Assembly (NCBI GenBank): GCA_965237525.1 | Contig: CBDEFO010000008.1 | Location: forward strand, 64,001 to 128,000 | Source of the DNA: Candidatus Latescibacterota bacterium | GTDB taxonomy: Bacteria; Latescibacterota; CBDEFO01 | Reading direction: 5' to 3' | Length of the DNA stretch: 64,000 bases | In this document: positions 1 to 64,000 of the stretch, in pieces | How the letters are laid out: each line of letters opens with the position of its first letter | Numbering within the stretch: position 1 is the stretch's first letter | The notes under the pieces: model-generated | What the model saw: only the letters and a program-made list of their open reading frames with translations | Database searches by the model: none | What the model was told of the DNA's origin: nothing | Translations under genes and position numbers: made by a program

Positions 1-2
1 CG

Positions 3-1352
3 ATTGAAGTAGATCCAAACAACGTCCGCGCTCACGACGGCCTCGGTTTTGTCTATTTCACACAAGCCAGACATGCCCAGGCAGTGGAGGAGTTGAAAAA
101 GGCGATACAGATCGATCCGAACTATGTCCCTTCGCTATACAAGTTAGGTAAACTATCCTTTATACGCAAGGAATACGACAAAGCGAAAGACGCTTACGAA
201 AGGGTTCTTAAGATAGATCCCAACTACTTTCCCGCGTATCATGGCCTGGGTGTTATCTACTCTCTAAATAGGGAGAAAGATAATGCTGAAAAGAGCTTGA
301 AAATGGCCCTCAGGCTCAGTCCTAATTACGGACCTTCTCACTACAGACTCGGGATGATCTACCTGGAAAAACAGGAATACTCCGAGGCTATAGCAGAATT
401 ACGGGTGGCCTTAAAGTTACTCCCCGACGAGCCGTCTATCTATTACGTTCTCGGGAACGCTTATATAGCAATGGGAAAACTCCCAGCAGCTGTAGAGACC
501 TTCAAAAGGTCTTTAGAGCTGGATCCGAACCGTGCAGATGTGCACGATAAACTGGGATTGATTTATGCCCAACAGTCCCTTGCCGCTTTGGGGGCTGTAT
601 ATTCGAACCAAGAGGAACTTGCAGCAGCCGTCGAGGAACACCGAAGGGCCGTGGAACTTGCTCCTGATAACGGATGGTTTCAGCACAATCTCGGCATGGC
701 CTATGCGCGACAGCGAAAGTACGACACAGCGGCAGAGCAGTTCAGGAAAACGATCCAGATAGACCCGAATATAGCTCAGACGCACTATGAGCTCGGGCAG
801 ATATACTCAAGAGACAAAAAATACAGCCAAGCCGCAGAAGAATACGAACAGGCCATCCGTCTTGAGCCCGACAATGCAGAGTTTCATTACAGTTTAGGCG
901 CAGTCTGCGCTGAGTTAGGAAGAGGTGAAGAGGTGATCGAAAAATACAGGAAAGCCATCGAACTCGACCCTCATCATGCAGAAGCCCATTTCAGACTGGC
1001 TAACGCCTATATGAAAGGGGCCAGATTTGATGAGGGCGAGGAGGAGATGGAGATTTTCAGAGAACTGCGCGGAGATGATATACTCGATTTACAGGGGAGG
1101 GTAAAGATGGGTCCTGACGTTCCGCAATTTCACTACGACTTAGCGGTTGTCTATGCCAAACGGGGCAGACACGTAGAGGCTATCAGTGAGTATAAGCTCG
1201 CTATCGGTCTGGATCCCCATAATCCAGAGTATCACTATCGTCTCAGAGATTCCTATACAAAATTAGGCAGATATCAAGACGCCGAGAGGGAATTAGAGAT
1301 CTTCCGCAGACTGAAAAGACAAAAGCAAGAAACGATGGATCAACAGGACTGA
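3..1352 (+). CDS. Tetratricopeptide-repeat protein, 5' partial
   Basis: Frame is open from position 3 (IEVDPNNVRAHDGLG...). Many TPR units of the form A.hY.LG..Y...g.y.eA...y..Al.ldP. Confidence 0.95.
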   Translation: MEVDPNNVRAHDGLGFVYFTQARHAQAVEELKKAIQIDPNYVPSLYKLGKLSFIRKEYDKAKDAYERVLKIDPNYFPAYHGLGVIYSLNREKDNAEKSLKMALRLSPNYGPSHYRLGMIYLEKQEYSEAIAELRVALKLLPDEPSIYYVLGNAYIAMGKLPAAVETFKRSLELDPNRADVHDKLGLIYAQQSLAALGAVYSNQEELAAAVEEHRRAVELAPDNGWFQHNLGMAYARQRKYDTAAEQFRKTIQIDPNIAQTHYELGQIYSRDKKYSQAAEEYEQAIRLEPDNAEFHYSLGAVCAELGRGEEVIEKYRKAIELDPHHAEAHFRLANAYMKGARFDEGEEEMEIFRELRGDDILDLQGRVKMGPDVPQFHYDLAVVYAKRGRHVEAISEYKLAIGLDPHNPEYHYRLRDSYTKLGRYQDAERELEIFRRLKRQKQETMDQQD

Positions 1353-1397
1353 GGTTTAGCATCCTCTCTGAATCTTTTCCGTAGGTTTAAAGATTCT

Positions 1398-3209
1398 ATG
1401 GTGGTACGTACTCTCTTTTACATTTTTCTCCTTGTGGTATCGTTTGTGGGATGTCAGGAGGGGCAACAATCCTCAAAGAATAGTGCCAGAGATTTTGCAG
1501 AGGGCGATCGAGTTGATGTGTCACAGGACAGAAGCATATCGTCTCAAAAGACGGACAACGCCAAAGCCTTTCCGGAGGACGGTCGAGTTAAGTTCGTGGA
1601 TGTAGCACCGGATTTGGGCGTCGTTTTGAGGAACGTCTCCGGAGACAGCGAGCAGTCATACATCGTGGATGCTATCATGGGAGGATCGGTGTTTTTTGAT
1701 TATGACAACGATGGGGATTTAGATCTGTATGTTTTGAACGGATCGAAAGTTGTGGGGTTTCCAGACGGAGATCATCCCCGAAATGCTCTTTACAGGAACG
1801 ATGGCAGCAAGTTCTACGATGTGACGGAAGAATCGGGATTGGGAGATGAGGGTTGGGGGATGGGCTGCGCAGCGGGGGACTACGATAACGATGGGGATCT
1901 GGACGTCTATGTGACTAATTATGGGGGAAACGTGTTGTATTGCAACCAGGGAGACGGAACCTTTCAAGATGTGACAGGATACGCCCGGGTGGGGAATGAA
2001 GGTTTCAGCACAGGATGCGCGTTTTTCGATTACGACCTCGATGGAGACCTGGACCTGTACGTCGCAAACTACGTCGATTTTAAACACTTCATGGAGACCA
2101 CTCCCGATAAGAGGTACACTTGGAAAGGCTTAACGGTCCACTTCGGGCCTCGTGGGATAAGAGGAGGTGCGGATATGTTGTATCGCAACCAGGGAGACGG
2201 AACTTTTTCGGATGTGACAGAGGAGGCGCAGGTTGTGGGTGAAAAGATGCTCTACGGTCTCGGCGTGATCTGCGGAGATTATGACAACGACGGAGACCAA
2301 GACATCTATGTGGCAAACGATACCGGTCCTAACTATTTCTGGAAAAACAACGGTGACGGGACGTTTGTCGACGTAGCCTGGATGATTGGTGCGGCCTACA
2401 GCGGAAGCGGTGAGGCACAAAATGGTATGGGTATTGCCTTTGGAGATTACGACAACGACGGCTATCAGGACTTATTGGTCACCAACTTTTGGGGAGATAC
2501 CAATACTCTCTACCATAACGATAAAGGAGCATTCTTTTCAGATGTCAGCTTCGATGCCAGAATAGGGTTGGAGAGCTTCAATTTCCTGGCTTGGGGCACA
2601 GCATTCTTTGACTACGACAACGACGGGGACAAAGACCTTTTCGTCGCCAACGGGCATCTCTTCCCGCAGTTAGATAAAGCAGATTGGGGAGTTAGCTATG
2701 CCCAGACGAATCAACTCTTTGAGAATCTGGGAGATGGCACATTCGACGAAGTGTCCGAGCTTTCAGGTGATGGATTGCTGATCAAAAAGGTAAGCAGGGG
2801 AGCTTCCTTCGGAGATTACGACAACGATGGGGATATAGACATATTCGTCCTGAATCTGAACGATACTCCTACTTTTCTGCGCAACGAAGGCGGCAACCGA
2901 AACAACTGGTTAATGGTCAAGACTGTGGGGGTTGAAAGTAACAGGGACGGTATAGGAGCAAAGATAAAGGTTAACTGTGGGGGACTCACCCAGGTAAATG
3001 AGGTCAGAAGCGGCTCTAGCTATCTATCGCAGAACGATCTTAGGGTTCACTTCGGCCTGGGGAAGAGCGACACTGTAGATCTGTTGGAAGTAATCTGGCC
3101 AAGCGGCCTCGTCGAAAGGTTTGAAAATCTCTCTCCCAACCGAGTTGTAATAGTCCAGGAGGGCAGTGGAATAATGAAGGGAACCTCGTTATCCGGCATA
3201 TCGCCTTGA
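1398..3209 (+). CDS. CRTAC1-family FG-GAP repeat lipoprotein with C-terminal ASPIC/UnbV domain
   Basis: Lipobox-like FVGC, repeated DYDNDGDLDLYV motifs, C-terminal SYLSQNDLRVHFGLG...VIWPSG. Confidence 0.9.
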   Translation: MVVRTLFYIFLLVVSFVGCQEGQQSSKNSARDFAEGDRVDVSQDRSISSQKTDNAKAFPEDGRVKFVDVAPDLGVVLRNVSGDSEQSYIVDAIMGGSVFFDYDNDGDLDLYVLNGSKVVGFPDGDHPRNALYRNDGSKFYDVTEESGLGDEGWGMGCAAGDYDNDGDLDVYVTNYGGNVLYCNQGDGTFQDVTGYARVGNEGFSTGCAFFDYDLDGDLDLYVANYVDFKHFMETTPDKRYTWKGLTVHFGPRGIRGGADMLYRNQGDGTFSDVTEEAQVVGEKMLYGLGVICGDYDNDGDQDIYVANDTGPNYFWKNNGDGTFVDVAWMIGAAYSGSGEAQNGMGIAFGDYDNDGYQDLLVTNFWGDTNTLYHNDKGAFFSDVSFDARIGLESFNFLAWGTAFFDYDNDGDKDLFVANGHLFPQLDKADWGVSYAQTNQLFENLGDGTFDEVSELSGDGLLIKKVSRGASFGDYDNDGDIDIFVLNLNDTPTFLRNEGGNRNNWLMVKTVGVESNRDGIGAKIKVNCGGLTQVNEVRSGSSYLSQNDLRVHFGLGKSDTVDLLEVIWPSGLVERFENLSPNRVVIVQEGSGIMKGTSLSGISP

Positions 3210-3398
3210 ACTGCAAAGCCGCGGCAATTAAGGATAAGGACATAATGGGTTGCTCTCTTGAACACCTACCACTTTTATCGAAAAAATGTATTGATATTCG
3301 GAGGCAAGATATCGCTATATTCGGAAATCAGAATTGCCATGATTTCATAAATAGATTATATACCACATCAGAAGAGTGTAAGGACCTTTTTTTAATTT

Positions 3399-5387
3399 AT
3401 GGCGACAAGGACTGAGGATTTCAAAACTGATTATACCTTTGGCCAGGAGAGACCACCTCGACGTTTTACCGTCAGATCTTTTGTTGTGGGAGCAGCGCTC
3501 TCCCTTTTTATATCCATAGCCGCCCCATACAGCGATGCCCATATCATGGGCTCCTGGATGGCTGGAGCCTTCAGCAACGGCATCGCTCTCTTCCTGCTAT
3601 TTATCCTCGTAGCGATACTAAATCCCCTTTTGAAATTGATCAGGAAGGGGATCGAGTTTGAAGCCACCGAATTAGTTACGATCTACATTATGATGATCGT
3701 AGCTTCGTCCATAGTGGCTGTGGGCCTCACAGAGCACCTCCTTCCTACCATTGTCGGTGTATACTACTTTGCTACCCCTGAGAACGACTGGGTCAATCTG
3801 ATTCATCCATATATCCCCGATTGGATATCCCCGAGCGATCCAGAATATATCAACTATTTCTACGAAGGTCTGCCCAGGGGAGAGGCGATGCCGTGGGGTA
3901 TATGGATCGGGCCCCTCTTGTACTGGTCTTCTTTTGCCATTGCCCTGTATTTTGTGATGATATGCATGATGGTGATCTTAAGGAGGCAGTGGGTGGAGAG
4001 GGAGAGGGTGATCTATCCGTTTGCCCAGACACCTATGGAGATGATAGGGGACGATAAGAGTGGTTATTTTGCGCCATTTTTCAAAAATCCCGTCATGTGG
4101 CTCGGATTTGCCATCCCCTTTATCATAGACAGCATAAATTCTCTCCATGGATTCTACCCATTCATCCCAAGGATAGACGTTTGGTCCTCTATGTCTATAT
4201 TTCGCAACACAATTCGCTTTTCTTTCGCAACCATCTTTCATGTCATCGGATTCGTTTATCTCATACCCCGCGACGTCGCCCTTGCGATTTGGTCCTTCTC
4301 CCTCTTTGCCAACGTGGAGCAGGGCATATTCAATATCATCGGTCTTCAAGAGACCAGAATGACGAGCATCTATATTTCTCACTGGACATCCAATTCACCG
4401 TATCTGCTCCATCAGGGCATGGGAGCTATGATAGCGTTTGTCATGTTAGGGCTGTGGACAGGTCGCGAGCATCTCAAAGGCGTCCTGAGGAAAGCATTCA
4501 AAAACGATCCCAATGTGGACGACTCGGACGAGATTCTATCTTACCGGAGCGCTTTCTTTGGCATGGTTGCAGGGCTCCTCTTTATGACCTTTTGGCTGTG
4601 GGCCAGCGGAATACCCTTGTGGATCGTCCCGGTATTCTTGTTTGGAGCTTTTGTCGTCTATACAGCGATGACCCGTGTAGTAGCAGAGGGAGGGATGCCT
4701 GATATGCGGCCACCGATGCTTGGTGCAGACTTCGTCATAACGGGGCTTGGGACCTCTGTTTTAGGGCCCAAAGGATTAGTTGCTCTGGGGCACACGTTAA
4801 CCTGGCACGGTGAGATGAGGACGTTTGTTATGGCTTCGTGCGCCAACGGGCTCAAGTTGATCAATGTGGTTGCAGGTAATAGAAGGCCACTCTTTTGGGC
4901 GATGATGTTATCCATCGTTCTGAGTCTGGCAGGATCGATGTGGATCGTGCTGTACCTTGCATACGAAGAAGGCGGTATCAACCTCTACTCCTGGTTTTTC
5001 GGCGGGGCTCCCAAAGTACCCTTCATTTACATAACTTTAAGGGTGAAGGAGGCCCTTACTCCCGATATCGGAGGATGGATAGCGACAGGCGTAGGGGCAT
5101 CTGTTATGGGCCTTTTGACCTTTATCCGCTACCGCTTTATATGGTGGCCTATCCATCCCATCGGCTACGTAATCACCCCCGTGTTCTTAATAAATCAGTT
5201 GTGGTTCAGCGTCTTTTTAGCGTGGTTCTTGAAGGTAGTCATACTCAAATACGGCGGCGCTGCAGTATTCAGGAAAACTCGACCTTTCTTTTTAGGTCTG
5301 ATCTTGGGGCAGATGGTCGTGACAGGGACATGGCTCATTATAGAATTCTTTACAGGGATGAGGGGCAATGGCATCAGGGTCTTATAG
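3399..5387 (+). CDS. Polytopic membrane protein, DUF6785/DUF6784-type putative transporter (paralogue 1)
   Basis: Many hydrophobic segments, motifs RRQWVERERVIYPF, WWPIHPIGY and PFFLGLILG. Confidence 0.8.
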   Translation: MATRTEDFKTDYTFGQERPPRRFTVRSFVVGAALSLFISIAAPYSDAHIMGSWMAGAFSNGIALFLLFILVAILNPLLKLIRKGIEFEATELVTIYIMMIVASSIVAVGLTEHLLPTIVGVYYFATPENDWVNLIHPYIPDWISPSDPEYINYFYEGLPRGEAMPWGIWIGPLLYWSSFAIALYFVMICMMVILRRQWVERERVIYPFAQTPMEMIGDDKSGYFAPFFKNPVMWLGFAIPFIIDSINSLHGFYPFIPRIDVWSSMSIFRNTIRFSFATIFHVIGFVYLIPRDVALAIWSFSLFANVEQGIFNIIGLQETRMTSIYISHWTSNSPYLLHQGMGAMIAFVMLGLWTGREHLKGVLRKAFKNDPNVDDSDEILSYRSAFFGMVAGLLFMTFWLWASGIPLWIVPVFLFGAFVVYTAMTRVVAEGGMPDMRPPMLGADFVITGLGTSVLGPKGLVALGHTLTWHGEMRTFVMASCANGLKLINVVAGNRRPLFWAMMLSIVLSLAGSMWIVLYLAYEEGGINLYSWFFGGAPKVPFIYITLRVKEALTPDIGGWIATGVGASVMGLLTFIRYRFIWWPIHPIGYVITPVFLINQLWFSVFLAWFLKVVILKYGGAAVFRKTRPFFLGLILGQMVVTGTWLIIEFFTGMRGNGIRVL

Positions 5388-5454
5388 GGAACTGGCGCAT
5401 TTATAATAGCTTATATACCACATTAGAAGGGTGTAAGGACCCTTTTTTTAATTT

Positions 5455-7461
5455 ATGGAGACAAGGACTGAGGATTTAAAAACTGATTATACCTTTGGCC
5501 AGGAGAGACCGCCTCGACGTTTTACCGTCAGATCTTTTGTTGTGGGTACAGGACTCTCCTTTTTTATATCCATAGCCGCCCCATACAGCGATGCCATGAT
5601 TATGGGCTCCTGGATGGCTGGAGCCTTCAGCACCGGTGGGGCTCTCTTCCTTCTATTTATCCTTGTAGCAATACTAAATCCCCTTTTGAAATTGATCAAA
5701 AGGGGGATCGAGTTTGAAGCCACCGAATTGGTTACGATATACATTATGATGATCGTAGCTTCGTCTATAGTGGCTGTAGGCCTCACCGAACACCTACTTC
5801 CGGCAATCGTGGGTGTATACTACTTTGCTACACCTGAGAACGACTGGGTCAATCTGATTCATCCATATATCCCCGATTGGATATCCCCTCGAGATCCAGA
5901 GTATATCAACTATTTCTACGAAGGTCTGCCCAGGGGAGAGGCGATACCGTGGGGGATATGGATCGGGCCCCTTTTGTACTGGTCTTCGTTTGCGATTGCT
6001 CTGTATTTTGTGATGATATGCATGATGGTGATTTTAAGAAGGCAGTGGGTGGAGAGGGAGAGGGTGATCTATCCGTTTGCTCAGACACCTATGGAGATGA
6101 TAGGGGACGACAACAGTAGTTATCTTGCGCCATTTTTCAAAAATCCAGTTATGTGGCTGGGATTTGCCATCCCTTTTGTCATAGACAGCGTAAGGGCCCT
6201 CCATGGATACTACCCATTCATTCCAGACATACGCATTGGAGTCGGGCACGCCGCCGCGCCCAGTATGTTCATGTTTGGCGGGACAATTCACATTCTTTTC
6301 ATGTTCCGCTTTCATGTTATTGGATTCGTTTATCTCATACCCCGCGACGTCGCCCTTGCGATTTGGTCCTTCTCCCTGTTAGCCATTCTGGAGCAGGGCA
6401 TATTCAATATGCTCGGTCTTCCACAGACCACAATGACGAGTATCTACATTTCTCACTGGACATTAAATTCACCGTTTCTGCTCTTTCAGGGCATGGGAGC
6501 TATGATAGCCTTCGTCCTGTTAGGGCTGTGGACAGGTCGGGAGCATCTCAAAGGAGTCCTGAGGAAAGCCTTCAAGAACGATCCGGATGTTGACGACTCG
6601 GACGAAATTCTATCTTACCGGAGCGCTTTCTTTGGGATGGTTGCAGGGCTCCTTTTTGTGACCTTTTGGCTGTGGGCCAGCGGAATACCCCTCTGGATCG
6701 TTCCGGTATTCTTGTTTGGAGCTTTTGTCGTCTATACAGCGATGACCCGTGTAGCAGTAGAGGGAGGGATGCCTGATATGCGGCCACCGATGCTGGGTTC
6801 GGACTTCGTCATAACGGGGCTTGGGACCTCTGTTTTAGGGCCCAAAGGATTAGTTGCTCTGGGGCACACCTTGACCTGGCACGGTGAGATGAGGACGTTT
6901 GTTATGGCTTCGTGCGCCAACGGGCTCAAGTTGATCAATGTGGTTGCAGGTAATAGAAGGCCGCTTTTCTGGGCGATGATGTTATCCATCGTTGTGAGTT
7001 TGGCAGGATCGATGTGGATTGTGCTGGACCTTGCATACGGAGAAGGCGGTATCAACCTCTACCGCTGGTTTTTTAACGGGGCTCCCAAAGTACACTTCAT
7101 TTACATAACTTTAAGGGTGAAGGACGCCCTTACTCCCGATATCGGAGGATGGATAGCCACCGGCATAGGGGCATCTGTTATGGCACTTTTGACCTTTATC
7201 CGCTACCGCTTTATATGGTGGCCTATCCATCCTATCGGCTACGTAATCACCCCCGTGTTCTTAATAAATCAGCTGTGGATTAGCGTCTTTACAGCGTGGT
7301 TTTTGAAGGTAGTCATACTCAAATACGGCGGCGCTGCAGTATTCAGAAAAACTCGACCTTTCTTTTTAGGTCTGATCTTAGGGACGATGGTCGTGGCAGG
7401 GACGTGGCTAATTGTAGATTTCTTCACTGGAATGAGGGGCAATGGACTTTATGTCTTATGA
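5455..7461 (+). CDS. Polytopic membrane protein, DUF6785/DUF6784-type putative transporter (paralogue 2)
   Basis: Tandem paralogue, nearly identical to 3399..5387 outside a central variable segment. Confidence 0.8.
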   Translation: METRTEDLKTDYTFGQERPPRRFTVRSFVVGTGLSFFISIAAPYSDAMIMGSWMAGAFSTGGALFLLFILVAILNPLLKLIKRGIEFEATELVTIYIMMIVASSIVAVGLTEHLLPAIVGVYYFATPENDWVNLIHPYIPDWISPRDPEYINYFYEGLPRGEAIPWGIWIGPLLYWSSFAIALYFVMICMMVILRRQWVERERVIYPFAQTPMEMIGDDNSSYLAPFFKNPVMWLGFAIPFVIDSVRALHGYYPFIPDIRIGVGHAAAPSMFMFGGTIHILFMFRFHVIGFVYLIPRDVALAIWSFSLLAILEQGIFNMLGLPQTTMTSIYISHWTLNSPFLLFQGMGAMIAFVLLGLWTGREHLKGVLRKAFKNDPDVDDSDEILSYRSAFFGMVAGLLFVTFWLWASGIPLWIVPVFLFGAFVVYTAMTRVAVEGGMPDMRPPMLGSDFVITGLGTSVLGPKGLVALGHTLTWHGEMRTFVMASCANGLKLINVVAGNRRPLFWAMMLSIVVSLAGSMWIVLDLAYGEGGINLYRWFFNGAPKVHFIYITLRVKDALTPDIGGWIATGIGASVMALLTFIRYRFIWWPIHPIGYVITPVFLINQLWISVFTAWFLKVVILKYGGAAVFRKTRPFFLGLILGTMVVAGTWLIVDFFTGMRGNGLYVL

Positions 7462-7469
7462 AGGGCCAT

Positions 7470-7992
7470 TCAGTTCTTGCAATGTTGCTTCAGGTAGTTG
7501 GAAACATGACAGAGTTGTTTGACATCGATCTGGATATGTTCAAAGGGGCGTAGTTTCTCTTTCCACTGGCAGGCAAGTCTCTTTCGCTTCCATCTTCGCC
7601 TGCGTTTGTTTATGAGTCGGAGCTTTACGATGAGCTTTCTGATCTCCTCCGGTAACAGACAGTGAGGGTTTATGGGTGCTTTCGTGTGATTTTCAAGACT
7701 CTTTACAGTCGGCCTTCACGATAACGCTTGAGCCATTTTCTTACGCTCTTGCGTGTTGTATTAAAAGCCCTTGCAGCATACGAGACACCGTATTGTTGTG
7801 CAGTCTGAACCATCTTGATACGCAGATCAACAGGATTAGGATTATGTGCAAGAACGTCGCTATAAGTGATTGTATTCTCCCTGGTATCTACCCTCCTTTC
7901 TTCGCCCCTAACTTAAATATAGACAAAATTATCCCGTGTGGATGGATACCATGTTCCTTTACTCTTCTTGGACACTAAAATTACTGTTGACA
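7470..7992 (-). mobile_element. Degraded, internally deleted IS (IS481-like) transposase remnant
   Basis: Manual minus-strand translation gives an HTH (LRIKMVQTAQQYGVSYAARAFNTTRKSVRKWLKRYREG), a stop/frameshift, LENHTKAPINPH, then PFEHIQIDVKQL (start of a DDE core). Candidate end TGTCAACAGTAA starts at 7992. Confidence 0.65.
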
Positions 7993-8015
7993 AAATAGGA
8001 TTATTATCTTATAAA
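7987..8015 (+). promoter_or_regulatory. Sigma70-type promoter upstream of the corrinoid protein gene
   Basis: TTGACA-17 bp-TATAAA. Confidence 0.65.
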
Positions 8016-8094
8016 TAAACAGGATGATTCTTGCGATCTGAACACTCTGTACATATAGAAGAGAGACATTCTTATGTAATATGAAGGGGGGTAA

Positions 8095-8751
8095 ATGGCT
8101 GATTTCCAAGGTCTATCTGATAGCATAATTACAGGAGATGCTCCCAGGGCGAAGGAGTTGACAATAGAAGCGGTGGAGGAGGGAATAGACCCCAAGGTGA
8201 TTCTGGATGAAGGAATGATTCCGGGGATGGCTGTTGTAGGCGAAAGATTCAGAAAAAATGAGATATACGTGCCCGAAGTCCTGATCTCTGCGCGAGCCAT
8301 GAAGACGGCAATGCAGATCATAAGGCCACTGCTGACGGAGACGGGAGTCGAAGCTGTGGGCAGTGCTGTCTTGGGAACCGTGAAGGGAGATCTCCACGAC
8401 ATAGGCAAGAATCTTGTAGGAATGATGATGGAGGGCGCGGGTATAACGGTGGTGAATCTGGGTGTAGATGTTCAGATAGACCAGTGGATTGAATACGTCG
8501 AAGAGCACAAGCCAGATATATTGGGCATGTCCGCTCTTTTGACGACTACGATGCCCGGGATGGCAGATGTCATTGAGGCCCTCGAAGAGGAGGATTTGAG
8601 GGATGACATTATTGTAATGATCGGCGGGGCACCTGTGACTCAGAGCTTCGCAGATGAAATAGGAGCGGACGGCTACGCCCCCGATGCTGCTTCGGCTGTG
8701 GACAAGGCCAAGGAACTCTTGGGAGTAACGGCAAAGCAAGAAAGTTCATAG
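8095..8751 (+). CDS. Corrinoid (B12-binding) protein, MtbC/MttC/MetH-cap-like
   Basis: GDLHDIGKNLV (DxHxxG), SALLTTT and IGGAP motifs, with an N-terminal cap domain. Confidence 0.95.
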   Translation: MADFQGLSDSIITGDAPRAKELTIEAVEEGIDPKVILDEGMIPGMAVVGERFRKNEIYVPEVLISARAMKTAMQIIRPLLTETGVEAVGSAVLGTVKGDLHDIGKNLVGMMMEGAGITVVNLGVDVQIDQWIEYVEEHKPDILGMSALLTTTMPGMADVIEALEEEDLRDDIIVMIGGAPVTQSFADEIGADGYAPDAASAVDKAKELLGVTAKQESS

Positions 8752-8770
8752 ATCCCTGCCAGGCTTGAAA

Positions 8771-9562
8771 TTAATCCCACTCAGACCCCATAACTTCCTG
8801 CGTCATCCTCATCATTCCCGCTGTGAGTCCGCCGTCTATGACGAATACAGCCCCAGTGGCAAAGGAGGATTCATCGGAGGCTAAAAAGAGGACTGCGTTA
8901 GCAATATCTTCAGGTTTTCCCACTCTCCCTAATGGATACCATTTAGCAAGTCTGTCAAGGACGTGGGGATCTTTGGCGACTCTTTCTTCCCATATTTCGG
9001 TGTGTATAGTTCCAGGGCAGATGGCGTTGACTCTTACTCCCTTCTGCCCATAGCGAACGGCCATAGTCCTCGTGAGGGATAAGACTCCGGCCTTTGCCGC
9101 ACTGTAAGAACTTGCTCCGAATCCCATAAGTGCATTGACAGAGGATATATTGACTATGGATCCTCCTCCTCCTTCCATCATGTAAGGGAGGACAGCCTTG
9201 GAGCAGGGGTATTGACTCTTTAAGACCACTTGTATATCAAGGTCCCACGTCTCCTCGTCAGTTTCGTGGACTTCCTCTCCCTTACAGATAGCGGCATTGT
9301 TTACAAGGCAATCTATCCTCCCGAACTCGTTGAGTGCAGATTGCGCCATAGTCTGGACCTGGTCGGATTTCGTCACGTCTGTGTGGAGGTAGATCGCTGG
9401 TCTTTTTTTGTCTTTGATGACCTGAACGGTCTTTTCTCCCCCACGGTCATTTATGTCTGCAACTACAATATTTGCCCCTTCTTCCGACAGAAGGTAAGCT
9501 GTAGCGCGTCCGATGCCTGAAGCCGCGCCTGTGATTACGGCGACTTTGTCTTTAACTCTCAT
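8771..9562 (-). CDS. Short-chain dehydrogenase/reductase
   Basis: TGAASGIG, NNAA, YSAAK, VNAICPG. Start at ATG 9562 or TTG 9592. Confidence 0.95.
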   Translation of the reverse strand: MRVKDKVAVITGAASGIGRATAYLLSEEGANIVVADINDRGGEKTVQVIKDKKRPAIYLHTDVTKSDQVQTMAQSALNEFGRIDCLVNNAAICKGEEVHETDEETWDLDIQVVLKSQYPCSKAVLPYMMEGGGGSIVNISSVNALMGFGASSYSAAKAGVLSLTRTMAVRYGQKGVRVNAICPGTIHTEIWEERVAKDPHVLDRLAKWYPLGRVGKPEDIANAVLFLASDESSFATGAVFVIDGGLTAGMMRMTQEVMGSEWD

Positions 9563-9588
9563 GGGAGACCTCTGTCTCGTAGGCTCTT

Positions 9589-10172
9589 TCAAGACTCAAA
9601 CTCAAGATTTATCTCGTTGGTCAAGATGAATTGGGACAGCTCGCTGCGCTTGAGTTCGAGGTAAAAATCGATGACACCACCGAAATTGCCTCTGACAATA
9701 CCTTTTCCCCTATATGAATAGGCATGCATAGGGGCATAGCCACCCGATGCGCTGTCTTCTTCAGCGGTCTAGTCCTTGCATTCAAAGTTAACAGGGCTAA
9801 CATCGTGGGTAGGTTCGAAAACATACCCTTGCATCGATCGGCCAGAGTCTTATCAAAGATCTCAAACGAGAAGTTGAATTCGGTGCTGGCGATCTTCTTT
9901 AAGGACTTGATTGAGATGCTGATAGGAGGGGTCGCTCTGGCTATGGCTCTTTTGAACTCTTCCACGACGCTGTCTTCCAGACACAGATGGACGAGATTCT
10001 CAAACTCGAACAGTTCCGATAACAAATCCCTCAGGGTGTGCCGCCTGATACCTACCTTTCGATGAAGAAAGTATCTTGGGAGCTCAGGGTAGGTGCAGAG
10101 AAATCCCACCAAGAATCCTTTCACCAGCGCGAAAGGACCCTCAATCACCAATTCTGAGAATGTCGTTTTCAC
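9589..10172 (-). pseudogene. Hypothetical protein gene, broken by a frameshift near 9805 and an in-frame TAG at 9769-9771
   Basis: After FSNLP a protein-like continuation lies in another frame: DVSPVNFECKD*TAEEDSASGGYAPMHAYSYRGKGIVRGNFGGVIDFY...INLEFES*, ending next to the SDR gene. Confidence 0.6.
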
Positions 10173-10283
10173 GCCAGCTTCTCCTTTGACTATCTGAGTT
10201 ATATTAAAAATATGAAAAGAGCGCTTGAATGTAAAGAGATTTCTTGAGTAAGGCGAAGGTCACTTTGTTTTAGCCTTCAGGAG

Positions 10284-11189
10284 GTGGCTACAATGAAAGT
10301 CTTCGTAACAGGAGGGACGGGCTTTGTGGGACGTAATATCGTTCATAAGCTTCTGGATGAAGGACATCAGGTTCGCTGTCTGGTGCGGCCTTCATCCCGG
10401 CGGGACCTCTCTGATATAGACGGTGTGGAGTATAAAGAGGGGGATATTACAGAGCGGGATTCCCTGAATGGCGCTGTGGATGGCTGCGATGGGGTTATCC
10501 ATATTGTGGGGATAATCAAGGAGATCAAAGGGGCCAGGTTCGAGAAGGTTCACGCTTCAGGGACAAAGAACGTGGTGGAAGAGGCAAAGCTCACAGGTGT
10601 GAGCAAATTCGTGCACATGAGCGCTATGGGCGCGCGCCCTGATGCTGTGAGCCGGTACCATAAGACCAAATGGGAGGGCGAGGAGGCTGTGAAAGAAAGC
10701 GGCATCCCTTATGTAATCTTGAGACCCTCCATAATCTGCGGAAGGGACGATGAGTTCGTGAACCTCTTTGCAAATATGATGAGATTTCCTGGAGTTATTA
10801 CGAGGACGCTGCCGGTTATAGGATCAGGGGAATCCAAGATGCAGCCCATATCCGTCGAGGACGTGGCTTTCTGCTTTGTTAAGGCTCTGTCAGATGAGAA
10901 TATAACCAATAAAGAATACGACCTGGGTGGACCGGAGCAGTTGACGTTCAACCAGATTATGGATACGATTATGCATGTGACAAAAAGGAGAAGGTTCAAG
11001 GCGCATATCCCTTCGATCCTAATGTATCCTGTAGCATCGATTTTAGAAAAGATCCATCCGAATCCTCCGTTCAACAGAGATCAGTTGAAGATGCTCAAAG
11101 AAGACAACGTGGGGGACATAACAGCTATGAGAGAGGATTTCGGGATCGAGCCTGCAAGGTTTGAGGATGTTATAAGAACCTACTTATAA
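10284..11189 (+). CDS. NAD-dependent epimerase/dehydratase, NDUFA9-like
   Basis: VTGGTGFVG, HMSAMGA, YHKTKWEGE, LRPS. Confidence 0.9.
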   Translation: MATMKVFVTGGTGFVGRNIVHKLLDEGHQVRCLVRPSSRRDLSDIDGVEYKEGDITERDSLNGAVDGCDGVIHIVGIIKEIKGARFEKVHASGTKNVVEEAKLTGVSKFVHMSAMGARPDAVSRYHKTKWEGEEAVKESGIPYVILRPSIICGRDDEFVNLFANMMRFPGVITRTLPVIGSGESKMQPISVEDVAFCFVKALSDENITNKEYDLGGPEQLTFNQIMDTIMHVTKRRRFKAHIPSILMYPVASILEKIHPNPPFNRDQLKMLKEDNVGDITAMREDFGIEPARFEDVIRTYL

Positions 11190-11413
11190 AGTATTTATAA
11201 TACTATAAGTCTTATATGAAAATCAATTGCGTCAAAGACAACGGTGTATTACCAGTAGGAATGACTTTGATCGCGCGCTTTATCAGGATATATTTATATT
11301 TGGTGAGCAATAATCAGTAGACAGGAAGAAGAAGATCATCAGACAGATGGACGGAGAGCTCAGAACAAGGTGCTATCAAATTAATACAGATACCCAAACT
11401 TGGATCTCTAAAG

Positions 11414-11476
11414 GTTGTCAAAACAACAACAGAAAGTTATCAAAACAACAGCAAAAAGTTGTCAAAACAACAACAA
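11414..11476. repeat. Three tandem 22-bp repeats GTTRTCAAAACAACARCARAAA
   Basis: Units start at 11414, 11436 and 11458. Confidence 0.9.
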
Positions 11477-11519
11477 TTCTTCCTCTAATTCATTGTCCCA
11501 CAAGGCGATGCAGAGCCCG

Positions 11520-11555
11520 AAGGAAGTACCTAAGGAAGTATCTAAGAAAATATAT
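11520..11555. repeat. Three tandem 12-bp repeats
   Basis: AAGGAAGTACCT AAGGAAGTATCT AAGAAAATATAT. Confidence 0.8.
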
Positions 11556-11885
11556 GATGAAGGTGGCACTATGGTCACCAAGTCCCAGACGAGCCAGCGT
11601 TGCCATCATGAAGATCGAAGGCATCAGCATCATCTTTCATAGAAATTCTGTCGGAGAATAAGGCCGACTTCCCCAAATACGCAGGAATACCTGATGTAGT
11701 TCAACGATGCATCGAAGACGACCTGGGTGTAGATGAAGGCAAAATTGCCCAAAATCTTATAAATTGGGAGAATTGTCGTTCACTCAAATATGAGCTTTTT
11801 CAAGACATAGCGTACAGATTTTCAATTGACTGTCAAGCCTTCGGTAATTCTCTTTCTTCCACGAGCAAAAACAATAGAGATTTTT

Positions 11886-12855
11886 ATGAACGACGGAGTT
11901 ACACACAGACTCGCTCCGAAGGTCTATTATTACACCTTCGGACCCAATGAGCCAGCTCTTGTGGTCAAGAGCGGGGATAGGGTCACCGTCAAGACCCGCG
12001 ACGCGTATGGATTCGACGAAAATATGAACCCTATCACACAGGAGGAAAAACAAAAGAGCGAAAACACAGAGCTCCGAGAATCGAATCCGGTAGTGGGTCC
12101 TATCTACGTCGAAGACGCCCAAGTTGGCGATGCACTATCTGTGTTCATCGAAAAGATCGCTTTGAACAGACCCTACGCATGGTCCATGCACTTGCCCAAC
12201 TTCGGTTCTTTCACAGGAGAGGGCCCCGGCAGATCTTTGCTTTTGAACGATCCTATTCCAGAGGCGAAGTATGACTGGAATCTGGATTTAGACGGAATGG
12301 TAGGGACTCTGGGACTCTCCAAGAGCAAGATAGGAAACGTAGAGATCTCTCTGCATCCATTTATAGGCTCAATAGGCGTGGCACCGCGCTATGGGCGCGT
12401 GGAGATGACGCTGACGCCGGGAGAATACGGGGGCAATATGGACTGTGTCGAGACGAAGGAGGGGACAACTCTCTATCTGCCCGTCGGGTACAGGGGAGCG
12501 TATTTAGAGTTTGGAGACATCCACGCCGCTCAGGGCGACGGAGAAATATGCGGCGTGGGTCTGGAAAACCACAGCGGAAGTGACCGTTCGGATAGAAGTG
12601 ATAAAAGGATGGAACATCGAAATGCCCAGGCTCGAAGATGAGACACACATTATGAGCGCAGCAAGCTCGCGGCCCTTTATGGAGGCCCTCCAAGCAGCTT
12701 ACATAGATATAGTCAAGTGGCTTGTGAAGGACTACGGGCACGAAAAATGGGAGGCCTTTCAGGTCTTATCTCAAGTGGGCACGATGCGAGTGGGAAATGT
12801 AGTCGATCCCAACTACACAGCAGTGGCTAAGTTTCCCAAGAGATATCTGTCGTAG
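11886..12855 (+). pseudogene. Acetamidase/formamidase family gene, frameshifted near 12565
   Basis: NPVVGPIYVEDA, GGNMD, GDIHAAQGDGEICG. One extra A in CTGGAAAACC; removing it gives LETTAEVTV and joins the two ORFs. Could be a sequencing error. Confidence 0.85.
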
Positions 12856-12865
12856 GGAACCTTAT

Positions 12866-12940
12866 GTAGGGGCAATCCCCGATTGACTCTATCGGGGGTC
12901 GGGGACTACTCGCCTCAAGGGCAGGGAACCGTGCCCCTAC
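12866..12940. repeat. GTAG-type REP-like palindrome hosting a 19-bp element
   Basis: GTAGGGGCA...TGCCCCTAC inverted arms downstream of the acetamidase stop. Confidence 0.7.
12878..12896. repeat. 19-bp palindromic element, copy 1 (with extra GGTCGGG tail to 12903)
   Basis: TC|CCCGATTGACTCTATCGGG GGTCGGG|GA. Confidence 0.9.
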
Positions 12941-12992
12941 GATAGCTTATTGAGGAAATTGGAATGATTGAAGAATAAACCCTCCCGATAGC

Positions 12993-13467
12993 ATGCGATT
13001 TAGCAGAACAATAAAGCTTAATAAGAATCTGTCCCAAGCGTCAGATCTTGTGCGCAGATATTTTACAGAAGAAGGATACAGCCTCAAACAAGAGTCGGAA
13101 GGAAGCTATATCTTCGAGCGCGGGAAAAGATGGGTGTCACTATACACCTTCAGAATAGAGAAGTGTCACACTCTCCTGAACGCTGAGCTTGAAGAGATAG
13201 ACACCAATTCTACAAAATGCACTCTTTCGTATAAGGTACAGTCCCCGATTGAATCTATCGGGGATCGGACAGATTATCTTGAAGCTCGACAGGGAATTCT
13301 GGGAATATGAATTGAATAACTTGATCTCTTTTGTGGAAGGCGGCAAAAGAGCTGAGGAGAAACATGAGTTCAATCAATACAGAAGGCGGAGGGTCGTCGG
13401 ATGGATATTGAAGTACGGCACCATTCCCGGTGTAGTGATAGGCATAATCAGTGTCAAAGGCTGCTGA
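12993..13467 (+). pseudogene. Hypothetical membrane-anchored protein gene frameshifted by a 19-bp insertion
   Basis: ORFs 12993..13310 and 13249..13467 join in frame (SYKVQSIGQIILKLDREFWEYEL) when 13244..13262 is removed. Confidence 0.8.
13244..13262. repeat. 19-bp palindromic element, copy 2
   Basis: TC|CCCGATTGAATCTATCGGG|GA. Confidence 0.95.
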
Positions 13468-13518
13468 AGGCAAAAAGGAGATAATGTATAGCAGAATATC
13501 AGGTGCAAACAAAAACAC

Positions 13519-13547
13519 TTGCGTTGTACCATCAACCTTATTATATT
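13519..13547 (+). promoter_or_regulatory. Putative sigma70 promoter of tRNA-Glu
   Basis: TTGCGT-17 bp-TATATT upstream of the tRNA. Confidence 0.55.
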
Positions 13548-13556
13548 TTTCTGGTC

Positions 13557-13594
13557 CCCGATTGACCCCCCGATTGAATCTACTGGGGGTCGGG
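13557..13594. repeat. 19-bp palindromic element, nested copies 3 and 4
   Basis: TC|CCCGATTGACCC[CCCGATTGAATCTACTGGG]GGTCGGG|GA; inner copy 13569..13587. Confidence 0.9.
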
Positions 13595-13605
13595 GAGACG
13601 ATAAC

Positions 13606-13681
13606 GGCGCATTCGTCCAGTGGCCCAGGACGCTGGCCTCTCACGCCAGAAACAGGGGTTCGACTCCCCTATGCGCCACCA
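13606..13681 (+). tRNA. tRNA-Glu (anticodon CTC)
   Basis: 76 nt. Acceptor stem GGCGCAT/ATGCGCC, anticodon arm CTGGC-CTCTCAC-GCCAG, T arm AGGGG-TTCGACT-CCCCT, encoded CCA. Confidence 0.97.
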
Positions 13682-13694
13682 ATTTAGAGTCTTC

Positions 13695-13742
13695 AAAAGG
13701 TCGTAAGCGTGTCCCTCAAAGCACCTGCACTTACGACCTTTT
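13695..13742. terminator. Bidirectional terminator-like inverted repeat
   Basis: AAAAGGTCGTAAG...CTTACGACCTTTT between the convergent tRNA and CDS. Confidence 0.7.
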
Positions 13743-13743
13743 C

Positions 13744-14820
13744 CTATATCTTCTTGATATTCTTCTTATTCAATACGATCCAGCTTTGGTCTATCTCAAC
13801 GCCCGCTACGATGTAGCCGAAAGCGGTGTGGTCAAGGGCCTGTTGTATCTGGCTTTTCAGTTCGTCCTCTGTCACGTCCCAACCCTGAATCACTGAGATG
13901 AGCCTCTGATCCCTGTCGTAGAGTCTGTATCTATCCAGGATGGCGCCGACCCAGGCGGCTTGGCATCCGTAGGCGGGGTCGTCCCTGTCGAAGACTTTAT
14001 AGAGGGAGAGTATCCCGACCGCCTTCAGAGGACTTAGAGTCTTTATAAGCGTGGGATATGTCTCCAATCCGTCGGGATGAGAACAGAGCATTCTTCCGTA
14101 TCCCAACGTAGTTTCAGGATCTTTGACGCCTCCGACTTCAAGGCCCGCTTCGCACTCTTCAGTAATGATCGGGACTACGTTAAACCTGGGGAAAAGAGAT
14201 TCTACGGCTTCTACAAACCTTAAGACAGCTATGGGGTTCTTTCCAAAGTAATCGGGCCAATCCCCTGACAACTTCTCACCTTCCGAGTTATCCCACATCC
14301 TGCACAGGGCGTTCCCGCAGCCGCAGCCTTCGGGAGCGGACTGGACATCGTTGAGAAAGATGCCGAGGGCACGCTCCGGTCCTGCTCTTAGGATGAGGGA
14401 TTTTACCCTATCCTTTTCGTAGTCGAAGACACCCTTGTTGTTGATGGAGACCCAGGGGTAGATGGACACAGAAGAGCCGCCGTAGAACCCAGTCTTATGC
14501 GGACGGTGCATCCATTTTCGGTTTTTGGCTACGGCAGACCTGTCTCTTCCAACCTCGATCCAGTAGTACAGACCGAAGCCGCTTGTGATTATGCTGTCCT
14601 TGACACTAGAAATATCGGCGTCTTTTTTGATCCTGGATATGTCAAGGACTACCGAATTGTATCCCTCGTCTCTTAATTTCTCAAGGAGACTTTGATCTAT
14701 CTTGTCAGGAGATGTGAGGTATCCCCTGAGGGTTTCTTCTCCTTCAGTATATGCATTTATAGCTGTAAACAGGACTAAAAGGGAAATAATTAAGATTATG
14801 CTCGTTGGGCGCATTTTCAT
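13744..14820 (-). CDS. Hypothetical exported protein
   Basis: 358 aa ORF with signal-peptide-like N-terminus, GGAGG RBS, Cys cluster GCGCGNALCR. Confidence 0.8.
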   Translation of the reverse strand: MKMRPTSIILIISLLVLFTAINAYTEGEETLRGYLTSPDKIDQSLLEKLRDEGYNSVVLDISRIKKDADISSVKDSIITSGFGLYYWIEVGRDRSAVAKNRKWMHRPHKTGFYGGSSVSIYPWVSINNKGVFDYEKDRVKSLILRAGPERALGIFLNDVQSAPEGCGCGNALCRMWDNSEGEKLSGDWPDYFGKNPIAVLRFVEAVESLFPRFNVVPIITEECEAGLEVGGVKDPETTLGYGRMLCSHPDGLETYPTLIKTLSPLKAVGILSLYKVFDRDDPAYGCQAAWVGAILDRYRLYDRDQRLISVIQGWDVTEDELKSQIQQALDHTAFGYIVAGVEIDQSWIVLNKKNIKKI

Positions 14821-14936
14821 CCTCCGTTATAGAGTTATCTAATACTGAACAGACTATCTTTCCTCTCTTGTTTAATATAAATATGAAGTGACTATTAACG
14901 ACTGGCTACGAGGCTTCCGACTATGAATCTCGACTC

Positions 14937-16076
14937 CTATTCAAAACCGTATACTTTCACATGATTACCATTGCGATAGAATAACTCAGGCACCGCATCA
15001 CCTATTAGATTGCCGAGCAGAAGATAATTCTTCATAGTTGGATTACGTGCAAAATCCTCAGGCATCGAGATATAACGATCAAAGACGAATGTCCCATTTT
15101 CCCACTCAAAGCACCAGACTCCACTTCCAAGGGGTTCATCATCCTTGTAATATCTATAACCACTTGCTACCAATTCAATTCGTCCATCTCGGTCAACATC
15201 TCCCGCACCGTGTAAACGACCAGCCCCGGCATGTAAGAATCGCTCAAAGTGCCAGGACGTATCTCGGACAAGGTAATAGAAACTGGCAGAGTCACCATAG
15301 GGGCCAGAAATAACGATCTCATCGGCTTTATCGTTATTGAAGTCCGCTGTCACGACTGTAGGATGAAAAGAGAGGAATGCAAAGTCAACCTCCGCAATCT
15401 TGATAAACTGCTCCTCGTGACGAAACAAGACAAATTTATAGCGTTCGCCAATGGTACCGGGTGTGATCTTAACAGATGAAATGAAGCCGATCAGAAACAA
15501 CGTCCCGGAAGGATCCTGTAAAATATTTACAGTTCGGATGGGAAGTCCTGTGTTTCCCGGAGAAAAGTAGGTGTATCTTGTTCCGCTGCCAAAGTTGCAG
15601 GACGTCAGATCTCGCCCTTGCCCAGTCCAAATACCCAATTTATGACACGCAAAGTCATAGACATCTCTCAGTTCGCATTTCTCATACGTGGTGACTTGAC
15701 GGAACGTGTCACCGTCCCAGGTATAGCCAGCCGGATGTCCATCGAATCCCATCAAGTGAGTTTGTTGCCCGCCATCTACGTAGACAATATCATCCTTTTG
15801 ATCGTGGTTTATATTTCCCAGTTTAACGAGCCTATTGTTCGCATATTTTGATGGAAGAGGACGCTCAGAAATAAGATTGAAATCAAGTTCGCCCTCCCAG
15901 AGAAGCTTTACAGGCACGGGTTCATTTGCACCGCTCCCGGGTGTCACGTTCAGAAACAAACTTAAGACTGACAGAACTTTAATCAGTTGATAGCGGATTT
16001 TTCTCAAAATGTAGACTCCCTTTTTTCTTCTCAATATTCTCGTCCCCACCGATTTGTTCGACCCATCTGCCTCCAT
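14937..16076 (-). CDS. FG-GAP/VCBS repeat-containing exported protein (start uncertain)
   Basis: ADFNNDKADEIV, GDVDRDGRIELV and GNINHDQKDDIV repeats. Confidence 0.75.
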   Translation of the reverse strand: MEADGSNKSVGTRILRRKKGVYILRKIRYQLIKVLSVLSLFLNVTPGSGANEPVPVKLLWEGELDFNLISERPLPSKYANNRLVKLGNINHDQKDDIVYVDGGQQTHLMGFDGHPAGYTWDGDTFRQVTTYEKCELRDVYDFACHKLGIWTGQGRDLTSCNFGSGTRYTYFSPGNTGLPIRTVNILQDPSGTLFLIGFISSVKITPGTIGERYKFVLFRHEEQFIKIAEVDFAFLSFHPTVVTADFNNDKADEIVISGPYGDSASFYYLVRDTSWHFERFLHAGAGRLHGAGDVDRDGRIELVASGYRYYKDDEPLGSGVWCFEWENGTFVFDRYISMPEDFARNPTMKNYLLLGNLIGDAVPELFYRNGNHVKVYGFE

Positions 16077-16480
16077 CCGATATAGGACTGGATAGCGTAA
16101 CTCTCAAAGTTAGGTAACTTTATCTGCAAGCATCCAGTACTCGGACTTATCATGAGTCTGTACTTCGTTTTTTGATAGCTGAGCAGATTTTATCCTTTCT
16201 ATTTCCTTCTTTAGGGACAATGTCTTCCTTCCCGTTGACCCGACAGCGTTTCAGGAAAGCTTCCATAACGTCACATCAAAAACGTTTACAGGCATCTCGT
16301 GGCCGATCCAGTGCTGCGGCCTATAGATCACAGTGTAGCCGTTGCGGTGGCCGAAGTACGGTTGCGGGCGTCGTCGGGTAGCGTTGACTCGTAATGCTTG
16401 CTTGGCTCTTATCCTGGACTTTCCACTTAATCTTTAAACTCACCAACCTGTTATCGACGAAAAGCAAGCTGATACATCAT

Positions 16481-17596
16481 TTAGCCAATCTGAGTCAATA
16501 CCTCTTTACATCGTTCGGCCACAATCCGTTCCTGCCCAGGCCGGAGTGTGTGAGGGTTTATCACAATGCTGTCCTGAGTAAAGTGTTGACCAACGACAAT
16601 ACTCGGTTCGCCCTCTTGTAACGCCTCTGCTATCATCTCTAGGGTGAGGCCAGCGTCTGCCTCCGGGCGGATGTAGAGCATCGGCACCCTATACGTCTCC
16701 CCTTTGGTGAAACGGCCTACCTCTACATGCGGGACACCCTTCAACGCTTCTTCGATATAGTCCCTTTGAGCCGCCCAGCGAACGCTATCGGCCTCGTGAT
16801 CTCGCGCCAGATACAGTTCCAGGGCCTTCAGAAATCCGATGATCTCCTCCCTGCTCACCTTCATAGGGCGACCGACTGTGGCGAATGGGTTGCCGTTGGC
16901 AGCGCACGCTGCAATGAGGTCTTTGCGACCGATGATCATCCCGGTGGATTGCGGTCCCATGATGCTCTTACCACCACTGAAGATAACAAGATCGACACCT
17001 GCCCGCCAGAAACGCGTCAGGGTGGAGACCGGAGGACACTCCGAGGCTGTATCCACAATTACCGGCACGGATGCAGCCCCGGCCATGGCCACGACCTGAT
17101 CCAACGGCACTGAGGTTGGATGGTCCATGACGTTGGCCATGTAGAAGATGGCCGCTGTGTTCTCATTGATGGCATGGTACATCGCCTCAGTTGGTGGTGT
17201 CCCTTGATCATCAATCTCAATCAGAGTCGCCCCAGCCAGACGAATCGCCTGATCATAAGCAATTCGGTGCGCCTTCTGGATGATGACTTCATGCTTCATA
17301 CCGGTCGTATCAGGCAATTGTTCAATCTTAACCGGGTCGTTCCCGGCCATACAGGCAGCGGTGGTCAACACCAAACCACAGGCCGCGCCCGCCGTCACAT
17401 ACGCGGCCTCTACCTCAAGCATGGCGGAGATCTTTTGGCCGACCCTCTCGTGCAACTCGTCCAAAAAACAGAACTCTTGGGATGCTTGGCGCATACTCTC
17501 CAATACTTCGGGAGCCATAAGGGAACCGCCGTACCGGGTGACAGTCCCAGCTGCATTGATTAGCGTGCGCACGCCTAATTCCTCATAAATGCTCAT
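16481..17596 (-). CDS. SelA-like PLP-dependent enzyme (DgaE-like)
   Basis: INAAGTVTRYGGS, FSGGK PLP lysine motif, GRPMKVSREEI. Confidence 0.85.
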   Translation of the reverse strand: MSIYEELGVRTLINAAGTVTRYGGSLMAPEVLESMRQASQEFCFLDELHERVGQKISAMLEVEAAYVTAGAACGLVLTTAACMAGNDPVKIEQLPDTTGMKHEVIIQKAHRIAYDQAIRLAGATLIEIDDQGTPPTEAMYHAINENTAAIFYMANVMDHPTSVPLDQVVAMAGAASVPVIVDTASECPPVSTLTRFWRAGVDLVIFSGGKSIMGPQSTGMIIGRKDLIAACAANGNPFATVGRPMKVSREEIIGFLKALELYLARDHEADSVRWAAQRDYIEEALKGVPHVEVGRFTKGETYRVPMLYIRPEADAGLTLEMIAEALQEGEPSIVVGQHFTQDSIVINPHTLRPGQERIVAERCKEVLTQIG

Positions 17597-17818
17597 AGCT
17601 GGGTCTTCCTCCTCCCTGGGCGTGATTCTTGAGAATGCCAGGGGATGCGAGAATCACAGTGAGGTATTAGTACAGCCTACTATATGGAGTTTGACAAGCA
17701 TAACGACCAAGCTGGCTGGCGGCGATGGAGTGCCAGCCGAATCCCCGTCCACTCCAGCGCCTTGTCAGGATGGATTAGTAACAATCCTTTGTACTGCCCC
17801 CCAGGAAAGCGACACCAA

Positions 17819-18702
17819 TTAAGCGACCTGGGGTAGTAGATAAAATTGTTTTCTCCACTCTTCCGGGGTCTTATATCCCAGGGATGAATGAAGCCTGTTC
17901 TTGTTGTAATTATCGATCCACTGAGATATGATCTTCTCAGCCTGTTCAAAGGATTCAAACTTGTGAAGCCAAACACACTCTTGCTTGAGGGTCCTGAAAA
18001 AACGCTCTACAACACCGTTCCAATCGGGATTACCACTTGGTATGTATTCCTGACGAATTCCCCAATATTCGGTACTTGCCAAATAGGTCCGAGACAAAAA
18101 GATGGAGCCGTTGTCAGAGCGAAAAGTGAGACCCTGGGGGACAGCCTCCTTGGAAGTGTATCGAGAGATCACGGCCCGATCCAGGGCATCTGTGGCCTCC
18201 AGTGCCCTCCCTTTTCGACTAAAACGATACCCGGGAACCTCCCGACTCCCGTTGTCCACCACCGCAATAAGAGGACACCAACCGTCTTCCCCACAATAGA
18301 CCTTGGTCAAGTCAGCCGACCAGAGACTGTCAGGACGATCCATCACAGAACGCTTCTGGGCAACCTGTGGCCCCTTTCTCCCGGGGTCCCCGATTGATTC
18401 TATCGGGGATTCCACAGCTTACACTGCCACCCCTTAAGCTTCATTATCCTATGAACCTTCTTGATGCTGACACATTCCCCTTCCTTGAAACGAAGATGCG
18501 CCCAAACCCGCCTGTGACCAAATGCCTCTTCTTGGTCGAGTATCCCTCGAACACGAAAAGCAAGCTGTTCATCTATCACAGACTCTTCGACAGAAGAACT
18601 GACACCTCTATACCTAAGCCTATACAGAGTCGAACGATGCAAACCCAAAGCCAAAGCTACCACCTTACGGGAATAGCCTCGACCCAAAAACCGCCCACTC
18701 AA
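17819..18702 (-). pseudogene. IS3 orfB transposase interrupted by a 19-bp element
   Basis: FGHRRVWAHLR, WSADLT, SDNGS, NGVVERFFRTLKQE. The element at 18389..18407 supplies a stop. Confidence 0.85.
18389..18407. repeat. 19-bp palindromic element, copy 5
   Basis: TC|CCCGATTGATTCTATCGGG|GA. Confidence 0.95.
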
Positions 18703-19009
18703 GGCAACCGCTTCGTTTTTTTAGACGGGCTACCTCCTCGAGTATCTCCAACTGGAGGGTTAACTGCCCTACCTTACGCTCCAACCGGCTGACCTCCCAC
18801 TCCTTCGGATCCTTGCGACCACGCCGAGACTTCAGACTCTCCTGCCCTCCTTCCAGGAAACTATCACGCCAGGCATACGCCTGTGACTGGCTAATTCCAT
18901 TCTTCCGACACACCTCTGATACATTCGCTCCTTTCAAAACAGCCAACACCACCTCTACCTTACGGGTCGCCGTCCAGCGCTTACCATCTTTCACTTCGGG
19001 GCTTGACAA
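18665..19009 (-). CDS. IS3 orfA, HTH protein
   Basis: KVEVVLAVLKG-NVSEVCRKNGISQSQAYAWR followed by a coiled coil. TTG start after GGAGG. Confidence 0.85.
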   Translation of the reverse strand: MSSPEVKDGKRWTATRKVEVVLAVLKGANVSEVCRKNGISQSQAYAWRDSFLEGGQESLKSRRGRKDPKEWEVSRLERKVGQLTLQLEILEEVARLKKRSGCLEWAVFGSRLFP

Positions 19010-19292
19010 TTTGACCTCCCTTCTCAAACCCCAATTTGCGAAATATTTGTCGCTCTGTCAAGGGGAGCGGTATGTTACGATCGGAGCCCCACCAATTTCA
19101 ACTAAAAATAGGACTTGACCTATGAGATCATGCGTGAGAGTTATCAGGATAACAGGCAAAGGTGGGATGAGGTCCTCAACATGGAAGAGGTGATCCTACA
19201 CATCTACAAAAAATTCTGACATACTTGCATCGATTTCAGAATTGTGCTACATCATGATACCTAAATCGGCAAACGTGGAACCTCTACATATA

Positions 19293-20147
19293 TTACTCAG
19301 AATTCACAGGGCTCTGTGCCTCGTTTTTTGATTTCTGGGCAGATCTTATCTGTTCTATCGCCTTCTGTGCTGCAATCCTATTAACATATCTATCTTCACC
19401 ATATACAGATCTGACCCATGAATCCTGCTTTACGATTTGCTCCAAAATGGGGATAGTCGAGGCATCACCAAAGTGTACTAATCCGCCGATAGCTATGTTC
19501 CTTATAATACCATTCTTGTCTCCTAAAAGGTCTACAAAACAGCTCCGGATATTGTCCTTTTCCTCTTTCGTAAAAAAAGAAGGATCTAGCTTATCCATGC
19601 GGCGAAGCGTTCCTTTAGCTCCTATTTTCATGAGATCTTGGGTACTGCCTAGCGAATCAATAATATCTGGCACTACGGAGTGCCTAATAGCCAACATACC
19701 TTCGGCAGGTGATCCTTGAGACAATACCTTAAGTAAAACGGATTTGGAGCCCTCGTCACCTATTTTGTTCAATAACCATATGATATTATCTAAGACTTCG
19801 TCGTACACTTCATATGAAGTCTCTTCTGAAGGTATTTTTAGTATTTCGTTGGCTCTGTATATTAACGCAGGCGCAGCAACCCTCACCGCCTCTTTTCCCT
19901 CTTTTCGAAAAAGAACATGCAATTTAGCAACCACACATTCTGCAGAGAAAATATCGCCGTGTTTGATTACTTGGGCATCATCATCTGAGAAGGACCAGCC
20001 TTTCAGATCAGGTAAGGTTGATTTCTTCTGAGCATTCAGGTTAGTAGGAAACCAAAGAATAGCGTAAAGACCTACAATTATGCCTATGAAGAATAAAAGC
20101 AGTAGCGTTTCAAAGTCAGTATTCCCGTTTGCTTTGCTTTGAGTCAA
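19293..20147 (-). CDS. HEAT-repeat-like membrane-anchored protein
   Basis: N-terminal TM helix; LLGDKNGIIRNIAIGGLVHFGDASTIPILE. Confidence 0.65.
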   Translation of the reverse strand: MTQSKANGNTDFETLLLLFFIGIIVGLYAILWFPTNLNAQKKSTLPDLKGWSFSDDDAQVIKHGDIFSAECVVAKLHVLFRKEGKEAVRVAAPALIYRANEILKIPSEETSYEVYDEVLDNIIWLLNKIGDEGSKSVLLKVLSQGSPAEGMLAIRHSVVPDIIDSLGSTQDLMKIGAKGTLRRMDKLDPSFFTKEEKDNIRSCFVDLLGDKNGIIRNIAIGGLVHFGDASTIPILEQIVKQDSWVRSVYGEDRYVNRIAAQKAIEQIRSAQKSKNEAQSPVNSE

Positions 20148-20373
20148 GGCGATTCTCCTCTCTTTCTGTCTTGCTCCTTTTGGCCGCCTTATCTTTGAGC
20201 CTTTTCAGCTCGTCCTCTATATCTATCTTCTCAAACTCCTTCTTCAGGGCGTAATCCTCCCACGATTCGTCAAAAGATCCTACTTCCCAATCGGGGATGT
20301 CTCGACCGCATATCTCAGATGCAGCGATTCCTGCTACCCCTCCGAGATATATTCCGGATATAAAGCGCAGCAT
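20116..20373 (-). CDS. Small hypothetical protein
   Basis: AGGAGG RBS, hydrophobic N-terminus, charged tail, operon position. Confidence 0.6.
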   Translation of the reverse strand: MLRFISGIYLGGVAGIAASEICGRDIPDWEVGSFDESWEDYALKKEFEKIDIEDELKRLKDKAAKRSKTEREENRLDSKQSKREY

Positions 20374-20386
20374 TCTAATCCCTCCT

Positions 20387-21049
20387 TTACGGCGTGCTCA
20401 TTTCGAGCCTCTGATAGTAATATGGTCCGATATAGAGCCGATGGGTTACGGATTCTGGCAGCAAATATAAGAGCATCACAGCTAATATGCCGTGAGAAAT
20501 CGAAATTGTCACAAGATTCGGGTTTTTTCGAAAGGAGAAAGACCAGAAGATGCCCGCTACGAATGTTACTACGGATAAAAATAGATTGGGCCAGTGCACT
20601 GAGCCGAATATAAAAGCGTTCAAAAGGACCGTCCAGCGGACGTCTCCGAAGGCGTCCTTTAATCTGTTGTTAAAGAAGGACTGAAAGAAGTACTGCTGGA
20701 AGAACGCCCAGACGAAATATCCAAAAGGGAGTATAAAGAGACGATCGTCTATGTGCATCCCTTTGAGGCCTATTCCTCCCGCTATTAGGATAGCCGCTGA
20801 GATGAGCGTGAATGTCCCTACCTCTTTCAAGGAATCTGGAATGTTGTCCGTCCTGATGCCTATGCTCTTTAAGCTGTCGTTATGGATCAGATGGGACACA
20901 ACTGTGAATGCGATTGCAAAGATCACCACGAAAAAGGTCAAGAGCAGATTCTGAAGAGGATGAACTATCCAGATAAAGACGAAGATGTAGGATAACAGAA
21001 AGACGCTTTCAATCAGTGGAAAATATGCCTTTTTTGCAGGTGTCTTCAT
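20387..21049 (-). CDS. CPBP/CAAX (Abi) intramembrane protease-like protein
   Basis: FGSVHWPN and HGIL motifs; QQ in place of the usual EE. ATG overlaps the upstream TGA (ATGA). Confidence 0.75.
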   Translation of the reverse strand: MKTPAKKAYFPLIESVFLLSYIFVFIWIVHPLQNLLLTFFVVIFAIAFTVVSHLIHNDSLKSIGIRTDNIPDSLKEVGTFTLISAAILIAGGIGLKGMHIDDRLFILPFGYFVWAFFQQYFFQSFFNNRLKDAFGDVRWTVLLNAFIFGSVHWPNLFLSVVTFVAGIFWSFSFRKNPNLVTISISHGILAVMLLYLLPESVTHRLYIGPYYYQRLEMSTP

Positions 21050-22221
21050 CTTACCCCCGGCGGCATTGAGTCTATTAATTGTGCTATGCGAAGTCCTAAT
21101 CTTCCTGCCCTCTCTAAGGCTTTGGGATCTATACCATCTGGGGTATCTCTGGGAGAATGAGCTTTGAAAAAGGGTCGGTTGAACTTCTCTCCCAACAGGG
21201 TGATAGCGTCGAATCCTCTCCAAGCTATCGGCATGTGGTCCATTCCCGCTCCGAACGGGAGATAGGATCGCAAAACCCGTAATCTTTCCTGCTCTGCGGC
21301 ACGAATGACTATTTTGCTCAACCGTTTAGCTGTCCGAACAGGAGGGACACCGTGAGCAGAGATCAACGACAGTTTGTCTCCTACTCCGACCATCTCATAG
21401 TTGACAAAAAATGTGTTCTCTACCTCCAAGATATCTCCCTCCCTTTGAATATATCTCATCGCCCCGACCATGCCCTCCTCTTCAGCATCTGTAGCCAGAA
21501 ATGTTACATTTGTCCTTTCGAGATCCAGCTCCTCTGTGCACCTTGCAAGTTCTAAAAGCACGCCCACCCCCGATCCATTGTCCAGTGCTCCCGGCGATTC
21601 GTTCTTAGATCTTATCGCCGAAAGAGGTAAGAATAAGATAAAAGACGCAAACGCTGTCCACCTCAAGAAATCGTAGGGGAGGACTATATCTCCCATAATC
21701 GCTGAGATAATTACAGCAAGACAGACGCCCAGAAGCAGAAGAACACCGCTGAAGAATAGTAGAAACCTGAGGACAAGGGATAAAGGCTGGGACTTGGAGT
21801 CGTAGTGAGCCACAAATATTAAGTCCACTTCCTTACTTGCTGAAGTCCTTCGGGCGATGATGTTGCGCGCTGTTTTTTCAGGTCCGATGTTGAATATCTT
21901 CTCCACAAGTCCATTCCACCTGCTCATAGCGCATATTGCAAAGAGGATAGCTGTACACGAAACGCCTGACATCAGCCTCATATTCGGCAGTAGATGGAGG
22001 GCGATTATGCAAACTGAACTTAGAATGAGCGGTGTTGTGCTCCACCCTAATCTGTGAGGTGTTGTCGAGAATCGGAACTCCTGAACTTCAACGTCCAGAC
22101 CTATGTCTCTAAAGAAGTCGAGTATATATTTTGCAGCTTTATCCTCTCCCTGGCTTCCTGTCCGCCTCGGGAAGGAGAGATTTTCTACGTGACTGTACGC
22201 ACTGGAACCGTCAAAGGGCAT
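21046..22221 (-). CDS. M28 family peptidase with TM segments
   Basis: AHYDS, GALDNGSG, AEEEG, DH and C-terminal HS..D. Confidence 0.9.
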   Translation of the reverse strand: MPFDGSSAYSHVENLSFPRRTGSQGEDKAAKYILDFFRDIGLDVEVQEFRFSTTPHRLGWSTTPLILSSVCIIALHLLPNMRLMSGVSCTAILFAICAMSRWNGLVEKIFNIGPEKTARNIIARRTSASKEVDLIFVAHYDSKSQPLSLVLRFLLFFSGVLLLLGVCLAVIISAIMGDIVLPYDFLRWTAFASFILFLPLSAIRSKNESPGALDNGSGVGVLLELARCTEELDLERTNVTFLATDAEEEGMVGAMRYIQREGDILEVENTFFVNYEMVGVGDKLSLISAHGVPPVRTAKRLSKIVIRAAEQERLRVLRSYLPFGAGMDHMPIAWRGFDAITLLGEKFNRPFFKAHSPRDTPDGIDPKALERAGRLGLRIAQLIDSMPPGVR

Positions 22222-22885
22222 AAGCTTTGATCGCCGTTACCAAAAGACCGTGGGCTGCATTGCAAACGATAATATCTTCAAACCCCGCCTCTGCAAAGTA
22301 ATTATTAAGCTCCTTTTGGGAGTAAAGAACGAACTTCGAACCTCCGCTTACCATAGGGAAGGAGATCTTCAGAAAGCGTGAGATAACTCCCGTTCCTCTT
22401 GTCCAGAGGATAATTTTCCCACCGTTACAGAGGACGCGCCCTATCTCTTTGATGGCCATCTGTGGCTCCACGATGTGGCACAGCACGCCAAAAGATGTCA
22501 CGATCTCAAAAGTTTCACTATCAAATGGCAGTGCAAGCGCGCTCGTTTGAATAAGTTTCAATCTATCCTGAAAGCTATCCTCTGCCTCTGCCGCTTTCAA
22601 AATATTATACGAAAGGTCAACTGCTACAACATCTGCTTTTGGATACATTTTGGCAAATGTCTTCGCCACCAGCCCTGTTCCTGTACCCAGATCCAGCACA
22701 CTCGAAGGCGCTCCATCGATCATTTCGGCGGTCTCTTGGATCAACTTGTAGTAGCCCGTGCAACCTATCAGCTTCAACCACAGCGGATAGCCCTTTGCGT
22801 AAGGCGTTGACCAGCGCAGGAGTTTGGTCTCTTGCTGCGTGGATCTTAAGGATTTACGAACGTCAGCCGAAGTTGCTCTCACCAT
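22211..22885 (-). CDS. Class I SAM-dependent methyltransferase
   Basis: VLDLGTGTG, VDLS, LPFDSETF, EIGRVL. Confidence 0.9.
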   Translation of the reverse strand: MVRATSADVRKSLRSTQQETKLLRWSTPYAKGYPLWLKLIGCTGYYKLIQETAEMIDGAPSSVLDLGTGTGLVAKTFAKMYPKADVVAVDLSYNILKAAEAEDSFQDRLKLIQTSALALPFDSETFEIVTSFGVLCHIVEPQMAIKEIGRVLCNGGKIILWTRGTGVISRFLKISFPMVSGGSKFVLYSQKELNNYFAEAGFEDIIVCNAAHGLLVTAIKAYAL

Positions 22886-22890
22886 CTTAT

Positions 22891-23534
22891 TTAATCGACA
22901 TTTCCTTTACGAGCGAATTTCTGAAGAAAGTCCTTCACCTGATTGAAAGCCTCATTATCCCACGACAAGTATCCCGCCTGGGCTGCTTCACTAACTGTTT
23001 TCCTGCCTCTGGTTTTGAAGCTAAAAAGACCTGTACTCTGGCCTTAGATTCGTTTTTGGGCAAAGAGAGATCTTTCTGTTTCAAACATTCAAAGTATTGT
23101 TCTACACAGACCATGGCAGGGTTCTGCTCTTCGGATTCGATACAGACGTCTTCTAACATCCCAGGTTCGTCCTGTGCAGGCAAAATCATGACGGTGACCT
23201 GAGGACTATGGCCGGTGGGTATCAAAGAGTGTTCGGGCGCAGGTAAATCCACAGATCGCAAGGCGTCACAAACGCTTTGAAAAGCACCACCGGGATTATC
23301 ATTTGCGTCTCTGACCACACCCAGGGAAGCGACTATATCAAAATTTGGAGATGAGATAAGAGCATTCAAATTCCTTCGCAATTGATCTTTACCTCCGATG
23401 GGCAAAACTTGAACTTCCATCAATCCCAAATGATCTATCAGTGCTCCGAAGAACTGTTTATCCTCTTTGCCCTCGACTGCCAGCACATTCGGTTGTTCTA
23501 TGGTGATTGGTTTCTCTGTCTTGATCGGCATCAC
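22891..23534 (-). pseudogene. DUF3226-type (TOPRIM-like) protein with a 1-nt frameshift near 22990
   Basis: VEGKED, VRDAND, GMLED. Adding one G gives KQLGEAAQAGYLSWDNEAFNQVKDFLQKF...* ending at 22891. Confidence 0.7.
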
Positions 23535-24616
23535 CTGACCTCCAGGCCAGTCTCAATAGCCGCTGTCAAGGCTTCCTGGTCATAGGTTACAGCGCGGATG
23601 TCGCCATCTTTGCGTTCCAAGCGATGCAATCGAAAGTCGTACGGCTTGCTCTCTGTGAACGCCTCCTGAGCAGCCACGATGCATTCCCAACTGTGAGTGG
23701 TAGCAAAAACCTGAGTGTTAAACTGTCGGGCCGTTTCTCCAATAGCTTCCCATATCTTGGTCATAGCCGAATGGTAAAATCCGTTCTCTATTTCATCTAT
23801 AAGCACAACACCGTCTGGGGCATTGCCAATAGCCATCACCAAGCTTGCCAGACGAACCATGCCACCTCCCATGAAGGGCAGGGGTATAAGGCGCCCGTTG
23901 CCAACATCCCCATGCAACATCGATTCCCCTGCCGCGGCCACTGCTGTGATGCGTTCGAGCCGCGGTTCAATGAGTTTCAATATCTGTAATATCATGTCCT
24001 GTTTACCCTCTTTCTCCAACTTCCCAAAACGCTCAGCCTCTTCCGACACGGGGATATGCATTCGGGCAGGCAAGAAGAATGTTGGGAGCGCAGAGACGGG
24101 AGGAATGGGCACAGTGCGCATGCCGCTTTCATCAAGAATCAAGTAATAGTTGCCACATTCTCCTTTCTGTTTGTATTCGAGCTTAAGCACCTCGGCAATT
24201 CCAGATGAGATAAGAACTCCCTTAGAGTTCTCAGGACTATACTGGATGGCTTGCGGTATTTTCTTTAACTCTGACCGATCACGAACTGCCCTTAGTTGGA
24301 GGGATCTACGACCGGTTATTGTGTCTTTGCCCACCAACTCTATGTTCTCTGAGCTGTCAAATTTAGTAAAGAGAAAATCCCAGGGGAGTTCTTCACGCCA
24401 CTGTCCAAGCTGTGCCTTCATTGCCTCAACGCCGCGAAAGGCTCTGATTTTGAAGACAAGTGCGGGTATCCACGCACCACAGTGTAGAAACATTGCTTCT
24501 AAGAGGGACGTCTTACCAACATTGTTGACTCCAGCGATCAGATTGATTCGTTCGAGAGAAGGAATCGTCAACTTGCGCAAGCACCCAAAGTTCTTAACTT
24601 CAAATGATTTGTACAT
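23531..24616 (-). CDS. ABC-type AAA ATPase (AAA_15/AAA_21-like)
   Basis: GVNNVGKT, MGGG signature, LIDEIENGFYH, TTHS. Confidence 0.9.
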   Translation of the reverse strand: MYKSFEVKNFGCLRKLTIPSLERINLIAGVNNVGKTSLLEAMFLHCGAWIPALVFKIRAFRGVEAMKAQLGQWREELPWDFLFTKFDSSENIELVGKDTITGRRSLQLRAVRDRSELKKIPQAIQYSPENSKGVLISSGIAEVLKLEYKQKGECGNYYLILDESGMRTVPIPPVSALPTFFLPARMHIPVSEEAERFGKLEKEGKQDMILQILKLIEPRLERITAVAAAGESMLHGDVGNGRLIPLPFMGGGMVRLASLVMAIGNAPDGVVLIDEIENGFYHSAMTKIWEAIGETARQFNTQVFATTHSWECIVAAQEAFTESKPYDFRLHRLERKDGDIRAVTYDQEALTAAIETGLEVR

Positions 24617-24805
24617 CGGTTACCTCCTCGTGAGGCGGTGATGTATTCTAAATATAAAGACTCCTATCCGGTCCGGCAGTTTAACTAGTAGTTTAAAAAG
24701 GAGCGAACTTCTTCCTTGATTTCAGCCCATTAAAAGAAGTAAGGCGATTCCGCGCGCTCGGTTGATTTTAGCGGAGAATATTACAGTTCCTAAACACAGT
24801 ATCCC

Positions 24806-25240
24806 TTACTTCAAAGCTGCCTTAAGATGCTCAATCAGTTCACGATCTTGATTAGTCCGATCCTTGAAGCTTTGCAGAGGGGTTACATCTACTTTCACGA
24901 TGCCCCAAATGGGCAAGCTCTGCAATAGACGACTTAACTCCTCGTTGGATGATGCCTGCACGATAAACACAGCAGCCCTGGCTCCAGCCACAATCCCTCC
25001 AGCCAGGATTTTCTTCTCAGCCTCCATCTTTGCCAAAGCCTCCAGACTGGGAATAACCATCTGCTCCACAAACTGTATAGCCTGCTGAGGGGGATGCATC
25101 TCACCAGTTTCAACACTTTCCATGGTTACGAGATATATCATCTTACCCTTTTCCTGACCTTGAGGAACATTGACTGATAGGAAAAGAGCTATAACAGCCA
25201 CCAATGTTAGCGTAACAATGGTTTTTATATTTCTACGCAT
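24806..25240 (-). CDS. Exported muconolactone-isomerase/DUF3303-like protein
   Basis: Signal peptide; ILAGGIVAG..AAVFIVQASSNEELSRLLQSLP.W. Confidence 0.6.
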   Translation of the reverse strand: MRRNIKTIVTLTLVAVIALFLSVNVPQGQEKGKMIYLVTMESVETGEMHPPQQAIQFVEQMVIPSLEALAKMEAEKKILAGGIVAGARAAVFIVQASSNEELSRLLQSLPIWGIVKVDVTPLQSFKDRTNQDRELIEHLKAALK

Positions 25241-25588
25241 AGTTCTTTCTCCTTATTGTTTTGTGTTTTACCTCGGGAGCGCCGTTTCTCCTATAGTGTA
25301 TTTATGCACAAAGAAAGTCTAGACTCGTTGCAAACGGACTCCTGTCTGGAAGTCTGTGTATTATGGATCTGGTTTAAGTCCGAAAAGTGTTGACACTTTT
25401 GGAAAAGGTGTTATTGGGAGCGCGTACCGGCCTGCTTTTCATGTAATTGGCCATATTTTTCTTTGAGTTCACGAAGGAATCCCTCACGATTAGATAAGTA
25501 CTTTTTGCTCAATTCTTCGCGAACCTTCCGCTGAAATTTCACCGCATCAAATTTCTTCTTCACGGATGACCTCGCAATGGTATATCAT

Positions 25589-26710
25589 CTACACCATTAC
25601 CCTGTCAGAAGCCCTTATGCACTCTGCCAGCAGCCGTACACCTTCCCTTATGTCATCGTGCGAGGGATAGCCGAAGGAGAGCCTAACGTAATTTATATCC
25701 TCATCCTTACAGTAAAAGTCCCTCCCCATAGCGCAGTTGATGCCTTTGCCCGCGACCAGTTTCTCTACTCCGGATATATCTACACTTTCTGGCAATTTAA
25801 TCCATATAAAGAGGCCCCCGGTAGGACGGCTCCACGTACAGTAGCCGCCTAAATTTTCTTCCAATTCCTGGAACATTACATCACGCTTTCCCTTGAAGAT
25901 GCCGCACACTTCCTTGATATGAGTCCAGAGATTCTCCTTGAGATATTCGGCCAAGATGCAGCTTGCAAGCGCCGTCGTCCCGCCGTCTATCTTATTGCTT
26001 ATTATCCTCTGTATGATCTCTTCAGAGGCGGCGAAGTATCCCAATCTGATGCCCGGCCCCATTATCTTGGAGAAGGAGGCGAGATAAAGTGTAGACTTTG
26101 TGTCGTCCAAAGCGTACAAGGACGAAACGTTCTCACCTTCAAAGCGCAGATCGGCGTAGCAGTTGTCCTCAACGACCATAACGCCGTAATTGTACGCTAT
26201 GTCAAGTAGCTCTTTCCTGCGAGGGTGGGGCATAACCGAACCGGTGGGATTCTGGTTTGTGCCGATGGTGTATATGAACTTGGGGGTTTTCCCCAGATCC
26301 TTTAAATCGCTCAGGGCACCTTCGAGTTCGTCCATCCTCATCCCGTCCTCATCGAGCGGGATTCCGACAATATCCGCGCCGTGGTGCCTGAAGGCTCTGA
26401 GCGTTCCTGAGTAAGTGAATTCCTCAGTGATCACAGGTTCCCCCCTGTTCACAAAGGTCTGGGCGATAAGGCTTATCGCCTGCATCGAGCCTGTTGTCAG
26501 GACTATATTATCGGCAGGAAGTTCGGCACCTTCGCGTCTGTAGAATCGGCCTGATGCGACTTCCCTCAAGCCCAGGTATCCTTTAGAGTCCGGGTAGAGG
26601 ACAAGGCTATGTCCTATCTGGGGCAGAATCCTGGCCGCCGCTTCGGCAAGCTCGACGGAGGGGAAAGACCCCGGGTCGGGAGACCCTCCTCCGAAATTGT
26701 AGGTCTTCAC
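25589..26710 (-). CDS. PLP-dependent aminotransferase class I/II
   Basis: GGGSPDP, QNPTG, EDNCY, SFSKIMGPGIRLG. Confidence 0.92.
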   Translation of the reverse strand: MKTYNFGGGSPDPGSFPSVELAEAAARILPQIGHSLVLYPDSKGYLGLREVASGRFYRREGAELPADNIVLTTGSMQAISLIAQTFVNRGEPVITEEFTYSGTLRAFRHHGADIVGIPLDEDGMRMDELEGALSDLKDLGKTPKFIYTIGTNQNPTGSVMPHPRRKELLDIAYNYGVMVVEDNCYADLRFEGENVSSLYALDDTKSTLYLASFSKIMGPGIRLGYFAASEEIIQRIISNKIDGGTTALASCILAEYLKENLWTHIKEVCGIFKGKRDVMFQELEENLGGYCTWSRPTGGLFIWIKLPESVDISGVEKLVAGKGINCAMGRDFYCKDEDINYVRLSFGYPSHDDIREGVRLLAECIRASDRVMV

Positions 26711-26797
26711 GTAAATGTCCTTTCTTTGGAAGGCTAAGGCAAAGGCTGAGGCTAAGACCTCACTGTCTTCCCCTCCGCTCTCTCCTTGGCTTTCATT

Positions 26798-27769
26798 TTA
26801 AATGCTGTTGTAGTCCAATACGACTTTGATTGCGCCATCCGTCCTTTTCGTAAAGATCTCGAAGCCCCTTTGAACCTCATCGAACGGGATAACGTGGGTG
26901 ACTATGGGAGATACGTCTGTCCTGCCCTGCACTATCATATCTATCGCCAGCGGGAAATCTCTTTTTACCTCCGGGCCTCCAGAACCGACCATGCTGAGAT
27001 TTTTCCTCAAGATATCCTCGTATCTGAAATCGTACACAGGTTCGTCCGGCACTCCGAAGCAGAACACTGTGCCCTCATGCTTTACCAGATCCAGACATGT
27101 ATTGATCGTGCCCGTCTGGTGTCCCACAGCCTCGATGACAAGGTCTGCCATCTTTCCGTCTGTAATATCTCTTACCTTTTGGATGGCGTCTTCCCTTATG
27201 ACATTCACAGTATGCGTGGCTCTCATCTGCATGGCGACGTCCAGGCGATAATCCAGCAAATCGAGGCCGATGATCCTCTTTGCGCCCAAATTGCTGAGCA
27301 GGCTGTCCATCAAAAGTCCAATGGGGCCCTGACCGACTACTACTACGTTCCAATGGATGATATTCTCCAACTTCCGGAACGCCCATATTATCGTTCCCAA
27401 GGGTTGGGAAAGGACGATATGCTCCTTCTTTTCGTACCTCGGGAGATGCACGGTGCAATCTTCGTCCGAGGGAAAGTACTCCATCAGTCCGCCCGGACCA
27501 GCTGGTAGAGATAGGACTTCGTCGCCTTCCTTGAATTCTTTAGATCTGCTCTGGGCGATAACGCCCACGCATTCGTGGATTGAGGCCCCGGGGGGACGAG
27601 GGTATTCGGAGGCTGGATGTTCATAGGCAAACTCGGGAACATCGGTGCCGCATATCGCAGCCTTATCGACTTTAACCAGCACGCTCCCGTCCTTGGCGCT
27701 GGAAACATCAGGCTTTGCTACATCCACGATCTCAAATCTTTGTGGTCCCACAATCTGAGCCGCTTTCAC
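26798..27769 (-). CDS. Zn-binding (MDR) alcohol dehydrogenase
   Basis: ICGTD, HE, GQGPIG, IKVVL. Confidence 0.9.
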   Translation of the reverse strand: MKAAQIVGPQRFEIVDVAKPDVSSAKDGSVLVKVDKAAICGTDVPEFAYEHPASEYPRPPGASIHECVGVIAQSRSKEFKEGDEVLSLPAGPGGLMEYFPSDEDCTVHLPRYEKKEHIVLSQPLGTIIWAFRKLENIIHWNVVVVGQGPIGLLMDSLLSNLGAKRIIGLDLLDYRLDVAMQMRATHTVNVIREDAIQKVRDITDGKMADLVIEAVGHQTGTINTCLDLVKHEGTVFCFGVPDEPVYDFRYEDILRKNLSMVGSGGPEVKRDFPLAIDMIVQGRTDVSPIVTHVIPFDEVQRGFEIFTKRTDGAIKVVLDYNSI

Positions 27770-28182
27770 GCTGATCTCCGTTGTGCATTAGAGTTGAAAA
27801 CGTCGTCCTGTTCTTCGGGGATAGAGGATCTGATAGCTACCTCCACCTGTGGCAGAGCTGCAGCCACTGCATCCTGATCCACGCTCGATGCGAAATCCTT
27901 ATATCCTGCCGTCTGGATAATAGAGAGTAGATTGCTACTCAACTGCTCCAGCGTCCACGCAACAGGGTCCGGAACTTCCCCCTTATCCAGATCCCTCTTA
28001 TCGTCTTTTCCGATGGAGTCAAAGTGATAGTGCGGATCTTTCTCGAAGCAGTCGAATCTAAGGAGTTGAACTCTTTTCCCCTCGACCTCCTCAAAGACCT
28101 TAACGGCCGGGCCTCTGTCGCTTCCAAAGACTCGGTACTCCACTTCTAAATGGACACCACCTACGTCGAACGACTGACTCAT
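27766..28182 (-). CDS. Conserved hypothetical protein
   Basis: GGAGG RBS; LLRFDCFEKDPHYH motif; stop overlaps the next start. Confidence 0.8.
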   Translation of the reverse strand: MSQSFDVGGVHLEVEYRVFGSDRGPAVKVFEEVEGKRVQLLRFDCFEKDPHYHFDSIGKDDKRDLDKGEVPDPVAWTLEQLSSNLLSIIQTAGYKDFASSVDQDAVAAALPQVEVAIRSSIPEEQDDVFNSNAQRRSA

Positions 28183-28339
28183 AGTTTAACCTCCCTCTAA
28201 GGTCGCGGTAACCCCATCTCCAAGCTATCGTAAACTAATGCAATGATAGAATCGACTTATCTTTATCGTCAAGCGATCTGAACCAGAGAACGAGCATAGG
28301 CATTCTATTCTTTTTCATCGGATCAGGGAGCTTGCTGGG

Positions 28340-29341
28340 TCAACGGCGCATCAGGGACTTAATCTTGCGTCCAGTTTTCAAGATAGCTTCTGACATGGCG
28401 GACGTATATTTCTCCGTGACGTAGTAGGGAGTCAAGACTCCTCCAAATCCGCGTTTGAATTTGGCGATTGAAGGGATGTTCGCCCCCACAAAATCGAAAC
28501 TATGACACTGAGAAGACATCTCTTTAAAGACTTCCGAGTACAGAAGCGAGGTCGCCCCACTGCTGTTGTATTCCGGGTCGGCCCCCGCTATCCATGCGTA
28601 GAGCGTCTTGAAGCCGTGCACGAAGACCACAGTCGAGACGGTGGCACCCGATGGTTCTTCCGCTGTGTACATACGGCAAAGACCCGACTCCTGAGCGGCT
28701 CTGTGGAAGACATCTACTATCCTATCGGGGACAGGCTGTACGCAACTTTTTTCATAGATCATTTTATATTGACAAATTAAGAGATTAAGATCGTCTTTTT
28801 GATGAATGGAAAAGCAGTTCTTTTGGGCTTTTCTTATGACAGTGTTCGTTCGGTTCTCAAATGCACTCCACAACTTGTCAGGTTCAGAAAGACCTATTCT
28901 GTAAGTGTATTTGACCTGGATTTGCCAGTCTCTCCAGATAAATTCCCGGATATCTTCTATGTCCGGGGAGTGAGAAAGGAGGATGTAGTCGAAGTCACTC
29001 TCCAATCTGGTGATTATGCCCGCGGTGGCCTTATGGCGTTCGGCTTCTACTTTCGCAGCACGTATGGCGGGAATGTGAGCGTATATAAATCCTCCATATG
29101 GGGTTAAGGTGGGCGTAGTGAATCTGTCCAACCGGGCTTTTTTTGTTCTGAGACCTGAGCAGCCTGCAATGAGGTTGCCCTTCTTGTAGCACCCGTAGAT
29201 TACTATGTCCCCACCTGTGGATTTACGAGCGGCAGAGAGCCATGCGGACGTGGAAAAGACGGTGCCGCCGGGCGAATTTTCTACAAACTGATCCCACGTT
29301 TCCCAATCCTCTACTATTTCGACTTCGTAATTATCGGTCAT
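28340..29341 (-). CDS. FemAB-like GNAT protein
   Basis: WDQFVENS, FDFVGAN, KFKRGFGG. Confidence 0.88.
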   Translation of the reverse strand: MTDNYEVEIVEDWETWDQFVENSPGGTVFSTSAWLSAARKSTGGDIVIYGCYKKGNLIAGCSGLRTKKARLDRFTTPTLTPYGGFIYAHIPAIRAAKVEAERHKATAGIITRLESDFDYILLSHSPDIEDIREFIWRDWQIQVKYTYRIGLSEPDKLWSAFENRTNTVIRKAQKNCFSIHQKDDLNLLICQYKMIYEKSCVQPVPDRIVDVFHRAAQESGLCRMYTAEEPSGATVSTVVFVHGFKTLYAWIAGADPEYNSSGATSLLYSEVFKEMSSQCHSFDFVGANIPSIAKFKRGFGGVLTPYYVTEKYTSAMSEAILKTGRKIKSLMRR

Positions 29342-29609
29342 TTTGCCTCTGAGGCTGAGGCCATAGTTTCTTAAAATAGCTCTTGACTCTCTCTTTAAAG
29401 ACCTTCTTCTTATCTTTGAGACACAGATCTCGGATAGCCTTTCTGGATGTCCTTTCTGGCTCTTCTCTGATGAAGGAAGTGGCGCTTTTCTTCATATTGT
29501 GCGCGTGTTCCATCAGATTGCGGAAGGCCTCAATGTCTACAGGATCTTCCAATTGTTCGAGTATAGCGTCGTCTTCGCTGAAATCCCGTTCTTGTTCCCG
29601 CTCAGACAT
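29331..29609 (-). CDS. Small hypothetical protein
   Basis: ORF from MSERE after GAGG; overlaps the GNAT start. Confidence 0.5.
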   Translation of the reverse strand: MSEREQERDFSEDDAILEQLEDPVDIEAFRNLMEHAHNMKKSATSFIREEPERTSRKAIRDLCLKDKKKVFKERVKSYFKKLWPQPQRQNDR

Positions 29610-29766
29610 AGGGCGATGACCTCTCCCAGAAGAGGGGCGGTTAGAGTGGATCAATTCTTCACTCAGAGAATATATGAAAGCTGCAATCCGAAGTCAACTG
29701 CAAAAGGGAATAGCCTTGCAGAATCTTGAAGCCCTCACAAATCTGGGATGCATCGCCTTTTTAAAG

Positions 29767-29795
29767 TTGACTTTCCTGTATATCTATCGTATATT
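29767..29795 (+). promoter_or_regulatory. Putative sigma70 promoter of the tilS operon
   Basis: TTGACT-17 bp-TATATT. Confidence 0.6.
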
Positions 29796-29894
29796 CAATG
29801 GTAAGGATGCTATTTGATAAAGTGTGGGGGTTGAATTGGCAATTCTACTATTATGGCTTTAGCAGGGCCGCTGTTTGTCTGAGGTGCAAGACAG

Positions 29895-31295
29895 ATGGAA
29901 CTCACAGATAGGGTTCAGGCGTTTATACTCAGGCATAATATGATATTGCCCAAAGAGAAGGTTCTGGTGGCACTATCAGGTGGACCCGATTCTGTGGCTC
30001 TTCTGGACGTACTCTACCGTCTGAAGACGGATCTGGACATAGAACTCCACGCGGCTCATCTGAATCACAGCCTGAGGGGCGCCGAATCAGATGAGGATGC
30101 ACGCTTTGCAGAAGAGCTTGCACAGAGCATGGGGATAGGATGCGCAGTCGGAATAGAGGATGTCAAATCCTTTGTGAAAAGGACAAAAGTCTCTACCGAG
30201 AACGGGGCAAGGATTCTCAGGTACCGCTTCTTGCAGAGAGCAGCAGAGGATGTCGGGGCCTCAAAGATCGCCACAGGTCATAACCTCAACGATCAGGCAG
30301 AGACGGTACTGCTGCGTCTCTTAAGAGGGACAGGAGCCCGGGGATTAGGAGGGATACGGCCGATGAGGCAAAGCTCCATCATCAGGCCGCTATTGAGCGT
30401 GGAAAGATACCAGATAAAACGCTATCTATCAGAGCGCGGCTTGTCCTTTCGTGAGGATTCGTCAAATTCGGATACCAACTTTGCCAGAAATAAGATCAGA
30501 AACGAGTTAATTCCCCTTTTGGAGGAGGACTATAGCCGGAATATCTTGAAGATCCTTGACAGGACAGGCCACATCCTTCAAGATGAAGATGATTTTCTGG
30601 ATGACGTCTCACAAAAGGTGTTTGAGGATGTGGTAGAAAATGAATCAAAAGGCAAGATCTTCCTCAACCTGGCGCGCCTTTTGGACTACCACGTGGCGGT
30701 ACAACGACGCATCATAAGGATATGCCTGGAGCGGCTCTTTGAAGGAGAAGTAGGATCGGACTTTGAATCCGTGGAAGCTGTTCTCCTGGTTGCAGAAGGC
30801 AAAAAGGGGAAAGTCGATCTTCCAAAAGGAATCGGGGTACAAAGATCGGGGGGACTGCTGATCCTTAAGAGAGGGGCGATCCCGCCCTTTAGAACCAGGG
30901 TGAACCTCCCTGGACAGACCTCTATCGCCGAGTTGGGTGCGACTCTTCGAACTCGCATTGTCCCCTTCGCCGGGCAAGTCCAGATGTACAAATATTCCGA
31001 TTCCTACAGGGCGGCGTTTGATGTGAATTCAGTGGGGAATTGCTTGGAGATCAGGAGCCCGCTTCCAGAAGATACGATGCGTCCCTTCGGGATGCACGGT
31101 CACAAAAAGATCAAGAACCTTTTGATAGATGAGAAGATCCCCCGTGTTTTGAGGGACGAAGTCCCGATCCTGTCGGACGAAAATGGTATCTTATGGGTCG
31201 TAGGCGTGAAGATAGATGAAACCAGACGTGTGAGTCCACAGACACAGAAAGTCTTGGAAGCTGAGTTTCAAAGCCCCTCATGTTTTGAAGCTTGA
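29895..31295 (+). CDS. tilS: tRNA(Ile)-lysidine synthetase
   Basis: SGGPDS PP-loop, GHNLNDQAET, IRPLL, RNKIR. Confidence 0.97.
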   Translation: MELTDRVQAFILRHNMILPKEKVLVALSGGPDSVALLDVLYRLKTDLDIELHAAHLNHSLRGAESDEDARFAEELAQSMGIGCAVGIEDVKSFVKRTKVSTENGARILRYRFLQRAAEDVGASKIATGHNLNDQAETVLLRLLRGTGARGLGGIRPMRQSSIIRPLLSVERYQIKRYLSERGLSFREDSSNSDTNFARNKIRNELIPLLEEDYSRNILKILDRTGHILQDEDDFLDDVSQKVFEDVVENESKGKIFLNLARLLDYHVAVQRRIIRICLERLFEGEVGSDFESVEAVLLVAEGKKGKVDLPKGIGVQRSGGLLILKRGAIPPFRTRVNLPGQTSIAELGATLRTRIVPFAGQVQMYKYSDSYRAAFDVNSVGNCLEIRSPLPEDTMRPFGMHGHKKIKNLLIDEKIPRVLRDEVPILSDENGILWVVGVKIDETRRVSPQTQKVLEAEFQSPSCFEA

Positions 31296-31314
31296 GCGCA
31301 GGAGAATATAGCTT

Positions 31315-33573
31315 ATGAATCGGCCGGATAGTGAGGATAAAAATAAAAAGGACAAAAGGCGAAGATTACTGGTGCCGCGTATACCCCGGCGTGGAAAGCG
31401 TCAGGACGAAAACAAACCAAGTGAGGGGAGATTTCAGCAGGCGCTAAACGAAAAATCGCGGAAGTCCGGAGATCAGCAGGTTCCCCCTCCAAAATGGAGA
31501 AAGTTGTCCAAGACGTTCCTGTTCTGGATGCTCATCGTGATGATATTCATAGCGGTAACGAAGTTCTTTGACAGCGATCCGCAGCAGTTCGAGATAGACT
31601 ACAGCGAATACAAGGAACTGCTACTGTCAGGAATGATCGCTGAACTCACCATAATAGATGCAGAATTACACGGGGTGCTTAAGGAAGATTACGAACCCAC
31701 GGAGAGTTACGAACCTGGGGTAGAGGAGATAAAGAGACACTATGAAAACCGTTTTGTGGTGAATATAGGCATCGTGGATTCGGATACTATTAAGGAGTGG
31801 GTAAAATGGGGCGTCGTTATAAAGTTTGAGGAGAAGTCCTCAAACTGGTTGGGAGTTGTGCTTCAGATATTCCCGTGGTTTATATTCTTCGGCGTGTGGC
31901 TCTTCCTTTTAAGGCAGATGCAGGGGGGGCCAAAGGGATTGTTTTCGTTCGGAAAGAGCAAAGCAAAGCTCGTAGCTGAAGACAAACCCAAGGTGACGTT
32001 TAAGGACGTGGCGGGAGCCGATGAGGCAAAGCAGGAATTAGAGGAGATCATCGAGTTTTTGAAAGACCCGAAGAAGTTTCAAAGATTGGGAGGCAGAATC
32101 CCGAAAGGGGTGCTCCTTGTGGGACCTCCAGGTACGGGGAAAACCTATATGGCAAAGGCCGTGGCGGGCGAAGCCGAGGTCCCGTTCTTCAGCATGAGCG
32201 GGTCCGATTTTGTGGAGATGTTTGTGGGCGTGGGAGCGTCCAGAGTAAGGGATCTCTTTGATCAGGGAAAGAACAACGCTCCGTGCATTATATTCATAGA
32301 CGAACTGGATGCTGTAGGAAGACACAGGGGCGCAGGGATAGGCGGCGGACACGATGAGCGCGAGCAGACGTTGAACCAACTCCTTGTGGAGATGGATGGA
32401 TTCAACACCAACGAAGGCGTAATCTTAATCGCAGCTACCAATAGGCCAGATGTGTTAGACCCTGCACTTTTGAGGCCGGGGCGGTTCGACAGACATGTTG
32501 TAGTAGAAAGACCAGATGTGAAGGGCAGAGAGGGCATTCTGAGGGTTCATACCAGACTGAAGCACATTCCACTTGCAAAGGGTGTGAATTTGAAGGTGTT
32601 GGCCAGAGGAACACCGGGGCTTTCAGGGGCAGATCTGGAGAATCTGGTGAACGAGGCGGCTCTTTTAGCCTCCAAGCGCAACCGGAAGAACGTAACGACG
32701 CAGGACTTTGAGGATTCAAAGGACAAGGTTATGATGGGCGCGGAGCGAAGGAGCCTGGTGATCTCTGATGAGGAGAAGAAACTGATTGCCTATCACGAGG
32801 TGGGCCATTCTCTGGTCGCAAAGCTTATTCCAGGGAGCGATCCTGTGCATAAGGTGACGATAATTCCGAGGGGAAAGGCCTTAGGTGTAACGCATTTTCT
32901 GCCCATAGACGAAAAACATACTTATTCAAAGACCTACTGTCTGGGAAAGATAGCTCATGTTTTAGGAGGAAGGGTAGCCGAAAAGATTGTCTTTGGCGAG
33001 ATGAGCACTGGCTCAGGAAACGATTATGAGCAGGCTACAAACCTTGCACGGAATATGGTGTGTGAATGGGGGATGAGCGATCGTTTGGGCCCTATAACCT
33101 ACGGGAAGAAAGAAGAGGAGATATTCTTAGGAAGGGAGATAGCCAAGCGCAGGGACTACAGCGAAAAGACAGCGCAGATTATTGATGAGGAGGTAGAGAA
33201 GTTAGTCACAGGAGCCGAAAAGAAGGTGGAGCAGTTGTTGAGAGATAATATAGATAAGATGCATACTCTGGCTGAGACCCTTTTGGAGTTAGAGGTATTG
33301 GACGGTTCTCAAATAGATAGGGTCCTGGCTGGGGAGGACATTCGAAAGGTCAGGAGTAAGCAACCTCGAAGGAGAGGAAGTACGCCGTCTCGCACGAATC
33401 CTAGCAGAAGCCGCACCTCAAACCAGGATGGTAAAAGCTCAGAACGTTCACCGCATTCGGATTCAAAGGATACTCAAAAGGGCAAAGCGCCAGATTCCAA
33501 AGATAAAGATTCACAAGACGGCAGAGAGCGGGAGGATGTGAGCACTTCAAAGGAGCAGCCCCAAAACAGATAG
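31315..33573 (+). CDS. ftsH: ATP-dependent zinc metalloprotease FtsH
   Basis: Two TM helices, [30 protein letters not shown]. Confidence 0.98.
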
Positions 33574-33658
33574 ATATAGCGTCAAAGCTTGACCCTGAAT
33601 GTAAAGGACAAATTCGCAGAGTAAAAAGGGATGGAACGATGCCTTACAGACTACCAAG

Positions 33659-34972
33659 ATGCGGCATCATTTCCATCCCTTTTTTGAATTGGGACGTAGA
33701 GAGCTTTGTAGTTCTGGAGTGAGAGATTTGGTAAGGACGATATGTCTGAAAAATAGAGACGACGTGGAAAGAGAGATGGGGCTTCTCGGCGTTGATCCGG
33801 GCGGACGGGCGCTGATGTCCGATAAGGCTCTCTTCAAAGTTGTGAAGATATATGGAGTATCCTCTCCGGCGGCGAATATCCTAAAGCAGGAGATGTTGTC
33901 TTTGGGAGGGGATGCAGGAGTGGCTAAGGGAGTGATAAACTGTAAGATTGAGAAGTCCGATGTGCTACTTATGGGAACTTTAAAGCAGTTGAACGAACTG
34001 GCAAAGAAGCTAAAGGCTCAGCCGTTCGGCTTAAAGAAGGTGGCTTTGGATCTATCGGAACATTTAAAGAGACAGGAGCGGGGGAATAAGTTGCAGATCC
34101 GGCTCAGGGACCGGAGCTTATGCCTTTCGTCCAGGACGCACATCATGGGCATATTGAACGTGACGCCTGATTCTTTCTCAGATGGAGGCAGATTCATAGA
34201 AAAAGATGCGGCCTTAGGGCAGGCTTTGCGAATGATAGCAGAAGGCGCAGATATAATAGATATAGGGGGTGAATCGACTCGTCCCGGATCAGATACTGTG
34301 CCTTTTGATGTGGAAGTGGAAAGAGTAGTCCCGACAGTGGAGGCGATAAGAAGAAAGTCCGATATTCCCATATCCGTAGACACTTATAAACCAACAGTCG
34401 CAAGATGCGCTCTGGATGTCGGAGCGGACATAATCAACGACATAAGCGCCCTAAGGGAGATGGAGAAGGATGTGGCAGCAAAGCCAGACTCTCTCGGCCA
34501 GAAGATGATAGCTGTGGCAACAGAATACGAGGCCCCTGTGGTCTTGATGCATCTTCTGGGAACGCCCAAGACTATGCAGAAGAATCCCTCTTATGTCGAT
34601 CTGATGGGAGAAATATGGGAGTTTTTGCAAGAGAGGATCTCGATGTGCAGGCAAATGGGAATAGGGGAGGGTAAGATAATCGTAGATCCGGGCATCGGCT
34701 TCGGCAAGACGCCCGAACATAATCTGGAGATTATAAGAAGATTAAGCGAATTAGCGTCGTTGGGATGTCCCCTCTTAGTCGGTCCTTCAAGAAAATCGTT
34801 TATAGGAAAGACGTTAGACCTTTCTCCTGAAGATCGTTTGGAGGGGACTGTAGCAGCGTGTGTAATAGCCGCTTGTAACGGAGCAAATGTCCTGAGAGTT
34901 CACGATGTGAAAGAGACAGTAAGGGTGCTTTCTATGGCAGATGCGATCTCAAGCGGTAGCTTTGACCTATAA
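33659..34972 (+). CDS. folP: Dihydropteroate synthase with N-terminal extension (start uncertain)
   Basis: MGILNVTPDSFSDGG, GGESTRPG, DPGIGFGK, SRKSFIG, RVHDV. Confidence 0.95.
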   Translation: MRHHFHPFFELGRRELCSSGVRDLVRTICLKNRDDVEREMGLLGVDPGGRALMSDKALFKVVKIYGVSSPAANILKQEMLSLGGDAGVAKGVINCKIEKSDVLLMGTLKQLNELAKKLKAQPFGLKKVALDLSEHLKRQERGNKLQIRLRDRSLCLSSRTHIMGILNVTPDSFSDGGRFIEKDAALGQALRMIAEGADIIDIGGESTRPGSDTVPFDVEVERVVPTVEAIRRKSDIPISVDTYKPTVARCALDVGADIINDISALREMEKDVAAKPDSLGQKMIAVATEYEAPVVLMHLLGTPKTMQKNPSYVDLMGEIWEFLQERISMCRQMGIGEGKIIVDPGIGFGKTPEHNLEIIRRLSELASLGCPLLVGPSRKSFIGKTLDLSPEDRLEGTVAACVIAACNGANVLRVHDVKETVRVLSMADAISSGSFDL

Positions 34973-34999
34973 GACCTCCGCAGATTGATGCCCGTGTTC

Positions 35000-35018
35000 A
35001 CCGATAGAATCAATCGGG
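35000..35018. repeat. 19-bp palindromic element, copy 6
   Basis: TC|ACCGATAGAATCAATCGGG|GA (1 mismatch). Confidence 0.9.
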
Positions 35019-35050
35019 GATTGAGGAGGAAAACAGGTTTTCCTTCGATT

Positions 35051-35161
35051 CTACTTAAACATCTGGTCAAGGGATCGGATGATTTGGCTCATGGGCACAT
35101 TAATCTCTTCTACATCTTTCCGGGAAAGATATAGGATCTTTCCAAGTTCCGTTCTCTTCAC
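35051..35161 (-). pseudogene. N-terminal fragment of an ornithine cyclodeaminase/mu-crystallin family gene
   Basis: GTG start after GAGG: KRTELGKILYLSRKDVEEINVPMSQIIRSLDQMFK*. Confidence 0.55.
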
Positions 35162-35243
35162 CTCATCTGCAGAATTTGATCGTATTCGAAGTCTAACATG
35201 CGAAGTGCTTGGCGTCCCTTAGACTAAAGGCTTCCCCTCAACA

Positions 35244-35380
35244 TTACTCTCCCCATGCCTCCCCAAAGAGTCGGAGCCAGTTAGCGCAGGATCTTGGTTA
35301 TATCAGATTGGTTGTATCCGCGCTTCAGCAACTCCCCTGGAACGCTGGACAGCTTATCAGGTGTCTCCATATCTCGGTGA
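35244..35380 (-). pseudogene. C-terminal fragment of a membrane dipeptidase (M19) gene
   Basis: DMETPDKLSSVPGELLKRGYNQSDITKIL-(frameshift)-NWLRLFGEAWGE*. Confidence 0.65.
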
Positions 35381-35385
35381 TACCC

Positions 35386-36921
35386 TCACAGTAGATTCCT
35401 ATCCAAACTCCTGTACTGTATGGCTTCGCCCACATGCTGAGGAAGTATGTGTTCACTTCCCTCCAAATCAGCTATGGTCCTTGAGACTTTGAGAATTCTG
35501 TCGTAAGCCCTTGCGGACAAACCTAGCTTCGTTATAGCCGTCTTTAAGAGTTCATTCCCCTTTTCGTCTATCTTGCAAAACGTCCTTATCTGTTTGGATT
35601 CCATCTGGGAGTTGCAGAACGTATCTGACAATCCTTTGAATCTGCCTTGCTGAATCTGCCTTGCCCTGTTCACCTTTTTCCTTATGAGCTCTGATTTTTC
35701 GCCTGTGAGTTCCCCGGATAGTTCCTTATAGCGGACTGCGGGGACCTCGATGTGTATATCTATCCTATCCAACAGCGGTCCCGATATTTTGGACAGGTAT
35801 CTCTGGATCAGAAGTGGAGAGCAGGTGCACTCGCGGTTAGGATCGGAAAAATACCCGCAGGGGCAGGGATTCATCGCAGCGGCTAACATGAAACTTGATG
35901 GATAGGTAAGGGACACGGCAGCTCTGGATATCGTGACTCTTCCGTCTTCGATGGGCTGCCTTAGAACTTCCAGCACGGATCTTTTAAATTCGGGCAGTTC
36001 GTCCAAGAATAGTACACCGTGATGCGCTAAACTTACCTCTCCAGGCTTCGGATTGGGACCTCCTCCGATAAGTCCGGCGTCGCTAATTGTGTGATGCGGA
36101 GAGCGAAAGGGTCTAGTAGTTATGAGGGCTGTATCTTTGTCAAGGCGACCGGCCACAGAGTGTATCTTAGTCGTGGAGATAGCCTCCTCCTGCGTAAGAT
36201 CGGGGAGTATAGTAGGAAGTCTGCGAGCAAGCATAGTCTTGCCAGATCCGGGAGGACCTATCATAATGATATTATGTCCCCCTGCTGCGGCGACTTCTAT
36301 GGACCTTTTGACATGCTCCTGCCCTTTGACGTCCACAAAGTCGAGTGTGTATTCCCCGCTCTGTGCAAAGACCTGTCCAATATCGAACCTGAGGGGCTGT
36401 AGAGCAATCTCTCTGTTGAGAAATCCGACGGCCTCAGATAGGCTTAAGGCAGGATAGACCTCAAGTTGGGGTCCAGCCATTGCGGCTTCTTTGGCGTTCT
36501 CCCTCGGTAGGATAATACCCCTGAGTCCGCGCTCTTTTGCATCCACCGCCATAGAGAGAACGCCCCTTATCGGTCGGAGCGAGCCGTCTAAAGAGAGTTC
36601 CCCAACGAGCATGTAGTCCTGCAGGAAGCCCGGCTCAACCTGCTTTGTGGCGGCCAGAATGCCGACAGCCACAGGGAGGTCGAAGGCAGAACCCTCCTTC
36701 CTTATGTCGGCCGGAGCCAGGTTCACTGTGATCCTCTTGTGCGGGAACAAGAGGCCGGAGTTCTTAATAGCGGCGGCGACTCGGTCCTTGCTCTCCTTGA
36801 CCGCAGCATCAGGGAGTCCGACTATGGAAAACGAGGGCAATTGTCGGTCTATGTCGGTCTCGACCTCGACAAGATAGGCGTCTATACCCAGCGTAGCGCT
36901 GCTTAATACTTTAGATAACAT
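35386..36921 (-). CDS. comM: YifB/ComM family Mg-chelatase-like AAA+ ATPase
   Basis: [36 protein letters not shown]. Confidence 0.95.
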
Positions 36922-37060
36922 AAGGAAGCGTATCACAAAAGTGAAGATTTCTCCACGATTGTCCGTTCGGTAGACGTCGGTTATTCAGATGACGTCGCAC
37001 AAATTGTCAGTTGCCAGAGTGATTGGCGTGAAGGTTCCTATGGGCAAGATGTCTTGTCCT

Positions 37061-37873
37061 TCAGCGCCGGTAGATACGCCGATTATAGTCGTCATAGATC
37101 TCGCGAGCACGCTGGTCTTCCTTGACCGCGGTGACCATTTCAGCGAGTGTTCTAATCTGATCCTGGAGGAATATGCGGCCTTTCTCGGCCGTGGAACTGC
37201 CGGGCGTACCGCGCGTCAGATGCGGCTGCTGGGAGATCCACGCCATCGGGGTATACATATGTTTCAGATGATCTAAGCCTTCGCGTGGTGGCTCATTTAC
37301 GTGCCTGGCTTCGTCCATGTCCACCAGGTCGGGCTGGATGTGCAGCATCTCACTGGTCTCCCACTCGCAGGCGTGCCCGTAATCTGAAGACTCAAAGATC
37401 TCGTAGAACAGGTCTTTGTTCATGTAACCGCCGACTGCATCGGGGTCCTTGCCCCGGGCGTCGCAGTAGTAAGGCACCCAGTCCTTGCCTTTGTCGAGCA
37501 TAGACATGACAAACTGCGGCAGAAACCACTTGTTGCCACCGTGCCCGCTGACGAAGATGATCTTCTTGCAGCCGTTGCGGGCGATCTCGTCGCAGACATT
37601 TTCGAATAGAGGAAAGAGCAGATGATTGTCTATGACTATCCCTCCGGGCACAGCTTTGGCTTCGAAGTTGCTGGAGAAATGGATGACGGAGAAGACGATG
37701 GCCGGAGCGAGCTTGGCGACCTCACCCGCGACGTAACGGGCGATGATGGCATCGTTTCCCAGAGGTAAGTGATTGCCGTGGTATTCGAGGACGCCTACCG
37801 GGACGATGCAGACGCCGCCCGTATCCTTGACGGCTTGCTCAAACTGATCGGCTCGAAGTTGTTCCCATTGCAT
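37061..37873 (-). CDS. Creatininase family protein
   Basis: PVGVLEYHGNHLPLGND, GHGGN, HACEWETS. Confidence 0.92.
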   Translation of the reverse strand: MQWEQLRADQFEQAVKDTGGVCIVPVGVLEYHGNHLPLGNDAIIARYVAGEVAKLAPAIVFSVIHFSSNFEAKAVPGGIVIDNHLLFPLFENVCDEIARNGCKKIIFVSGHGGNKWFLPQFVMSMLDKGKDWVPYYCDARGKDPDAVGGYMNKDLFYEIFESSDYGHACEWETSEMLHIQPDLVDMDEARHVNEPPREGLDHLKHMYTPMAWISQQPHLTRGTPGSSTAEKGRIFLQDQIRTLAEMVTAVKEDQRAREIYDDYNRRIYRR

Positions 37874-38517
37874 GAATAGACCTCCTCAATCTGACTCTCA
37901 GGGCCGCCAGCGGATCAGCGTCGTGCCCATGGTCAGTTAGTTAGGGTAAAATGAGCACTGTGTCGAAGCTGCAAAGATGTGGACCGCAGCGAAGAACGAG
38001 ACGAACCCGCGCCGGGCACCGGGTTTGACGAATGAATCGGGAACCATCACCAGTTGTGGACTATCAGGATGAGCCAGAGGACAGCGCCGTGCAACCGTAC
38101 CGATGGGGCATAGCGTTTTGTTCAGATGGATTGTATTGGTATCTTTGTGAGGACGTAGAAACGCGATTAATCAGCAGAGCCTTACGGCATCAAGCCAACG
38201 TGTAGACGAGTTGGTGCATGCTTCAAGGTTGTGACGAAGATCGTTTATTAGTCCACTCGCCACGCCACACACGATAAAGCATCTCCGCTACTTGAATCCG
38301 TTTGTAAAGCGCGACACCCTGTTTGCTGATAAGTTTGTCCAATGCCTCTTTTGCTGCTGTGACTCTTTTATTCTACACGAATATACACTCCCTGCTTCTG
38401 ACTCTCCCATGTATCTAACGGGATGCCAGTCCGTCTATCAGACGTCAATCGGATAACGCCCATATTTCCGCACCGCCTCGGACATTCGCGCAATTTTAGC
38501 CATCTTTGCAATGTGAA

Positions 38518-39039
38518 TCATTTTTGAGCATCAAAAACATGAATCGCATTAGTAAAGAGAGTAGAATTCGGAATGAGAAACTTTTTGCCCTCTGCCTGAA
38601 GAGTAGTGTATCGAAGATCAATAACGATCACGATCCCCTCAAGGCCTGCTACAGAAATACGGTCATTGAGCTGAAAAGGGTGATAGATTAGGATAAGTGC
38701 ACCTGCAAGGACATTAGAAAGGCCGTCCCTGAGCGCAAATCCAAGCGCAAAACCCGTAAGTCCCAAACCAGCCACCAAAGCGGTGATATTAATGCCCATC
38801 TTCCCCAGTGCTATCACAGCCCCCAAAATTATCAAAATGCCTTTGGCCGACTGCCCCATCAAATTGAAAACCTCTTTTCTACTTAGGGCAGCTATCTTAT
38901 CGATGCGCCGAATGATGGTCTTAATAATAACGCCTGCTAACCAAAACGAGAAAAAAATAAGCAGACCAATCACAGCTCGAGGTATAAAAAGCGCTATTTG
39001 AGTTATCAGATCTTGCAGCTCTTTCAATATTCCTTCCAT
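38518..39039 (-). CDS. Short MscS-family mechanosensitive channel
   Basis: AGLGLTGFALGFALRDGLSNVLAG, IDLRYT, IPNS; lacks the C-terminal domain. Confidence 0.88.
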   Translation of the reverse strand: MEGILKELQDLITQIALFIPRAVIGLLIFFSFWLAGVIIKTIIRRIDKIAALSRKEVFNLMGQSAKGILIILGAVIALGKMGINITALVAGLGLTGFALGFALRDGLSNVLAGALILIYHPFQLNDRISVAGLEGIVIVIDLRYTTLQAEGKKFLIPNSTLFTNAIHVFDAQK

Positions 39040-39228
39040 TTTTTACCCTCCCAGATAAGGCCCATTTCTTCTACTGTAAAGACAAAACCAATACTGACCG
39101 TTGCTCCTAAGGCTAAATAATCCGATGTAAATTGGTTCATTCTCCTTTCTTTATGCTAATTTATATTAGTAGACACTTTCGTATAACGATTTTGCGGGCG
39201 CTCTGAGCGAGGCAGTGTATTTCATATC

Positions 39229-39717
39229 TTAAAGAGCTATCCTCTCAATCTCCCCCGTCTCGGTATCGTAGAGACAAAAAGACGGCTCTCCCTTATTCCC
39301 CATTATCTCACCGGGGTTGACCAGTTTCGTCTCGTTTAATTCTTCGACCGATTGGATGTGTGTATGTCCGTAGAATACGACGTCGTATGCTCCCGAATCA
39401 GCGAGGGAACGGGCAAGGTCGGGAAAGTGATGTACAGCGATCTTCTTGCCATCGATCTCTATGTCAGCTATCCTTCCGTGAAGTGTAATGTTGTCTGTGG
39501 AAGTGGATTTTGTGGTCAGAAGGTATATATCTCCATCAACGTTGCCAAAGACGCCGTGCACAGGACCTGAAAATTGGCTCAGCTGGTCTATGATAAAAGG
39601 AGCACAGTAGTCGCCACAGTGGATCAGAACTTCTGCCTTTCTCTCTTCAATAGCACCCAGAGCTTTGGAAAGATTCCAGACGTTATCGTGCGTGTCGCTG
39701 ATAACCGCTATTATCAT
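39229..39717 (-). CDS. YfcE-family metallophosphoesterase
   Basis: SDTH, HCGD, GNVD, GHTH, NPG. Confidence 0.92.
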   Translation of the reverse strand: MIIAVISDTHDNVWNLSKALGAIEERKAEVLIHCGDYCAPFIIDQLSQFSGPVHGVFGNVDGDIYLLTTKSTSTDNITLHGRIADIEIDGKKIAVHHFPDLARSLADSGAYDVVFYGHTHIQSVEELNETKLVNPGEIMGNKGEPSFCLYDTETGEIERIAL

Positions 39718-39793
39718 CTTTGGCTTCCTTTCCTCAAAAACAGTAGACAGCGACTGCCCCTGCCTTCCCTGTATGCTGTTTACTTACTTGGAG

Positions 39794-40336
39794 CTATCTT
39801 CCCGTCAGGGATAAGCTTAGAGCTGTGGTGAGCTTGAGGACATCTCTATTTGCGGCTCTAAGGCGTCCTGATATAAGTTGAGCGAACTCCTTGTAGATGA
39901 GATAGCCCATGTTGGAGTCTTCTTTTAAGAGCCTGTCAAGGTTGTCCCTTTCGATGACAAATACGGTGCATTCCGTAAGAGCCACCACCGTAGCAGAGCG
40001 TTCGTCGCTGTCGAGCATAGCCATCTCTCCAAAGCAAGCGTGGTCTTTCCCCTCAAGGCGTATGAAGGACTTTTCTCTCTCTTCAAATTCTTGTCGAGAG
40101 ACCTTGAGTGTTAAAGATTTGGAGACCTCAACCCTGCCGTCCAGGAGTATATACATCGTGTTTCCGATTTCGCCTTCGCGGATGATAGTTTCCCCTTCTT
40201 TGAATTTCGTCTGGGAGACGACGGTAAGGAGCTTGGCTATCTGCTCGTCGGAGAGGTCTGAGAAAATGGGCACCTGTTTTAAGAATTTTACTTCCTTAGA
40301 CCCCGTCTTTGTCCCTGTAGTGATATCTCGGTTCAT
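39794..40336 (-). CDS. Cyclic-nucleotide-binding domain protein
   Basis: IIREGE, FGEMAML, RSATVVA. Confidence 0.92.
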   Translation of the reverse strand: MNRDITTGTKTGSKEVKFLKQVPIFSDLSDEQIAKLLTVVSQTKFKEGETIIREGEIGNTMYILLDGRVEVSKSLTLKVSRQEFEEREKSFIRLEGKDHACFGEMAMLDSDERSATVVALTECTVFVIERDNLDRLLKEDSNMGYLIYKEFAQLISGRLRAANRDVLKLTTALSLSLTGR

Positions 40337-41488
40337 AGCCTGCTCGATTTGCCTGATCTATACCCCTCTTGAGGGTATCTGACTACTTTATTGTGATACG
40401 GTCGCGGGCTATCACTATAGCTTTATCGTCTTCGAGTATCTCATAATCATCATCGGGGTTAACAATGGTCTCCGCTTTCTTTTTAGTTTCTGCGCTTATG
40501 TCCCTACCGGCCAAAAGGAACTCTCTTTTTATGAATTGATCTATCTGCGAGGTGTCGTCGCTGATCATGTCCTCCAAGGGAATTCCCTGTTCCTCCGCTA
40601 TGATCCCGATGAGTATGGCTTTGAATCGCTCTCTGTAATAAGAGGCCAAATCTTTGAATGTCTTTCCCACATATTCTTTGGGTATGTCGGCGCGCCAGAT
40701 TTCGTTTCCGGGATCGTAGGTCAGAAGTTCTCTCACAGCTTCGGTTATTCCAGTAGACACGGCGGCAGATGCCAGCAAAAAGCCGCTGTACTCTCCTCTT
40801 ATTATGATGTCGTCCACGTCTGCGCGGCGCAGATGCTGTGCGTTTTCCGAATCCAGAATCTCCGCGCAGACCTTAACTTCAGGCTTGATCGTCTTGATGG
40901 CAAGCGTGGCAAAAATCGTGCGTTCGTCGGTGTTGACTCTAAGGTCGCCCTCCTGCGTCTGTGCAAGGACTATAGCGGCTCGCGCCCCTGAGATATTGGC
41001 CCTTTTAAGAACGCTCTCCTGAACGAAGTCCCCTCTGACATAGGAGAGTCCCCTATCGTCGTATCTAAATAAGATCTCGTTGACCTCCTCTTCAGGCAGA
41101 TCGTTTATTATCAAAAGATCTGCACTTTTGGCGGCCTCAAGTTTGATTAAACCACCTATGACTTCATCAGCGTGATGGTTCCATCCGCAGATAACTATGT
41201 GTCCTTCCAATGTTACGCTTTCCAAACCTCTCCCCTCCTTTATTCTCCTTGCAGTCATGATCGAGGCTATCGTAGCTGTAAAAAGGGAGATGAGGATCAT
41301 CCCCGAGAATATGACGGCGCCGCTGGCTACTTTACTCCATGCAGTCACAGGGGTTATGTCCCCGTAGCCGACGGTCGTCATTGTGACCATAGCCCAATAG
41401 ACAGAGTTCCAGAATGTGAGGTTCTCGTTGTTCGCCTTCTCGAGTGTAAGGAAGACGAAAGCACCGAGGAACATAACTGTGAGCATTA

Positions 41489-43009
41489 AAAGCCTTGTGA
41501 AAAACCCTTAGATTCAGAAAGTAGTATAGAACAAGCATTGATAAAGCAGCTCCGATGTATTATATTATGTTATTGATAATATTATACATGGAGGAAACAA
41601 TGACCCCACAAAAGCAGGAACAGACAAATCCGATGTTTCACTATTTTCAGATGGAGGATTTAGTTCCCGAGGATCATATCCTTCGTCAGATTGATGAGGC
41701 AGTTGATTTTTCATTTGTACGAGACGTTGTATCAGATTGTTATTGCCCTGACAATGGCAGACCCGGTATTGATCCTGAATTAGTTGTTCGAATGATCCTT
41801 ATTGGCTATCTGTATAATTTGAGTGAGAATCGGCTCTGTCAGGAAGTGGGGATGCATGCGGCATATCGGTTGTTTTGTCATCAGACATTTGATGATGCGG
41901 TTCTGGATAGGAGCACGATCAACAAGCTTCGCAATCACAAGTGGGCATCCAGTGGGTTGTTTGAACGGATAATGCGTCAGGTAGTCCAGTGTTGCATAGA
42001 TGTCGGTCTTGTGAGCGGTAAACACCTTAGTGTCGACGGCACTCAGATACAAGCTGATGCTTCAGTGAAAAGTATTGAGCCGATAGAACCCCCTGTTTCT
42101 CTTGATGATTATCTCAAGGGAATCGGTTTTGAAGGTGATAAGACAAAGGGTAGGTCCGGGCATCCTCAGGATAAAGACTTTCATGGTGAAAAGTGGACGA
42201 ACCAAACACACCGTTCGACTACAGACCCCGACGCGCGCTTATACAGCAAATCGAAGGGCAAAGGGGCTTTTCTCTCGTTTATGGGCCATGATCTGATCGA
42301 CACAAAAAGCAGAGTAACCCTTGAGACTCAGGGCACGCAGGCGACAGGGACAGCAGAGCCCGAAAGTGCCCTTAAGATGGTAGATGACCTTGAAACATAC
42401 ACCATGCCCAAAGACATTCAGACACTTAGTGCCGATACCGGTTACGGTTCTGGTAATTTTATCGCTGATGTACTTGACCGGGGAATCATACCCCATATTC
42501 CTCTGCGAGCCGATGAGAAGATTGAACCGATTCCTACATGGAAAAACAAGACAAATTCAGCACATATTCAGGCCGAACGGGATAGAAAAGTGTGAGAGGC
42601 GAAAGCCAGAAATCATGCACGGTCTATCTCATTAACAGCTGACTACAAACTCTCCCGGAGACTCCGTAAACGCAGTGAACATATCTTTGCTGAAGCCAGG
42701 CAACAACACGGTATGGGACGAGCCCGTTATAGAGGACCAGCCTCACTGAATGAACAGTTGAATCTTGTTGCAACAGTACAGAATCTCAAGAGGCTTGTAT
42801 CTTTCATAAGAAGGGGGAAAGCGTCTATGTGTGCCCTGCCTGTCAAAGACAGTGCATCCTGTTCTTCAAACAGCTCCTGTTCCTTGCTGACCAGAACTCT
42901 GATAAGACTATTTTGCTTATTCCACAGCAAAACGATACGATATGCTACTCTTTGACCCATAATCGGCGCTTCAGACGCTGCCTGGGACATAACTATTTCA
43001 CAAGGCTTC
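41489..43009 (+). mobile_element. IS1182-family insertion sequence, copy 1
   Basis: IRs AAGCCTTGTGAAA / TTTCACAAGGCTT; TA (or TAA) target duplication; DUF772 + DDE transposase. Confidence 0.92.
41600..42955 (+). pseudogene. IS1182 transposase with a nonsense mutation (TGA at 42593-42595)
   Basis: EDLVPEDHILR, GRPGIDP, VDGT, ADTGY. Copy 2 has CGA at this codon. Confidence 0.9.
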
Positions 43010-43122
43010 TAAGGCAGCAAGAACAAGGACGTTGGCTCGCCATATGAACTGCCGAATTCTTAGAATGTATTTGCCCATAATCCAAAGCACTAGTCGCACA
43101 CGGAGTGCACGTTGCACCACCT

Positions 43123-43689
43123 TCAGATAGCGACATTTCGATCGCTATAGAGTGGCTCTAATTTGCCGAGCGCAAGATATACAAGGATTCCTATAATAGC
43201 CCCCGTGCCGACGCTGGAGAGGAGGAACATAGGTAGAAGAAAGATGATCTTAACACTTTTTATTATAACCAGATATGCCAAAACAAGCTGGGCTATGTTG
43301 TGGCCTAAAGCACCGAATACGCTGACGCCTACTGGACTGAAATACCTTCCCAATCTTTTCCCAACAAGATTCATCGCCGTAAGGCTTACGATAGCTCCTC
43401 CCAGGCTGAGTATGAAAGTTGGACCCAAAAATGAGCCTGAAAAGAGCCCGCCGAAGAATATCCTGACCCCTGTGACCAAGGAGGCGTCCTTGATCCCGTA
43501 CATATAGAGACAGAGGAGCGTAGTTATATTTCCCAGTCCGAGCTTCATCCAGGGAAAGGGTCTGGGGACGTAGGCCTCAAAGACAAAGAGGATCAATCCT
43601 GCCGAGGACAGCAGGGCTATCCTGGTTATCCTCTCTGCAGACGATGCGGACACTACGGAGGATATGGCTACTTTGTGGTGCGGTTTCAC
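43123..43689 (-). CDS. Gx transporter family membrane protein
   Basis: PFPWMKLGLGN, SPVGVSVFGALGHNIAQL; GTG start overlaps the upstream TGA. Confidence 0.85.
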   Translation of the reverse strand: MKPHHKVAISSVVSASSAERITRIALLSSAGLILFVFEAYVPRPFPWMKLGLGNITTLLCLYMYGIKDASLVTGVRIFFGGLFSGSFLGPTFILSLGGAIVSLTAMNLVGKRLGRYFSPVGVSVFGALGHNIAQLVLAYLVIIKSVKIIFLLPMFLLSSVGTGAIIGILVYLALGKLEPLYSDRNVAI

Positions 43690-44066
43690 CTGGATATGGC
43701 GTCGGGCTCTTTCCATCCTTTTGCTGTCCCTTTGGATATTATCAAGACTATCTTGTTGGGGATGCAAGCTGCTATCTGTCCTCCTCTGTGTATCCATCCT
43801 GTACTGACGCATATCTTAAAAGGGCATGGAGAATCTATTACTTTCGCTCTCCCTCTTCCTACACTGACTCTAGTGTCCCCAAGGGGACCTGATATTGTAA
43901 GTGTGTTTTCATCTTTGAGAGGATATTCTCCGAAGAGGCGACCATCTCTCTGGACGATCAGCAAGTCTCCCTCTTCCATTAAGGCGGCAAGGACAGGTAC
44001 GCTGACCAGACCTGCAATTAACAGCGCCCCTATCAAGATCTTATCGGGGAGGGTGAGCATGCTCAT
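43686..44066 (-). CDS. NusG domain II (DUF1312-like) protein
   Basis: SPCPFKICVSTGWI, ACIPNKIV; typical partner of Gx transporter genes. Confidence 0.88.
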   Translation of the reverse strand: MSMLTLPDKILIGALLIAGLVSVPVLAALMEEGDLLIVQRDGRLFGEYPLKDENTLTISGPLGDTRVSVGRGRAKVIDSPCPFKICVSTGWIHRGGQIAACIPNKIVLIISKGTAKGWKEPDAISR

Positions 44067-44105
44067 CTTAATGGCACGACAAAAGTAAAGATGGACTCAT
44101 CGTGT

Positions 44106-45209
44106 CTATAGCAACGCTTCCAGGTCATGGCTTGCACCGAGGCTTAGTATCTGGCTGCGGGTTACGTCAGCCGCCTTCAAAGGGGAGATGATGTCCTTTG
44201 AAAGGTCAGGCACATACGTCTTGATGAATTTAAGGGATACATCAGGCTCAATAGTGTAAATGCCTGCTGCTGCTGGGATAAGTACGGTTTCGCCTTTTCT
44301 TATCCGTTGGGATCTGCCGCCGCCTTGGAAGTAGTCGTCAACGTATATGCGTCCGCTCCCTTCAAGTGCAGATAGAGCGTGAAAGGAGCGACTGTGTGTA
44401 TCCTCGATTATAAATTTGGCACAAGTGATCAGTTCGATGGCGAAATATCTGCAGGCGGCGATGTAACTTTTCCGGCATCCGTCTCTGTCAACAGTAGGGA
44501 ATGCTTTTAGAGGATCACCCATAAACTCGAAGTCTATCACATCTAAAGCCTCGGCGATATGCAGTTGTCTGGGCTTTCCGTTAAAGCCTGCCCTTCCCCA
44601 ATCGTAGAGGCGGTAGGTAACGTCGGAGGACTGCTGTGTTTCATAAACGATGATTCCGCCACCGATAGAGTGGACGCATCCGGGAGGGACGAAAAGTGCG
44701 TCTCCGGGTTTTACGCTTACCGTTTTGAGGCTATCCTCTATCTTTCCACTCTCTATCGCATGGACGAATTGTTCTCTTTCTACTCCACTTTTAAGTCCAT
44801 AGACGATCTGAGCTCCCCTTTGAGCGTGGATCACGTACCACATCTCGGTCTTTCCGAACTTACCTCGCTCGTTCTTTTGAGCATAACAATCGTCGGGATG
44901 GACCTGGACGGATAGCTTCTCTTCCGAGTCGAGGAATTTGATTAAAAGGGGAAAACCTTCACTTTTCTCAATATCGACCTGATATCCCAAAAGCTCCTTT
45001 GGAAATTTTCGACAGAGGGAATTAAGAGTCCAGCCCTTGTAGGGGCCATTTTCGACCCTGCTGACATCCTCTCCAAGGTCTGCTATCTCCCAGGATTCCC
45101 CTATCCTCTTGCGGCCCGGGAGCTTCTTGTCCAGAACTTTCGCAAGGTTTCTATTCCCCCATACAGCTTCCTTAAAGATGTCGTAGAATTTCAACGGATA
45201 GATATGCAT
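44106..45209 (-). CDS. manA: Type I mannose-6-phosphate isomerase
   Basis: GESWE, FPLLIKFLD, LSVQVHPDD, KTEMWY, QQSSDVTYRLYDW. Confidence 0.92.
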   Translation of the reverse strand: MHIYPLKFYDIFKEAVWGNRNLAKVLDKKLPGRKRIGESWEIADLGEDVSRVENGPYKGWTLNSLCRKFPKELLGYQVDIEKSEGFPLLIKFLDSEEKLSVQVHPDDCYAQKNERGKFGKTEMWYVIHAQRGAQIVYGLKSGVEREQFVHAIESGKIEDSLKTVSVKPGDALFVPPGCVHSIGGGIIVYETQQSSDVTYRLYDWGRAGFNGKPRQLHIAEALDVIDFEFMGDPLKAFPTVDRDGCRKSYIAACRYFAIELITCAKFIIEDTHSRSFHALSALEGSGRIYVDDYFQGGGRSQRIRKGETVLIPAAAGIYTIEPDVSLKFIKTYVPDLSKDIISPLKAADVTRSQILSLGASHDLEALL

Positions 45210-45253
45210 CTCCTCCCATCACCCCTCTCAAAGTAGAAAGGCAAAGGTGGAGG

Positions 45254-45643
45254 CTAACATGGGGTATCCCCTTCACCTTCGCCTTCCGTTTGTTCTGGAC
45301 TCTCTTCTCCATTGTCCTTTTCCTCATCCTCTCTCTCATCTTCGGTCTTTTCCTTTTTCAGCTTGTCCACTTCATCAACGTAGTTCATTCTGAGCTCAAA
45401 GAGGACGTGTTCTAAGAACTTTTTTTCCTTTTCGCTTAGGTTTCCTTCGGTCTTGACTTCGAGCATTCCGAGTATGTCTATAGAATTTTTGGCCTGTTCG
45501 AGGTCTTTTTCGATCTTGTTAGTTACGGGATTCATAAGTTTTCCCAGCTGCTGCATGGCTGCGCTTTGAAACATAGACACTAACTGAAAAAATAGGATTT
45601 CGTTCATCTGTTCTTCGGTAAGCGCCTCCCCATTTTGTGCCAC
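45254..45643 (-). CDS. DUF1844 domain protein
   Basis: LGKLMNP, AKNSIDILGMLEVKTEGNL, ELRMNYV. Confidence 0.88.
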   Translation of the reverse strand: MAQNGEALTEEQMNEILFFQLVSMFQSAAMQQLGKLMNPVTNKIEKDLEQAKNSIDILGMLEVKTEGNLSEKEKKFLEHVLFELRMNYVDEVDKLKKEKTEDEREDEEKDNGEESPEQTEGEGEGDTPC

Positions 45644-45678
45644 AGTCTGACCTCCTTAAGCGTCTGGTCCATCATATT

Positions 45679-45746
45679 GAGATTGCTTCGCTGACCCTTC
45701 GCTTCGCTCTGGGCTTCGGACGACATTCCCCGGGACGTCGGAATGG
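45679..45746. repeat. Composite of short palindromic repeat remnants
   Basis: GAGATTGCTTCG, CCCTTCGCTTCGCTCTGGG and CGAC...GTCG hairpin motifs in an intergenic region. Confidence 0.4.
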
Positions 45747-45958
45747 AAACCATAAGGATAAAAAGCACTACCCCAGCATAAGACCGAATAACTGTCTTTT
45801 CGAATATGGCGTTTTGTCTGTATCTTTCCGGCTCATCAGGCGTCTTCTCCTTCCAGCGAGGGAAAAGAATCTAATCCGTTTTATCTATAAGAGTCTATAG
45901 ACCAAATGAAAACTAAAAAAATCAACACCATATGTCAAGGAAATTCGTCTCCATATAT

Positions 45959-45988
45959 GTAGGGGCGAACCCACGTCTTCGCCCCTAC
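45959..45988. repeat. GTAG-type REP-like palindrome
   Basis: GTAGGGGCGAA-CCCACGTC-TTCGCCCCTAC. Confidence 0.8.
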
Positions 45989-46018
45989 AGTGGACAGTAG
46001 ACCCTGTCTAATATAGGG

Positions 46019-46056
46019 CAAAAAAATCCCCCAAGGACGACTCCTTGAGGGATTTT
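46019..46056 (-). terminator. Rho-independent terminator
   Basis: Minus strand: ATCCCTCAAGG-loop-CCTTGGGGGAT followed by a T run, just after the stop at 46079. Confidence 0.8.
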
Positions 46057-46078
46057 CGATCCATATCTTGGGACAGGA

Positions 46079-49000
46079 TCAGAAGAAATTAATGCCAAAG
46101 AGGTATCTGTGTCTATCAATCTCTATTAAATTGATAGGGGTTCCGTCAGTCTGTGAGATTACCCGCTTGGCTCTATCTATCCTGAGGGGGCGAGCTACCA
46201 TAAAGAAGGCTCTCAAGGGGAGCCTGTAGAAGGTGAACATCTGGATGTTGATCTCCAGGCCCACGTCTGTCAGGAAATCTTCTGATCTGATGCTGTCCAT
46301 AAGCTCATCAAACTTCTCAAAGTTCCACGAGGCTCCTGTGTCAAAGAAGAAAGTGGCATAGAGCTTATCAAAGTGCATATTCCAAAAGTGGGTCTTCATA
46401 TTCTGGAAGACGGGGAATGTGAAGGAGGCCCGTGTGAAGAAGTCCTGTGCACCTTCCAGAGTGAAGTAGGGATAGCCCCTCAGCGAGCCCCAACCGCCCA
46501 GGTAGAATCTCAAGGGCCAGAAGAAGACCCCCTCTAATCTATTTCCATCGTCAGGTGGCTGCTTAATTTCTTTGCCCCTGTATCTGATCCTGCTCCAAAG
46601 GGAGAACGTAGTCCTTCCCGGAAGTCCGATGCGTTCGTTCCAGCTTAAGATGTACTGGTTTATACCTAATTTCGTCTCATCGGATCCTAAGATGTCAACC
46701 GCCCTACCGTCAACTGAATTGAGCGTTATCAGCGAATCGGCCACGGTGGACTGCATCCTTGTATAACTGAGCTGAATTGACCTTCCTGTGGGGTTTATCA
46801 AGAAGTCCTTCTTGGGATTTCGCTTGAAATACCTCCAGGATACCGTGAAATCGTTGCTCTTGAAGTATGCTAAGTCCTCCTTGGCGCCGTAGATATTTAT
46901 ATCGTCGAAATTGATCGTAGTATCTACAGTGGACTCGGAGACCCCGAATAAATCCGCCATCTGATGCGTGAGGTCATGCCTTGCAGTAGCTGATAGGCGA
47001 CCAGTTATATTTTCAACCCTGCCGGCTGTGTCTGTGCGGAGGATATGCGGCTCGACTACACGGACAAAATCTACATCCCGGCGTCTTTCGCTAAATCTCC
47101 AGTTTGAGAACCCAACTGAGAGGGACTGCCTCCCGGTGATTCTGAAATCGGAACCTATAAAGAAGATTCTGTATTTATTCTTGAACGTGAAGTCACCCTG
47201 CAGTGGAGAAACGACGACTCCACTTGCATCAGGGATAAAAACAGAAGAGTCAGGATCGTCGGTGCCAATTGGGAAGGGCCAGGGGGAAACGCGAGCCAGC
47301 GTGTCCGGGGGAACGCTCGATTGGATTAGTCTGTTAAGGGTGAGGTGGCGGAAGAAAATGAAGGGGCTCGGATCGAACGCTTTACGTTCGGAACGGACTC
47401 GAGGGAGTCCCATACGATAGGAAATTCGGAAATCTGTGTTAATATCACTACCTTCTTGCAGGTTCTTGCCTACGGTAACCAGCCCCGATACGAAGTCCCT
47501 TCCGATGACGTCTCCCACACTTGCAAAAAGACCTCCGGTAAGCTGTCTCGGCGAAAAGTCACCGCCTATGAAGGGCTGACTTATGGTGAGGATAGGGACA
47601 AAATTGGACAGGAACAGGTCCCCTCTGTATTTTCCAATATTATACTCCTTGCTCAGTTTTTCTCCGTTGAATATACTCTGGTAGTCCCTATCGGCTACGT
47701 AGGATATGTCTGTTTCTTCTTCGTAGCCGTCTCTTTGCAGGCGATAGATGCTGTAGTCGGCAGCGTGGTATCCGGCATAGACTATTTCCACTCCATCGCC
47801 GGTAATGGAGGGACAGAAAGCCCCGCCGACCACGTTGGAGATCTTTTCGACCTCTCCGCTTTCCAGGGAGTATTCGTATATGTTGAAGGTGCCGTCCTGA
47901 TCCGAACTGTAGATGAGCCCGCTCCCGTCAGGCAGCCAGCAGGGATCTCTCTCGTCGGCTGTGCTGTTGATTATGGCCTCAAAGCCCGAGCTATCCGAAT
48001 ATGCCACGCTGTCGGGGAAGGATGTTCCGTCTTTTTTGGCCTCCTTTTTGGAGAACGTAGGGGCATCGGCATCTATGATAGCTATATCTCTGTCCTCACC
48101 TCTGAACACAGAAAAGGCGATCTTTTTTCCGTCGGGGGACCACTGCGGGCTGTAATACTGGGTCCCGTCGTTGTTGTGTGTGAGGAATTCTATGTTTTTG
48201 CCGTCTACATCCATCAAGCCGAGGTTGTTGGTGCCGTCCTTGTTGTTGACAAAGGCTATTTTCGACCCGTCGGGTGATATAGCGGGATATTTAGCTCTCA
48301 GTCTCGCGCTGATCCTCCTCTCCTCTTGCAGTTCAAGGTCGTAGATGAAGATGTCGTGGTAGCCGCTGTTTTTCAGTCTCGTATAGATGAGCTTTACCCC
48401 ATCGGGGGACCAGGAAAATCCGCCGTTGACGCGCTTGTCCATTATAACCTTGTCTTTTCCGGTCTCTAAATCGAACACTTTAAGCTTGAGAATGCGGAAG
48501 TCCTCTCCTTCGTTGGAAAGGTAAGCTATTTTGTTAGAGTCGGGTGAATATTTGGGAAAATAGTCGAGGTATCCGCCGTCAATGATCTTTTCGCCCTCTC
48601 TTTCGGAGGTCTGCACCTTTCGTGCAAGCTCGCCGTATTTCTTCTCCAGACTCCTCTTCCAATCTCTATAGAGGTCGCCGGGAGACATTCCTGTAACCTT
48701 CCTTATGGATGAGTTGAAGTTCAAAATCCCGACGTTCTCCACAAGCTCCTCCACCTTCCCCTCTCCGAATCTTGCGTGTATATAAAGCAGAAAGGAGTAA
48801 CCCTGGTTATAGATCATCTCCCAGTGCAATCCATCTTTGTACAAGACCCCCATCTCGTCGTAGGAGAGGAGATCGTCCTCCAGCGTTGCCATCCTCAGGA
48901 GCATATCTCTGTGTGTGTCCCAGGAGTCGTAGCCAATCTTGTAGTCTTCAAACTGGGCTATGCCCTCCACTAACCAGCCCGGGGTCGCCAGATGATATAT

Positions 49001-49492
49001 AGGAAGGCTCAGATTAACGTCTGGATTCTTGTCGGATATTTGCCACCGAAGAAGTGCAAATCTAAAGGGCCAGCTCTTCCTGGCTTTTCTCAAAGATAGG
49101 ATGTGGGCAAGTTCGTGTGTCAGCACGTGCCTTATCCACCTGTGGGTCCCTCTCAGCTCGATGTCCATACCTGTCGCCCAGATCCCTATGACGCCGGCGT
49201 TGTAGTCCGCATACCCGTTTGAATTGTCGGTATTGTCCATTATGAGGATGTAGATGCGGCTGGAAAAGTCGTCGTAGAAGTTAAAGGCGCTCGCCATAGG
49301 CTCGAAGACCTCTTCAGCTACCTCTGCGACTCTCCTTGCCGTGCCCTCTGTGCCGGTCCTGTAGAGTATTCGGAAGTGGTCTGTCTCTATCTGGTTGAGC
49401 TGAGCTTCCGAGGGGGTATATAGGGACGCTATTACCAGAACAGCTAAGAATATCCCCCCTAAGGACTTTAATATGGAACGGCAAATTGGCAT
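46079..49492 (-). CDS. Large exported protein: zinc-peptidase-like domain + TolB-like (PD40) propellers + probable Omp85-like C-terminal barrel
   Basis: Signal peptide, HELAH and WLVEGIAQ, many SPDG repeats, LGGWGSLRGY, FFDTG, C-terminal Phe. Confidence 0.82.
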   Translation of the reverse strand: MPICRSILKSLGGIFLAVLVIASLYTPSEAQLNQIETDHFRILYRTGTEGTARRVAEVAEEVFEPMASAFNFYDDFSSRIYILIMDNTDNSNGYADYNAGVIGIWATGMDIELRGTHRWIRHVLTHELAHILSLRKARKSWPFRFALLRWQISDKNPDVNLSLPIYHLATPGWLVEGIAQFEDYKIGYDSWDTHRDMLLRMATLEDDLLSYDEMGVLYKDGLHWEMIYNQGYSFLLYIHARFGEGKVEELVENVGILNFNSSIRKVTGMSPGDLYRDWKRSLEKKYGELARKVQTSEREGEKIIDGGYLDYFPKYSPDSNKIAYLSNEGEDFRILKLKVFDLETGKDKVIMDKRVNGGFSWSPDGVKLIYTRLKNSGYHDIFIYDLELQEERRISARLRAKYPAISPDGSKIAFVNNKDGTNNLGLMDVDGKNIEFLTHNNDGTQYYSPQWSPDGKKIAFSVFRGEDRDIAIIDADAPTFSKKEAKKDGTSFPDSVAYSDSSGFEAIINSTADERDPCWLPDGSGLIYSSDQDGTFNIYEYSLESGEVEKISNVVGGAFCPSITGDGVEIVYAGYHAADYSIYRLQRDGYEEETDISYVADRDYQSIFNGEKLSKEYNIGKYRGDLFLSNFVPILTISQPFIGGDFSPRQLTGGLFASVGDVIGRDFVSGLVTVGKNLQEGSDINTDFRISYRMGLPRVRSERKAFDPSPFIFFRHLTLNRLIQSSVPPDTLARVSPWPFPIGTDDPDSSVFIPDASGVVVSPLQGDFTFKNKYRIFFIGSDFRITGRQSLSVGFSNWRFSERRRDVDFVRVVEPHILRTDTAGRVENITGRLSATARHDLTHQMADLFGVSESTVDTTINFDDINIYGAKEDLAYFKSNDFTVSWRYFKRNPKKDFLINPTGRSIQLSYTRMQSTVADSLITLNSVDGRAVDILGSDETKLGINQYILSWNERIGLPGRTTFSLWSRIRYRGKEIKQPPDDGNRLEGVFFWPLRFYLGGWGSLRGYPYFTLEGAQDFFTRASFTFPVFQNMKTHFWNMHFDKLYATFFFDTGASWNFEKFDELMDSIRSEDFLTDVGLEINIQMFTFYRLPLRAFFMVARPLRIDRAKRVISQTDGTPINLIEIDRHRYLFGINFF

Positions 49493-49679
49493 TTTTGCAT
49501 CTCCTTTTGGTTGTCTTTATGAAGCTGGCCCCAGCAGGGCAGTTTTGAGGTACTACATAATGTGTAATGACACCTAAGTGGTTTGTAAGTTCCCAAAATT
49601 GGTCTGTCTACTGTCTGTAGAGATTCAGTAAGGGCTTTCCCCAAGTGTGGTGGGTCAGGCATTTCCCCTCGATTCAATC

Positions 49680-49698
49680 CCCGATTGAATCTATCGGG
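49680..49698. repeat. 19-bp palindromic element, copy 7
   Basis: TC|CCCGATTGAATCTATCGGG|GA. Confidence 0.95.
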
Positions 49699-49774
49699 GA
49701 GGGCTGACGAAGTAATCTCAACTGTCTACTGTACAGACAAGAATGTCTGTTATACTGTCTGTCTTGAGTCAGTT

Positions 49775-50761
49775 TCACATAGCGTTTTCCCCTCTCCTTA
49801 TGCAGGAGACAAGATGTCCATCCCCTATGTCCTTTAATTGGGGCACTATAGTTTTGCATTGCTCTATCCTTTCGGGACATCTTGGATGGAAAGGGCATCC
49901 TGAGGGTATGGCAGCAGGGCTCGGGACGTCTCCTGTAAGGACTGTCCTGTCTTTTTTCTTCTTCGGAACTGGTTCGGGGATTGCGGACATCAGGGCTTGT
50001 GTATAGGGATGTTGTGGCGATGCGTAGAGGGCTTTGCGGTCTGCCATTTCCACGATGCGCCCAAGATACATCACGGCTACTTTAGCGGATATGTGTTCTA
50101 CTACGCTTAAGTTGTGCGCTATGAAAAGATAGGTCAGGTTAAATTGGTCCTGGAGATCCTGCAGAAGGTTGAGTATCTGAGCCTGGATTGAGACGTCGAG
50201 GGCGGAGACCGGTTCGTCCGCGACGATGAAGTCGGGATTTACAGCTAAGGCTCTGGCTATTCCTATCCTCTGTCTCTGTCCACCGCTGAATTCGTGGGGG
50301 TAACGCCGTATATGGTCGGGCGAAAGGCCTACAACCCTCAGCAGTTCGGCTATTCGGTCCTTTATCCCATCCTTGGGGACAAGCTTGTGTATCTTTATGG
50401 CTTCCTTCAACATACCTCCCACGGTCATTCTGGGATTAAGGGAACTGTACGGGTCCTGGAAGATTATCTGCATTCTGCGACGAATCGCTCTTATTTGTTT
50501 TTTCTCAAGGGAAAATATGTCTAGCCCGTCGAAGGTGACTTTTCCCCCGGTGGGGTCTATGAGTCTGAGGATGAGTCTCCCCGTCGTAGTCTTACCGCAG
50601 CCGCTTTCGCCTACAAGTCCTAATGTCTCCCCCTTTCTAATTGAGAGGGATACTCCGTCTACGGCTTTGACGTGGCCGATAGTTCTGGAAAAAACCCCTT
50701 TTTTTATGGGGAAATATTTCCTAAGGTCTCTGACCTCTAATATCGTGTGGTTCTTTGTCAT
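49775..50761 (-). CDS. Oligopeptide/dipeptide ABC transporter ATPase (OppF/DppF-like)
   Basis: [35 protein letters not shown]. Confidence 0.95.
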
Positions 50762-50847
50762 AGCTGTCGCATATGAGAAGTAGGGGCTAACATATGAGTG
50801 GTGAGTCAGACATTCATGCCCGAGACGCCCGATCTATCCCTATTTCC

Positions 50848-50874
50848 AGGTCAGGCCCGCGGGTCTGACCCTAC
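50848..50874. repeat. GTAG-type REP-like palindrome
   Basis: GGTCAGGCCCGCGGGTCTGACCCTAC (GTAG on the minus strand). Confidence 0.65.
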
Positions 50875-50905
50875 TGCTTTTCCCCCTCTACCGCCGATCC
50901 CCACC

Positions 50906-50924
50906 CCCGATTGAATCTATCGGG
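50906..50924. repeat. 19-bp palindromic element, copy 8
   Basis: CC|CCCGATTGAATCTATCGGG|GG. Confidence 0.95.
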
Positions 50925-51924
50925 GGTTACTGGCTACTTGTTTGAGGTTGTCCACTTCCTCTATTTTCCAACACGCCGCGCTGTGGTTTTCTCCGATCTT
51001 AAAGAGCGGTGGTTCTTCCACTTTGCACCTTTCGTCTGCCAAACTGCATCTGGGGTTAAACCTGCATCCGGACGGGAAGTCAGCCGCGTCAGGCACGCTG
51101 CCGGGGATAACTAAAAGCCGTTCTTTCTCCTCGCCAAGTTTGGGGATGGATTCCAAAAGTCCTATGGTGTAAGGGTGCTTTGGATCGTTGAATACTCCTT
51201 CGACATCTGTGTATTCGACGATCTTTCCGGCGTACATGACGGCGACTCTGTCTGCAACTTCCGCTATTACTCCAAGGTCGTGCGTGATTATCAATATAGC
51301 CATGTGGAATTCTGCTTGAAGTCGTTCAAGGAGTTCTAATATCTGGGCTTGAATCGTCACGTCCAAGGCTGTTGTGGGTTCGTCCGCGATCAGAAGTCCG
51401 GGGTTGCAGGAGAGCGCCATGGCTATCATGATCCTCTGTCTCATTCCTCCCGAAAGTTGATGGGGATATTCGTCCACTCTCTGTTGGGGGGCAGAAATAC
51501 CCACCATTTTTAACATTTCTATGCTCTTTTCCCTGGCTCCTTTCTTACTGAGCCCCTGATGGAGGATGATGGCCTCTGCTATCTGGTTTCCGCAGGTGAA
51601 AACAGGATTAAGAGATGTCATGGGTTCTTGAAATATCATCGAGATGTCGTTCCCTCTGACTTTTCTCATTTCGGATTCGCTGATCCCCAGTAAGTCTCTG
51701 TCTTTGAAGATGACCTCACCTCCCTCAATTCTTCCAGGGGGATCGGGAATGAGCCTCATTATGGAAAGAGATGTCACGCTCTTCCCGCAGCCCGACTCTC
51801 CAACTAAGCCTAGAGTCTCTCCCTTTGCTATTTCGAAGCTGACTCCATCCACGGCTTTAGCCACTCCGTCATCCGTATGGAAGTAGGTCTTTAAATCTTT
51901 TAACTGTAAGAGTGAGTCATTCAT
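50917..51924 (-). CDS. Oligopeptide/dipeptide ABC transporter ATPase (OppD/DppD-like)
   Basis: [27 protein letters not shown]; start MNDSLL; stop lies inside the 19-bp element. Confidence 0.95.
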
Positions 51925-51929
51925 TGCAT

Positions 51930-53030
51930 TTATTTTATCTCCCCCTTGGGATCGAAGGCGTCTCTTACTCCGTCTCCCAAAAAGTTGAAGGCTGTGATGG
52001 TAATGAAGATCACCACTCCTGGGATGAGTATCCACGGGTGGCGCTGGATGTTGCTTGCGCTCATCGCTACACTGAGCATGTTGCCCCAGCTCGCCTGGGG
52101 TTCCCTTATGCCGAGGCCTAGAAGACTCAGAGCCGCTTCTCCGAGTATGTATCCAGGGATGCTTAAGGTGGCCGCCACAATAGTGTATGAGAGCGTATTA
52201 GGCAAGATGTGACGGACTACGATTCTGAGGTTGCCGGCTCCGAGGGCTTGCGCGCCCTGAACGTATTCTCTTTCCCTAATAGAAAGGACGAGTCCTCTTA
52301 TGATCCTTGCAAGTCCTGCCCAGCCTATCAATCCTAAGATCATGACGATCATAAGATAGACTTGCACAGATGAGAGCGAAAGAGGGAAGACGGCTCTCAA
52401 GGCAAGGAGGAGGTAAAACCCGGGGATCATCATTATCACTTCGACAAGTCTCATTAGTATATTGTCAGTCTGTCCTCCGAAGTACCCTGAGATCCCTCCG
52501 ACTATGGTTCCAATGGAAAATGAAACAATGACTCCTATAATGCCGATTGATAAGGATACTCTCCCCCCATAGAATATCCTTGAGAAGATGTCTCTTCCCT
52601 GAACGTCGCTGCCCATTAGGAATATTCTTTTGTCTTTTTCTTTCAGACCGAAAAGGTGCCAAGCAGTGGGGATGAGTCCCAAAATTTCGTGCTCCTCGCC
52701 CCTCACAAAGAGGTATATATATAATTCCTTTTGCGGCGTGTATATCCTTTCGTATGTCTGGGGATCGAATTCGACTTTATAGTCATAGACGAAGGGCCTG
52801 AAGCTGAAACTTCCGTCCTCTCTGAAAAAGTGAATGGACATTGGGGGATGATACGGTTTTCTTTTGTGCTGAAGATCATAAGGGTAAGGGGCGATAAAGT
52901 CGGCGAATATGGCCGAAAAGTAGAGGACAGCGAGAATAATTCCGCCTGCAGTGGCCGCTCTATGCCGCCTCAGTCTTCTGAGCGATATGGCCAGTTGAGA
53001 CGATGATTTGACTTTAGGTTCTTGGGACAT
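51930..53030 (-). CDS. Oligopeptide ABC transporter permease (OppC/DppC-like)
   Basis: [29 protein letters not shown]. Confidence 0.95.
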
Positions 53031-53150
53031 CTTCCTATGTATTAGTGTTAATCAGATGACACATGTCAGACACAACTGGAAAACTCTATTCCCCTGATCA
53101 CCAGACAACCGAGTCTTGTCTCTTTTGCTCGGAGTCTTACAGAGCTATCT

Positions 53151-53918
53151 TTACACAAGCTGTGCGAGCAGGCCTCCGTCTATAATAAAAGGTGCCCCTG
53201 TAGCAAACGAGGATTTGTCCGAGGCTAAAAAGAGGGCGGCTTCGGCTATCTCTTCAGGTCTGCCCACTCTTCCTACGGGTTCTCTTTGTGATATGTTCTC
53301 GAATTGCTCCTCCTCGTCTCCCACAGCTCTCAAATTGGTTCTCATAAGAGGCGTTTCGACGGCTCCGGGCAATATACAGTTCACCCTTATATTGTCCCTT
53401 GCATGTTCTAATGCGACCGCCCTTGTGAGTCCGATGATGCCTGATTTCGAGGCAGCGTAGGAAGTAACGTGCGTGCCTGTCGCAAAGCCGTGCACAGACG
53501 CTGTATTTATTATCGAACCGCCTTTCCGCCTGAGCATATGAGGGATGGCGTATTTAGAGGCTAAGAATATGGCTTTCAAATTGACGTTTAAGACCCTGTC
53601 CCAGTCCTCCTCTTCGTGATCTAACAGGCTCTTGAAGACTGCTGTGCCTGCGTTGTTGAAGAGCACGTCCAGACCGCCGTAACTTACTACGGCTGTGTCT
53701 ATCATATCCCTGGAGTCCTGGGACCTGGAGACATCCGACTTGAGGAATACGGCTTGGCCGCCTATTCTTGCGATGGACTCCACAGTCTCGTTACCGCCCT
53801 CTTCGTTTAAGTCAACTGCGACAACACTTGCTCCCTCCTTTGCGAATAGCTGTGCTGAGGCTCTTCCGATTCCCGAAGCTGCCCCAGTTATGATAGCTAC
53901 TTTGTCTTGAAGTCTCAT
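53151..53918 (-). CDS. Short-chain dehydrogenase/reductase
   Basis: TGAASGIG, NNAG, YAASK; start MRLQDK. Confidence 0.95.
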   Translation of the reverse strand: MRLQDKVAIITGAASGIGRASAQLFAKEGASVVAVDLNEEGGNETVESIARIGGQAVFLKSDVSRSQDSRDMIDTAVVSYGGLDVLFNNAGTAVFKSLLDHEEEDWDRVLNVNLKAIFLASKYAIPHMLRRKGGSIINTASVHGFATGTHVTSYAASKSGIIGLTRAVALEHARDNIRVNCILPGAVETPLMRTNLRAVGDEEEQFENISQREPVGRVGRPEEIAEAALFLASDKSSFATGAPFIIDGGLLAQLV

Positions 53919-54000
53919 CGGAGTTCCCCTCTTTTTATCACTCCCCCTTGATTCTTTCAGGGGCCTGCCACTATCTCCTTGCCGTCGAAACCGATCGATC

Positions 54001-54019
54001 GCCGATAGATTCATTCGGG
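54001..54019. repeat. 19-bp palindromic element, copy 9
   Basis: TC|GCCGATAGATTCATTCGGG|GA (2 mismatches). Confidence 0.85.
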
Positions 54020-54395
54020 GACCAGATGCTCCATGACCCAATCAAGTAATCTGCCACGAAGATGCCGGAATGAGATGATATCTTAATTATAATATCCGTG
54101 TCAACAGAGTAAGAGAACGCTACTTGAGAAATCCATCGGATGTGAAGTTCTATTTCGGAACTAGAAGGCCCGCTGTCCATATCGGAGCCGTATTCTCATT
54201 CTTAAAATATAGAAGAAACATGCTAATGTAAAGGGATTTTTGTTCACACCAGGCATATCCCAGATATATTCAATCGGAGAGAGCAACACAAGACGCTTGA
54301 TTTTAGGATATTAAGAAGTATATTAGGTATAGCCTCGAAAGACGAATCGGGGATCACGGTGACAGTCTCACTTATTAACGGCACTTTCAATTATA

Positions 54396-55931
54396 ATGCA
54401 CAGACCCACTGCAGACATATCCGAAAAGGGCGTATCCCTTACCTTTCTGGCTACCACGTTGATGATTATCGCTGTCTGCGGGATAACTTACGAACTTATC
54501 ATCGGTACTGCTTCATCCTATCTTCTGGGCAACAGCGTCCTGCAGTTTTCCATAACTATCGGCCTTTTTATGACATCTTTTGGGATCGGCTCTTTTTTAT
54601 CCACAAAGATCAGGACGAAGCTTTTGGAAAAGTTTGTCTCTATTGAGATCGCTATCGGAGCAATTGGGGGAATATCCGTCATCGCCCTGTTTTCCACTTA
54701 CGCTTACACCAGCGTCTATAGACCAGTCATGTACCTGTTCATCCTCTCTATCGGCACCATGATTGGACTTGAGATTCCGCTCCTCATAAGGCTAGCAGAC
54801 GAGTATAACTCTAACCTGAGGGTAACGTTGGGAAATATGCTCGGATTTGACTACATCGGCGCCTTGTTGGGTTCGGTCGCTTTTCCCCTTATTCTGCTTC
54901 CCCATTTAGGACTCATTAAGACGTCAATCCTAATCGGCATCGCCAACGTGGGGGTCGCTCTTGCCTGTGCGTTCAAATACAAAAGGCAGATGTCAAAGGT
55001 GCGCCTTTTAAGCCTCTTGTGCGTGTTGTCCACTATTCTGCTTACAGCCGCTTACCTCTGGTCAGAGCCAGTAGAGAACTACATAGAACAGCGGCTCTAT
55101 AGATACCCTATTATCTTAAGGAAGCAGAGTCCGTATCAAAGGATCGTTTTGACGAAGGCCAAAAAGGACGTGCGGCTCTTTCTGGACGGAAATATACAGT
55201 TCTCCTCCACAGACGAATATCGGTATCACGAAGCTTTAGTCCATCCGGGAATGTCTCTTTCTCTATCCAGAAAGAACATTCTCATACTCGGCGGCGGAGA
55301 CGGTCTGGCGCTAAGGGAGATCCTAAAATATCCAGATGTGGAGAGCGTGACGCTCGTGGACATAGACAAGGACGTAGTGGAAATCTGCCGGACGCATCGG
55401 CTGATTTCGGACCTAAATGAGGGAGTCCTGGAAGATCGTAGAGTCCGCATAGTCCAGCAGGATGCATATCAGTTCTTGAGGACTACTCCAGACCTCTATG
55501 GCTTCATCGCCGTAGACCTACCTGACCCGAACAACGAGTCTGTCAACAAGCTTTACAGCAGGCACTTTTACTTCATGCTCAGAGAGCACATAGAAGAAGG
55601 AGGCTTCGCCTCGCTCCAGAGCACGTCCCCTTTCTTTGCAAGAGAGGCCTTCTGGTGTATAAACAAGACGATAGAATCTTGTGGATTGATCGTTCGCCCT
55701 TACCACTTGAACGTGCCGTCTTTCGGAGACTGGGGATTCAACCTTGCCTCCAGGACGGACTTTAATATAGACGATATACGAATCACTGTACCTACCAAAT
55801 TTCTGAATACGGAAACGGTCTTTTCCATGTTCGGATTCGGCAAGGATATAGACTCCGTGGAGACAGAGCTTAACACTCTCATCAAGCCTGCGCTTTTGTC
55901 GTATTACGAGAAGGCATGGAGACACTGGTAG
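54396..55931 (+). CDS. speE: Membrane-domain-fused polyamine aminopropyltransferase (spermidine synthase)
   Basis: N-terminal TM domain, QSPYQRI, DEYRYHEALVH, LGGGDG, DLPDP, PSFGDWGF. Confidence 0.92.
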   Translation: MHRPTADISEKGVSLTFLATTLMIIAVCGITYELIIGTASSYLLGNSVLQFSITIGLFMTSFGIGSFLSTKIRTKLLEKFVSIEIAIGAIGGISVIALFSTYAYTSVYRPVMYLFILSIGTMIGLEIPLLIRLADEYNSNLRVTLGNMLGFDYIGALLGSVAFPLILLPHLGLIKTSILIGIANVGVALACAFKYKRQMSKVRLLSLLCVLSTILLTAAYLWSEPVENYIEQRLYRYPIILRKQSPYQRIVLTKAKKDVRLFLDGNIQFSSTDEYRYHEALVHPGMSLSLSRKNILILGGGDGLALREILKYPDVESVTLVDIDKDVVEICRTHRLISDLNEGVLEDRRVRIVQQDAYQFLRTTPDLYGFIAVDLPDPNNESVNKLYSRHFYFMLREHIEEGGFASLQSTSPFFAREAFWCINKTIESCGLIVRPYHLNVPSFGDWGFNLASRTDFNIDDIRITVPTKFLNTETVFSMFGFGKDIDSVETELNTLIKPALLSYYEKAWRHW

Positions 55932-55996
55932 CTCACCCTCTTACCTATTCTTTCTTCACGGTCAGCACTGTCAATGCGGCGACGCCAAGCAACCCT

Positions 55997-56015
55997 CCCG
56001 ATAGAATCAATCGGG
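55997..56015. repeat. 19-bp palindromic element, copy 10
   Basis: CT|CCCGATAGAATCAATCGGG|GC (perfect core, non-canonical flanks). Confidence 0.92.
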
Positions 56016-56064
56016 GCTTTCTGTCACCGAAGAAACCATATATGTGACCGCTTCGGTACGAACC

Positions 56065-56083
56065 CCCGATAGAATCATTCGGG
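56065..56083. repeat. 19-bp palindromic element, copy 11
   Basis: CC|CCCGATAGAATCATTCGGG|GG (1 mismatch). Confidence 0.9.
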
Positions 56084-56243
56084 GGCAGGCCCCCATGGAA
56101 TGATTAAGACAGATTATGTGAGAAAGTTTCTCAGACACCTGGAAAACGCTTCGCACATCTGGCTCAGTGCAGGGAGTGAAGGCTCTGCGACCAGCTATGC
56201 CAAAACTTTTTCACAGAACGTTAAGGGAATATTCAAGAAGTTT

Positions 56244-58980
56244 CTATAGCGACTCACCCCGGCTGATTACTGTCACAAAGGCTCGCGGATTGATGTCCCC
56301 TCGAACGTCACAGGTGAACCTCACCAGGTTCTCTCCGGCTTCGACGACAGGCGCGACCCCTTCTGGAACTACCTCACGGATCAGTTCACCCTGGGGACCG
56401 TAAAGCTTGCAGTCTGGAATCGAATGGAACTCCAGGTAGCATCCGCTCTCAATATCTGTGGGGAAGAGAATCCTTCTGTCGCCCACAGTGACTGCGGGAT
56501 TGCTGAGTGTGGCATTGACCAGCGGCAGGGCCTTGATGGGACTTAGGTAGCAAGTTGCCGCATCGTTCGGAGGCAGGTTGTTATACCACAGGCAAAGGGC
56601 TGCCACCTGGTCGTATTGCACGCGTTCGCGGTAGATAGCATAGGCGTCGCCATATGGCCACGCGTAATCGGCGTAGCGGCCTCCCTCGGTCTCGATCAGC
56701 TCAAAATAGCGCCACCCTGTGAAGTCGACGATAACGTAGTGCTCGCCGATGCCCGCAACTACATGTTCGGGGCTTCTTATCTGGAAGTTCAGGACTTCTC
56801 CTTTGCCGTCGCCATACACCCAGACTCCGAGGCCCTCAAGCTCGCTGAGGTCAATCGGGGGCGAGAACCTCTTGCCGACCTTCGTCCACGCGCCCTTCCG
56901 GCTTGACCGACTGCTCGACGCCGTCAGGAAACCGCTGCTCGTTCCGGCTTGCACAATGTCCTTCGACATCCGCAGGTCTACCTGAATATCAGACTCGGCT
57001 TCCCGATCGTCGAAATCCGCGACATCCTCGAAATCGGCCAGCGTCACATTTCCCGCTGCATCGTAGGGGCCGGCGGCCATCAACGCTTCGATGCGCAGAC
57101 CAACGGGCTGACGTTCGAATCTATTATAGGTCTTCCAAGCGTTGCTCCACATGTCCATACACTCCACTTTGTGCTTGGCGTACTGAACGCGCTGGAACTG
57201 GTATTCTCCGCGTGGACTCCGGATCAGCGTAAACTCCTCACCCCGTGCCCTCAGTTTGGCCTTAACTGATTCTGGAAAATAGTTCGAGAGGCGCAGTGTT
57301 TCATAATCTTTTATGATGTTGGCCAGCCTGGATAACGCCGGAATCTCATGGGCATTGTCGGGATCTATGCCCATCAAAGATAAGCTGGCGTCAGTCCCGA
57401 GACACTTGCAGCACAAATACTCGATGTCATCCGGGAATGTCGGCTCGCCCTGAGCCCCGGACCAGGTCTTAACGGCCCACCACCCCAGGTTCACCGGCAG
57501 GTACATACGCTGGTAGCTCTCGTTCGTCTTGCAGTGGATATCTATAAACTTCTTGTGACTGCGCCTCGGATGATCCCAGGCCCCCATGCGGGAGCGGACG
57601 AACCAGAGGTGATGGTGGAACGTGCTCATCTCCACAAGCGCCGGCTTCTTCAGTCGCTTCCACAGCTCAAAGACGAACTTCGAACCGTAGTGCCAGCCGT
57701 TTTCCTCGCCTCCCAAGACGTCCTCGCCGTCCAGAGCATCCAGGTATAACATGTCGAAGCCGCATTCGTTGAAGGCTTCCGCAGTCTTGGCCGCCACTTC
57801 CGCAAGGAGCGTGGAATCAGCATCGGACACGAACAGCCCGTAGCACTCCTTGAGATGGTGTACCTCATCCCTTTGACGTGGGGTTCGACGCGAGTCCGTA
57901 GGCGCCTCTTTGGCAGCCGGTGAAAGCGTACGGCGGATCCCTGGTGACACCGGTATACGTAATGAGCTCGTTATCGACCTGCAGCGTTACGCTGTTGCGC
58001 ACGACAAAGCCCGTGATTGTGGACGTATCCACTGTTGACTCGACTACAGGCACCGCGACATCCTTTGGCGTCAACGGCTCGGCCAGAGTGAATGTCGCAT
58101 CCATCCCCAGACGCGGGTCAGGAACAGGGGTCACCCATGGGCAACTCTTGTCGATCAAGAATGAATAGGTGTGCAGGCCCGCTGCGATGTCCGCGGCGTG
58201 GAGCCTGTCAATCACGGCCTTCAGGCTGACCAACCCTTGCGGGTACATCTCTGGATCGGGCAGGCAGTCTCCAAATCGGAAGGAGCGTCCTCCGTGGAAA
58301 TCAAGCTGTTTGAACCCCAGGCTCTGGACCAAGCCGATCCAGTCGTCTACTGTCTCCTCGGTAACGTCGCCAAGATTGAAAAGATACGAGCCTTTGTTTA
58401 TAGGAGCATCTAACGCCCACGGCCCGCCGATGGCCGAGTGAGGCAGCTCTTCAGCGGCACTTACCGCCTCCTGCAACACCCTGCGAAGTTCGCTCTGCGG
58501 ACAACCGATCAGGGCCACCTTGGCACCGGGAAATGCGAATCTTGGATAGCACGCTGCTCGGAGATGGCTGTTCGGTCCCGGCAATTCAGGGACTTTCGTC
58601 TGGATATTCAGGGCAAGTGCACAGGCGGCGAAGGATTCTTCCGACACTCCTCCAAGCGTGAGTCGGATGTCGGCGAACACCAGCTCCTCCACATGCTCGT
58701 CTCCCACGGACACAACTTCCAGGATGAAGTAGCGGTCATGGGCGACAACTCTTATGACACCGGTCACCCCTGATTCTCCAAACTGCACTTCTATTTGCCC
58801 ATCGGTGTAGGAGACCGATGAAGCATCGTAGTACCCGCCTGTTTTCTTCACGCGGGCAAACGAGGATCTGGGGTTCTGGACGCAATAGTCTATCCCCGTT
58901 GACTTGTCCACAAAATGGAGATTCCTGCCATCGCTCTGAATGACGTACTTGGCGTAACTATTTTCAATGTCAATGGTCAT
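56244..58980 (-). pseudogene. Large hypothetical (possibly glycoside-hydrolase-like) protein gene split by frameshifts near 57870-57895
   Basis: ORFs 57865..58980 and 56244..57950 join as CQRGAYGTRVEPHVKGDEVHHLKEC if two G residues are restored. Barrel-like motifs AAGLHTY and FDMLYLDALDG. Confidence 0.7.
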
Positions 58981-59081
58981 TGGGGCCTCCTATGCAGATG
59001 AGTTCAACATGCTTTCTAATGAACAGTGTTCTATGATCAACTGTGCGGCGGGAATAAGAAGTGAAAAAGAGGCCTGCCCTC

Positions 59082-59100
59082 CCCGATAGAAGCAAACGGG
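59082..59100. repeat. 19-bp palindromic element, copy 12
   Basis: TC|CCCGATAGAAGCAAACGGG|GA (2 mismatches). Confidence 0.8.
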
Positions 59101-59243
59101 GATCATTCTTTCGGGGGTCTGTAGGATGGGTCAAGGGAATAATCGGCTCGCCGAAGCTATATCCAGCGCGCACGATCAGAGGGCTGTCAAAACCTGTGTC
59201 AGTCGTAGTCAGCCAAGGAATCGGTTGCCTTTCAAAATCAATC

Positions 59244-59262
59244 CTCGATAGATTCAATCGGA
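59244..59262. repeat. 19-bp palindromic element, copy 13
   Basis: TC|CTCGATAGATTCAATCGGA|GA (2 mismatches). Confidence 0.82.
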
Positions 59263-59621
59263 GATCAATGTCCATATCCGCGTCTGCAGCAGGAGGTGCC
59301 AGCCGCATAACTGCATCCGCGCCAGCTTCCCAAGCGGCCTGGAACGCAGCACACTTTGAGGCGTGGAGATACGCCAACAGCCAAAGACAAAGGGCGCTCT
59401 GCCGTTAGTAGCTTCGACCACAGGTTCCAGATTCCTGATGCGCGCTGATACTCCTAAAGAATAGAGTTCACCTGTAGGTAACATTTGTGTCCACATAACG
59501 ATGATAGTGCCAGATAATATGGCAACAGATCTCTCCCTGCAACGCCTTACGGCGCGGCCCGGCCACTTTCTTCGCACTTCGTCCCTCTGTTAGAAACGCT
59601 GCGGCAACGCGCACAGTGCCC

Positions 59622-60425
59622 TCACCAGGCAGTCCACCCTCCATCGACCAAAAGATTCTGGCCCGTGATATAGCTTCCGGCATCACTGGCCATCAACAGT
59701 AGAGCGCCTTTCAGTTCCTCCGGTTGTCCGATACGTCCCAGTGGCACCTTCTCTTCCAGCCGAGGGACGAAACCAGGGAACTTTGCACACGTTTCCGGCT
59801 TTGGAAACGGACCTGGGCTGATGGCGTTGACACGGATATTATACTTTGCCCAGTAAGCCGCCAGATGACGGGTCAAATGGATCAGACCGCCCTTGAGGGC
59901 ATGGTAACTGGCTGGACTGTTGACTGATAATCCTTCATAGGCGGTGGGATAACTTGCCACGACGCCGTACATACTTGCGATATTGATAATTGAACCTGAG
60001 GCCTGCCGTTTTCGCAGATGGAACATCACTTCTCGCGCCAGCAGGAAATAGGCGGTGACACCTATATGATACGTCTGATCAAAATCCTCAGCTGTGGCGG
60101 TATCAATGTCCGGTGCTCTGCCACCGTAGGCGTTGTTGACCAGCACATCGAGCTGGCCCATTCGTTGCACCACCTCGCCTGCGAAATCAGGGATAGTATC
60201 GGTATCGCCTTGACTGAAACCCAAGCCGAGGTGGCCGCTGCCGGGTAGGGTGGCTGCAAACTGAACCGCCTGTTCCGCGTCGCGGCTGCTGACCACTACC
60301 CGGGCGCCAGCCTCGGCCAGGGCTCGGCTCATGGCCGACCCCAGCCATCCACATGCCCCTGTCACTATGGCAACTTTGCCTTGCAAGCTAAAGAGATCCA
60401 GGATATTGCGTTCAGTGCTGTTCAT
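59622..60425 (-). CDS. Short-chain dehydrogenase/reductase
   Basis: TGACGWLG, NNAY, YHALK, VDGGWTAW; GGAGG RBS before MNSTE. Confidence 0.93.
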   Translation of the reverse strand: MNSTERNILDLFSLQGKVAIVTGACGWLGSAMSRALAEAGARVVVSSRDAEQAVQFAATLPGSGHLGLGFSQGDTDTIPDFAGEVVQRMGQLDVLVNNAYGGRAPDIDTATAEDFDQTYHIGVTAYFLLAREVMFHLRKRQASGSIINIASMYGVVASYPTAYEGLSVNSPASYHALKGGLIHLTRHLAAYWAKYNIRVNAISPGPFPKPETCAKFPGFVPRLEEKVPLGRIGQPEELKGALLLMASDAGSYITGQNLLVDGGWTAW

Positions 60426-60502
60426 GATACTCCTCCATCCGTTGGAGAGTGTTCTGCGGCATCTTTCCCCTGATTTAATCGGGGCGAAGGATGTCCTCAA
60501 TT

Positions 60503-60521
60503 CCCGATAGATTCAGTCGGG
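60503..60521. repeat. 19-bp palindromic element, copy 14
   Basis: TT|CCCGATAGATTCAGTCGGG|GA (1 mismatch). Confidence 0.88.
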
Positions 60522-60581
60522 GACAAGGACCACGCCGTTCATCCCTGTAGTATGCCTACTGTTTGCTCTCCACTTATTTAG

Positions 60582-61919
60582 CTATCGGACAAGCCGGCGA
60601 AACGGTTCCTTCTTGGTATCACCAGCTAACAGACCCTCAACATCCCCAGTTTCCAGTCCGGACTTGATCACAGTTAAGGCTTCGGTCGCCGCCTCAGCCG
60701 TCAGGCGGATATCTTCTTCAGTGTGGGCCAGGGTCGGCTTGAACCCCATAGAGAGGTGAACGCCCCTCTTGGCCATTTCCTGGATGAATAGCGTTGAAAC
60801 CTTGGGGTGCAGAGCTTTGTCAGGAAGATCCAGAGTGATGGCCAGGTCCGTGTGGAAGCCCGTACAGGCTCCGGAGAGGCCGGCGTCGGCGATAGCCTGG
60901 TTTATGCTCGCGCGCAATTTCTCGCCGATTTCTAAGAAGCGAGCCTCAGAGTCGCGCCGCTTCAGTTCTCGAATGGTGGTAAGGGCGGCAATTAGGCCGA
61001 TGTTGTCGCTCCAATAGGAGCTTGAGACAAACATGCGCTTGGCCGGCTCCATCACCGCCCGTGAGCCAACCACAGCGCCCATCGCGTAGCCGTTAGACAT
61101 GGCCTTGGCGACAACCGTCATATCCGGGATAACACCAACGTAAGCTTGCACACCTCCGATCGAGAGCCGCCAGCCACAGGAGACCTCGTCAAAAATCAGA
61201 ATCACGTCATGCGCTCTGGCAAGTTCTTTGACCCCTTCCAGATACCCCGGCTCCGGCAGCTCGGAGCGGGCCGGTTCCATCATAATCGAAGCTACTTCAC
61301 CGCGATGCTCTTCCAACAGATGCTCCAGCATAGCCAGGTCCCCATAGCTAAAGGGAATGGCGGTGCCGGCCAGCACCTTCGGCACACCGATTGGCTCAAT
61401 CCCCGCAAATGGAAATTCGCCGGTTTCGGGATCTACCAAGTAGTTTGCCGCTTGATACCAGTCGTGCCACCCGTGGTAGCCGCAGAATAAGATCTTGTCT
61501 CTGCCCGTTGTCCCCCGGGCAATGCGAGCAGCCACTGCACAGGCTTCGCCACCTCCTTTGGTGTACCGGACCATCTCGGTACTGGGGATGGTATCGATCA
61601 GTTCCTCGGCCAGTTCAATCTCCAGGGGACTATTTAAGGTGTAAATACTACCGCAGGCTATCTGCTCCTTGACTGCCTGATCTACCACATCATCGGCGTG
61701 GCCAAGGATGATCGCTCCGACTGCGTTGACCCAATCGATGTATTCATTTCCATCTACATCGATAAAACGGGAACCTTTGGCCTGTTTAGCATAGATGGGG
61801 CTGATGCCGTCAGCAAACCGACTGGCCCTGCGGCTGATAAGTTGAGTCCAGCCGGGGATAAGTTCGCCTGCACGTTTGTAGATTTCCAGGGAACGGGTAA
61901 CGCTGGGGTACTCGGACAT
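60582..61919 (-). CDS. Class III aminotransferase (glutamate-1-semialdehyde aminomutase-like)
   Basis: DVDGNEYID, GYHGWHD, IFDEV, AKAMSNG. Confidence 0.92.
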   Translation of the reverse strand: MSEYPSVTRSLEIYKRAGELIPGWTQLISRRASRFADGISPIYAKQAKGSRFIDVDGNEYIDWVNAVGAIILGHADDVVDQAVKEQIACGSIYTLNSPLEIELAEELIDTIPSTEMVRYTKGGGEACAVAARIARGTTGRDKILFCGYHGWHDWYQAANYLVDPETGEFPFAGIEPIGVPKVLAGTAIPFSYGDLAMLEHLLEEHRGEVASIMMEPARSELPEPGYLEGVKELARAHDVILIFDEVSCGWRLSIGGVQAYVGVIPDMTVVAKAMSNGYAMGAVVGSRAVMEPAKRMFVSSSYWSDNIGLIAALTTIRELKRRDSEARFLEIGEKLRASINQAIADAGLSGACTGFHTDLAITLDLPDKALHPKVSTLFIQEMAKRGVHLSMGFKPTLAHTEEDIRLTAEAATEALTVIKSGLETGDVEGLLAGDTKKEPFRRLVR

Positions 61920-62068
61920 GAATTACTCCTCCTAATTCTTCTGTTTGTGCCACAATCTGGGCAAAACATTCCACTATTTAGTTCTCTTCCCACGGCCCAA
62001 ATTTGACCAAAAAGATAGTTGATATGTGGATGAAGTCTCGGATATTATTTGGTGATAGTCTCAACGAT

Positions 62069-62468
62069 CTACAGATTCAGCGGTGAGGTGCAGATCAGTA
62101 TCTCCATTGTCTCGTCACCTGTGTTTTCCACCCCATGTTCACACCAGGGTGGTAGGTGTATGAACATACCCTCCCGGACCTCTACTCTCTTGCCCGCCAG
62201 AGTCACTGTACCACGCCCGTACAGAATGACGTAGCGCTCCTCTTTGTGGTGGCTGTCAAATTCCAGCACAGCGCGGGGGCACGTAGAACATCGCCAGTCA
62301 CATATAATGCGTCGGCGCCTCGGCGTTGACAGGAAGGAGAACCCGCACTCCAATACCATCACAGCCGGGATACTTTACCGGCACACCGTCCTGCACGGTG
62401 ACAATAATGGGCTGCACCGGCTCGTCGGGCCTCGGAATACCAGGTTCGCCCTCGTATCCCTTAAACAT
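62069..62468 (-). pseudogene. Cupin-domain protein pseudogene
   Basis: MFKGYEGEPG...THYM*LAMFYVPP with TGA at 62298-62300, then a frameshift into SHHKEERYVIL...LPPWCEHGVENTG. Confidence 0.75.
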
Positions 62469-62640
62469 GGTTATTTTTGCAACCTTTCACTTCCTTGCTC
62501 CGAACGTTGTCACCAACAGCGCCTGTATCCGGTCGACCAATCGCGTTCACGACCAGGACAGCACGGTTGATATATCTGGTTGGGGCGCACTGCGTTGACG
62601 AGAATGCTCGGAGGTCCTAATTCCATCGCTATCCAAACTA

Positions 62641-62708
62641 GTGGAGAAAACAATTTTATCGGCTACCCCAGGTTGCTTAATCGGTGTCGCTTTCCAGGGG
62701 AGCACTAC
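62641..62708 (+). mobile_element. Isolated 3' end of an IS3 element related to 17790..19074
   Basis: GTGGAGAAAACAATTTTATC...CCCCAGGTTGCTTAATCGGTGTCGCTTTCC aligns with the reverse complement of 17791-17858. Confidence 0.85.
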
Positions 62709-62882
62709 CAAGAACTACTTGGCCATCGCGATTACTCTACCAACCTAAGTATGGTCACCTTGCGCGTGGACACGTCAAGGACTTGACCACTGGAAGACCT
62801 TAGAAGGCGGAAAAATCGTATATTCGGAGTCGGAAGTTGATCCATGAATCTGCTCATCAATTTATCATGATAGTAGACATTA

Positions 62883-64000
62883 GAAGCCTTGTGAAATAGT
62901 TATGTCCCAGGCAGCGTCTGAAGCGCCGATTATGGGTCAAAGAGTAGCATATCGTATCGTTTTGCTGTGGAATAAGCAAAATAGTCTTATCAGAGTTCTG
63001 GTCAGCAAGGAATAGGAGCTGTTTGAAGAACAGGATGCACTGTCTTTGACAGACAGGGCACACATAGACGCTTTCCCCCTTCTTATGAAAGATACAAGCC
63101 TCTTGAGATTCTGTACTGTTGCAACAAGATTCAACTGTTCATTCAGTGAGGCTGGTCCTCTATAACGGGCTCGTCCCATACCGTGTTGTTGCCTGGCTTC
63201 AGCAAAGATATGTTCACTGCGTTTACGGAGTCTCCGGGAGAGTTTGTAGTCAGCTGTTAATGAGATAGACCGTGCATGATTTCTGGCTTTCGCCTCTCGC
63301 ACTTTTCTATCCCGTTCGGCCTGAATATGTGCTGAATTTGTCTTGTTTTTCCATGTAGGAATCGGTTCAATCTTCTCATCGGCTCGCAGAGGAATATGGG
63401 GTATGATTCCCCGGTCAAGTACATCAGCGATAAAATTACCAGAACCGTAACCGGTATCGGCACTAAGTGTCTGAATGTCTTTGGGCATGGTGTATGTTTC
63501 AAGGTCATCTACCATCTTAAGGGCACTTTCGGGCTCTGCTGTCCCTGTCGCCTGCGTGCCCTGAGTCTCAAGGATTACTCTGCTTTTTGTGTCGATCAGA
63601 TCATGGCCCATAAACGAGAGAAAAGCCCCTTTGCCCTTCGATTTGCTGTATAAGCGCGCGTCGGGGTCTGTAGTCGAACGGTGTGTTTGGTTCGTCCACT
63701 TTTCACCATGAAAGTCTTTATCCTGAGGATGCCCGGACCTACCCTTTGTCTTATCACCTTCAAAACCGATTCCCTTGAGATAATCATCAAGAGAAACAGG
63801 GGGTTCTATCGGCTCAATACTTTTCACTGAAGCATCAGCTTGTATCTGAGTGCCGTCGACACTAAGGTGTTTACCGCTCACAAGACCGACATCTATGCAA
63901 CACTGGACTACCTGACGCATTATCCGTTCAAACAACCCACTGGATGCCCACTTGTGATTGCGAAGCTTGTTGATCGTGCTCCTATCCGGAACCGCATCAT
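62883..64000 (-). mobile_element. IS1182-family insertion sequence, copy 2 (runs off the window)
   Basis: Near-identical reverse complement of about 41892-43009; same right end followed by TAA. Confidence 0.95.
62937..64000 (-). CDS. IS1182 transposase, 5' partial, frame intact in the visible part
   Basis: Same protein as copy 1, but reads through RKVREAK. Confidence 0.92.
   Translation of the reverse strand, partial: DAVPDRSTINKLRNHKWASSGLFERIMRQVVQCCIDVGLVSGKHLSVDGTQIQADASVKSIEPIEPPVSLDDYLKGIGFEGDKTKGRSGHPQDKDFHGEKWTNQTHRSTTDPDARLYSKSKGKGAFLSFMGHDLIDTKSRVILETQGTQATGTAEPESALKMVDDLETYTMPKDIQTLSADTGYGSGNFIADVLDRGIIPHIPLRADEKIEPIPTWKNKTNSAHIQAERDRKVREAKARNHARSISLTADYKLSRRLRKRSEHIFAEARQQHGMGRARYRGPASLNEQLNLVATVQNLKRLVSFIRRGKASMCALSVKDSASCSSNSSYSLLTRTLIRLFCLFHSKTIRYATL

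Follow-up and report, generated by a model that had tools for sequence, protein, structure and literature searches.

Our results demonstrate that the repeat found in the window (the whole stretch of 64,000 nt analysed, from the Candidatus Latescibacterota genome G000) is real and apparently a mobile, very small and non-autonomous palindrome. Its true unit is a 23-nt hairpin, YC-CCCGATWGANTCWATCGGG-GR (that is, YC, 19 nt and GR), and not the 19 bp proposed from the sequence alone, because the YC and GR edges pair and co-vary. No cognate enzyme was found for the element. The best reading of its spread, to which we give about an even chance, is an SPDIR-like copying of the hairpin as a short patch of single-stranded DNA (ssDNA), without a transposase of its own. 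Filled and empty junctions were identified at which approximately 3 to 4 target bases are lost or 4 are gained, the element prefers repeats and itself, and a patch is shared at several orthologous loci.

A motif scan found the flanks of the window copies to be as the sequence-only reading had described them, and 13 of its 14 listed starts match the consensus with 0 to 2 mismatches; the remaining one, 13557, marks the outer member of a nested pair, which is interrupted and does not itself match, and a copy at 54260 had not been listed. The window contains 14 consensus matches, versus 0.20 expected by chance and a maximum of 2 in 100 shuffles. The copies are as follows (window positions; no strand is assigned unless given).

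12876..12904, 23-mer with what remains, on the right, of an outer copy (nested), inside a GTAG-type REP; empty in G001, net +27
13242..13264, 23-mer in the CDS 12993-13310; replaces the target ACGA, net +19, and frameshifts the gene; empty and open in G001
13555..13596, nested pair directly upstream of tRNA-Glu (13606-13681); common to G001
13567-13589, inner 23-mer of this nested pair; stands in place of the TCTA of the outer copy
18387..18409, 23-mer within orfB of an IS3-type element (17789-19075); net +20 relative to IS copies without it, which have CCCGGG-AC-GATT
34998..35020, 23-mer, intergenic; common to G001
49678..49700, 23-mer adjoining a remnant of another copy; common to G001 and run X4
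50904..50926, 23-mer of the CC/GG type; CTGTCTA heptamer context in G001
53999..54021, degenerate 23-mer with 2 mismatches; no aligned G001 block
54258..54280, degenerate copy with 3 mismatches, the unlisted one; common to G001
55995..56017, copy with unpaired outer bases (CT/GC)
56063..56089, minus strand, 27-nt long form, a 23-mer of the CCCGAATG core variant plus a CCTG arm (arm 56086-56089, minus-strand reading)
59080..59102, 23-mer; common to G001
59238..59268, 23-mer (59242-59264) between 4-nt direct repeats TCAA; common to G001
60467..60485, shorter family member of the 15-nt core CCCGATTWAATCGGG type, a 19-nt hairpin
60501..60523, 23-mer; common to G001

Genome-wide, G000 harbors 599 copies (236, 167, 129 and 67 with 0, 1, 2 and 3 mismatches), a few of which are counted twice as contig C2 repeats the end of C4, and their flanks are mostly TC^GA or CC^GG. 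Its 94%-identical relative G001 (one contig, 98% complete), the source of the empty alleles, has 393 copies at up to 1 mismatch; the comparison of the two spans 2.8 of the 4.54 Mb of G001. The core is found again in unrelated phyla, in Deltaproteobacteria, PVC and other genomes. No exact match was present in viral contigs, and an Rfam search gave no family for the element, with a tRNA as the sole match. A library adapter, which the sequence-only reading had named as a possible source of the motif, was rejected: contigs of run X4, from a different study from that of the best holder, span seven copies without a gap (49680, 50906, 54260, 55997, 59082, 59244 and 60503), which therefore do not reflect an adapter, and copies are shared with G001. 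Neither the element nor its junction rule was found described in the literature searched, most subscription papers lying outside that search.

The hairpin is predicted to fold at -7.7 and -8.1 kcal/mol (z of about -2.6). The 27-nt long form consists of the 23-mer and a CCTG or CTTG arm; a C[CT]TG arm is present on 79 sides versus 11 expected, and is linked to the CCCGAATG core. The outer pair at -2/+2 is Watson-Crick in 220 of 281 copies, versus 126±8 after permutation, and in 66 of 74 copies from other genomes, where C/G, A/T, T/A and G/C pairs are all seen and A/T is frequent (12/74). Compensated stem variants also propagate, with A/T at positions 3/15 in 25 of 463 copies, versus 12 and 10 single changes, and T/A in 7. 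Target flanks that extend the stem show no excess of pairing beyond ±2. Most of the TCGA/CCGG context arises because the end pairs of the element replace bases of the target.

How repeats of less than 30 nt spread has been an open question since the Nostoc small dispersed repeats (SDR) and the REPs, and this genome pair yields dozens of filled/empty junctions. Among 74 junction types, the net gain is +18 to +21, with target bases lost, in 45, and +26 to +27, with a 4-nt duplication or a CCTG/CTTG arm, in 18. Gains of +22 to +24 occur in none of the types and in 4 of 97 events, and +24 is absent inside ORFs although it would be in frame. Types at +14, +17 and +29 to +33 are probably anchor slips and were not interpreted, and a single MITE site contributes several variants to the +20 types. 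Any mechanism has to account for this quantitative rule (lose 3 to 4 or gain 4, rarely zero), which lends itself to testing with synthetic oligonucleotides. In the window, the G001 empty alleles are CAG-AC^GA-TC at 13244 (+19) and CCCGGG-AC^GATT at 18389 (+20), with a nested +27 patch at 12878, contradicting the proposed insertion into the centre of TCGA or CCGG. As had been claimed, the frame at 13244 is restored once 19 bp are taken out, and in the G001 ortholog it stays open for at least 120 aa; a difference of 19 bp was thus confirmed in the relative at this locus, but most junction types have other lengths. Flank bases past the 23-mer are altered at many junctions, examples being AATC-GA to TAACC+19+GG, ACC to CAGGTC+19+G, and 8 nt to 35 at C2:20557. 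In the 19 types with +19, the overwritten bases match the element ends in 7, 16, 10 and 13 cases at -2, -1, +1 and +2, respectively.

Target duplication had been denied, but a 4-nt direct repeat surrounds the 23-mer in 17 of 281 non-nested dereplicated copies (null 2.1±1.4). One of these is the window copy at 59244, where the TCAA duplication is a presumed one, since the copy is shared with G001. Repeats with 1 mismatch are not in excess (18 versus 17.1). Perfect 4-nt duplications for which empty alleles are available are TGAA, TCAA, TCCA and CAAG. At least one of the G000 repeats (C8:1570332), and three of five in other genomes, also lie within heptamer arrays. An excess of 3-nt direct repeats (27 versus 7.8 expected) was set aside as a likely heptamer-array effect.

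The element has inserted into REPs, heptamer arrays, an IS3, genes and its own copies, in agreement with the earlier view that such locations reflect insertion and not operator sites. Among 466 dereplicated copies, 99 are in heptamer arrays, 51 in CGTC-REPs, 20 in GTAG-REPs and 132 in the element itself, the corresponding shares of random sites being 3.4, 0.3, 0.3 and 3.7%. Of 52 nested copies that were parsed, 36 share a single register of self-insertion, and the 'pre-existing palindrome' that had been seen at 49680 looks, in the G001 alignment, like a remnant of another copy. In a repeat that contains a CGTC-REP, the element is present, always at the same position, in 38 of the 53 copies in G000 and in 9 of 24 copies in the compared 2.8 Mb of G001. 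Five of its eight orthologous pairs, representing four loci (one is an assembly duplicate), are filled in G000 and empty in G001. A locus-specific variant 11 to 12 nt from the junction is kept in those repeats, and the patch is therefore short. One MITE site gives +20 with three different cores, indicating that the outcome depends on the site and not on the donor alone. The flank match with the best donor is 8.25 nt, versus 6.0 to 6.9 nt in three nulls (for the 44 of 79 unique-flank copies that have a donor with the identical core), and 0.3 to 1.2 nt above the null in 38 repeat-free CDS copies. No clear orientation bias relative to local GC skew or transcription was observed; the arm is on the G-rich strand in 42 cases versus 22, in copies that are not dereplicated, are near-palindromic and have a weak GC skew.

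In the SPDIR-like reading, the donor would be a short single-stranded hairpin DNA with a few flanking bases, most likely set free by an HUH/Y1 enzyme that processes hairpins in trans, or by ordinary ssDNA breakdown that leaves hairpins intact. The donor ends would pair with exposed single-stranded target DNA, probably at forks or gaps, as in SPDIR, and host replication or repair would build in the hairpin. Junctions of the +19/+20 class would form when the two outermost stem pairs melt and come to face the target bases that are overwritten, and those of the +27 class when the 4-nt arm is looped out together with the hairpin. SPDIR is summarized for Acinetobacter baylyi as a rare mutation process with variable donors and highly variable sizes, and its microindels resemble our junctions in their short replacement patches, altered bases at either joint and some homology at the ends (10.1101/2023.11.22.568220; 10.1101/2024.07.02.601687); in the wild type it is described as below detection (10.1101/2023.11.22.568220). 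In our case, end microhomology with the donor is clear in repeats and in small excess at unique sites. Unlike in SPDIR, one donor family recurs hundreds of times, and the net lengths are bimodal around 23, resembling a fixed enzyme geometry. Perfect duplications of different 4-mers are also hard to obtain by simple annealing, and the small donor match at repeat-free CDS copies, the lack of a GC-skew orientation bias, the part played by the site at the MITE, and MutS, present in 5/5 carriers, together with the SPDIR rate below detection in the wild type, all argue against an ssDNA patch, as does the number of RAYT-like genes, which rises with copy number in one clade of Deltaproteobacteria (Spearman 0.77 in 13 carriers and 0.60 in 41 genomes, kin not being independent). 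It is possible, if somewhat doubtful, that the element is a selfish oligonucleotide devoid of genes, whose 23-nt hairpin persists as ssDNA and is copied into several phyla by the host fork and repair machinery alone, with a minus-4/plus-4 junction rule; if true, it would represent a class of mobile DNA that needs no transposase and no reverse transcriptase. Capture by NHEJ was rejected, as Ku gave no match in 5/5 carrier genomes.

We consider it unlikely that a trans-acting enzyme (a RAYT-type HUH enzyme, an Ssn-type nuclease or the host type II topoisomerase) joins the hairpin to purine-ended target strands via two cuts 3 to 4 nt apart, with polarity or repair determining whether a 4-nt duplication or a 3- to 4-nt deletion results, and with the shared patches due to later gene conversion among repeats. 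Type II topoisomerase cuts with a 4-nt stagger. The bimodal lengths would suit such an enzyme, as would the facts that every 4-nt direct repeat is YNNR (17/17 in G000 and 13/13 in the compared part of G001) and that a purine at -3 and a pyrimidine at +3 are kept even in CDS copies (65 of 76 sides). G000, which has an intact RAYT-like gene (C8:1476118-1476648), shows more extra copies than G001, which lacks one (62 versus 35 difference events, p=0.008, the events not being independent). That G001 gave no match to PF01797, NF047646 or, beyond N-terminal REP-encoded residues, the G000 Ssn-like protein counts instead for spread without a cognate transposase; the PF01797 profile alone misses the G000 RAYT-like gene. 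RAYT matches are present in 13/13 carriers versus 22/28 non-carriers of the same Deltaproteobacteria clade. However, the repeats on either side of the G000 gene are GTAG REPs, one of which the element has invaded, and 0/20 RAYT-like loci of the carrier genomes G061, G067 and G071 are flanked by the element, the one copy seen being 1.3 kb away. GTAG precedes just 28 of 926 sides, from heptamer arrays, and single-nick peel-and-paste would yield +23, which is rare here. The G000 Ssn-like gene has no element copy within 10 kb, Ssn homologs do not co-occur with the element (5/13 carriers versus 9/28 non-carriers), and GIY-YIG or Y1 was found in 0/63 neighbouring ORFs scanned (of 130 listed) at metagenome loci. 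The lost and duplicated 4-mers also differ in consensus, unlike those of a single cleavage site.

That most copies arose from a few primary insertions through hitch-hiking on IS, MITE and REP amplification and through gene conversion, without mobility of their own, is improbable. The IS3 and MITE sites do supply 15 and 38 copies, respectively, each set having a single junction type, and 191 of 463 dereplicated copies are nested in or adjoin another copy, but 281 non-nested dereplicated loci remain, 92 copies are inside ORFs of at least 200 aa (crude ORF calls), the same core is found in unrelated phyla, and unique-sequence sites, at which single copies differ between genomes, are filled or empty in both directions between G000 and G001, which largely refutes this explanation. 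Still less probable is an RNA donor, with a reverse transcriptase copying it at a nick (patching of a target-primed, DGR-like or retron-like kind): the short patch, the ragged ends and the reverse transcriptase matches in G001 (two), G062 (one) and G064 (four) are consistent with it, but neither G000 nor G061 gave such a match, and there is no transcription orientation bias and no Rfam match. The original proposal, in which a 19-bp unit inserts cleanly at the centre of (methylated) TCGA/CCGG sites, now appears scarcely credible. YCGR targets are enriched, as it predicted (5 of 19 '+19' types versus 1.6% background), and G000 has three C5 methyltransferase genes, but YCGR is a minority of targets (14/19 lack it), 55 of 74 types are not +19, A/T outer pairs occur elsewhere, and the empty alleles at 13244 and 18389 contradict it. 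C5 methyltransferase matches are confined to 1/5 carrier genomes (none in G001, G061, G062 or G064), and TCGA and CCGG are barely depleted (0.94 and 0.90).

Elhai et al. (2008, in Genome Res) reportedly described the Nostoc SDR as 21 to 27 nt long and inserted into tandem and dispersed repeats. One of these, SDR5, is noted to be precisely inserted inside another repeat, HIP1 (PMC4390886). Compared by description only, our element is similar to them in size class (23- and 27-nt forms), filled/empty alleles and insertion into other repeats, but differs in its phyla, in lacking a fixed octamer target and in its ragged -3/-4 or +4 junctions. With the GTAG REP/REPIN of RAYT systems, as these are outlined (PMC8266576; PMC3116915), it shares a short palindrome, hundreds of copies, the lack of its own enzyme, compensatory hairpin conservation and, in one subfamily, a 4-nt arm at the stem foot. 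Unlike them, it has no conserved GTAG at the stem foot and forms no REPtron; it parasitises REPs and is frequent in genes, and +23 is rare. Its CCCG...CGGG-GAT stem resembles the dRS3/NTS stem of the CGTC REP/NTS-SRM group, in the account given of it (PMC11893778; PMC3733652), and G000 has an Ssn-like gene, but CGTC directly precedes the core in just 8 of 588 oriented copies, and NTS-type repeats, not the element, flank that gene. Unlike a MITE of a DDE IS, the element has no constant target duplication, most junctions losing bases, and none of the multi-copy elements listed for G000 and the G001 part ends in its arms, nor was a larger element with CCCGAT...ATCGGG ends, as had been envisaged, among them. 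Like the Rickettsia palindromic elements, it inserts in frame into genes, but those are summarized as encoding 20 to 30 or more aa (PMC3733652), whereas our element adds 5 to 11 aa. It adds short peptides, disrupts genes (as at 13244) and reshapes REPs as well as hairpins that resemble terminators, and is therefore a source of variation in uncultured bacteria.

Our results demonstrate that the palindrome CCCGAT-W-GA-N-TC-W-ATCGGG belongs to a real, mobile and strange element that resembles other mobile repeats of very small size; its junction rule can be tested, and its mechanism is unproven. The window contains 14 consensus matches at ≤3 mismatches (0.20 expected). Thirteen of the 14 starts listed in the sequence-only reading are matches; the exception, 13557, marks the outer member of a nested pair, interrupted by the inner copy, and a copy at 54260 is additional to that list. 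Contigs from sequencing run X4 span seven window copies, so the motif is not an adapter. The host genome (4.58 Mb, 8 contigs) harbors 599 copies, most with TC^GA or CC^GG flanks, some of them counted twice since contig C2 is largely a reverse repeat of C4:540000-556594.

Base pairing between positions -2 and +2 is seen in 220 of the 281 dereplicated, non-nested copies (null, 126). In other genomes it holds for 66 of 74 copies, A/T and T/A pairs being equally common there. Together with the empty alleles, this places YC and GR within a 23-nt hairpin, replacing the 19-bp unit proposed earlier. Compensated stem variants have spread, and a 19-nt relative (15-nt core) shows a gain of +15 with the same 4-nt loss. 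A long form whose arm is CCTG or CTTG (79 sides versus 11 expected) builds head-to-tail 27-mers. The absence of target duplication reported previously does not hold: 4-nt direct repeats flank the 23-mer in 17 host copies (null, 2.1±1.4), all YNNR and including window copy 59244, and in 13 copies in the compared part of G001, a relative of about 94% identity. True 4-nt duplication is demonstrated by an empty allele in four copies; some of the other repeats may instead stem from carried arms or from arrays.

The comparison with G001 (same genus, single contig, 98% complete) covered 2.8 of its 4.54 Mb, with 1.95 Mb aligned at 94.5%. Among 214 host copies in aligned blocks, 116 are common to both genomes; the other 98 show a difference of length or structure. 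At 13244, G001 is empty and reads CAG-AC-GATC, indicating that AC became TC+19; its frame is open, as predicted from removal of 19 bp. At 12878 the difference is a nested patch of +27. Both genomes have nine more of the listed window positions, both members of the nested pair among them, and two positions lack an aligned block. The remaining one, 18389, interrupts orfB of an IS3-type element (17789-19075; rve, HTH_21, HTH_Tnp_1), whose empty paralogs read CCCGGG-AC-GATT (net +20); this IS has about 50 copies in G001, split into filled and empty subfamilies.

We looked across the genome for empty orthologs and paralogs and obtained 74 junction types. Their net gains are +18 (5), +19 (19), +20 (17), +21 (4), +25 (1), +26 (6) and +27 (12), with none at +22 to +24; the 10 outliers are probably anchor slips. 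An independent alignment-bubble count confirmed the rarity of +22 to +24 (4 of 97 events), and gains within ORFs were +15, +18, +21, +27 and +33, never +24. The YCGR-centered target inferred previously is enriched among the +19 types (5 of 19, background 1.6%), and the other 14 differ. Overwritten bases are identical to the element edge in 7, 16, 10 and 13 of these 19 types at positions -2, -1, +1 and +2, respectively.

Copies are concentrated in CTGTCTA heptamer arrays, CGTC REPs, GTAG REPs and other element copies; the outer copy's TCTA is lost in 36 of 52 parsed nested cases. In one CGTC-REP-containing repeat, 38 of the 53 host copies have the element, always at one position; four orthologous G001 loci have this repeat but lack the element. 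A private variant 11 to 12 nt from the junction is retained at these loci, which indicates an in-place change by a short patch. Within long ORFs (crude calls) lie 92 copies, translated as [23 protein letters not shown] or PDRFNRG.

G001 harbors 393 copies at ≤1 mismatch and is the sole rich genome among 60 relatives, one further relative having a single match at that threshold. The core is also present in Deltaproteobacteria, PVC-group and other genomes, with 113, 58, 35, 13 and 1 copies (≤2 mismatches) in five of these. It occurs in 13 of the 41 genomes around G061, another carrier, and metagenomes contribute at least 114 stretches with it. The viral contigs scanned gave no exact match. At several metagenome match sites (L221, L225, L244, L245 and L250), an A-tract/T-tract terminator-like hairpin has the core as its stem.

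We searched for a cognate enzyme and found none. The host has a single intact RAYT-like gene (C8:1476118-1476760), flanked by GTAG REPs, with one such REP inside its frame and no Pfam Y1_Tnp match, and a single Ssn-like GIY-YIG gene (C4:479790-480160) between inverted NTS-type repeats; G001 has no match to either. In one clade, all 13 carriers have RAYT-like genes, as do 22 of 28 non-carriers, and the number of these genes tracks element copy number, both comparisons being among non-independent kin. None of 20 RAYT-like loci is flanked by the element, and of the 21 among 60 host relatives with such genes, none is a carrier (≤1 mismatch). Ssn presence shows no association with the element, and no resident IS has matching ends. 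No reverse transcriptase match was found in the host or G061, Ku is absent from all five genomes tested, and C5 methyltransferase is absent from four of five, G001 included. The host has three C5 methyltransferase genes, and CTAG occurs there at only 0.27 of the expected frequency, a strong under-representation. In G062, a further carrier, a 301-aa reverse transcriptase frame lies amid three near-copies of the element (C23:27577-32035), which may be chance.

We favor a mechanism in which a single-stranded element with short arms would anneal to exposed single-stranded target DNA and be incorporated by the host, as in SPDIR of Acinetobacter baylyi (10.1101/2023.11.22.568220; 10.1101/2024.07.02.601687); donor, fork and any enzyme are all inferred. 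Such patching accounts for the altered bases in the flanks, the link between core and arm, the recurrence of patches at one site and the nesting of copies within copies. The main rival, an enzyme inserting the element with a 3- to 4-nt stagger, seems to us less probable, but bimodal net sizes, perfect 4-nt duplications and, in 38 CDS copies free of repeats, a donor-match excess that is only small point toward it and count against patching; the excess is larger in a set still containing degenerate repeats. An enzyme may also have made the first insertions and patching the spread.

In so far as the Nostoc SDRs could be compared, the element works like them; it also works like SPDIR patches and fails the defining tests of GTAG REP/RAYT (PMC8266576) and CGTC REP/Ssn (PMC11893778) systems; it likewise fails those of MITEs. 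Literature searches found no description of it, and subscription journals could still contain one. Contributed and tested here are the 23-nt boundary, the rule of losing 3 or 4 nt or gaining 4, in-place patching over a short stretch and the failure to find a cognate enzyme.

Other genes in the window and related host content are as follows.
84-7461: TPR protein, FG-GAP/UnbV protein and two tandem DUF6785+DUF6784 genes, with paralogous clusters elsewhere in G001
22935-24616: AAA_15/AAA_21 ATPase gene adjoining a DUF3226 gene, possibly a defense or toxin-antitoxin pair
41555-42595 and 62937-63935: DDE transposase genes, in a host where one IS has about 134 copies and another about 50

Follow-up and report, generated by a model that had tools for sequence, protein, structure and literature searches.

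Small dispersed repeats, SDR1-8, were reportedly described by Elhai et al. in 2008 in Nostoc and its relatives. One of them, SDR5, is presented in the cited part of PMC4390886 as inserting precisely into the octamer HIP1. The CGTC-tagged REPs, which include Neisseria dRS3 and Rickettsia RPE-4 and RPE-6, have no dedicated transposase according to the sections of Di Nocera et al. 2013 drawn on here (PMC3733652), and they raise the question of how palindromic repeats this small can spread if they have no transposase to themselves. For P. fluorescens SBW25, the REP doublet is the moving unit, and the relevant passages of PMC3116915 report that excision of singlets was not seen.

Here we analyse a gene that is broken by a dispersed hairpin, within a window of 64,000 nt (G000:C8:64001-128000, G000 being the genome that carries it), and compare it with the same-genus genome G001. 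The locus adds the anatomy of the junction, in that it corrects the boundaries of the element and shows insertion to be a replacement of target bases. Its features are collected in Table 1.

Results

A broken gene with intact relatives

A sequence-only reading of the window had proposed that one palindromic element knocked out a gene by adding 19 bp, leaving two overlapping ORFs one frame apart, and the core of this proposal stands. The ORFs lie at 12993-13310 (105 aa) and 13249-13467 (72 aa), with a near-palindrome at their overlap; the frame is shifted after codon 83 of the 151-aa gene, and the G001 ortholog is a single intact 151-aa ORF whose alignment to the window contains one 19-bp gap, at the palindrome. 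That reading had noted that removal of 21 or 23 bp does not restore the frame; among removals of 15-29 bp, only those of 16, 19, 22, 25 and 28 bp do so. A dispersed palindromic element is indeed the cause of the frameshift, and it is mutagenic.

Table 1. Coordinates within the window of the broken gene and of the element copies discussed in the text
Feature	Position	Strand	Remarks
Broken gene	12993..13467	+	Encoded a 151-aa protein of a family without a name; predicted helix-grip/START-like fold and hydrophobic C-terminal tail; relatives intact
Truncated ORF	12993..13310	+	105 aa, 83 native and 22 insertion-altered residues; record P0003
Codons 85-151	13264..13467	+	Now in the +1 frame; over these residues the same as the natural intact allele P0004
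Hairpin element	13242..13264		23 nt, YC-CCCGATTGANTCTATCGGG-GR; 8-bp stem, 7-nt loop TGANTCT; in place of ACGA
Core	13244..13262		19 nt; length equals the net gain here
Second element copy	12876..12898		Within a GTAG-REP-like hairpin 5' of the gene; missing in G001 (net +27)
Third element copy	13567..13589		Between the gene and tRNA-Glu, with a half copy beside it; common to G001
Copy in IS3-type orfB	18387..18409		Breaks the frame of the transposase gene (net +20); carried by several IS copies

When the N-terminal 83 residues were used as a query, matches were found in two of 41 genomes, G000 and G001. The 90% protein cluster has four members, the three 151-aa proteins P0001, P0002 (from G001) and P0004, and the truncated 105-aa P0003. 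P0004 differs from the two halves in the window by a single residue outside the junction, where it still has Thr; QTIGQ is found there in all three intact proteins, and the alignment of 28 family members gives the consensus VxTxGQ (Thr). Collinearity across the junction, which had been named as a check on the reconstructed protein, was confirmed: distant homologues align through it and have no extra residues there. At E <= 0.001 the protein has 45 relatives among 1.84 billion representatives, and no family name for it was found in Pfam, NCBIfam or Atlas. Matches to START/Bet v1-like folds are weak (query TM-scores < 0.5), making this predicted fold a lead only. The C-terminus, taken earlier for a TM helix, does end one continuous ORF in the relatives, but it is only moderately hydrophobic (Kyte-Doolittle mean 1.74, residues 128-146), with pLDDT < 50 for residues 136-151 of the structure model. 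In the predicted fold, the break comes after the strand at 73-82 and removes the helices at 91-110 and 117-135 together with the hydrophobic tail; therefore, the function of the protein was likely lost. The broken gene is an ordinary pseudogene of a small, unnamed protein family.

Other changes were seen in the same window. In the acetamidase/formamidase gene 5' of the locus (11826-12855), which is intact in G001 (342 aa), an additional A at 12565 shifts the frame; among the runs, only X1 has this A, and X2 carries another +1, at 12725. The gene may have begun to decay separately in two strains, or the changes may be errors. A tandem duplication spans 3350-5740 and 4190-7193 (period about 2.06 kb, 86-92% identical), and identical inverted 1,121-nt copies of an IS1182/IS5-like transposase gene occupy 41892-43012 and 62880-64000. 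G000 contains 132 occurrences of a 60-mer of the latter, the mark of a large and recent expansion of the IS.

Filled and empty alleles at the locus

The empty allele of G001 reads CAG ACG ATC at the junction, and the element stands where it has ACGA, 23 nt for four and a net gain of 19. Contigs bridging the site carry the element in runs X1, X2, X3 and X4; this assembly may itself derive from X1. In run X5 the empty allele (depth 7) occurs alongside the filled one (depth 2), and run X7, from the same sample, contains the empty one; the filled allele was found in contigs of four studies (X1, X2/X3, X4 and the minor allele of X5). The intact alleles, represented by G001/P0002, P0001, P0004, the major allele of X5 and X7, are without the element, as are distant homologues. 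An assembly artefact, or an ancestral element deleted in the relatives, might be considered in view of the other G000 frameshift nearby, the extra A at 12565 in run X1 alone. Both are refuted by the contigs of four studies that bridge the filled site, X1, the possible source of the assembly, among them, by the two alleles in X5 and by the family alignment, whose distant homologues have no additional residues at this point; their probability is negligible.

The sequence-only reading had expected an empty allele with TCGA at the junction, encoding VQSIGQI and hence Ser. Empty alleles do exist, in G001, X5 and X7, but they read ACGA. In those of X5 and X7 the letters from 13242 (the T) onward are absent, and a T at 13242 was seen in no empty allele. 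Since Thr is kept in P0004, G001 and the family consensus, the T came with the element. TCGA as the target and Ser84 as the ancestral residue are ruled out by G001, by P0001, P0002 and P0004, by the family alignment and by the X5/X7 alleles. Taken alone, the site can be read in three ways: as 19 bp with a change of A to T, as 21 nt in place of two, or as 23 nt in place of four. The pattern across the genome speaks for the 23-nt unit. The empty target of the 151-aa gene forms no hairpin (z 0.40).

Sequence, size and distribution of the element

In G000 (4.58 Mb), the 17-nt core has 138 exact sites and 499 sites at <=2 mismatches, and a 2-Mb Markov control contained none at this threshold; 14 copies (<=3 mismatches) lie in the window. 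Positions -2/+2, outside the 19-mer, pair as T-A or C-G in 347 of the 446 copies with distinct flanks (204 expected), and pairing falls below expectation at -3/+3 (115 vs 157) and -4/+4 (71 vs 114). Ends of the form YC..GR are present in 413/499 copies, the fold of the 23-mer is an 8-bp stem closed by a 7-nt loop (z -3.0), and compensatory stem changes occur (11 G-C to A-T pairs). A 23-nt hairpin describes the unit better than 19 bp does.

Copies are mostly single, 413 of 491 gaps between neighbours being at least 1 kb. Fifty of the 499 carry a CCTG/CTTG tail, a half copy adjoins the element at 119/412 independent loci, and contexts with the heptamer repeat TGTCTAC are also seen. GANTC, a site within the loop, is neither over- nor under-represented genome-wide (observed/expected 1.05), a value that leaves a link of the loop to GANTC methylation unsupported.

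The core pattern occurs in G000 and G001 and in none of 39 other genomes of the phylum. Scanning the collection yielded at least 64 loci, at least 52 of them in one record titled Candidatus Latescibacterota and at least 12 in others. Four genomes titled Deltaproteobacteria have 37, 11, 9 and 6 matches, one titled Thermodesulfobacteriota has 8, and the single matches in each of two more genomes (G045 and G047) may be due to chance. No exact match to the 21-mer was found in viral contigs.

Several related observations were made in G000. Sixteen copies of a shorter related hairpin of the CCCCGATTAAATCGGGG type are present, and this hairpin in turn serves the 23-mer as a target. The IS3-type element at window 17800-19030 recurs at several places with its orfB in the hairpin-broken form, and an empty form lies at G000:C8:1690318-1690474. 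Contig C2 repeats C4:546900-549800, including the same release-factor-like ORF and the same element copies, and is a possible assembly duplicate.

Insertion replaces target bases

Filled and empty sites were compared over 2.8 of the 4.5 Mb of G001, and sites with flanks below 80% identity were dropped. Among the 231 paired G000 sites, 97 were shared, 42 were simple and confined to G000, 23 were nested or partial copies, in 17 the G001 form was the longer one, and 52 were dropped; for the 210 paired G001 sites, the corresponding numbers were 107 shared, 17 simple G001-only, 12 nested or partial, 22 longer in G000 and 52 dropped. These gave 94 filled/empty rows, reduced to 85 independent events, whose net gains cluster at 18-21 and 26-27: +18 (n = 13), +19 (n = 22), +20 (n = 7), +21 (n = 6), +26 (n = 3), +27 (n = 13), +12 (n = 5) and others (n = 16). 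Only 22 of the 85 pairs have a net gain of 19, which speaks against this figure being the length of the element, as had been supposed.

Compared with their empty alleles, the 22 net +19 events differ at +/-1, +/-2, +/-3 and +/-4 in 17, 23, 11 and 6 of 44 cells, respectively; shared sites differ in 7/148 at +/-1 and 4/148 at +/-2. Over the first two bases on each side this amounts to 40/88 changed cells vs 11/296 at 74 shared sites. Changes at +/-1 or +/-2 were found in 20 of the 22 events, mostly toward the end bases of the element, so that the insertion, here with its T at 13242, was not precise in the sense first proposed. The changes are directional, with 14 of 16 purines at -2 turned into pyrimidines and 16 of 17 changes at -1 leading to C. 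Empty targets follow a loose consensus near RWC^GWY; the element itself is among them and is always entered at the same place. Events of net +18 to +21 replaced 2-5 target bases, many +27 events consist of the 23-mer with a CCTG/CTTG tail and keep all target bases, and a few +26/+27 events have a 3-4-nt duplication. Most events replace target bases, and a target-site duplication of fixed length, a trait of MITE and IS elements, was not seen among them. The direction of change, gain or loss, is fixed by an outgroup at this locus and at only a few repeats. There are also loci with a simple copy in one genome opposite the same compound copy in the other, a difference that requires templated conversion, whichever way it went.

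Mutations are known to arise by correction of quasi-palindromes, and a 19-bp unit might enter cleanly at C^G and have its palindrome perfected at the junction by later template switching, an account that comes closest to the sequence-only reading. In two of the 22 net +19 events, the two bases nearest the core are unchanged on either side, and 9 of 12 events with a mismatched -2/+2 in the empty site keep one base and turn the other into its complement, as such a route would predict. However, change goes one way only (14 of the 16 purines at -2 disappear), in five events both -2 and +2 turned into a new pair, pairing at -2/+2 is equally frequent in young (60/67) and shared (62/74) copies and ends at +/-2, several targets have no C^G (TA^GA, TC^TA), and gains of 18, 20, 21 and 27 are left unexplained. 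We consider clean entry improbable and retain the 23-nt unit.

The effect on reading frames was assessed with crude ORF calls (>=120 aa, longest first, some of them spurious). Gains that are multiples of three made up 22/28 events inside ORFs vs 25/60 outside (Fisher p 0.0014), and 12/17 vs 15/36 when only simple events were counted (p 0.077). Six frame-breaking cases fall within called ORFs, this gene included, and three of them are in IS elements. Since frame-keeping gains dominate inside ORFs, the frameshift at this locus is a minority case, and the pattern points to purifying selection against frameshifting copies.

Flanks follow core variants

Rare variants of the core travel with specific flanks. 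All nine loci of variant CCGAATGACTCTATCGG have CCTGT on the 5' side, all 11 loci of the compensatory variant CCAATTGAATCTATTGG adjoin a half copy, and over 412 independent loci the flank identity within core variants is 0.353, vs a shuffled mean of 0.290 and maximum of 0.312 (0/1000). This association suggests that new copies are made from donor copies. In a set of 18 events outside repeats, with one insertion entered twice and one compound copy among them, the best match of the flanks to those of another copy has a mean of 11.6 nt vs 9.9 nt at matched random sites (p about 0.001), an excess that a target preference of a protein would equally yield. A second donor test was mixed (25 better, 7 equal and 9 worse of 41), and the best flank match for the site in this gene is just 6+7 nt, to a copy with a different core variant. 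Together, the donor signals support homology-guided copying without proving it.

The core has no replication-strand bias (183:172 and 111:121). Strand counts of the tag are 26:10 in G000 and 11:10 in G001, under weak GC skew and with copies not de-duplicated, and are given no weight here. Two copies, at G000:C4:19149 and C6:41843, have 13+8 flanking bases and the core variant in common but lie in opposite orientation, which suggests that the core may flip or insert either way.

Search for an enzyme

No dedicated enzyme was found, in that no candidate fits both G000 and G001. A Y1/HUH transposase of the RAYT type could act in trans, cutting and joining the single-stranded hairpin with a 4-nt foot tag as guide, and guide-based choice of the cleavage site is described for RAYT-type enzymes in the cited part of PMC8266576. 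An open RAYT-like gene of 176 aa is present in G000 (E 1.8e-17, below the cut-off of the family), its downstream REP contains an element copy, three other carrier genomes have 13, 15 and 3 matches to the RAYT family, and several insertions among the 50/499 tailed copies show no loss of target bases. Yet this gene is bounded by GTAG REPs and not by the element as its own end, and G001, which has no RAYT match and lacks the gene at the orthologous place, contains 29 copies or longer forms absent from G000. Most copies are without the tag, the core is free of strand bias, and clean strand transfer would not predict the replacement of bases. We regard such an enzyme as an unlikely source of the insertions.

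The RAYT-like gene lies at L210:1441-1971 (G000:C8, about 1476118-1476648). With PF01797, neither G000 nor G001 gave a Y1 transposase; NF047646 did find one in G000, and the PF01797 negative is therefore not reliable. Among the ORFs bounded by element copies (32 + 20), none is Y1-transposase-like over the first 150 residues. Capture by NHEJ was dismissed, as none of the five genomes searched has a Ku match, and so was a small GIY-YIG nuclease, which is present once, in G000 only, and flanked by CGTC-type REPs instead of this element. Its gene (G000:C4:479893-480114) sits between two inverted CGTC-type REPs, inserted between the copies of a duplicated stretch, and has no G001 match.

For the SDRs of cyanobacteria, mobility by way of RNA and reverse transcriptase has been proposed. 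Such a route would fit the 11 compensatory G-C to A-T changes in the stem and the nesting of the element into itself and into heptamer repeats, which SDRs are likewise said to do; G001 also has two RT matches. But no RT match was obtained in G000, which is 96.6% complete, and the element has no bias relative to transcription, either inside ORFs (44:39) or between co-directed ORFs (96:97). This route has, in our estimate, a low probability.

Discussion

At this locus we observe a gain and a frameshift, and across the two genomes changed junction bases, mixed net gains and a link between core variant and flank. On balance, these are probably the outcome of copying. A single-stranded copy would be made from an existing hairpin, a few of its flanking bases would pair with the target over short homology and so determine its choice, and host repair or replication would then fix the copy; four target bases would be replaced by the 23-nt hairpin, yielding the net +19 and the shift in frame. 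Ordinary oligonucleotide recombination needs homology well above such short flanks. The spread of this one sequence and the conservation of its loop are also left unexplained by copying from donors, which suggests a binding protein.

A more general form of this idea, for which we use the term 'micro-homing', is less likely than not: any copy, with its own flanks as guide, might overwrite sites that match about 5-7 nt on each side, with no need for a dedicated transposase, and the same core might have spread in this way to unrelated uncultured lineages. If true, micro-homing would differ in mechanism from the DNA mobility of REP/RAYT, IS and retro-elements, and it could explain the spread of transposase-less repeats such as CGTC REPs and SDRs. 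The 85 independent pairs from two close genomes bear the traces of insertion, namely replaced bases, variable net gain and flanks that follow the core, and they make the question of transposase-less spread testable. As a mutagen, the element broke this gene in a lineage that is found in contigs of four studies.

How does this element relate to repeats already described? In the literature covered, mainly papers outside subscription and without their supplements, no description of it was found. Compared by description rather than by sequence, it resembles the SDRs, reported to be hairpins of 21-27 nt with hundreds of copies that enter genes, have no enzyme of their own, and nest into themselves, into heptamer repeats and into mini-elements. 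In keeping with that picture, it is a dispersed, very small repeat with filled and empty alleles in close relatives, and it inserts into its own copies and into heptamer repeats. Unlike SDR5, whose insertion into HIP1 is precise in the source as cited above, it has a loose target and replaces target bases.

With the CGTC REPs, as characterized in the cited sections of PMC3733652, the element has in common an 8-bp stem (8-9 bp in the REPs), a dispersed distribution with some copies in ORFs, and the lack of a dedicated transposase; it also inserts into CGTC-type repeats. It differs from them in that a CGTC, TGTC or CCTC tag followed by AT is present in only 3/499 copies, that its loop has 7 nt instead of 4-5, and that its copies are mostly single and not dimers. 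GTAG REPs and REPINs are likewise short hairpins with copy-number turnover between close relatives, in the cited parts of PMC3116915 and PMC8266576, and G000 has a RAYT-like gene. However, the GTAG foot tag is found in just 27/499 copies, in contexts derived from the target. Single copies are gained or lost here, unlike the REPINs of SBW25 as portrayed in that portion of PMC3116915, and no transposase gene is bounded by this element, as it would be in the RAYT system, so far as the cited sources describe it. The element works like SDR and REP-type repeats, yet it departs from the REPs in tag, loop and doublet structure.

Follow-up and report, generated by a model that had tools for sequence, protein, structure and literature searches.

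The SDR repeats of Nostocaceae (Elhai et al., 2008, PMC2527708, as presented in PMC5861425, PMC4390886, and PMC2884548) are about 20 nt long, occur in many copies, and are possibly mobile; the passages on them in the latter three papers name no enzyme, and describe SDR5 as inserting precisely within HIP1, a palindromic site. In yeast mitochondria, substitutions adjoining GC clusters such as GC42 are read as co-conversion tracts, according to the part of PMC4478555 that deals with these clusters. In SPDIR, described in Acinetobacter baylyi (bioRxiv 10.1101/2024.07.02.601687), clustered changes result when single-stranded DNA pairs at microhomologies and a short stretch is thereby replaced; the passages of the preprint used here describe it as rare in the one species studied and held down by RecJ. 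REP/REPIN hairpins, associated with TnpA(REP)/RAYT, are intergenic, reach hundreds of copies, and in some cases lie in frame in genes (passages in PMC8266576, PMC3733652, and PMC3116915), while CGTC-tagged REPs are presented as having no known transposase (PMC3733652). The spread of transposase-less short palindromes is called open in the passage on CGTC REPs (PMC3733652), and REP dissemination poorly understood in the passage of PMC8266576. Our literature search yielded nothing relevant on the exact 21-nt motif analyzed below, on Latescibacterota repeats, or on co-conversion at bacterial palindromes.

The repeat considered here resembles SDR, as described in these passages, in being dispersed, about 20 nt long, and both present and absent at orthologous sites. 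Unlike at SDR5, insertion here replaces the flanking bases and is not tied to one site (18 different 4-mers among 25 empty sites); the host belongs to a different phylum, and the comparison is one of descriptions rather than of sequences. Like GC42, it is a short hairpin rich in GC that may be present in one relative and absent from another, has copies merged together, and is accompanied by neighbouring substitutions; however, GC42 as presented in PMC4478555 resides in an organelle, is 42 nt long, duplicates an AG target, and has intron-encoded enzymes at hand, whereas the repeat analyzed here resides in a bacterial chromosome, is 21 nt long, and usually inserts with a net loss of 2 nt and no duplication. 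SPDIR, in the passages cited, uses arbitrary donors and forms no repeat family, while here one hairpin would be copied hundreds of times; its rarity and suppression by RecJ, encoded in both genomes compared below (MutS-family genes are also present), count against SPDIR-type conversion at this repeat. Unlike REP/REPIN as described in these papers, the repeat has no paired REPIN layout and no Y1 transposase at hand, and the flank columns of its copies in the genome containing the locus reveal no unpaired GTAG or CGTC tag at the hairpin end; it does land inside REP-like repeats.

Distribution of a 21-nt hairpin repeat

The window is the whole analyzed stretch of 64,000 nucleotides (C8:64001–128000) of an assembly of 4.58 Mb that is 96.6% complete (G000). 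It was compared with the sole relative from the same genus, G001 (a single 4.54-Mb chromosome, 98% complete), identity over the window region being 94%. The comparison covered 2.8 of the 4.54 Mb of G001 (140 stretches), the last 1.74 Mb lying outside it. Copies anchored on both flanks make up 217 of 552 in G000 and 193 of 292 in G001, and stricter anchoring removed 38 and 45 comparisons, respectively (83/410). The comparison of two genomes is unrooted for most filled/empty events, and some pairs are different IS copies, not orthologues.

The basic unit of the repeat is a 21-nt hairpin (features of the window are collected in Table 1). G000 contains 117 exact copies, 464 copies with at most two mismatches, and 552 with at most three; the window has 15 matches versus 0.71 expected. 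As an earlier note on this DNA had claimed, the consensus contains neither TCGA nor CCGG. Among the 464 copies, the repeat is flanked by T..A in 227, C..G in 147, T..G in 31, and C..A in 25, and this pattern underlies the targets TC^GA and CC^GG proposed in that note. Beyond one base the flank columns are mixed, and the commonest flank 6-mers belong to host repeats. Of the 552 copies, 442 have a complementary closing pair, and 29 copies carry compensated changes at one stem pair, so that stem pairing is kept: the fold of the repeat matters. Similar to REP/REPIN, the repeat is high-copy and mostly intergenic, with 415 of 552 copies not wholly within long ORFs, which occupy 81% of the genome. 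There is no strand bias relative to transcription (148 versus 147 copies); with respect to replication, the skew of G001 is weak and shows no switch across the 2.8 Mb compared.

Table 1. Features of the window discussed in the text (positions are those of the window).
Feature	Position	Strand	Basis or remark
Copy with the right arm of a nest behind it, net +27	12877..12904	+	absent from G001
Exact consensus copy, net +19	13243..13263	+	frameshift in the gene starting at 12993
Candidate sigma-70 promoter, TTGCGT-17-TATATT	13519..13547	+	sequence
Outer (older) 21-nt copy, left arm and first loop bases	13556..13566	+	sequence; layout as in 43 nests; common to G001
Inner insert: junction C 13567, 21-nt copy 13568–13588, junction G 13589	13567..13589	+	
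Outer copy, right arm	13590..13595	+	sequence; nest layout
tRNA-Glu, anticodon CTC	13606..13681	+	ARAGORN

Other repeats of G000 include IS-like families of about 124 copies (1.5 kb) and about 45 copies (1.3 kb), and a repeat of about 158 nt with 63 members, 42 of which carry the hairpin. An IS-like element with the hairpin is seen in both genomes (L300:793, with window 18388–18408 noted alongside), hence copies also ride larger elements. Units of 27 nt (the hairpin and six bases) form tandem pairs at G000:C8:740138, 742987, and 1729777; one tandem pair of this unit originated within a pre-existing copy.

The exact 21-mer occurs in two of 168 Latescibacterota genomes, namely G000 and G001; no exact match was found in five genomes of other groups or in viral contigs. 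It is present in at least 120 stretches of metagenome contigs. The matches listed there represent 62 distinct contexts on contigs with GC content of 36–68%, and these show either no match to G000 or matches in conserved genes only (65–70%; one of 94 nt, 85%); C..G or T..A flanks are seen in 58 of the 61 listed contexts with both flanks. That an identical 21-mer turns up so patchily would point to horizontal transfer between hosts.

Flanks are replaced at filled sites

At orthologous sites of G000 and G001 the repeat may be present in one genome and absent from the other. Apart from anchored comparisons without length change (83 for G000, 82 for G001), the commonest net gains are +19 (19 in G000, 6 in G001), +20 (9, 2), +27 (8, 3), +18 (3, 4), and +21 (4, 1). 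The mode of +19 (25 comparisons), which agrees with the net gain of 19 nt given in the earlier note, corresponds to loss of two target bases; there is no target-site duplication of fixed length, as in MITE or class II elements, and duplications of 3–6 nt are seen in some +26/+27 events only. The +26/+27 events carry extra recurring flank bases, including, at 12877, the right arm of a nest; this copy was likely taken from a nested donor together with part of the donor flank. As a source of the +19 and +27 gains, a fixed staggered cut (23-nt unit, ±4 nt) was weighed and rejected, as most +27 events show recurring flank bases and no duplication.

In 44 distinct filled/empty pairs (+18 to +21), the bases at −1 and +1 each differ in 27 pairs; the numbers drop to 11 and 11 at −2/+2, 9 and 7 at −3/+3, 8 and 4 at the next positions, and 1–5 at five or more bases away. 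Where both genomes carry the repeat, only 6 of 165 comparisons show a difference at −1, and likewise 6 at +1; a site may count here from both sides. The 25 empty sites with net gain of 19 represent 18 different 4-mers (TAGA 5, TCTA 2, TCGT 2, TCGA 2, CCGG 1, and others). A central CG, seen in 9 of 25, is favoured, and this part of the earlier idea of CG-centred targets stands; CCGG or TCGA, however, are found at only 3 of 25 sites and, given the changed flanks relative to the empty alleles, are mostly a product of insertion. Target sites inferred from filled sites alone can thus be artefacts. Usually, an event trades about four target bases for the hairpin and its closing pair.

The direction is clear in six events, where a long frame is open when the site is empty and broken when it is filled. 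The four frame-breaking +19 events all have a central CG; two have unchanged flanks, and two have one changed flank. At 13243, the site is empty both in G001 and in contigs from runs X4 and X14, with ACGA in place of the T..A flanks of the filled allele; the open stretch is 158 codons when empty versus 112 when filled. This insertion is a young knockout of the gene at 12993–13467, which matches no Pfam family and is open in G001. As for other frames, an in-frame copy with net gain of +18 lies at G000:C4:403016, inside an 896-codon frame with a second MutS-family match, and 7 of 12 events of +18/+21 lie in frames of more than 190 codons that remain open.

The origin of the new junction bases was assessed by a donor test, in which the donor copy was chosen solely by the outer flanks of the empty allele, with paralogous regions excluded; it supersedes a first version (77/112 versus 40) that had included paralogous siblings. 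The changed junction base was predicted at 47.4 of 76 positions versus 30.4 expected. The gain sits in the best-matched third to half: best-matching donors predict 24.7 of 33 versus 11.3 expected, while poorly matched ones perform at about chance level (11.1/21 versus 9.6; 11.6/22 versus 9.4). Long flank likeness leaves about half of the events unexplained; replacement with microhomology to the donor on both sides is seen in about half, the rest being at chance level. Flanks of some donor are matched at 15 or more of 20 bases by 17 of 31 empty alleles in G000, versus 0.6% of random intergenic sites (n = 1500). Both flanks are shared by 99 of 441 copies versus 35 in shuffled pairs (maximum of 300 shuffles, 54) and, outside known short repeats, by 15 of 179 versus 3.7 (maximum 12). 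The flank matches are partly accounted for by the fact that many targets are short repeats in their own right, although a conversion model predicts this as well. On balance, we lean towards copy-and-paste spread of the repeat via conversion guided by the flanks, with a folded single strand as the likely intermediate.

A competing possibility, which we regard as unlikely, is that a dedicated nuclease or recombinase inserts the hairpin at CG-centred sites, the flank changes and the spread of nests (described below) following later by ordinary gene conversion between copies; the very first nest could then have formed in a mutated copy. Central CG at 9 of 25 empty sites (exact YCGR at 3), which includes all four frame-breaking net-19 events, the sharp +19 mode, and two un-nested copy readings with TCGA in G000 agree with such an enzyme, and the identity of the 21-mer across unrelated hosts suggests a recogniser of its own. 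The stability of flanks at sites filled in both genomes (6/165 per side), however, makes later conversion look too slow to produce 27 changes in 44 pairs, and at young frame-breaking insertions (13243) the flanks are already changed. Candidate enzymes also speak against it: Y1/HUH transposases (PF01797) have no matches in G000 and G001, IS110 is missing at the matching place in G001, and reverse transcriptases (PF00078) have no matches in G000 and two loci in G001, both absent from G000.

By eye, one of the two G001 loci resembles a retron interrupted by an IS, and the other a lone reverse transcriptase; the former (L300:1387–3273, family assigned by eye) has a retron-like reverse transcriptase and an upstream partner gene, is truncated by the IS, and has no counterpart in G000. 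The only IS110 of G000 (L179) was rejected as the mobiliser: one repeat copy lies nearby, the element is absent from the matching place of G001, where this was checked, and the repeat flanks are changed. Also rejected was a small GIY-YIG gene (L177:1414–1764), whose flanking repeat is a different one and which lies more than 1.5 kb from any hairpin copy. The inverted repeats around it have the look of CGTC/TGTC tags; the gene is absent from the matching place of G001, and similar repeats are found elsewhere. Among proteins recurring beside the listed metagenome matches (unannotated clusters), no nuclease or recombinase family is prominent.

The nested hairpin before tRNA-Glu

The element nested inside an element that the earlier note had described upstream of tRNA-Glu is real in both letters and coordinates: positions 13556–13595 form a 40-nt hairpin-in-hairpin (net 38 nt, if the outer C and G are assigned to the site), with the sequence CCCCGATTGAC, C, CCCCGATTGAATCTACTGGGG, G, TCGGGG; 10 nt separate it from tRNA-Glu(CTC). 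The inner insert occupies the place of TCTA in un-nested copies (TCAA from the other strand). A genome search for un-nested and nested copies, advised in the note, gave 552 loci and, with a strict definition of the leader's own layout, 43 nests in G000, as well as 22 in the compared part of G001. By junction, the 43 nests are 26 C..G, 13 T..A, and 4 G..G; by direction of the inner copy, 26 are same and 17 inverted. In a looser search of 603 copies with at most four mismatches, outer arms are present on both sides in 37, on the left only in 51, on the right only in 87, and on neither in 428. Triple nests are also present in G000. In a metagenome contig with GC content of 39% (L193), a copy has arm-like sequence on both sides, and nesting may occur in other hosts.

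The earlier note held that the outer copy was the one variant that had mutated to CCGG and was hit again by a 19-mer of strict YCGR specificity. The string does parse in this way, +19 is the mode, and CCGG/TCGA are seen at 3 of 25 empty sites. Nevertheless, the nests of both genomes interrupt the outer hairpin copy at the same position, so the leader is no singular variant, and at this position CCGG is found in 0 of 847 strand readings of un-nested copies in G000 and 0 of 432 in G001 (TCGA in 2 and 1, respectively). Un-nested orthologous alleles, in 7 of 25 net-19 events, are ordinary copies with TAGA/TCTA, and three changes from TCTA to CCGG would be needed here and in 25 other C..G nests. 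The claim is largely refuted, and we consider this history highly improbable.

The tRNA-Glu leader is covered by runs X2, X4, and X16, with no coverage in X5, X11, X12, X14, and X15. The nest is also present in G001, apart from two differences within the inner copy, and hence predates the split of the genomes or was shared by recombination; the nested leader is also found in X2 and X4. Run X16, in turn, contains a 180-nt contig over 13512–13700 that differs by one letter and by gaps of 12 and 7 nt; without these, the leader has the plain consensus 21-mer, un-nested and lacking CCGG. This un-nested allele is neither the CCGG precursor nor a clean excision product. It is based on one contig with depth of 6.4, which matches the letters of G000 at 13548 and 13626, where G001 differs; it may be a reversion rather than the ancestor, but in both cases it departs from what the earlier note predicts, and a reversion to consensus fits conversion by a plain donor.

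The gaps of exactly 12 and 7 nt, along with one-sided +12 and +7 forms of the nest, could also point to local events, with one copy duplicated twice by slippage (12 and 7 nt) or flanks corrected with the hairpin as template; some flank changes, indeed, merely complete the stem. Local tandem duplication, named in the earlier note as the finding that would overturn a second insertion, disagrees with the inverted inner copy in 17 of 43 nests and with the variable loop base, which mostly differs between inner and outer copies (in 9 of 10 T..A same-direction nests). Which inner loop variant is present goes with the type of nest, nest subfamilies are common to unlinked sites, and two changes separate the leader copy from a subfamily that comprises four further nests of the same direction. 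At TAGA, TCGT, and GCGT sites both flanks change together, beyond stem correction. We consider local events quite improbable.

Could the nested hairpin be retained for regulation of tRNA-Glu(CTC) processing or stability? Both genomes, at about 94% identity, have retained it, and its predicted fold is about −22 kcal/mol; however, the z-score of the fold is only −1.3, different stem-weakening changes are seen in G000 and G001, the X16 relative does without the inner copy, and 83 of 217 anchored copies are shared anyway. There is no enrichment of copies within 80 nt upstream of tRNA/tmRNA genes (2/47 versus 1.8 expected), and such a role is extremely improbable. The cloverleaf is predicted to fold alike with the nested and un-nested leader, with about ten bases free before the tRNA, which should be enough for RNase P. 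The leader would lengthen from about 14 to about 52 nt, likely with no effect, and the copy is probably neutral.

The promoter that the earlier note had placed before the nest retains candidate status: the letters match with a score of 8/12, below the threshold of the promoter scan, which listed none in 13300–13900. By eye, five other tRNA genes have TATATT at a similar place. Although X16 comes from an RNA library, its contig runs across the candidate promoter and is therefore no sign of transcription. A second tRNA-Glu (TTC) is encoded elsewhere in G000. Directly after the tRNA, 13683–13740 contains an inverted repeat and shows strong strain variation, run X2 having two versions; further upstream, an acetamidase/formamidase gene (PF03069, 11826–12855) is apparently split across two overlapping frames.

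A possible route of spread

Flank-guided conversion could proceed as follows. The donor would be a short single strand, in which folding of the hairpin brings its two flanks together; thus joined, and together with the terminal C and G, the flanks would anneal to a similar-looking site at a fork or break, and host replication or repair would fix the pasted stretch, as in SPDIR. Sites with a central CG, REP-like repeats, and existing copies of the hairpin would make the best targets. As copies themselves are among the best targets, nesting would occur with no mutation to CCGG. In the leader, the inner copy would likely come from an already nested copy elsewhere and replace four bases of an ordinary copy; a nest could also be removed again by a plain donor. 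The model predicts far better integration for an oligonucleotide that has the hairpin and 5–8 matching bases per side than for one without the fold.

More tentatively, and with a chance well short of even, the hairpin may be a self-guiding selfish element that uses its own flanks as the guide and host enzymes alone, rewrites the junction, and jumps unchanged between unrelated bacteria. Flank-guided insertion or nesting may already be described for SDR in parts of that literature other than the passages used here; the authors of the 2008 study are said to have proposed recombination with the flanks.

The copy in the tRNA leader is an ordinary member of the family; what is new is the overwriting of flanks at insertion. 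Two genomes that are 94% alike yield dozens of before/after pairs showing co-conversion of flanks for a bacterial repeat, and the leader locus exposes a testable route for the spread of a very small one. If the self-guiding reading is true, the hairpin would rank with the smallest known mobile DNAs and provide a mechanism for transposase-less bacterial repeats.
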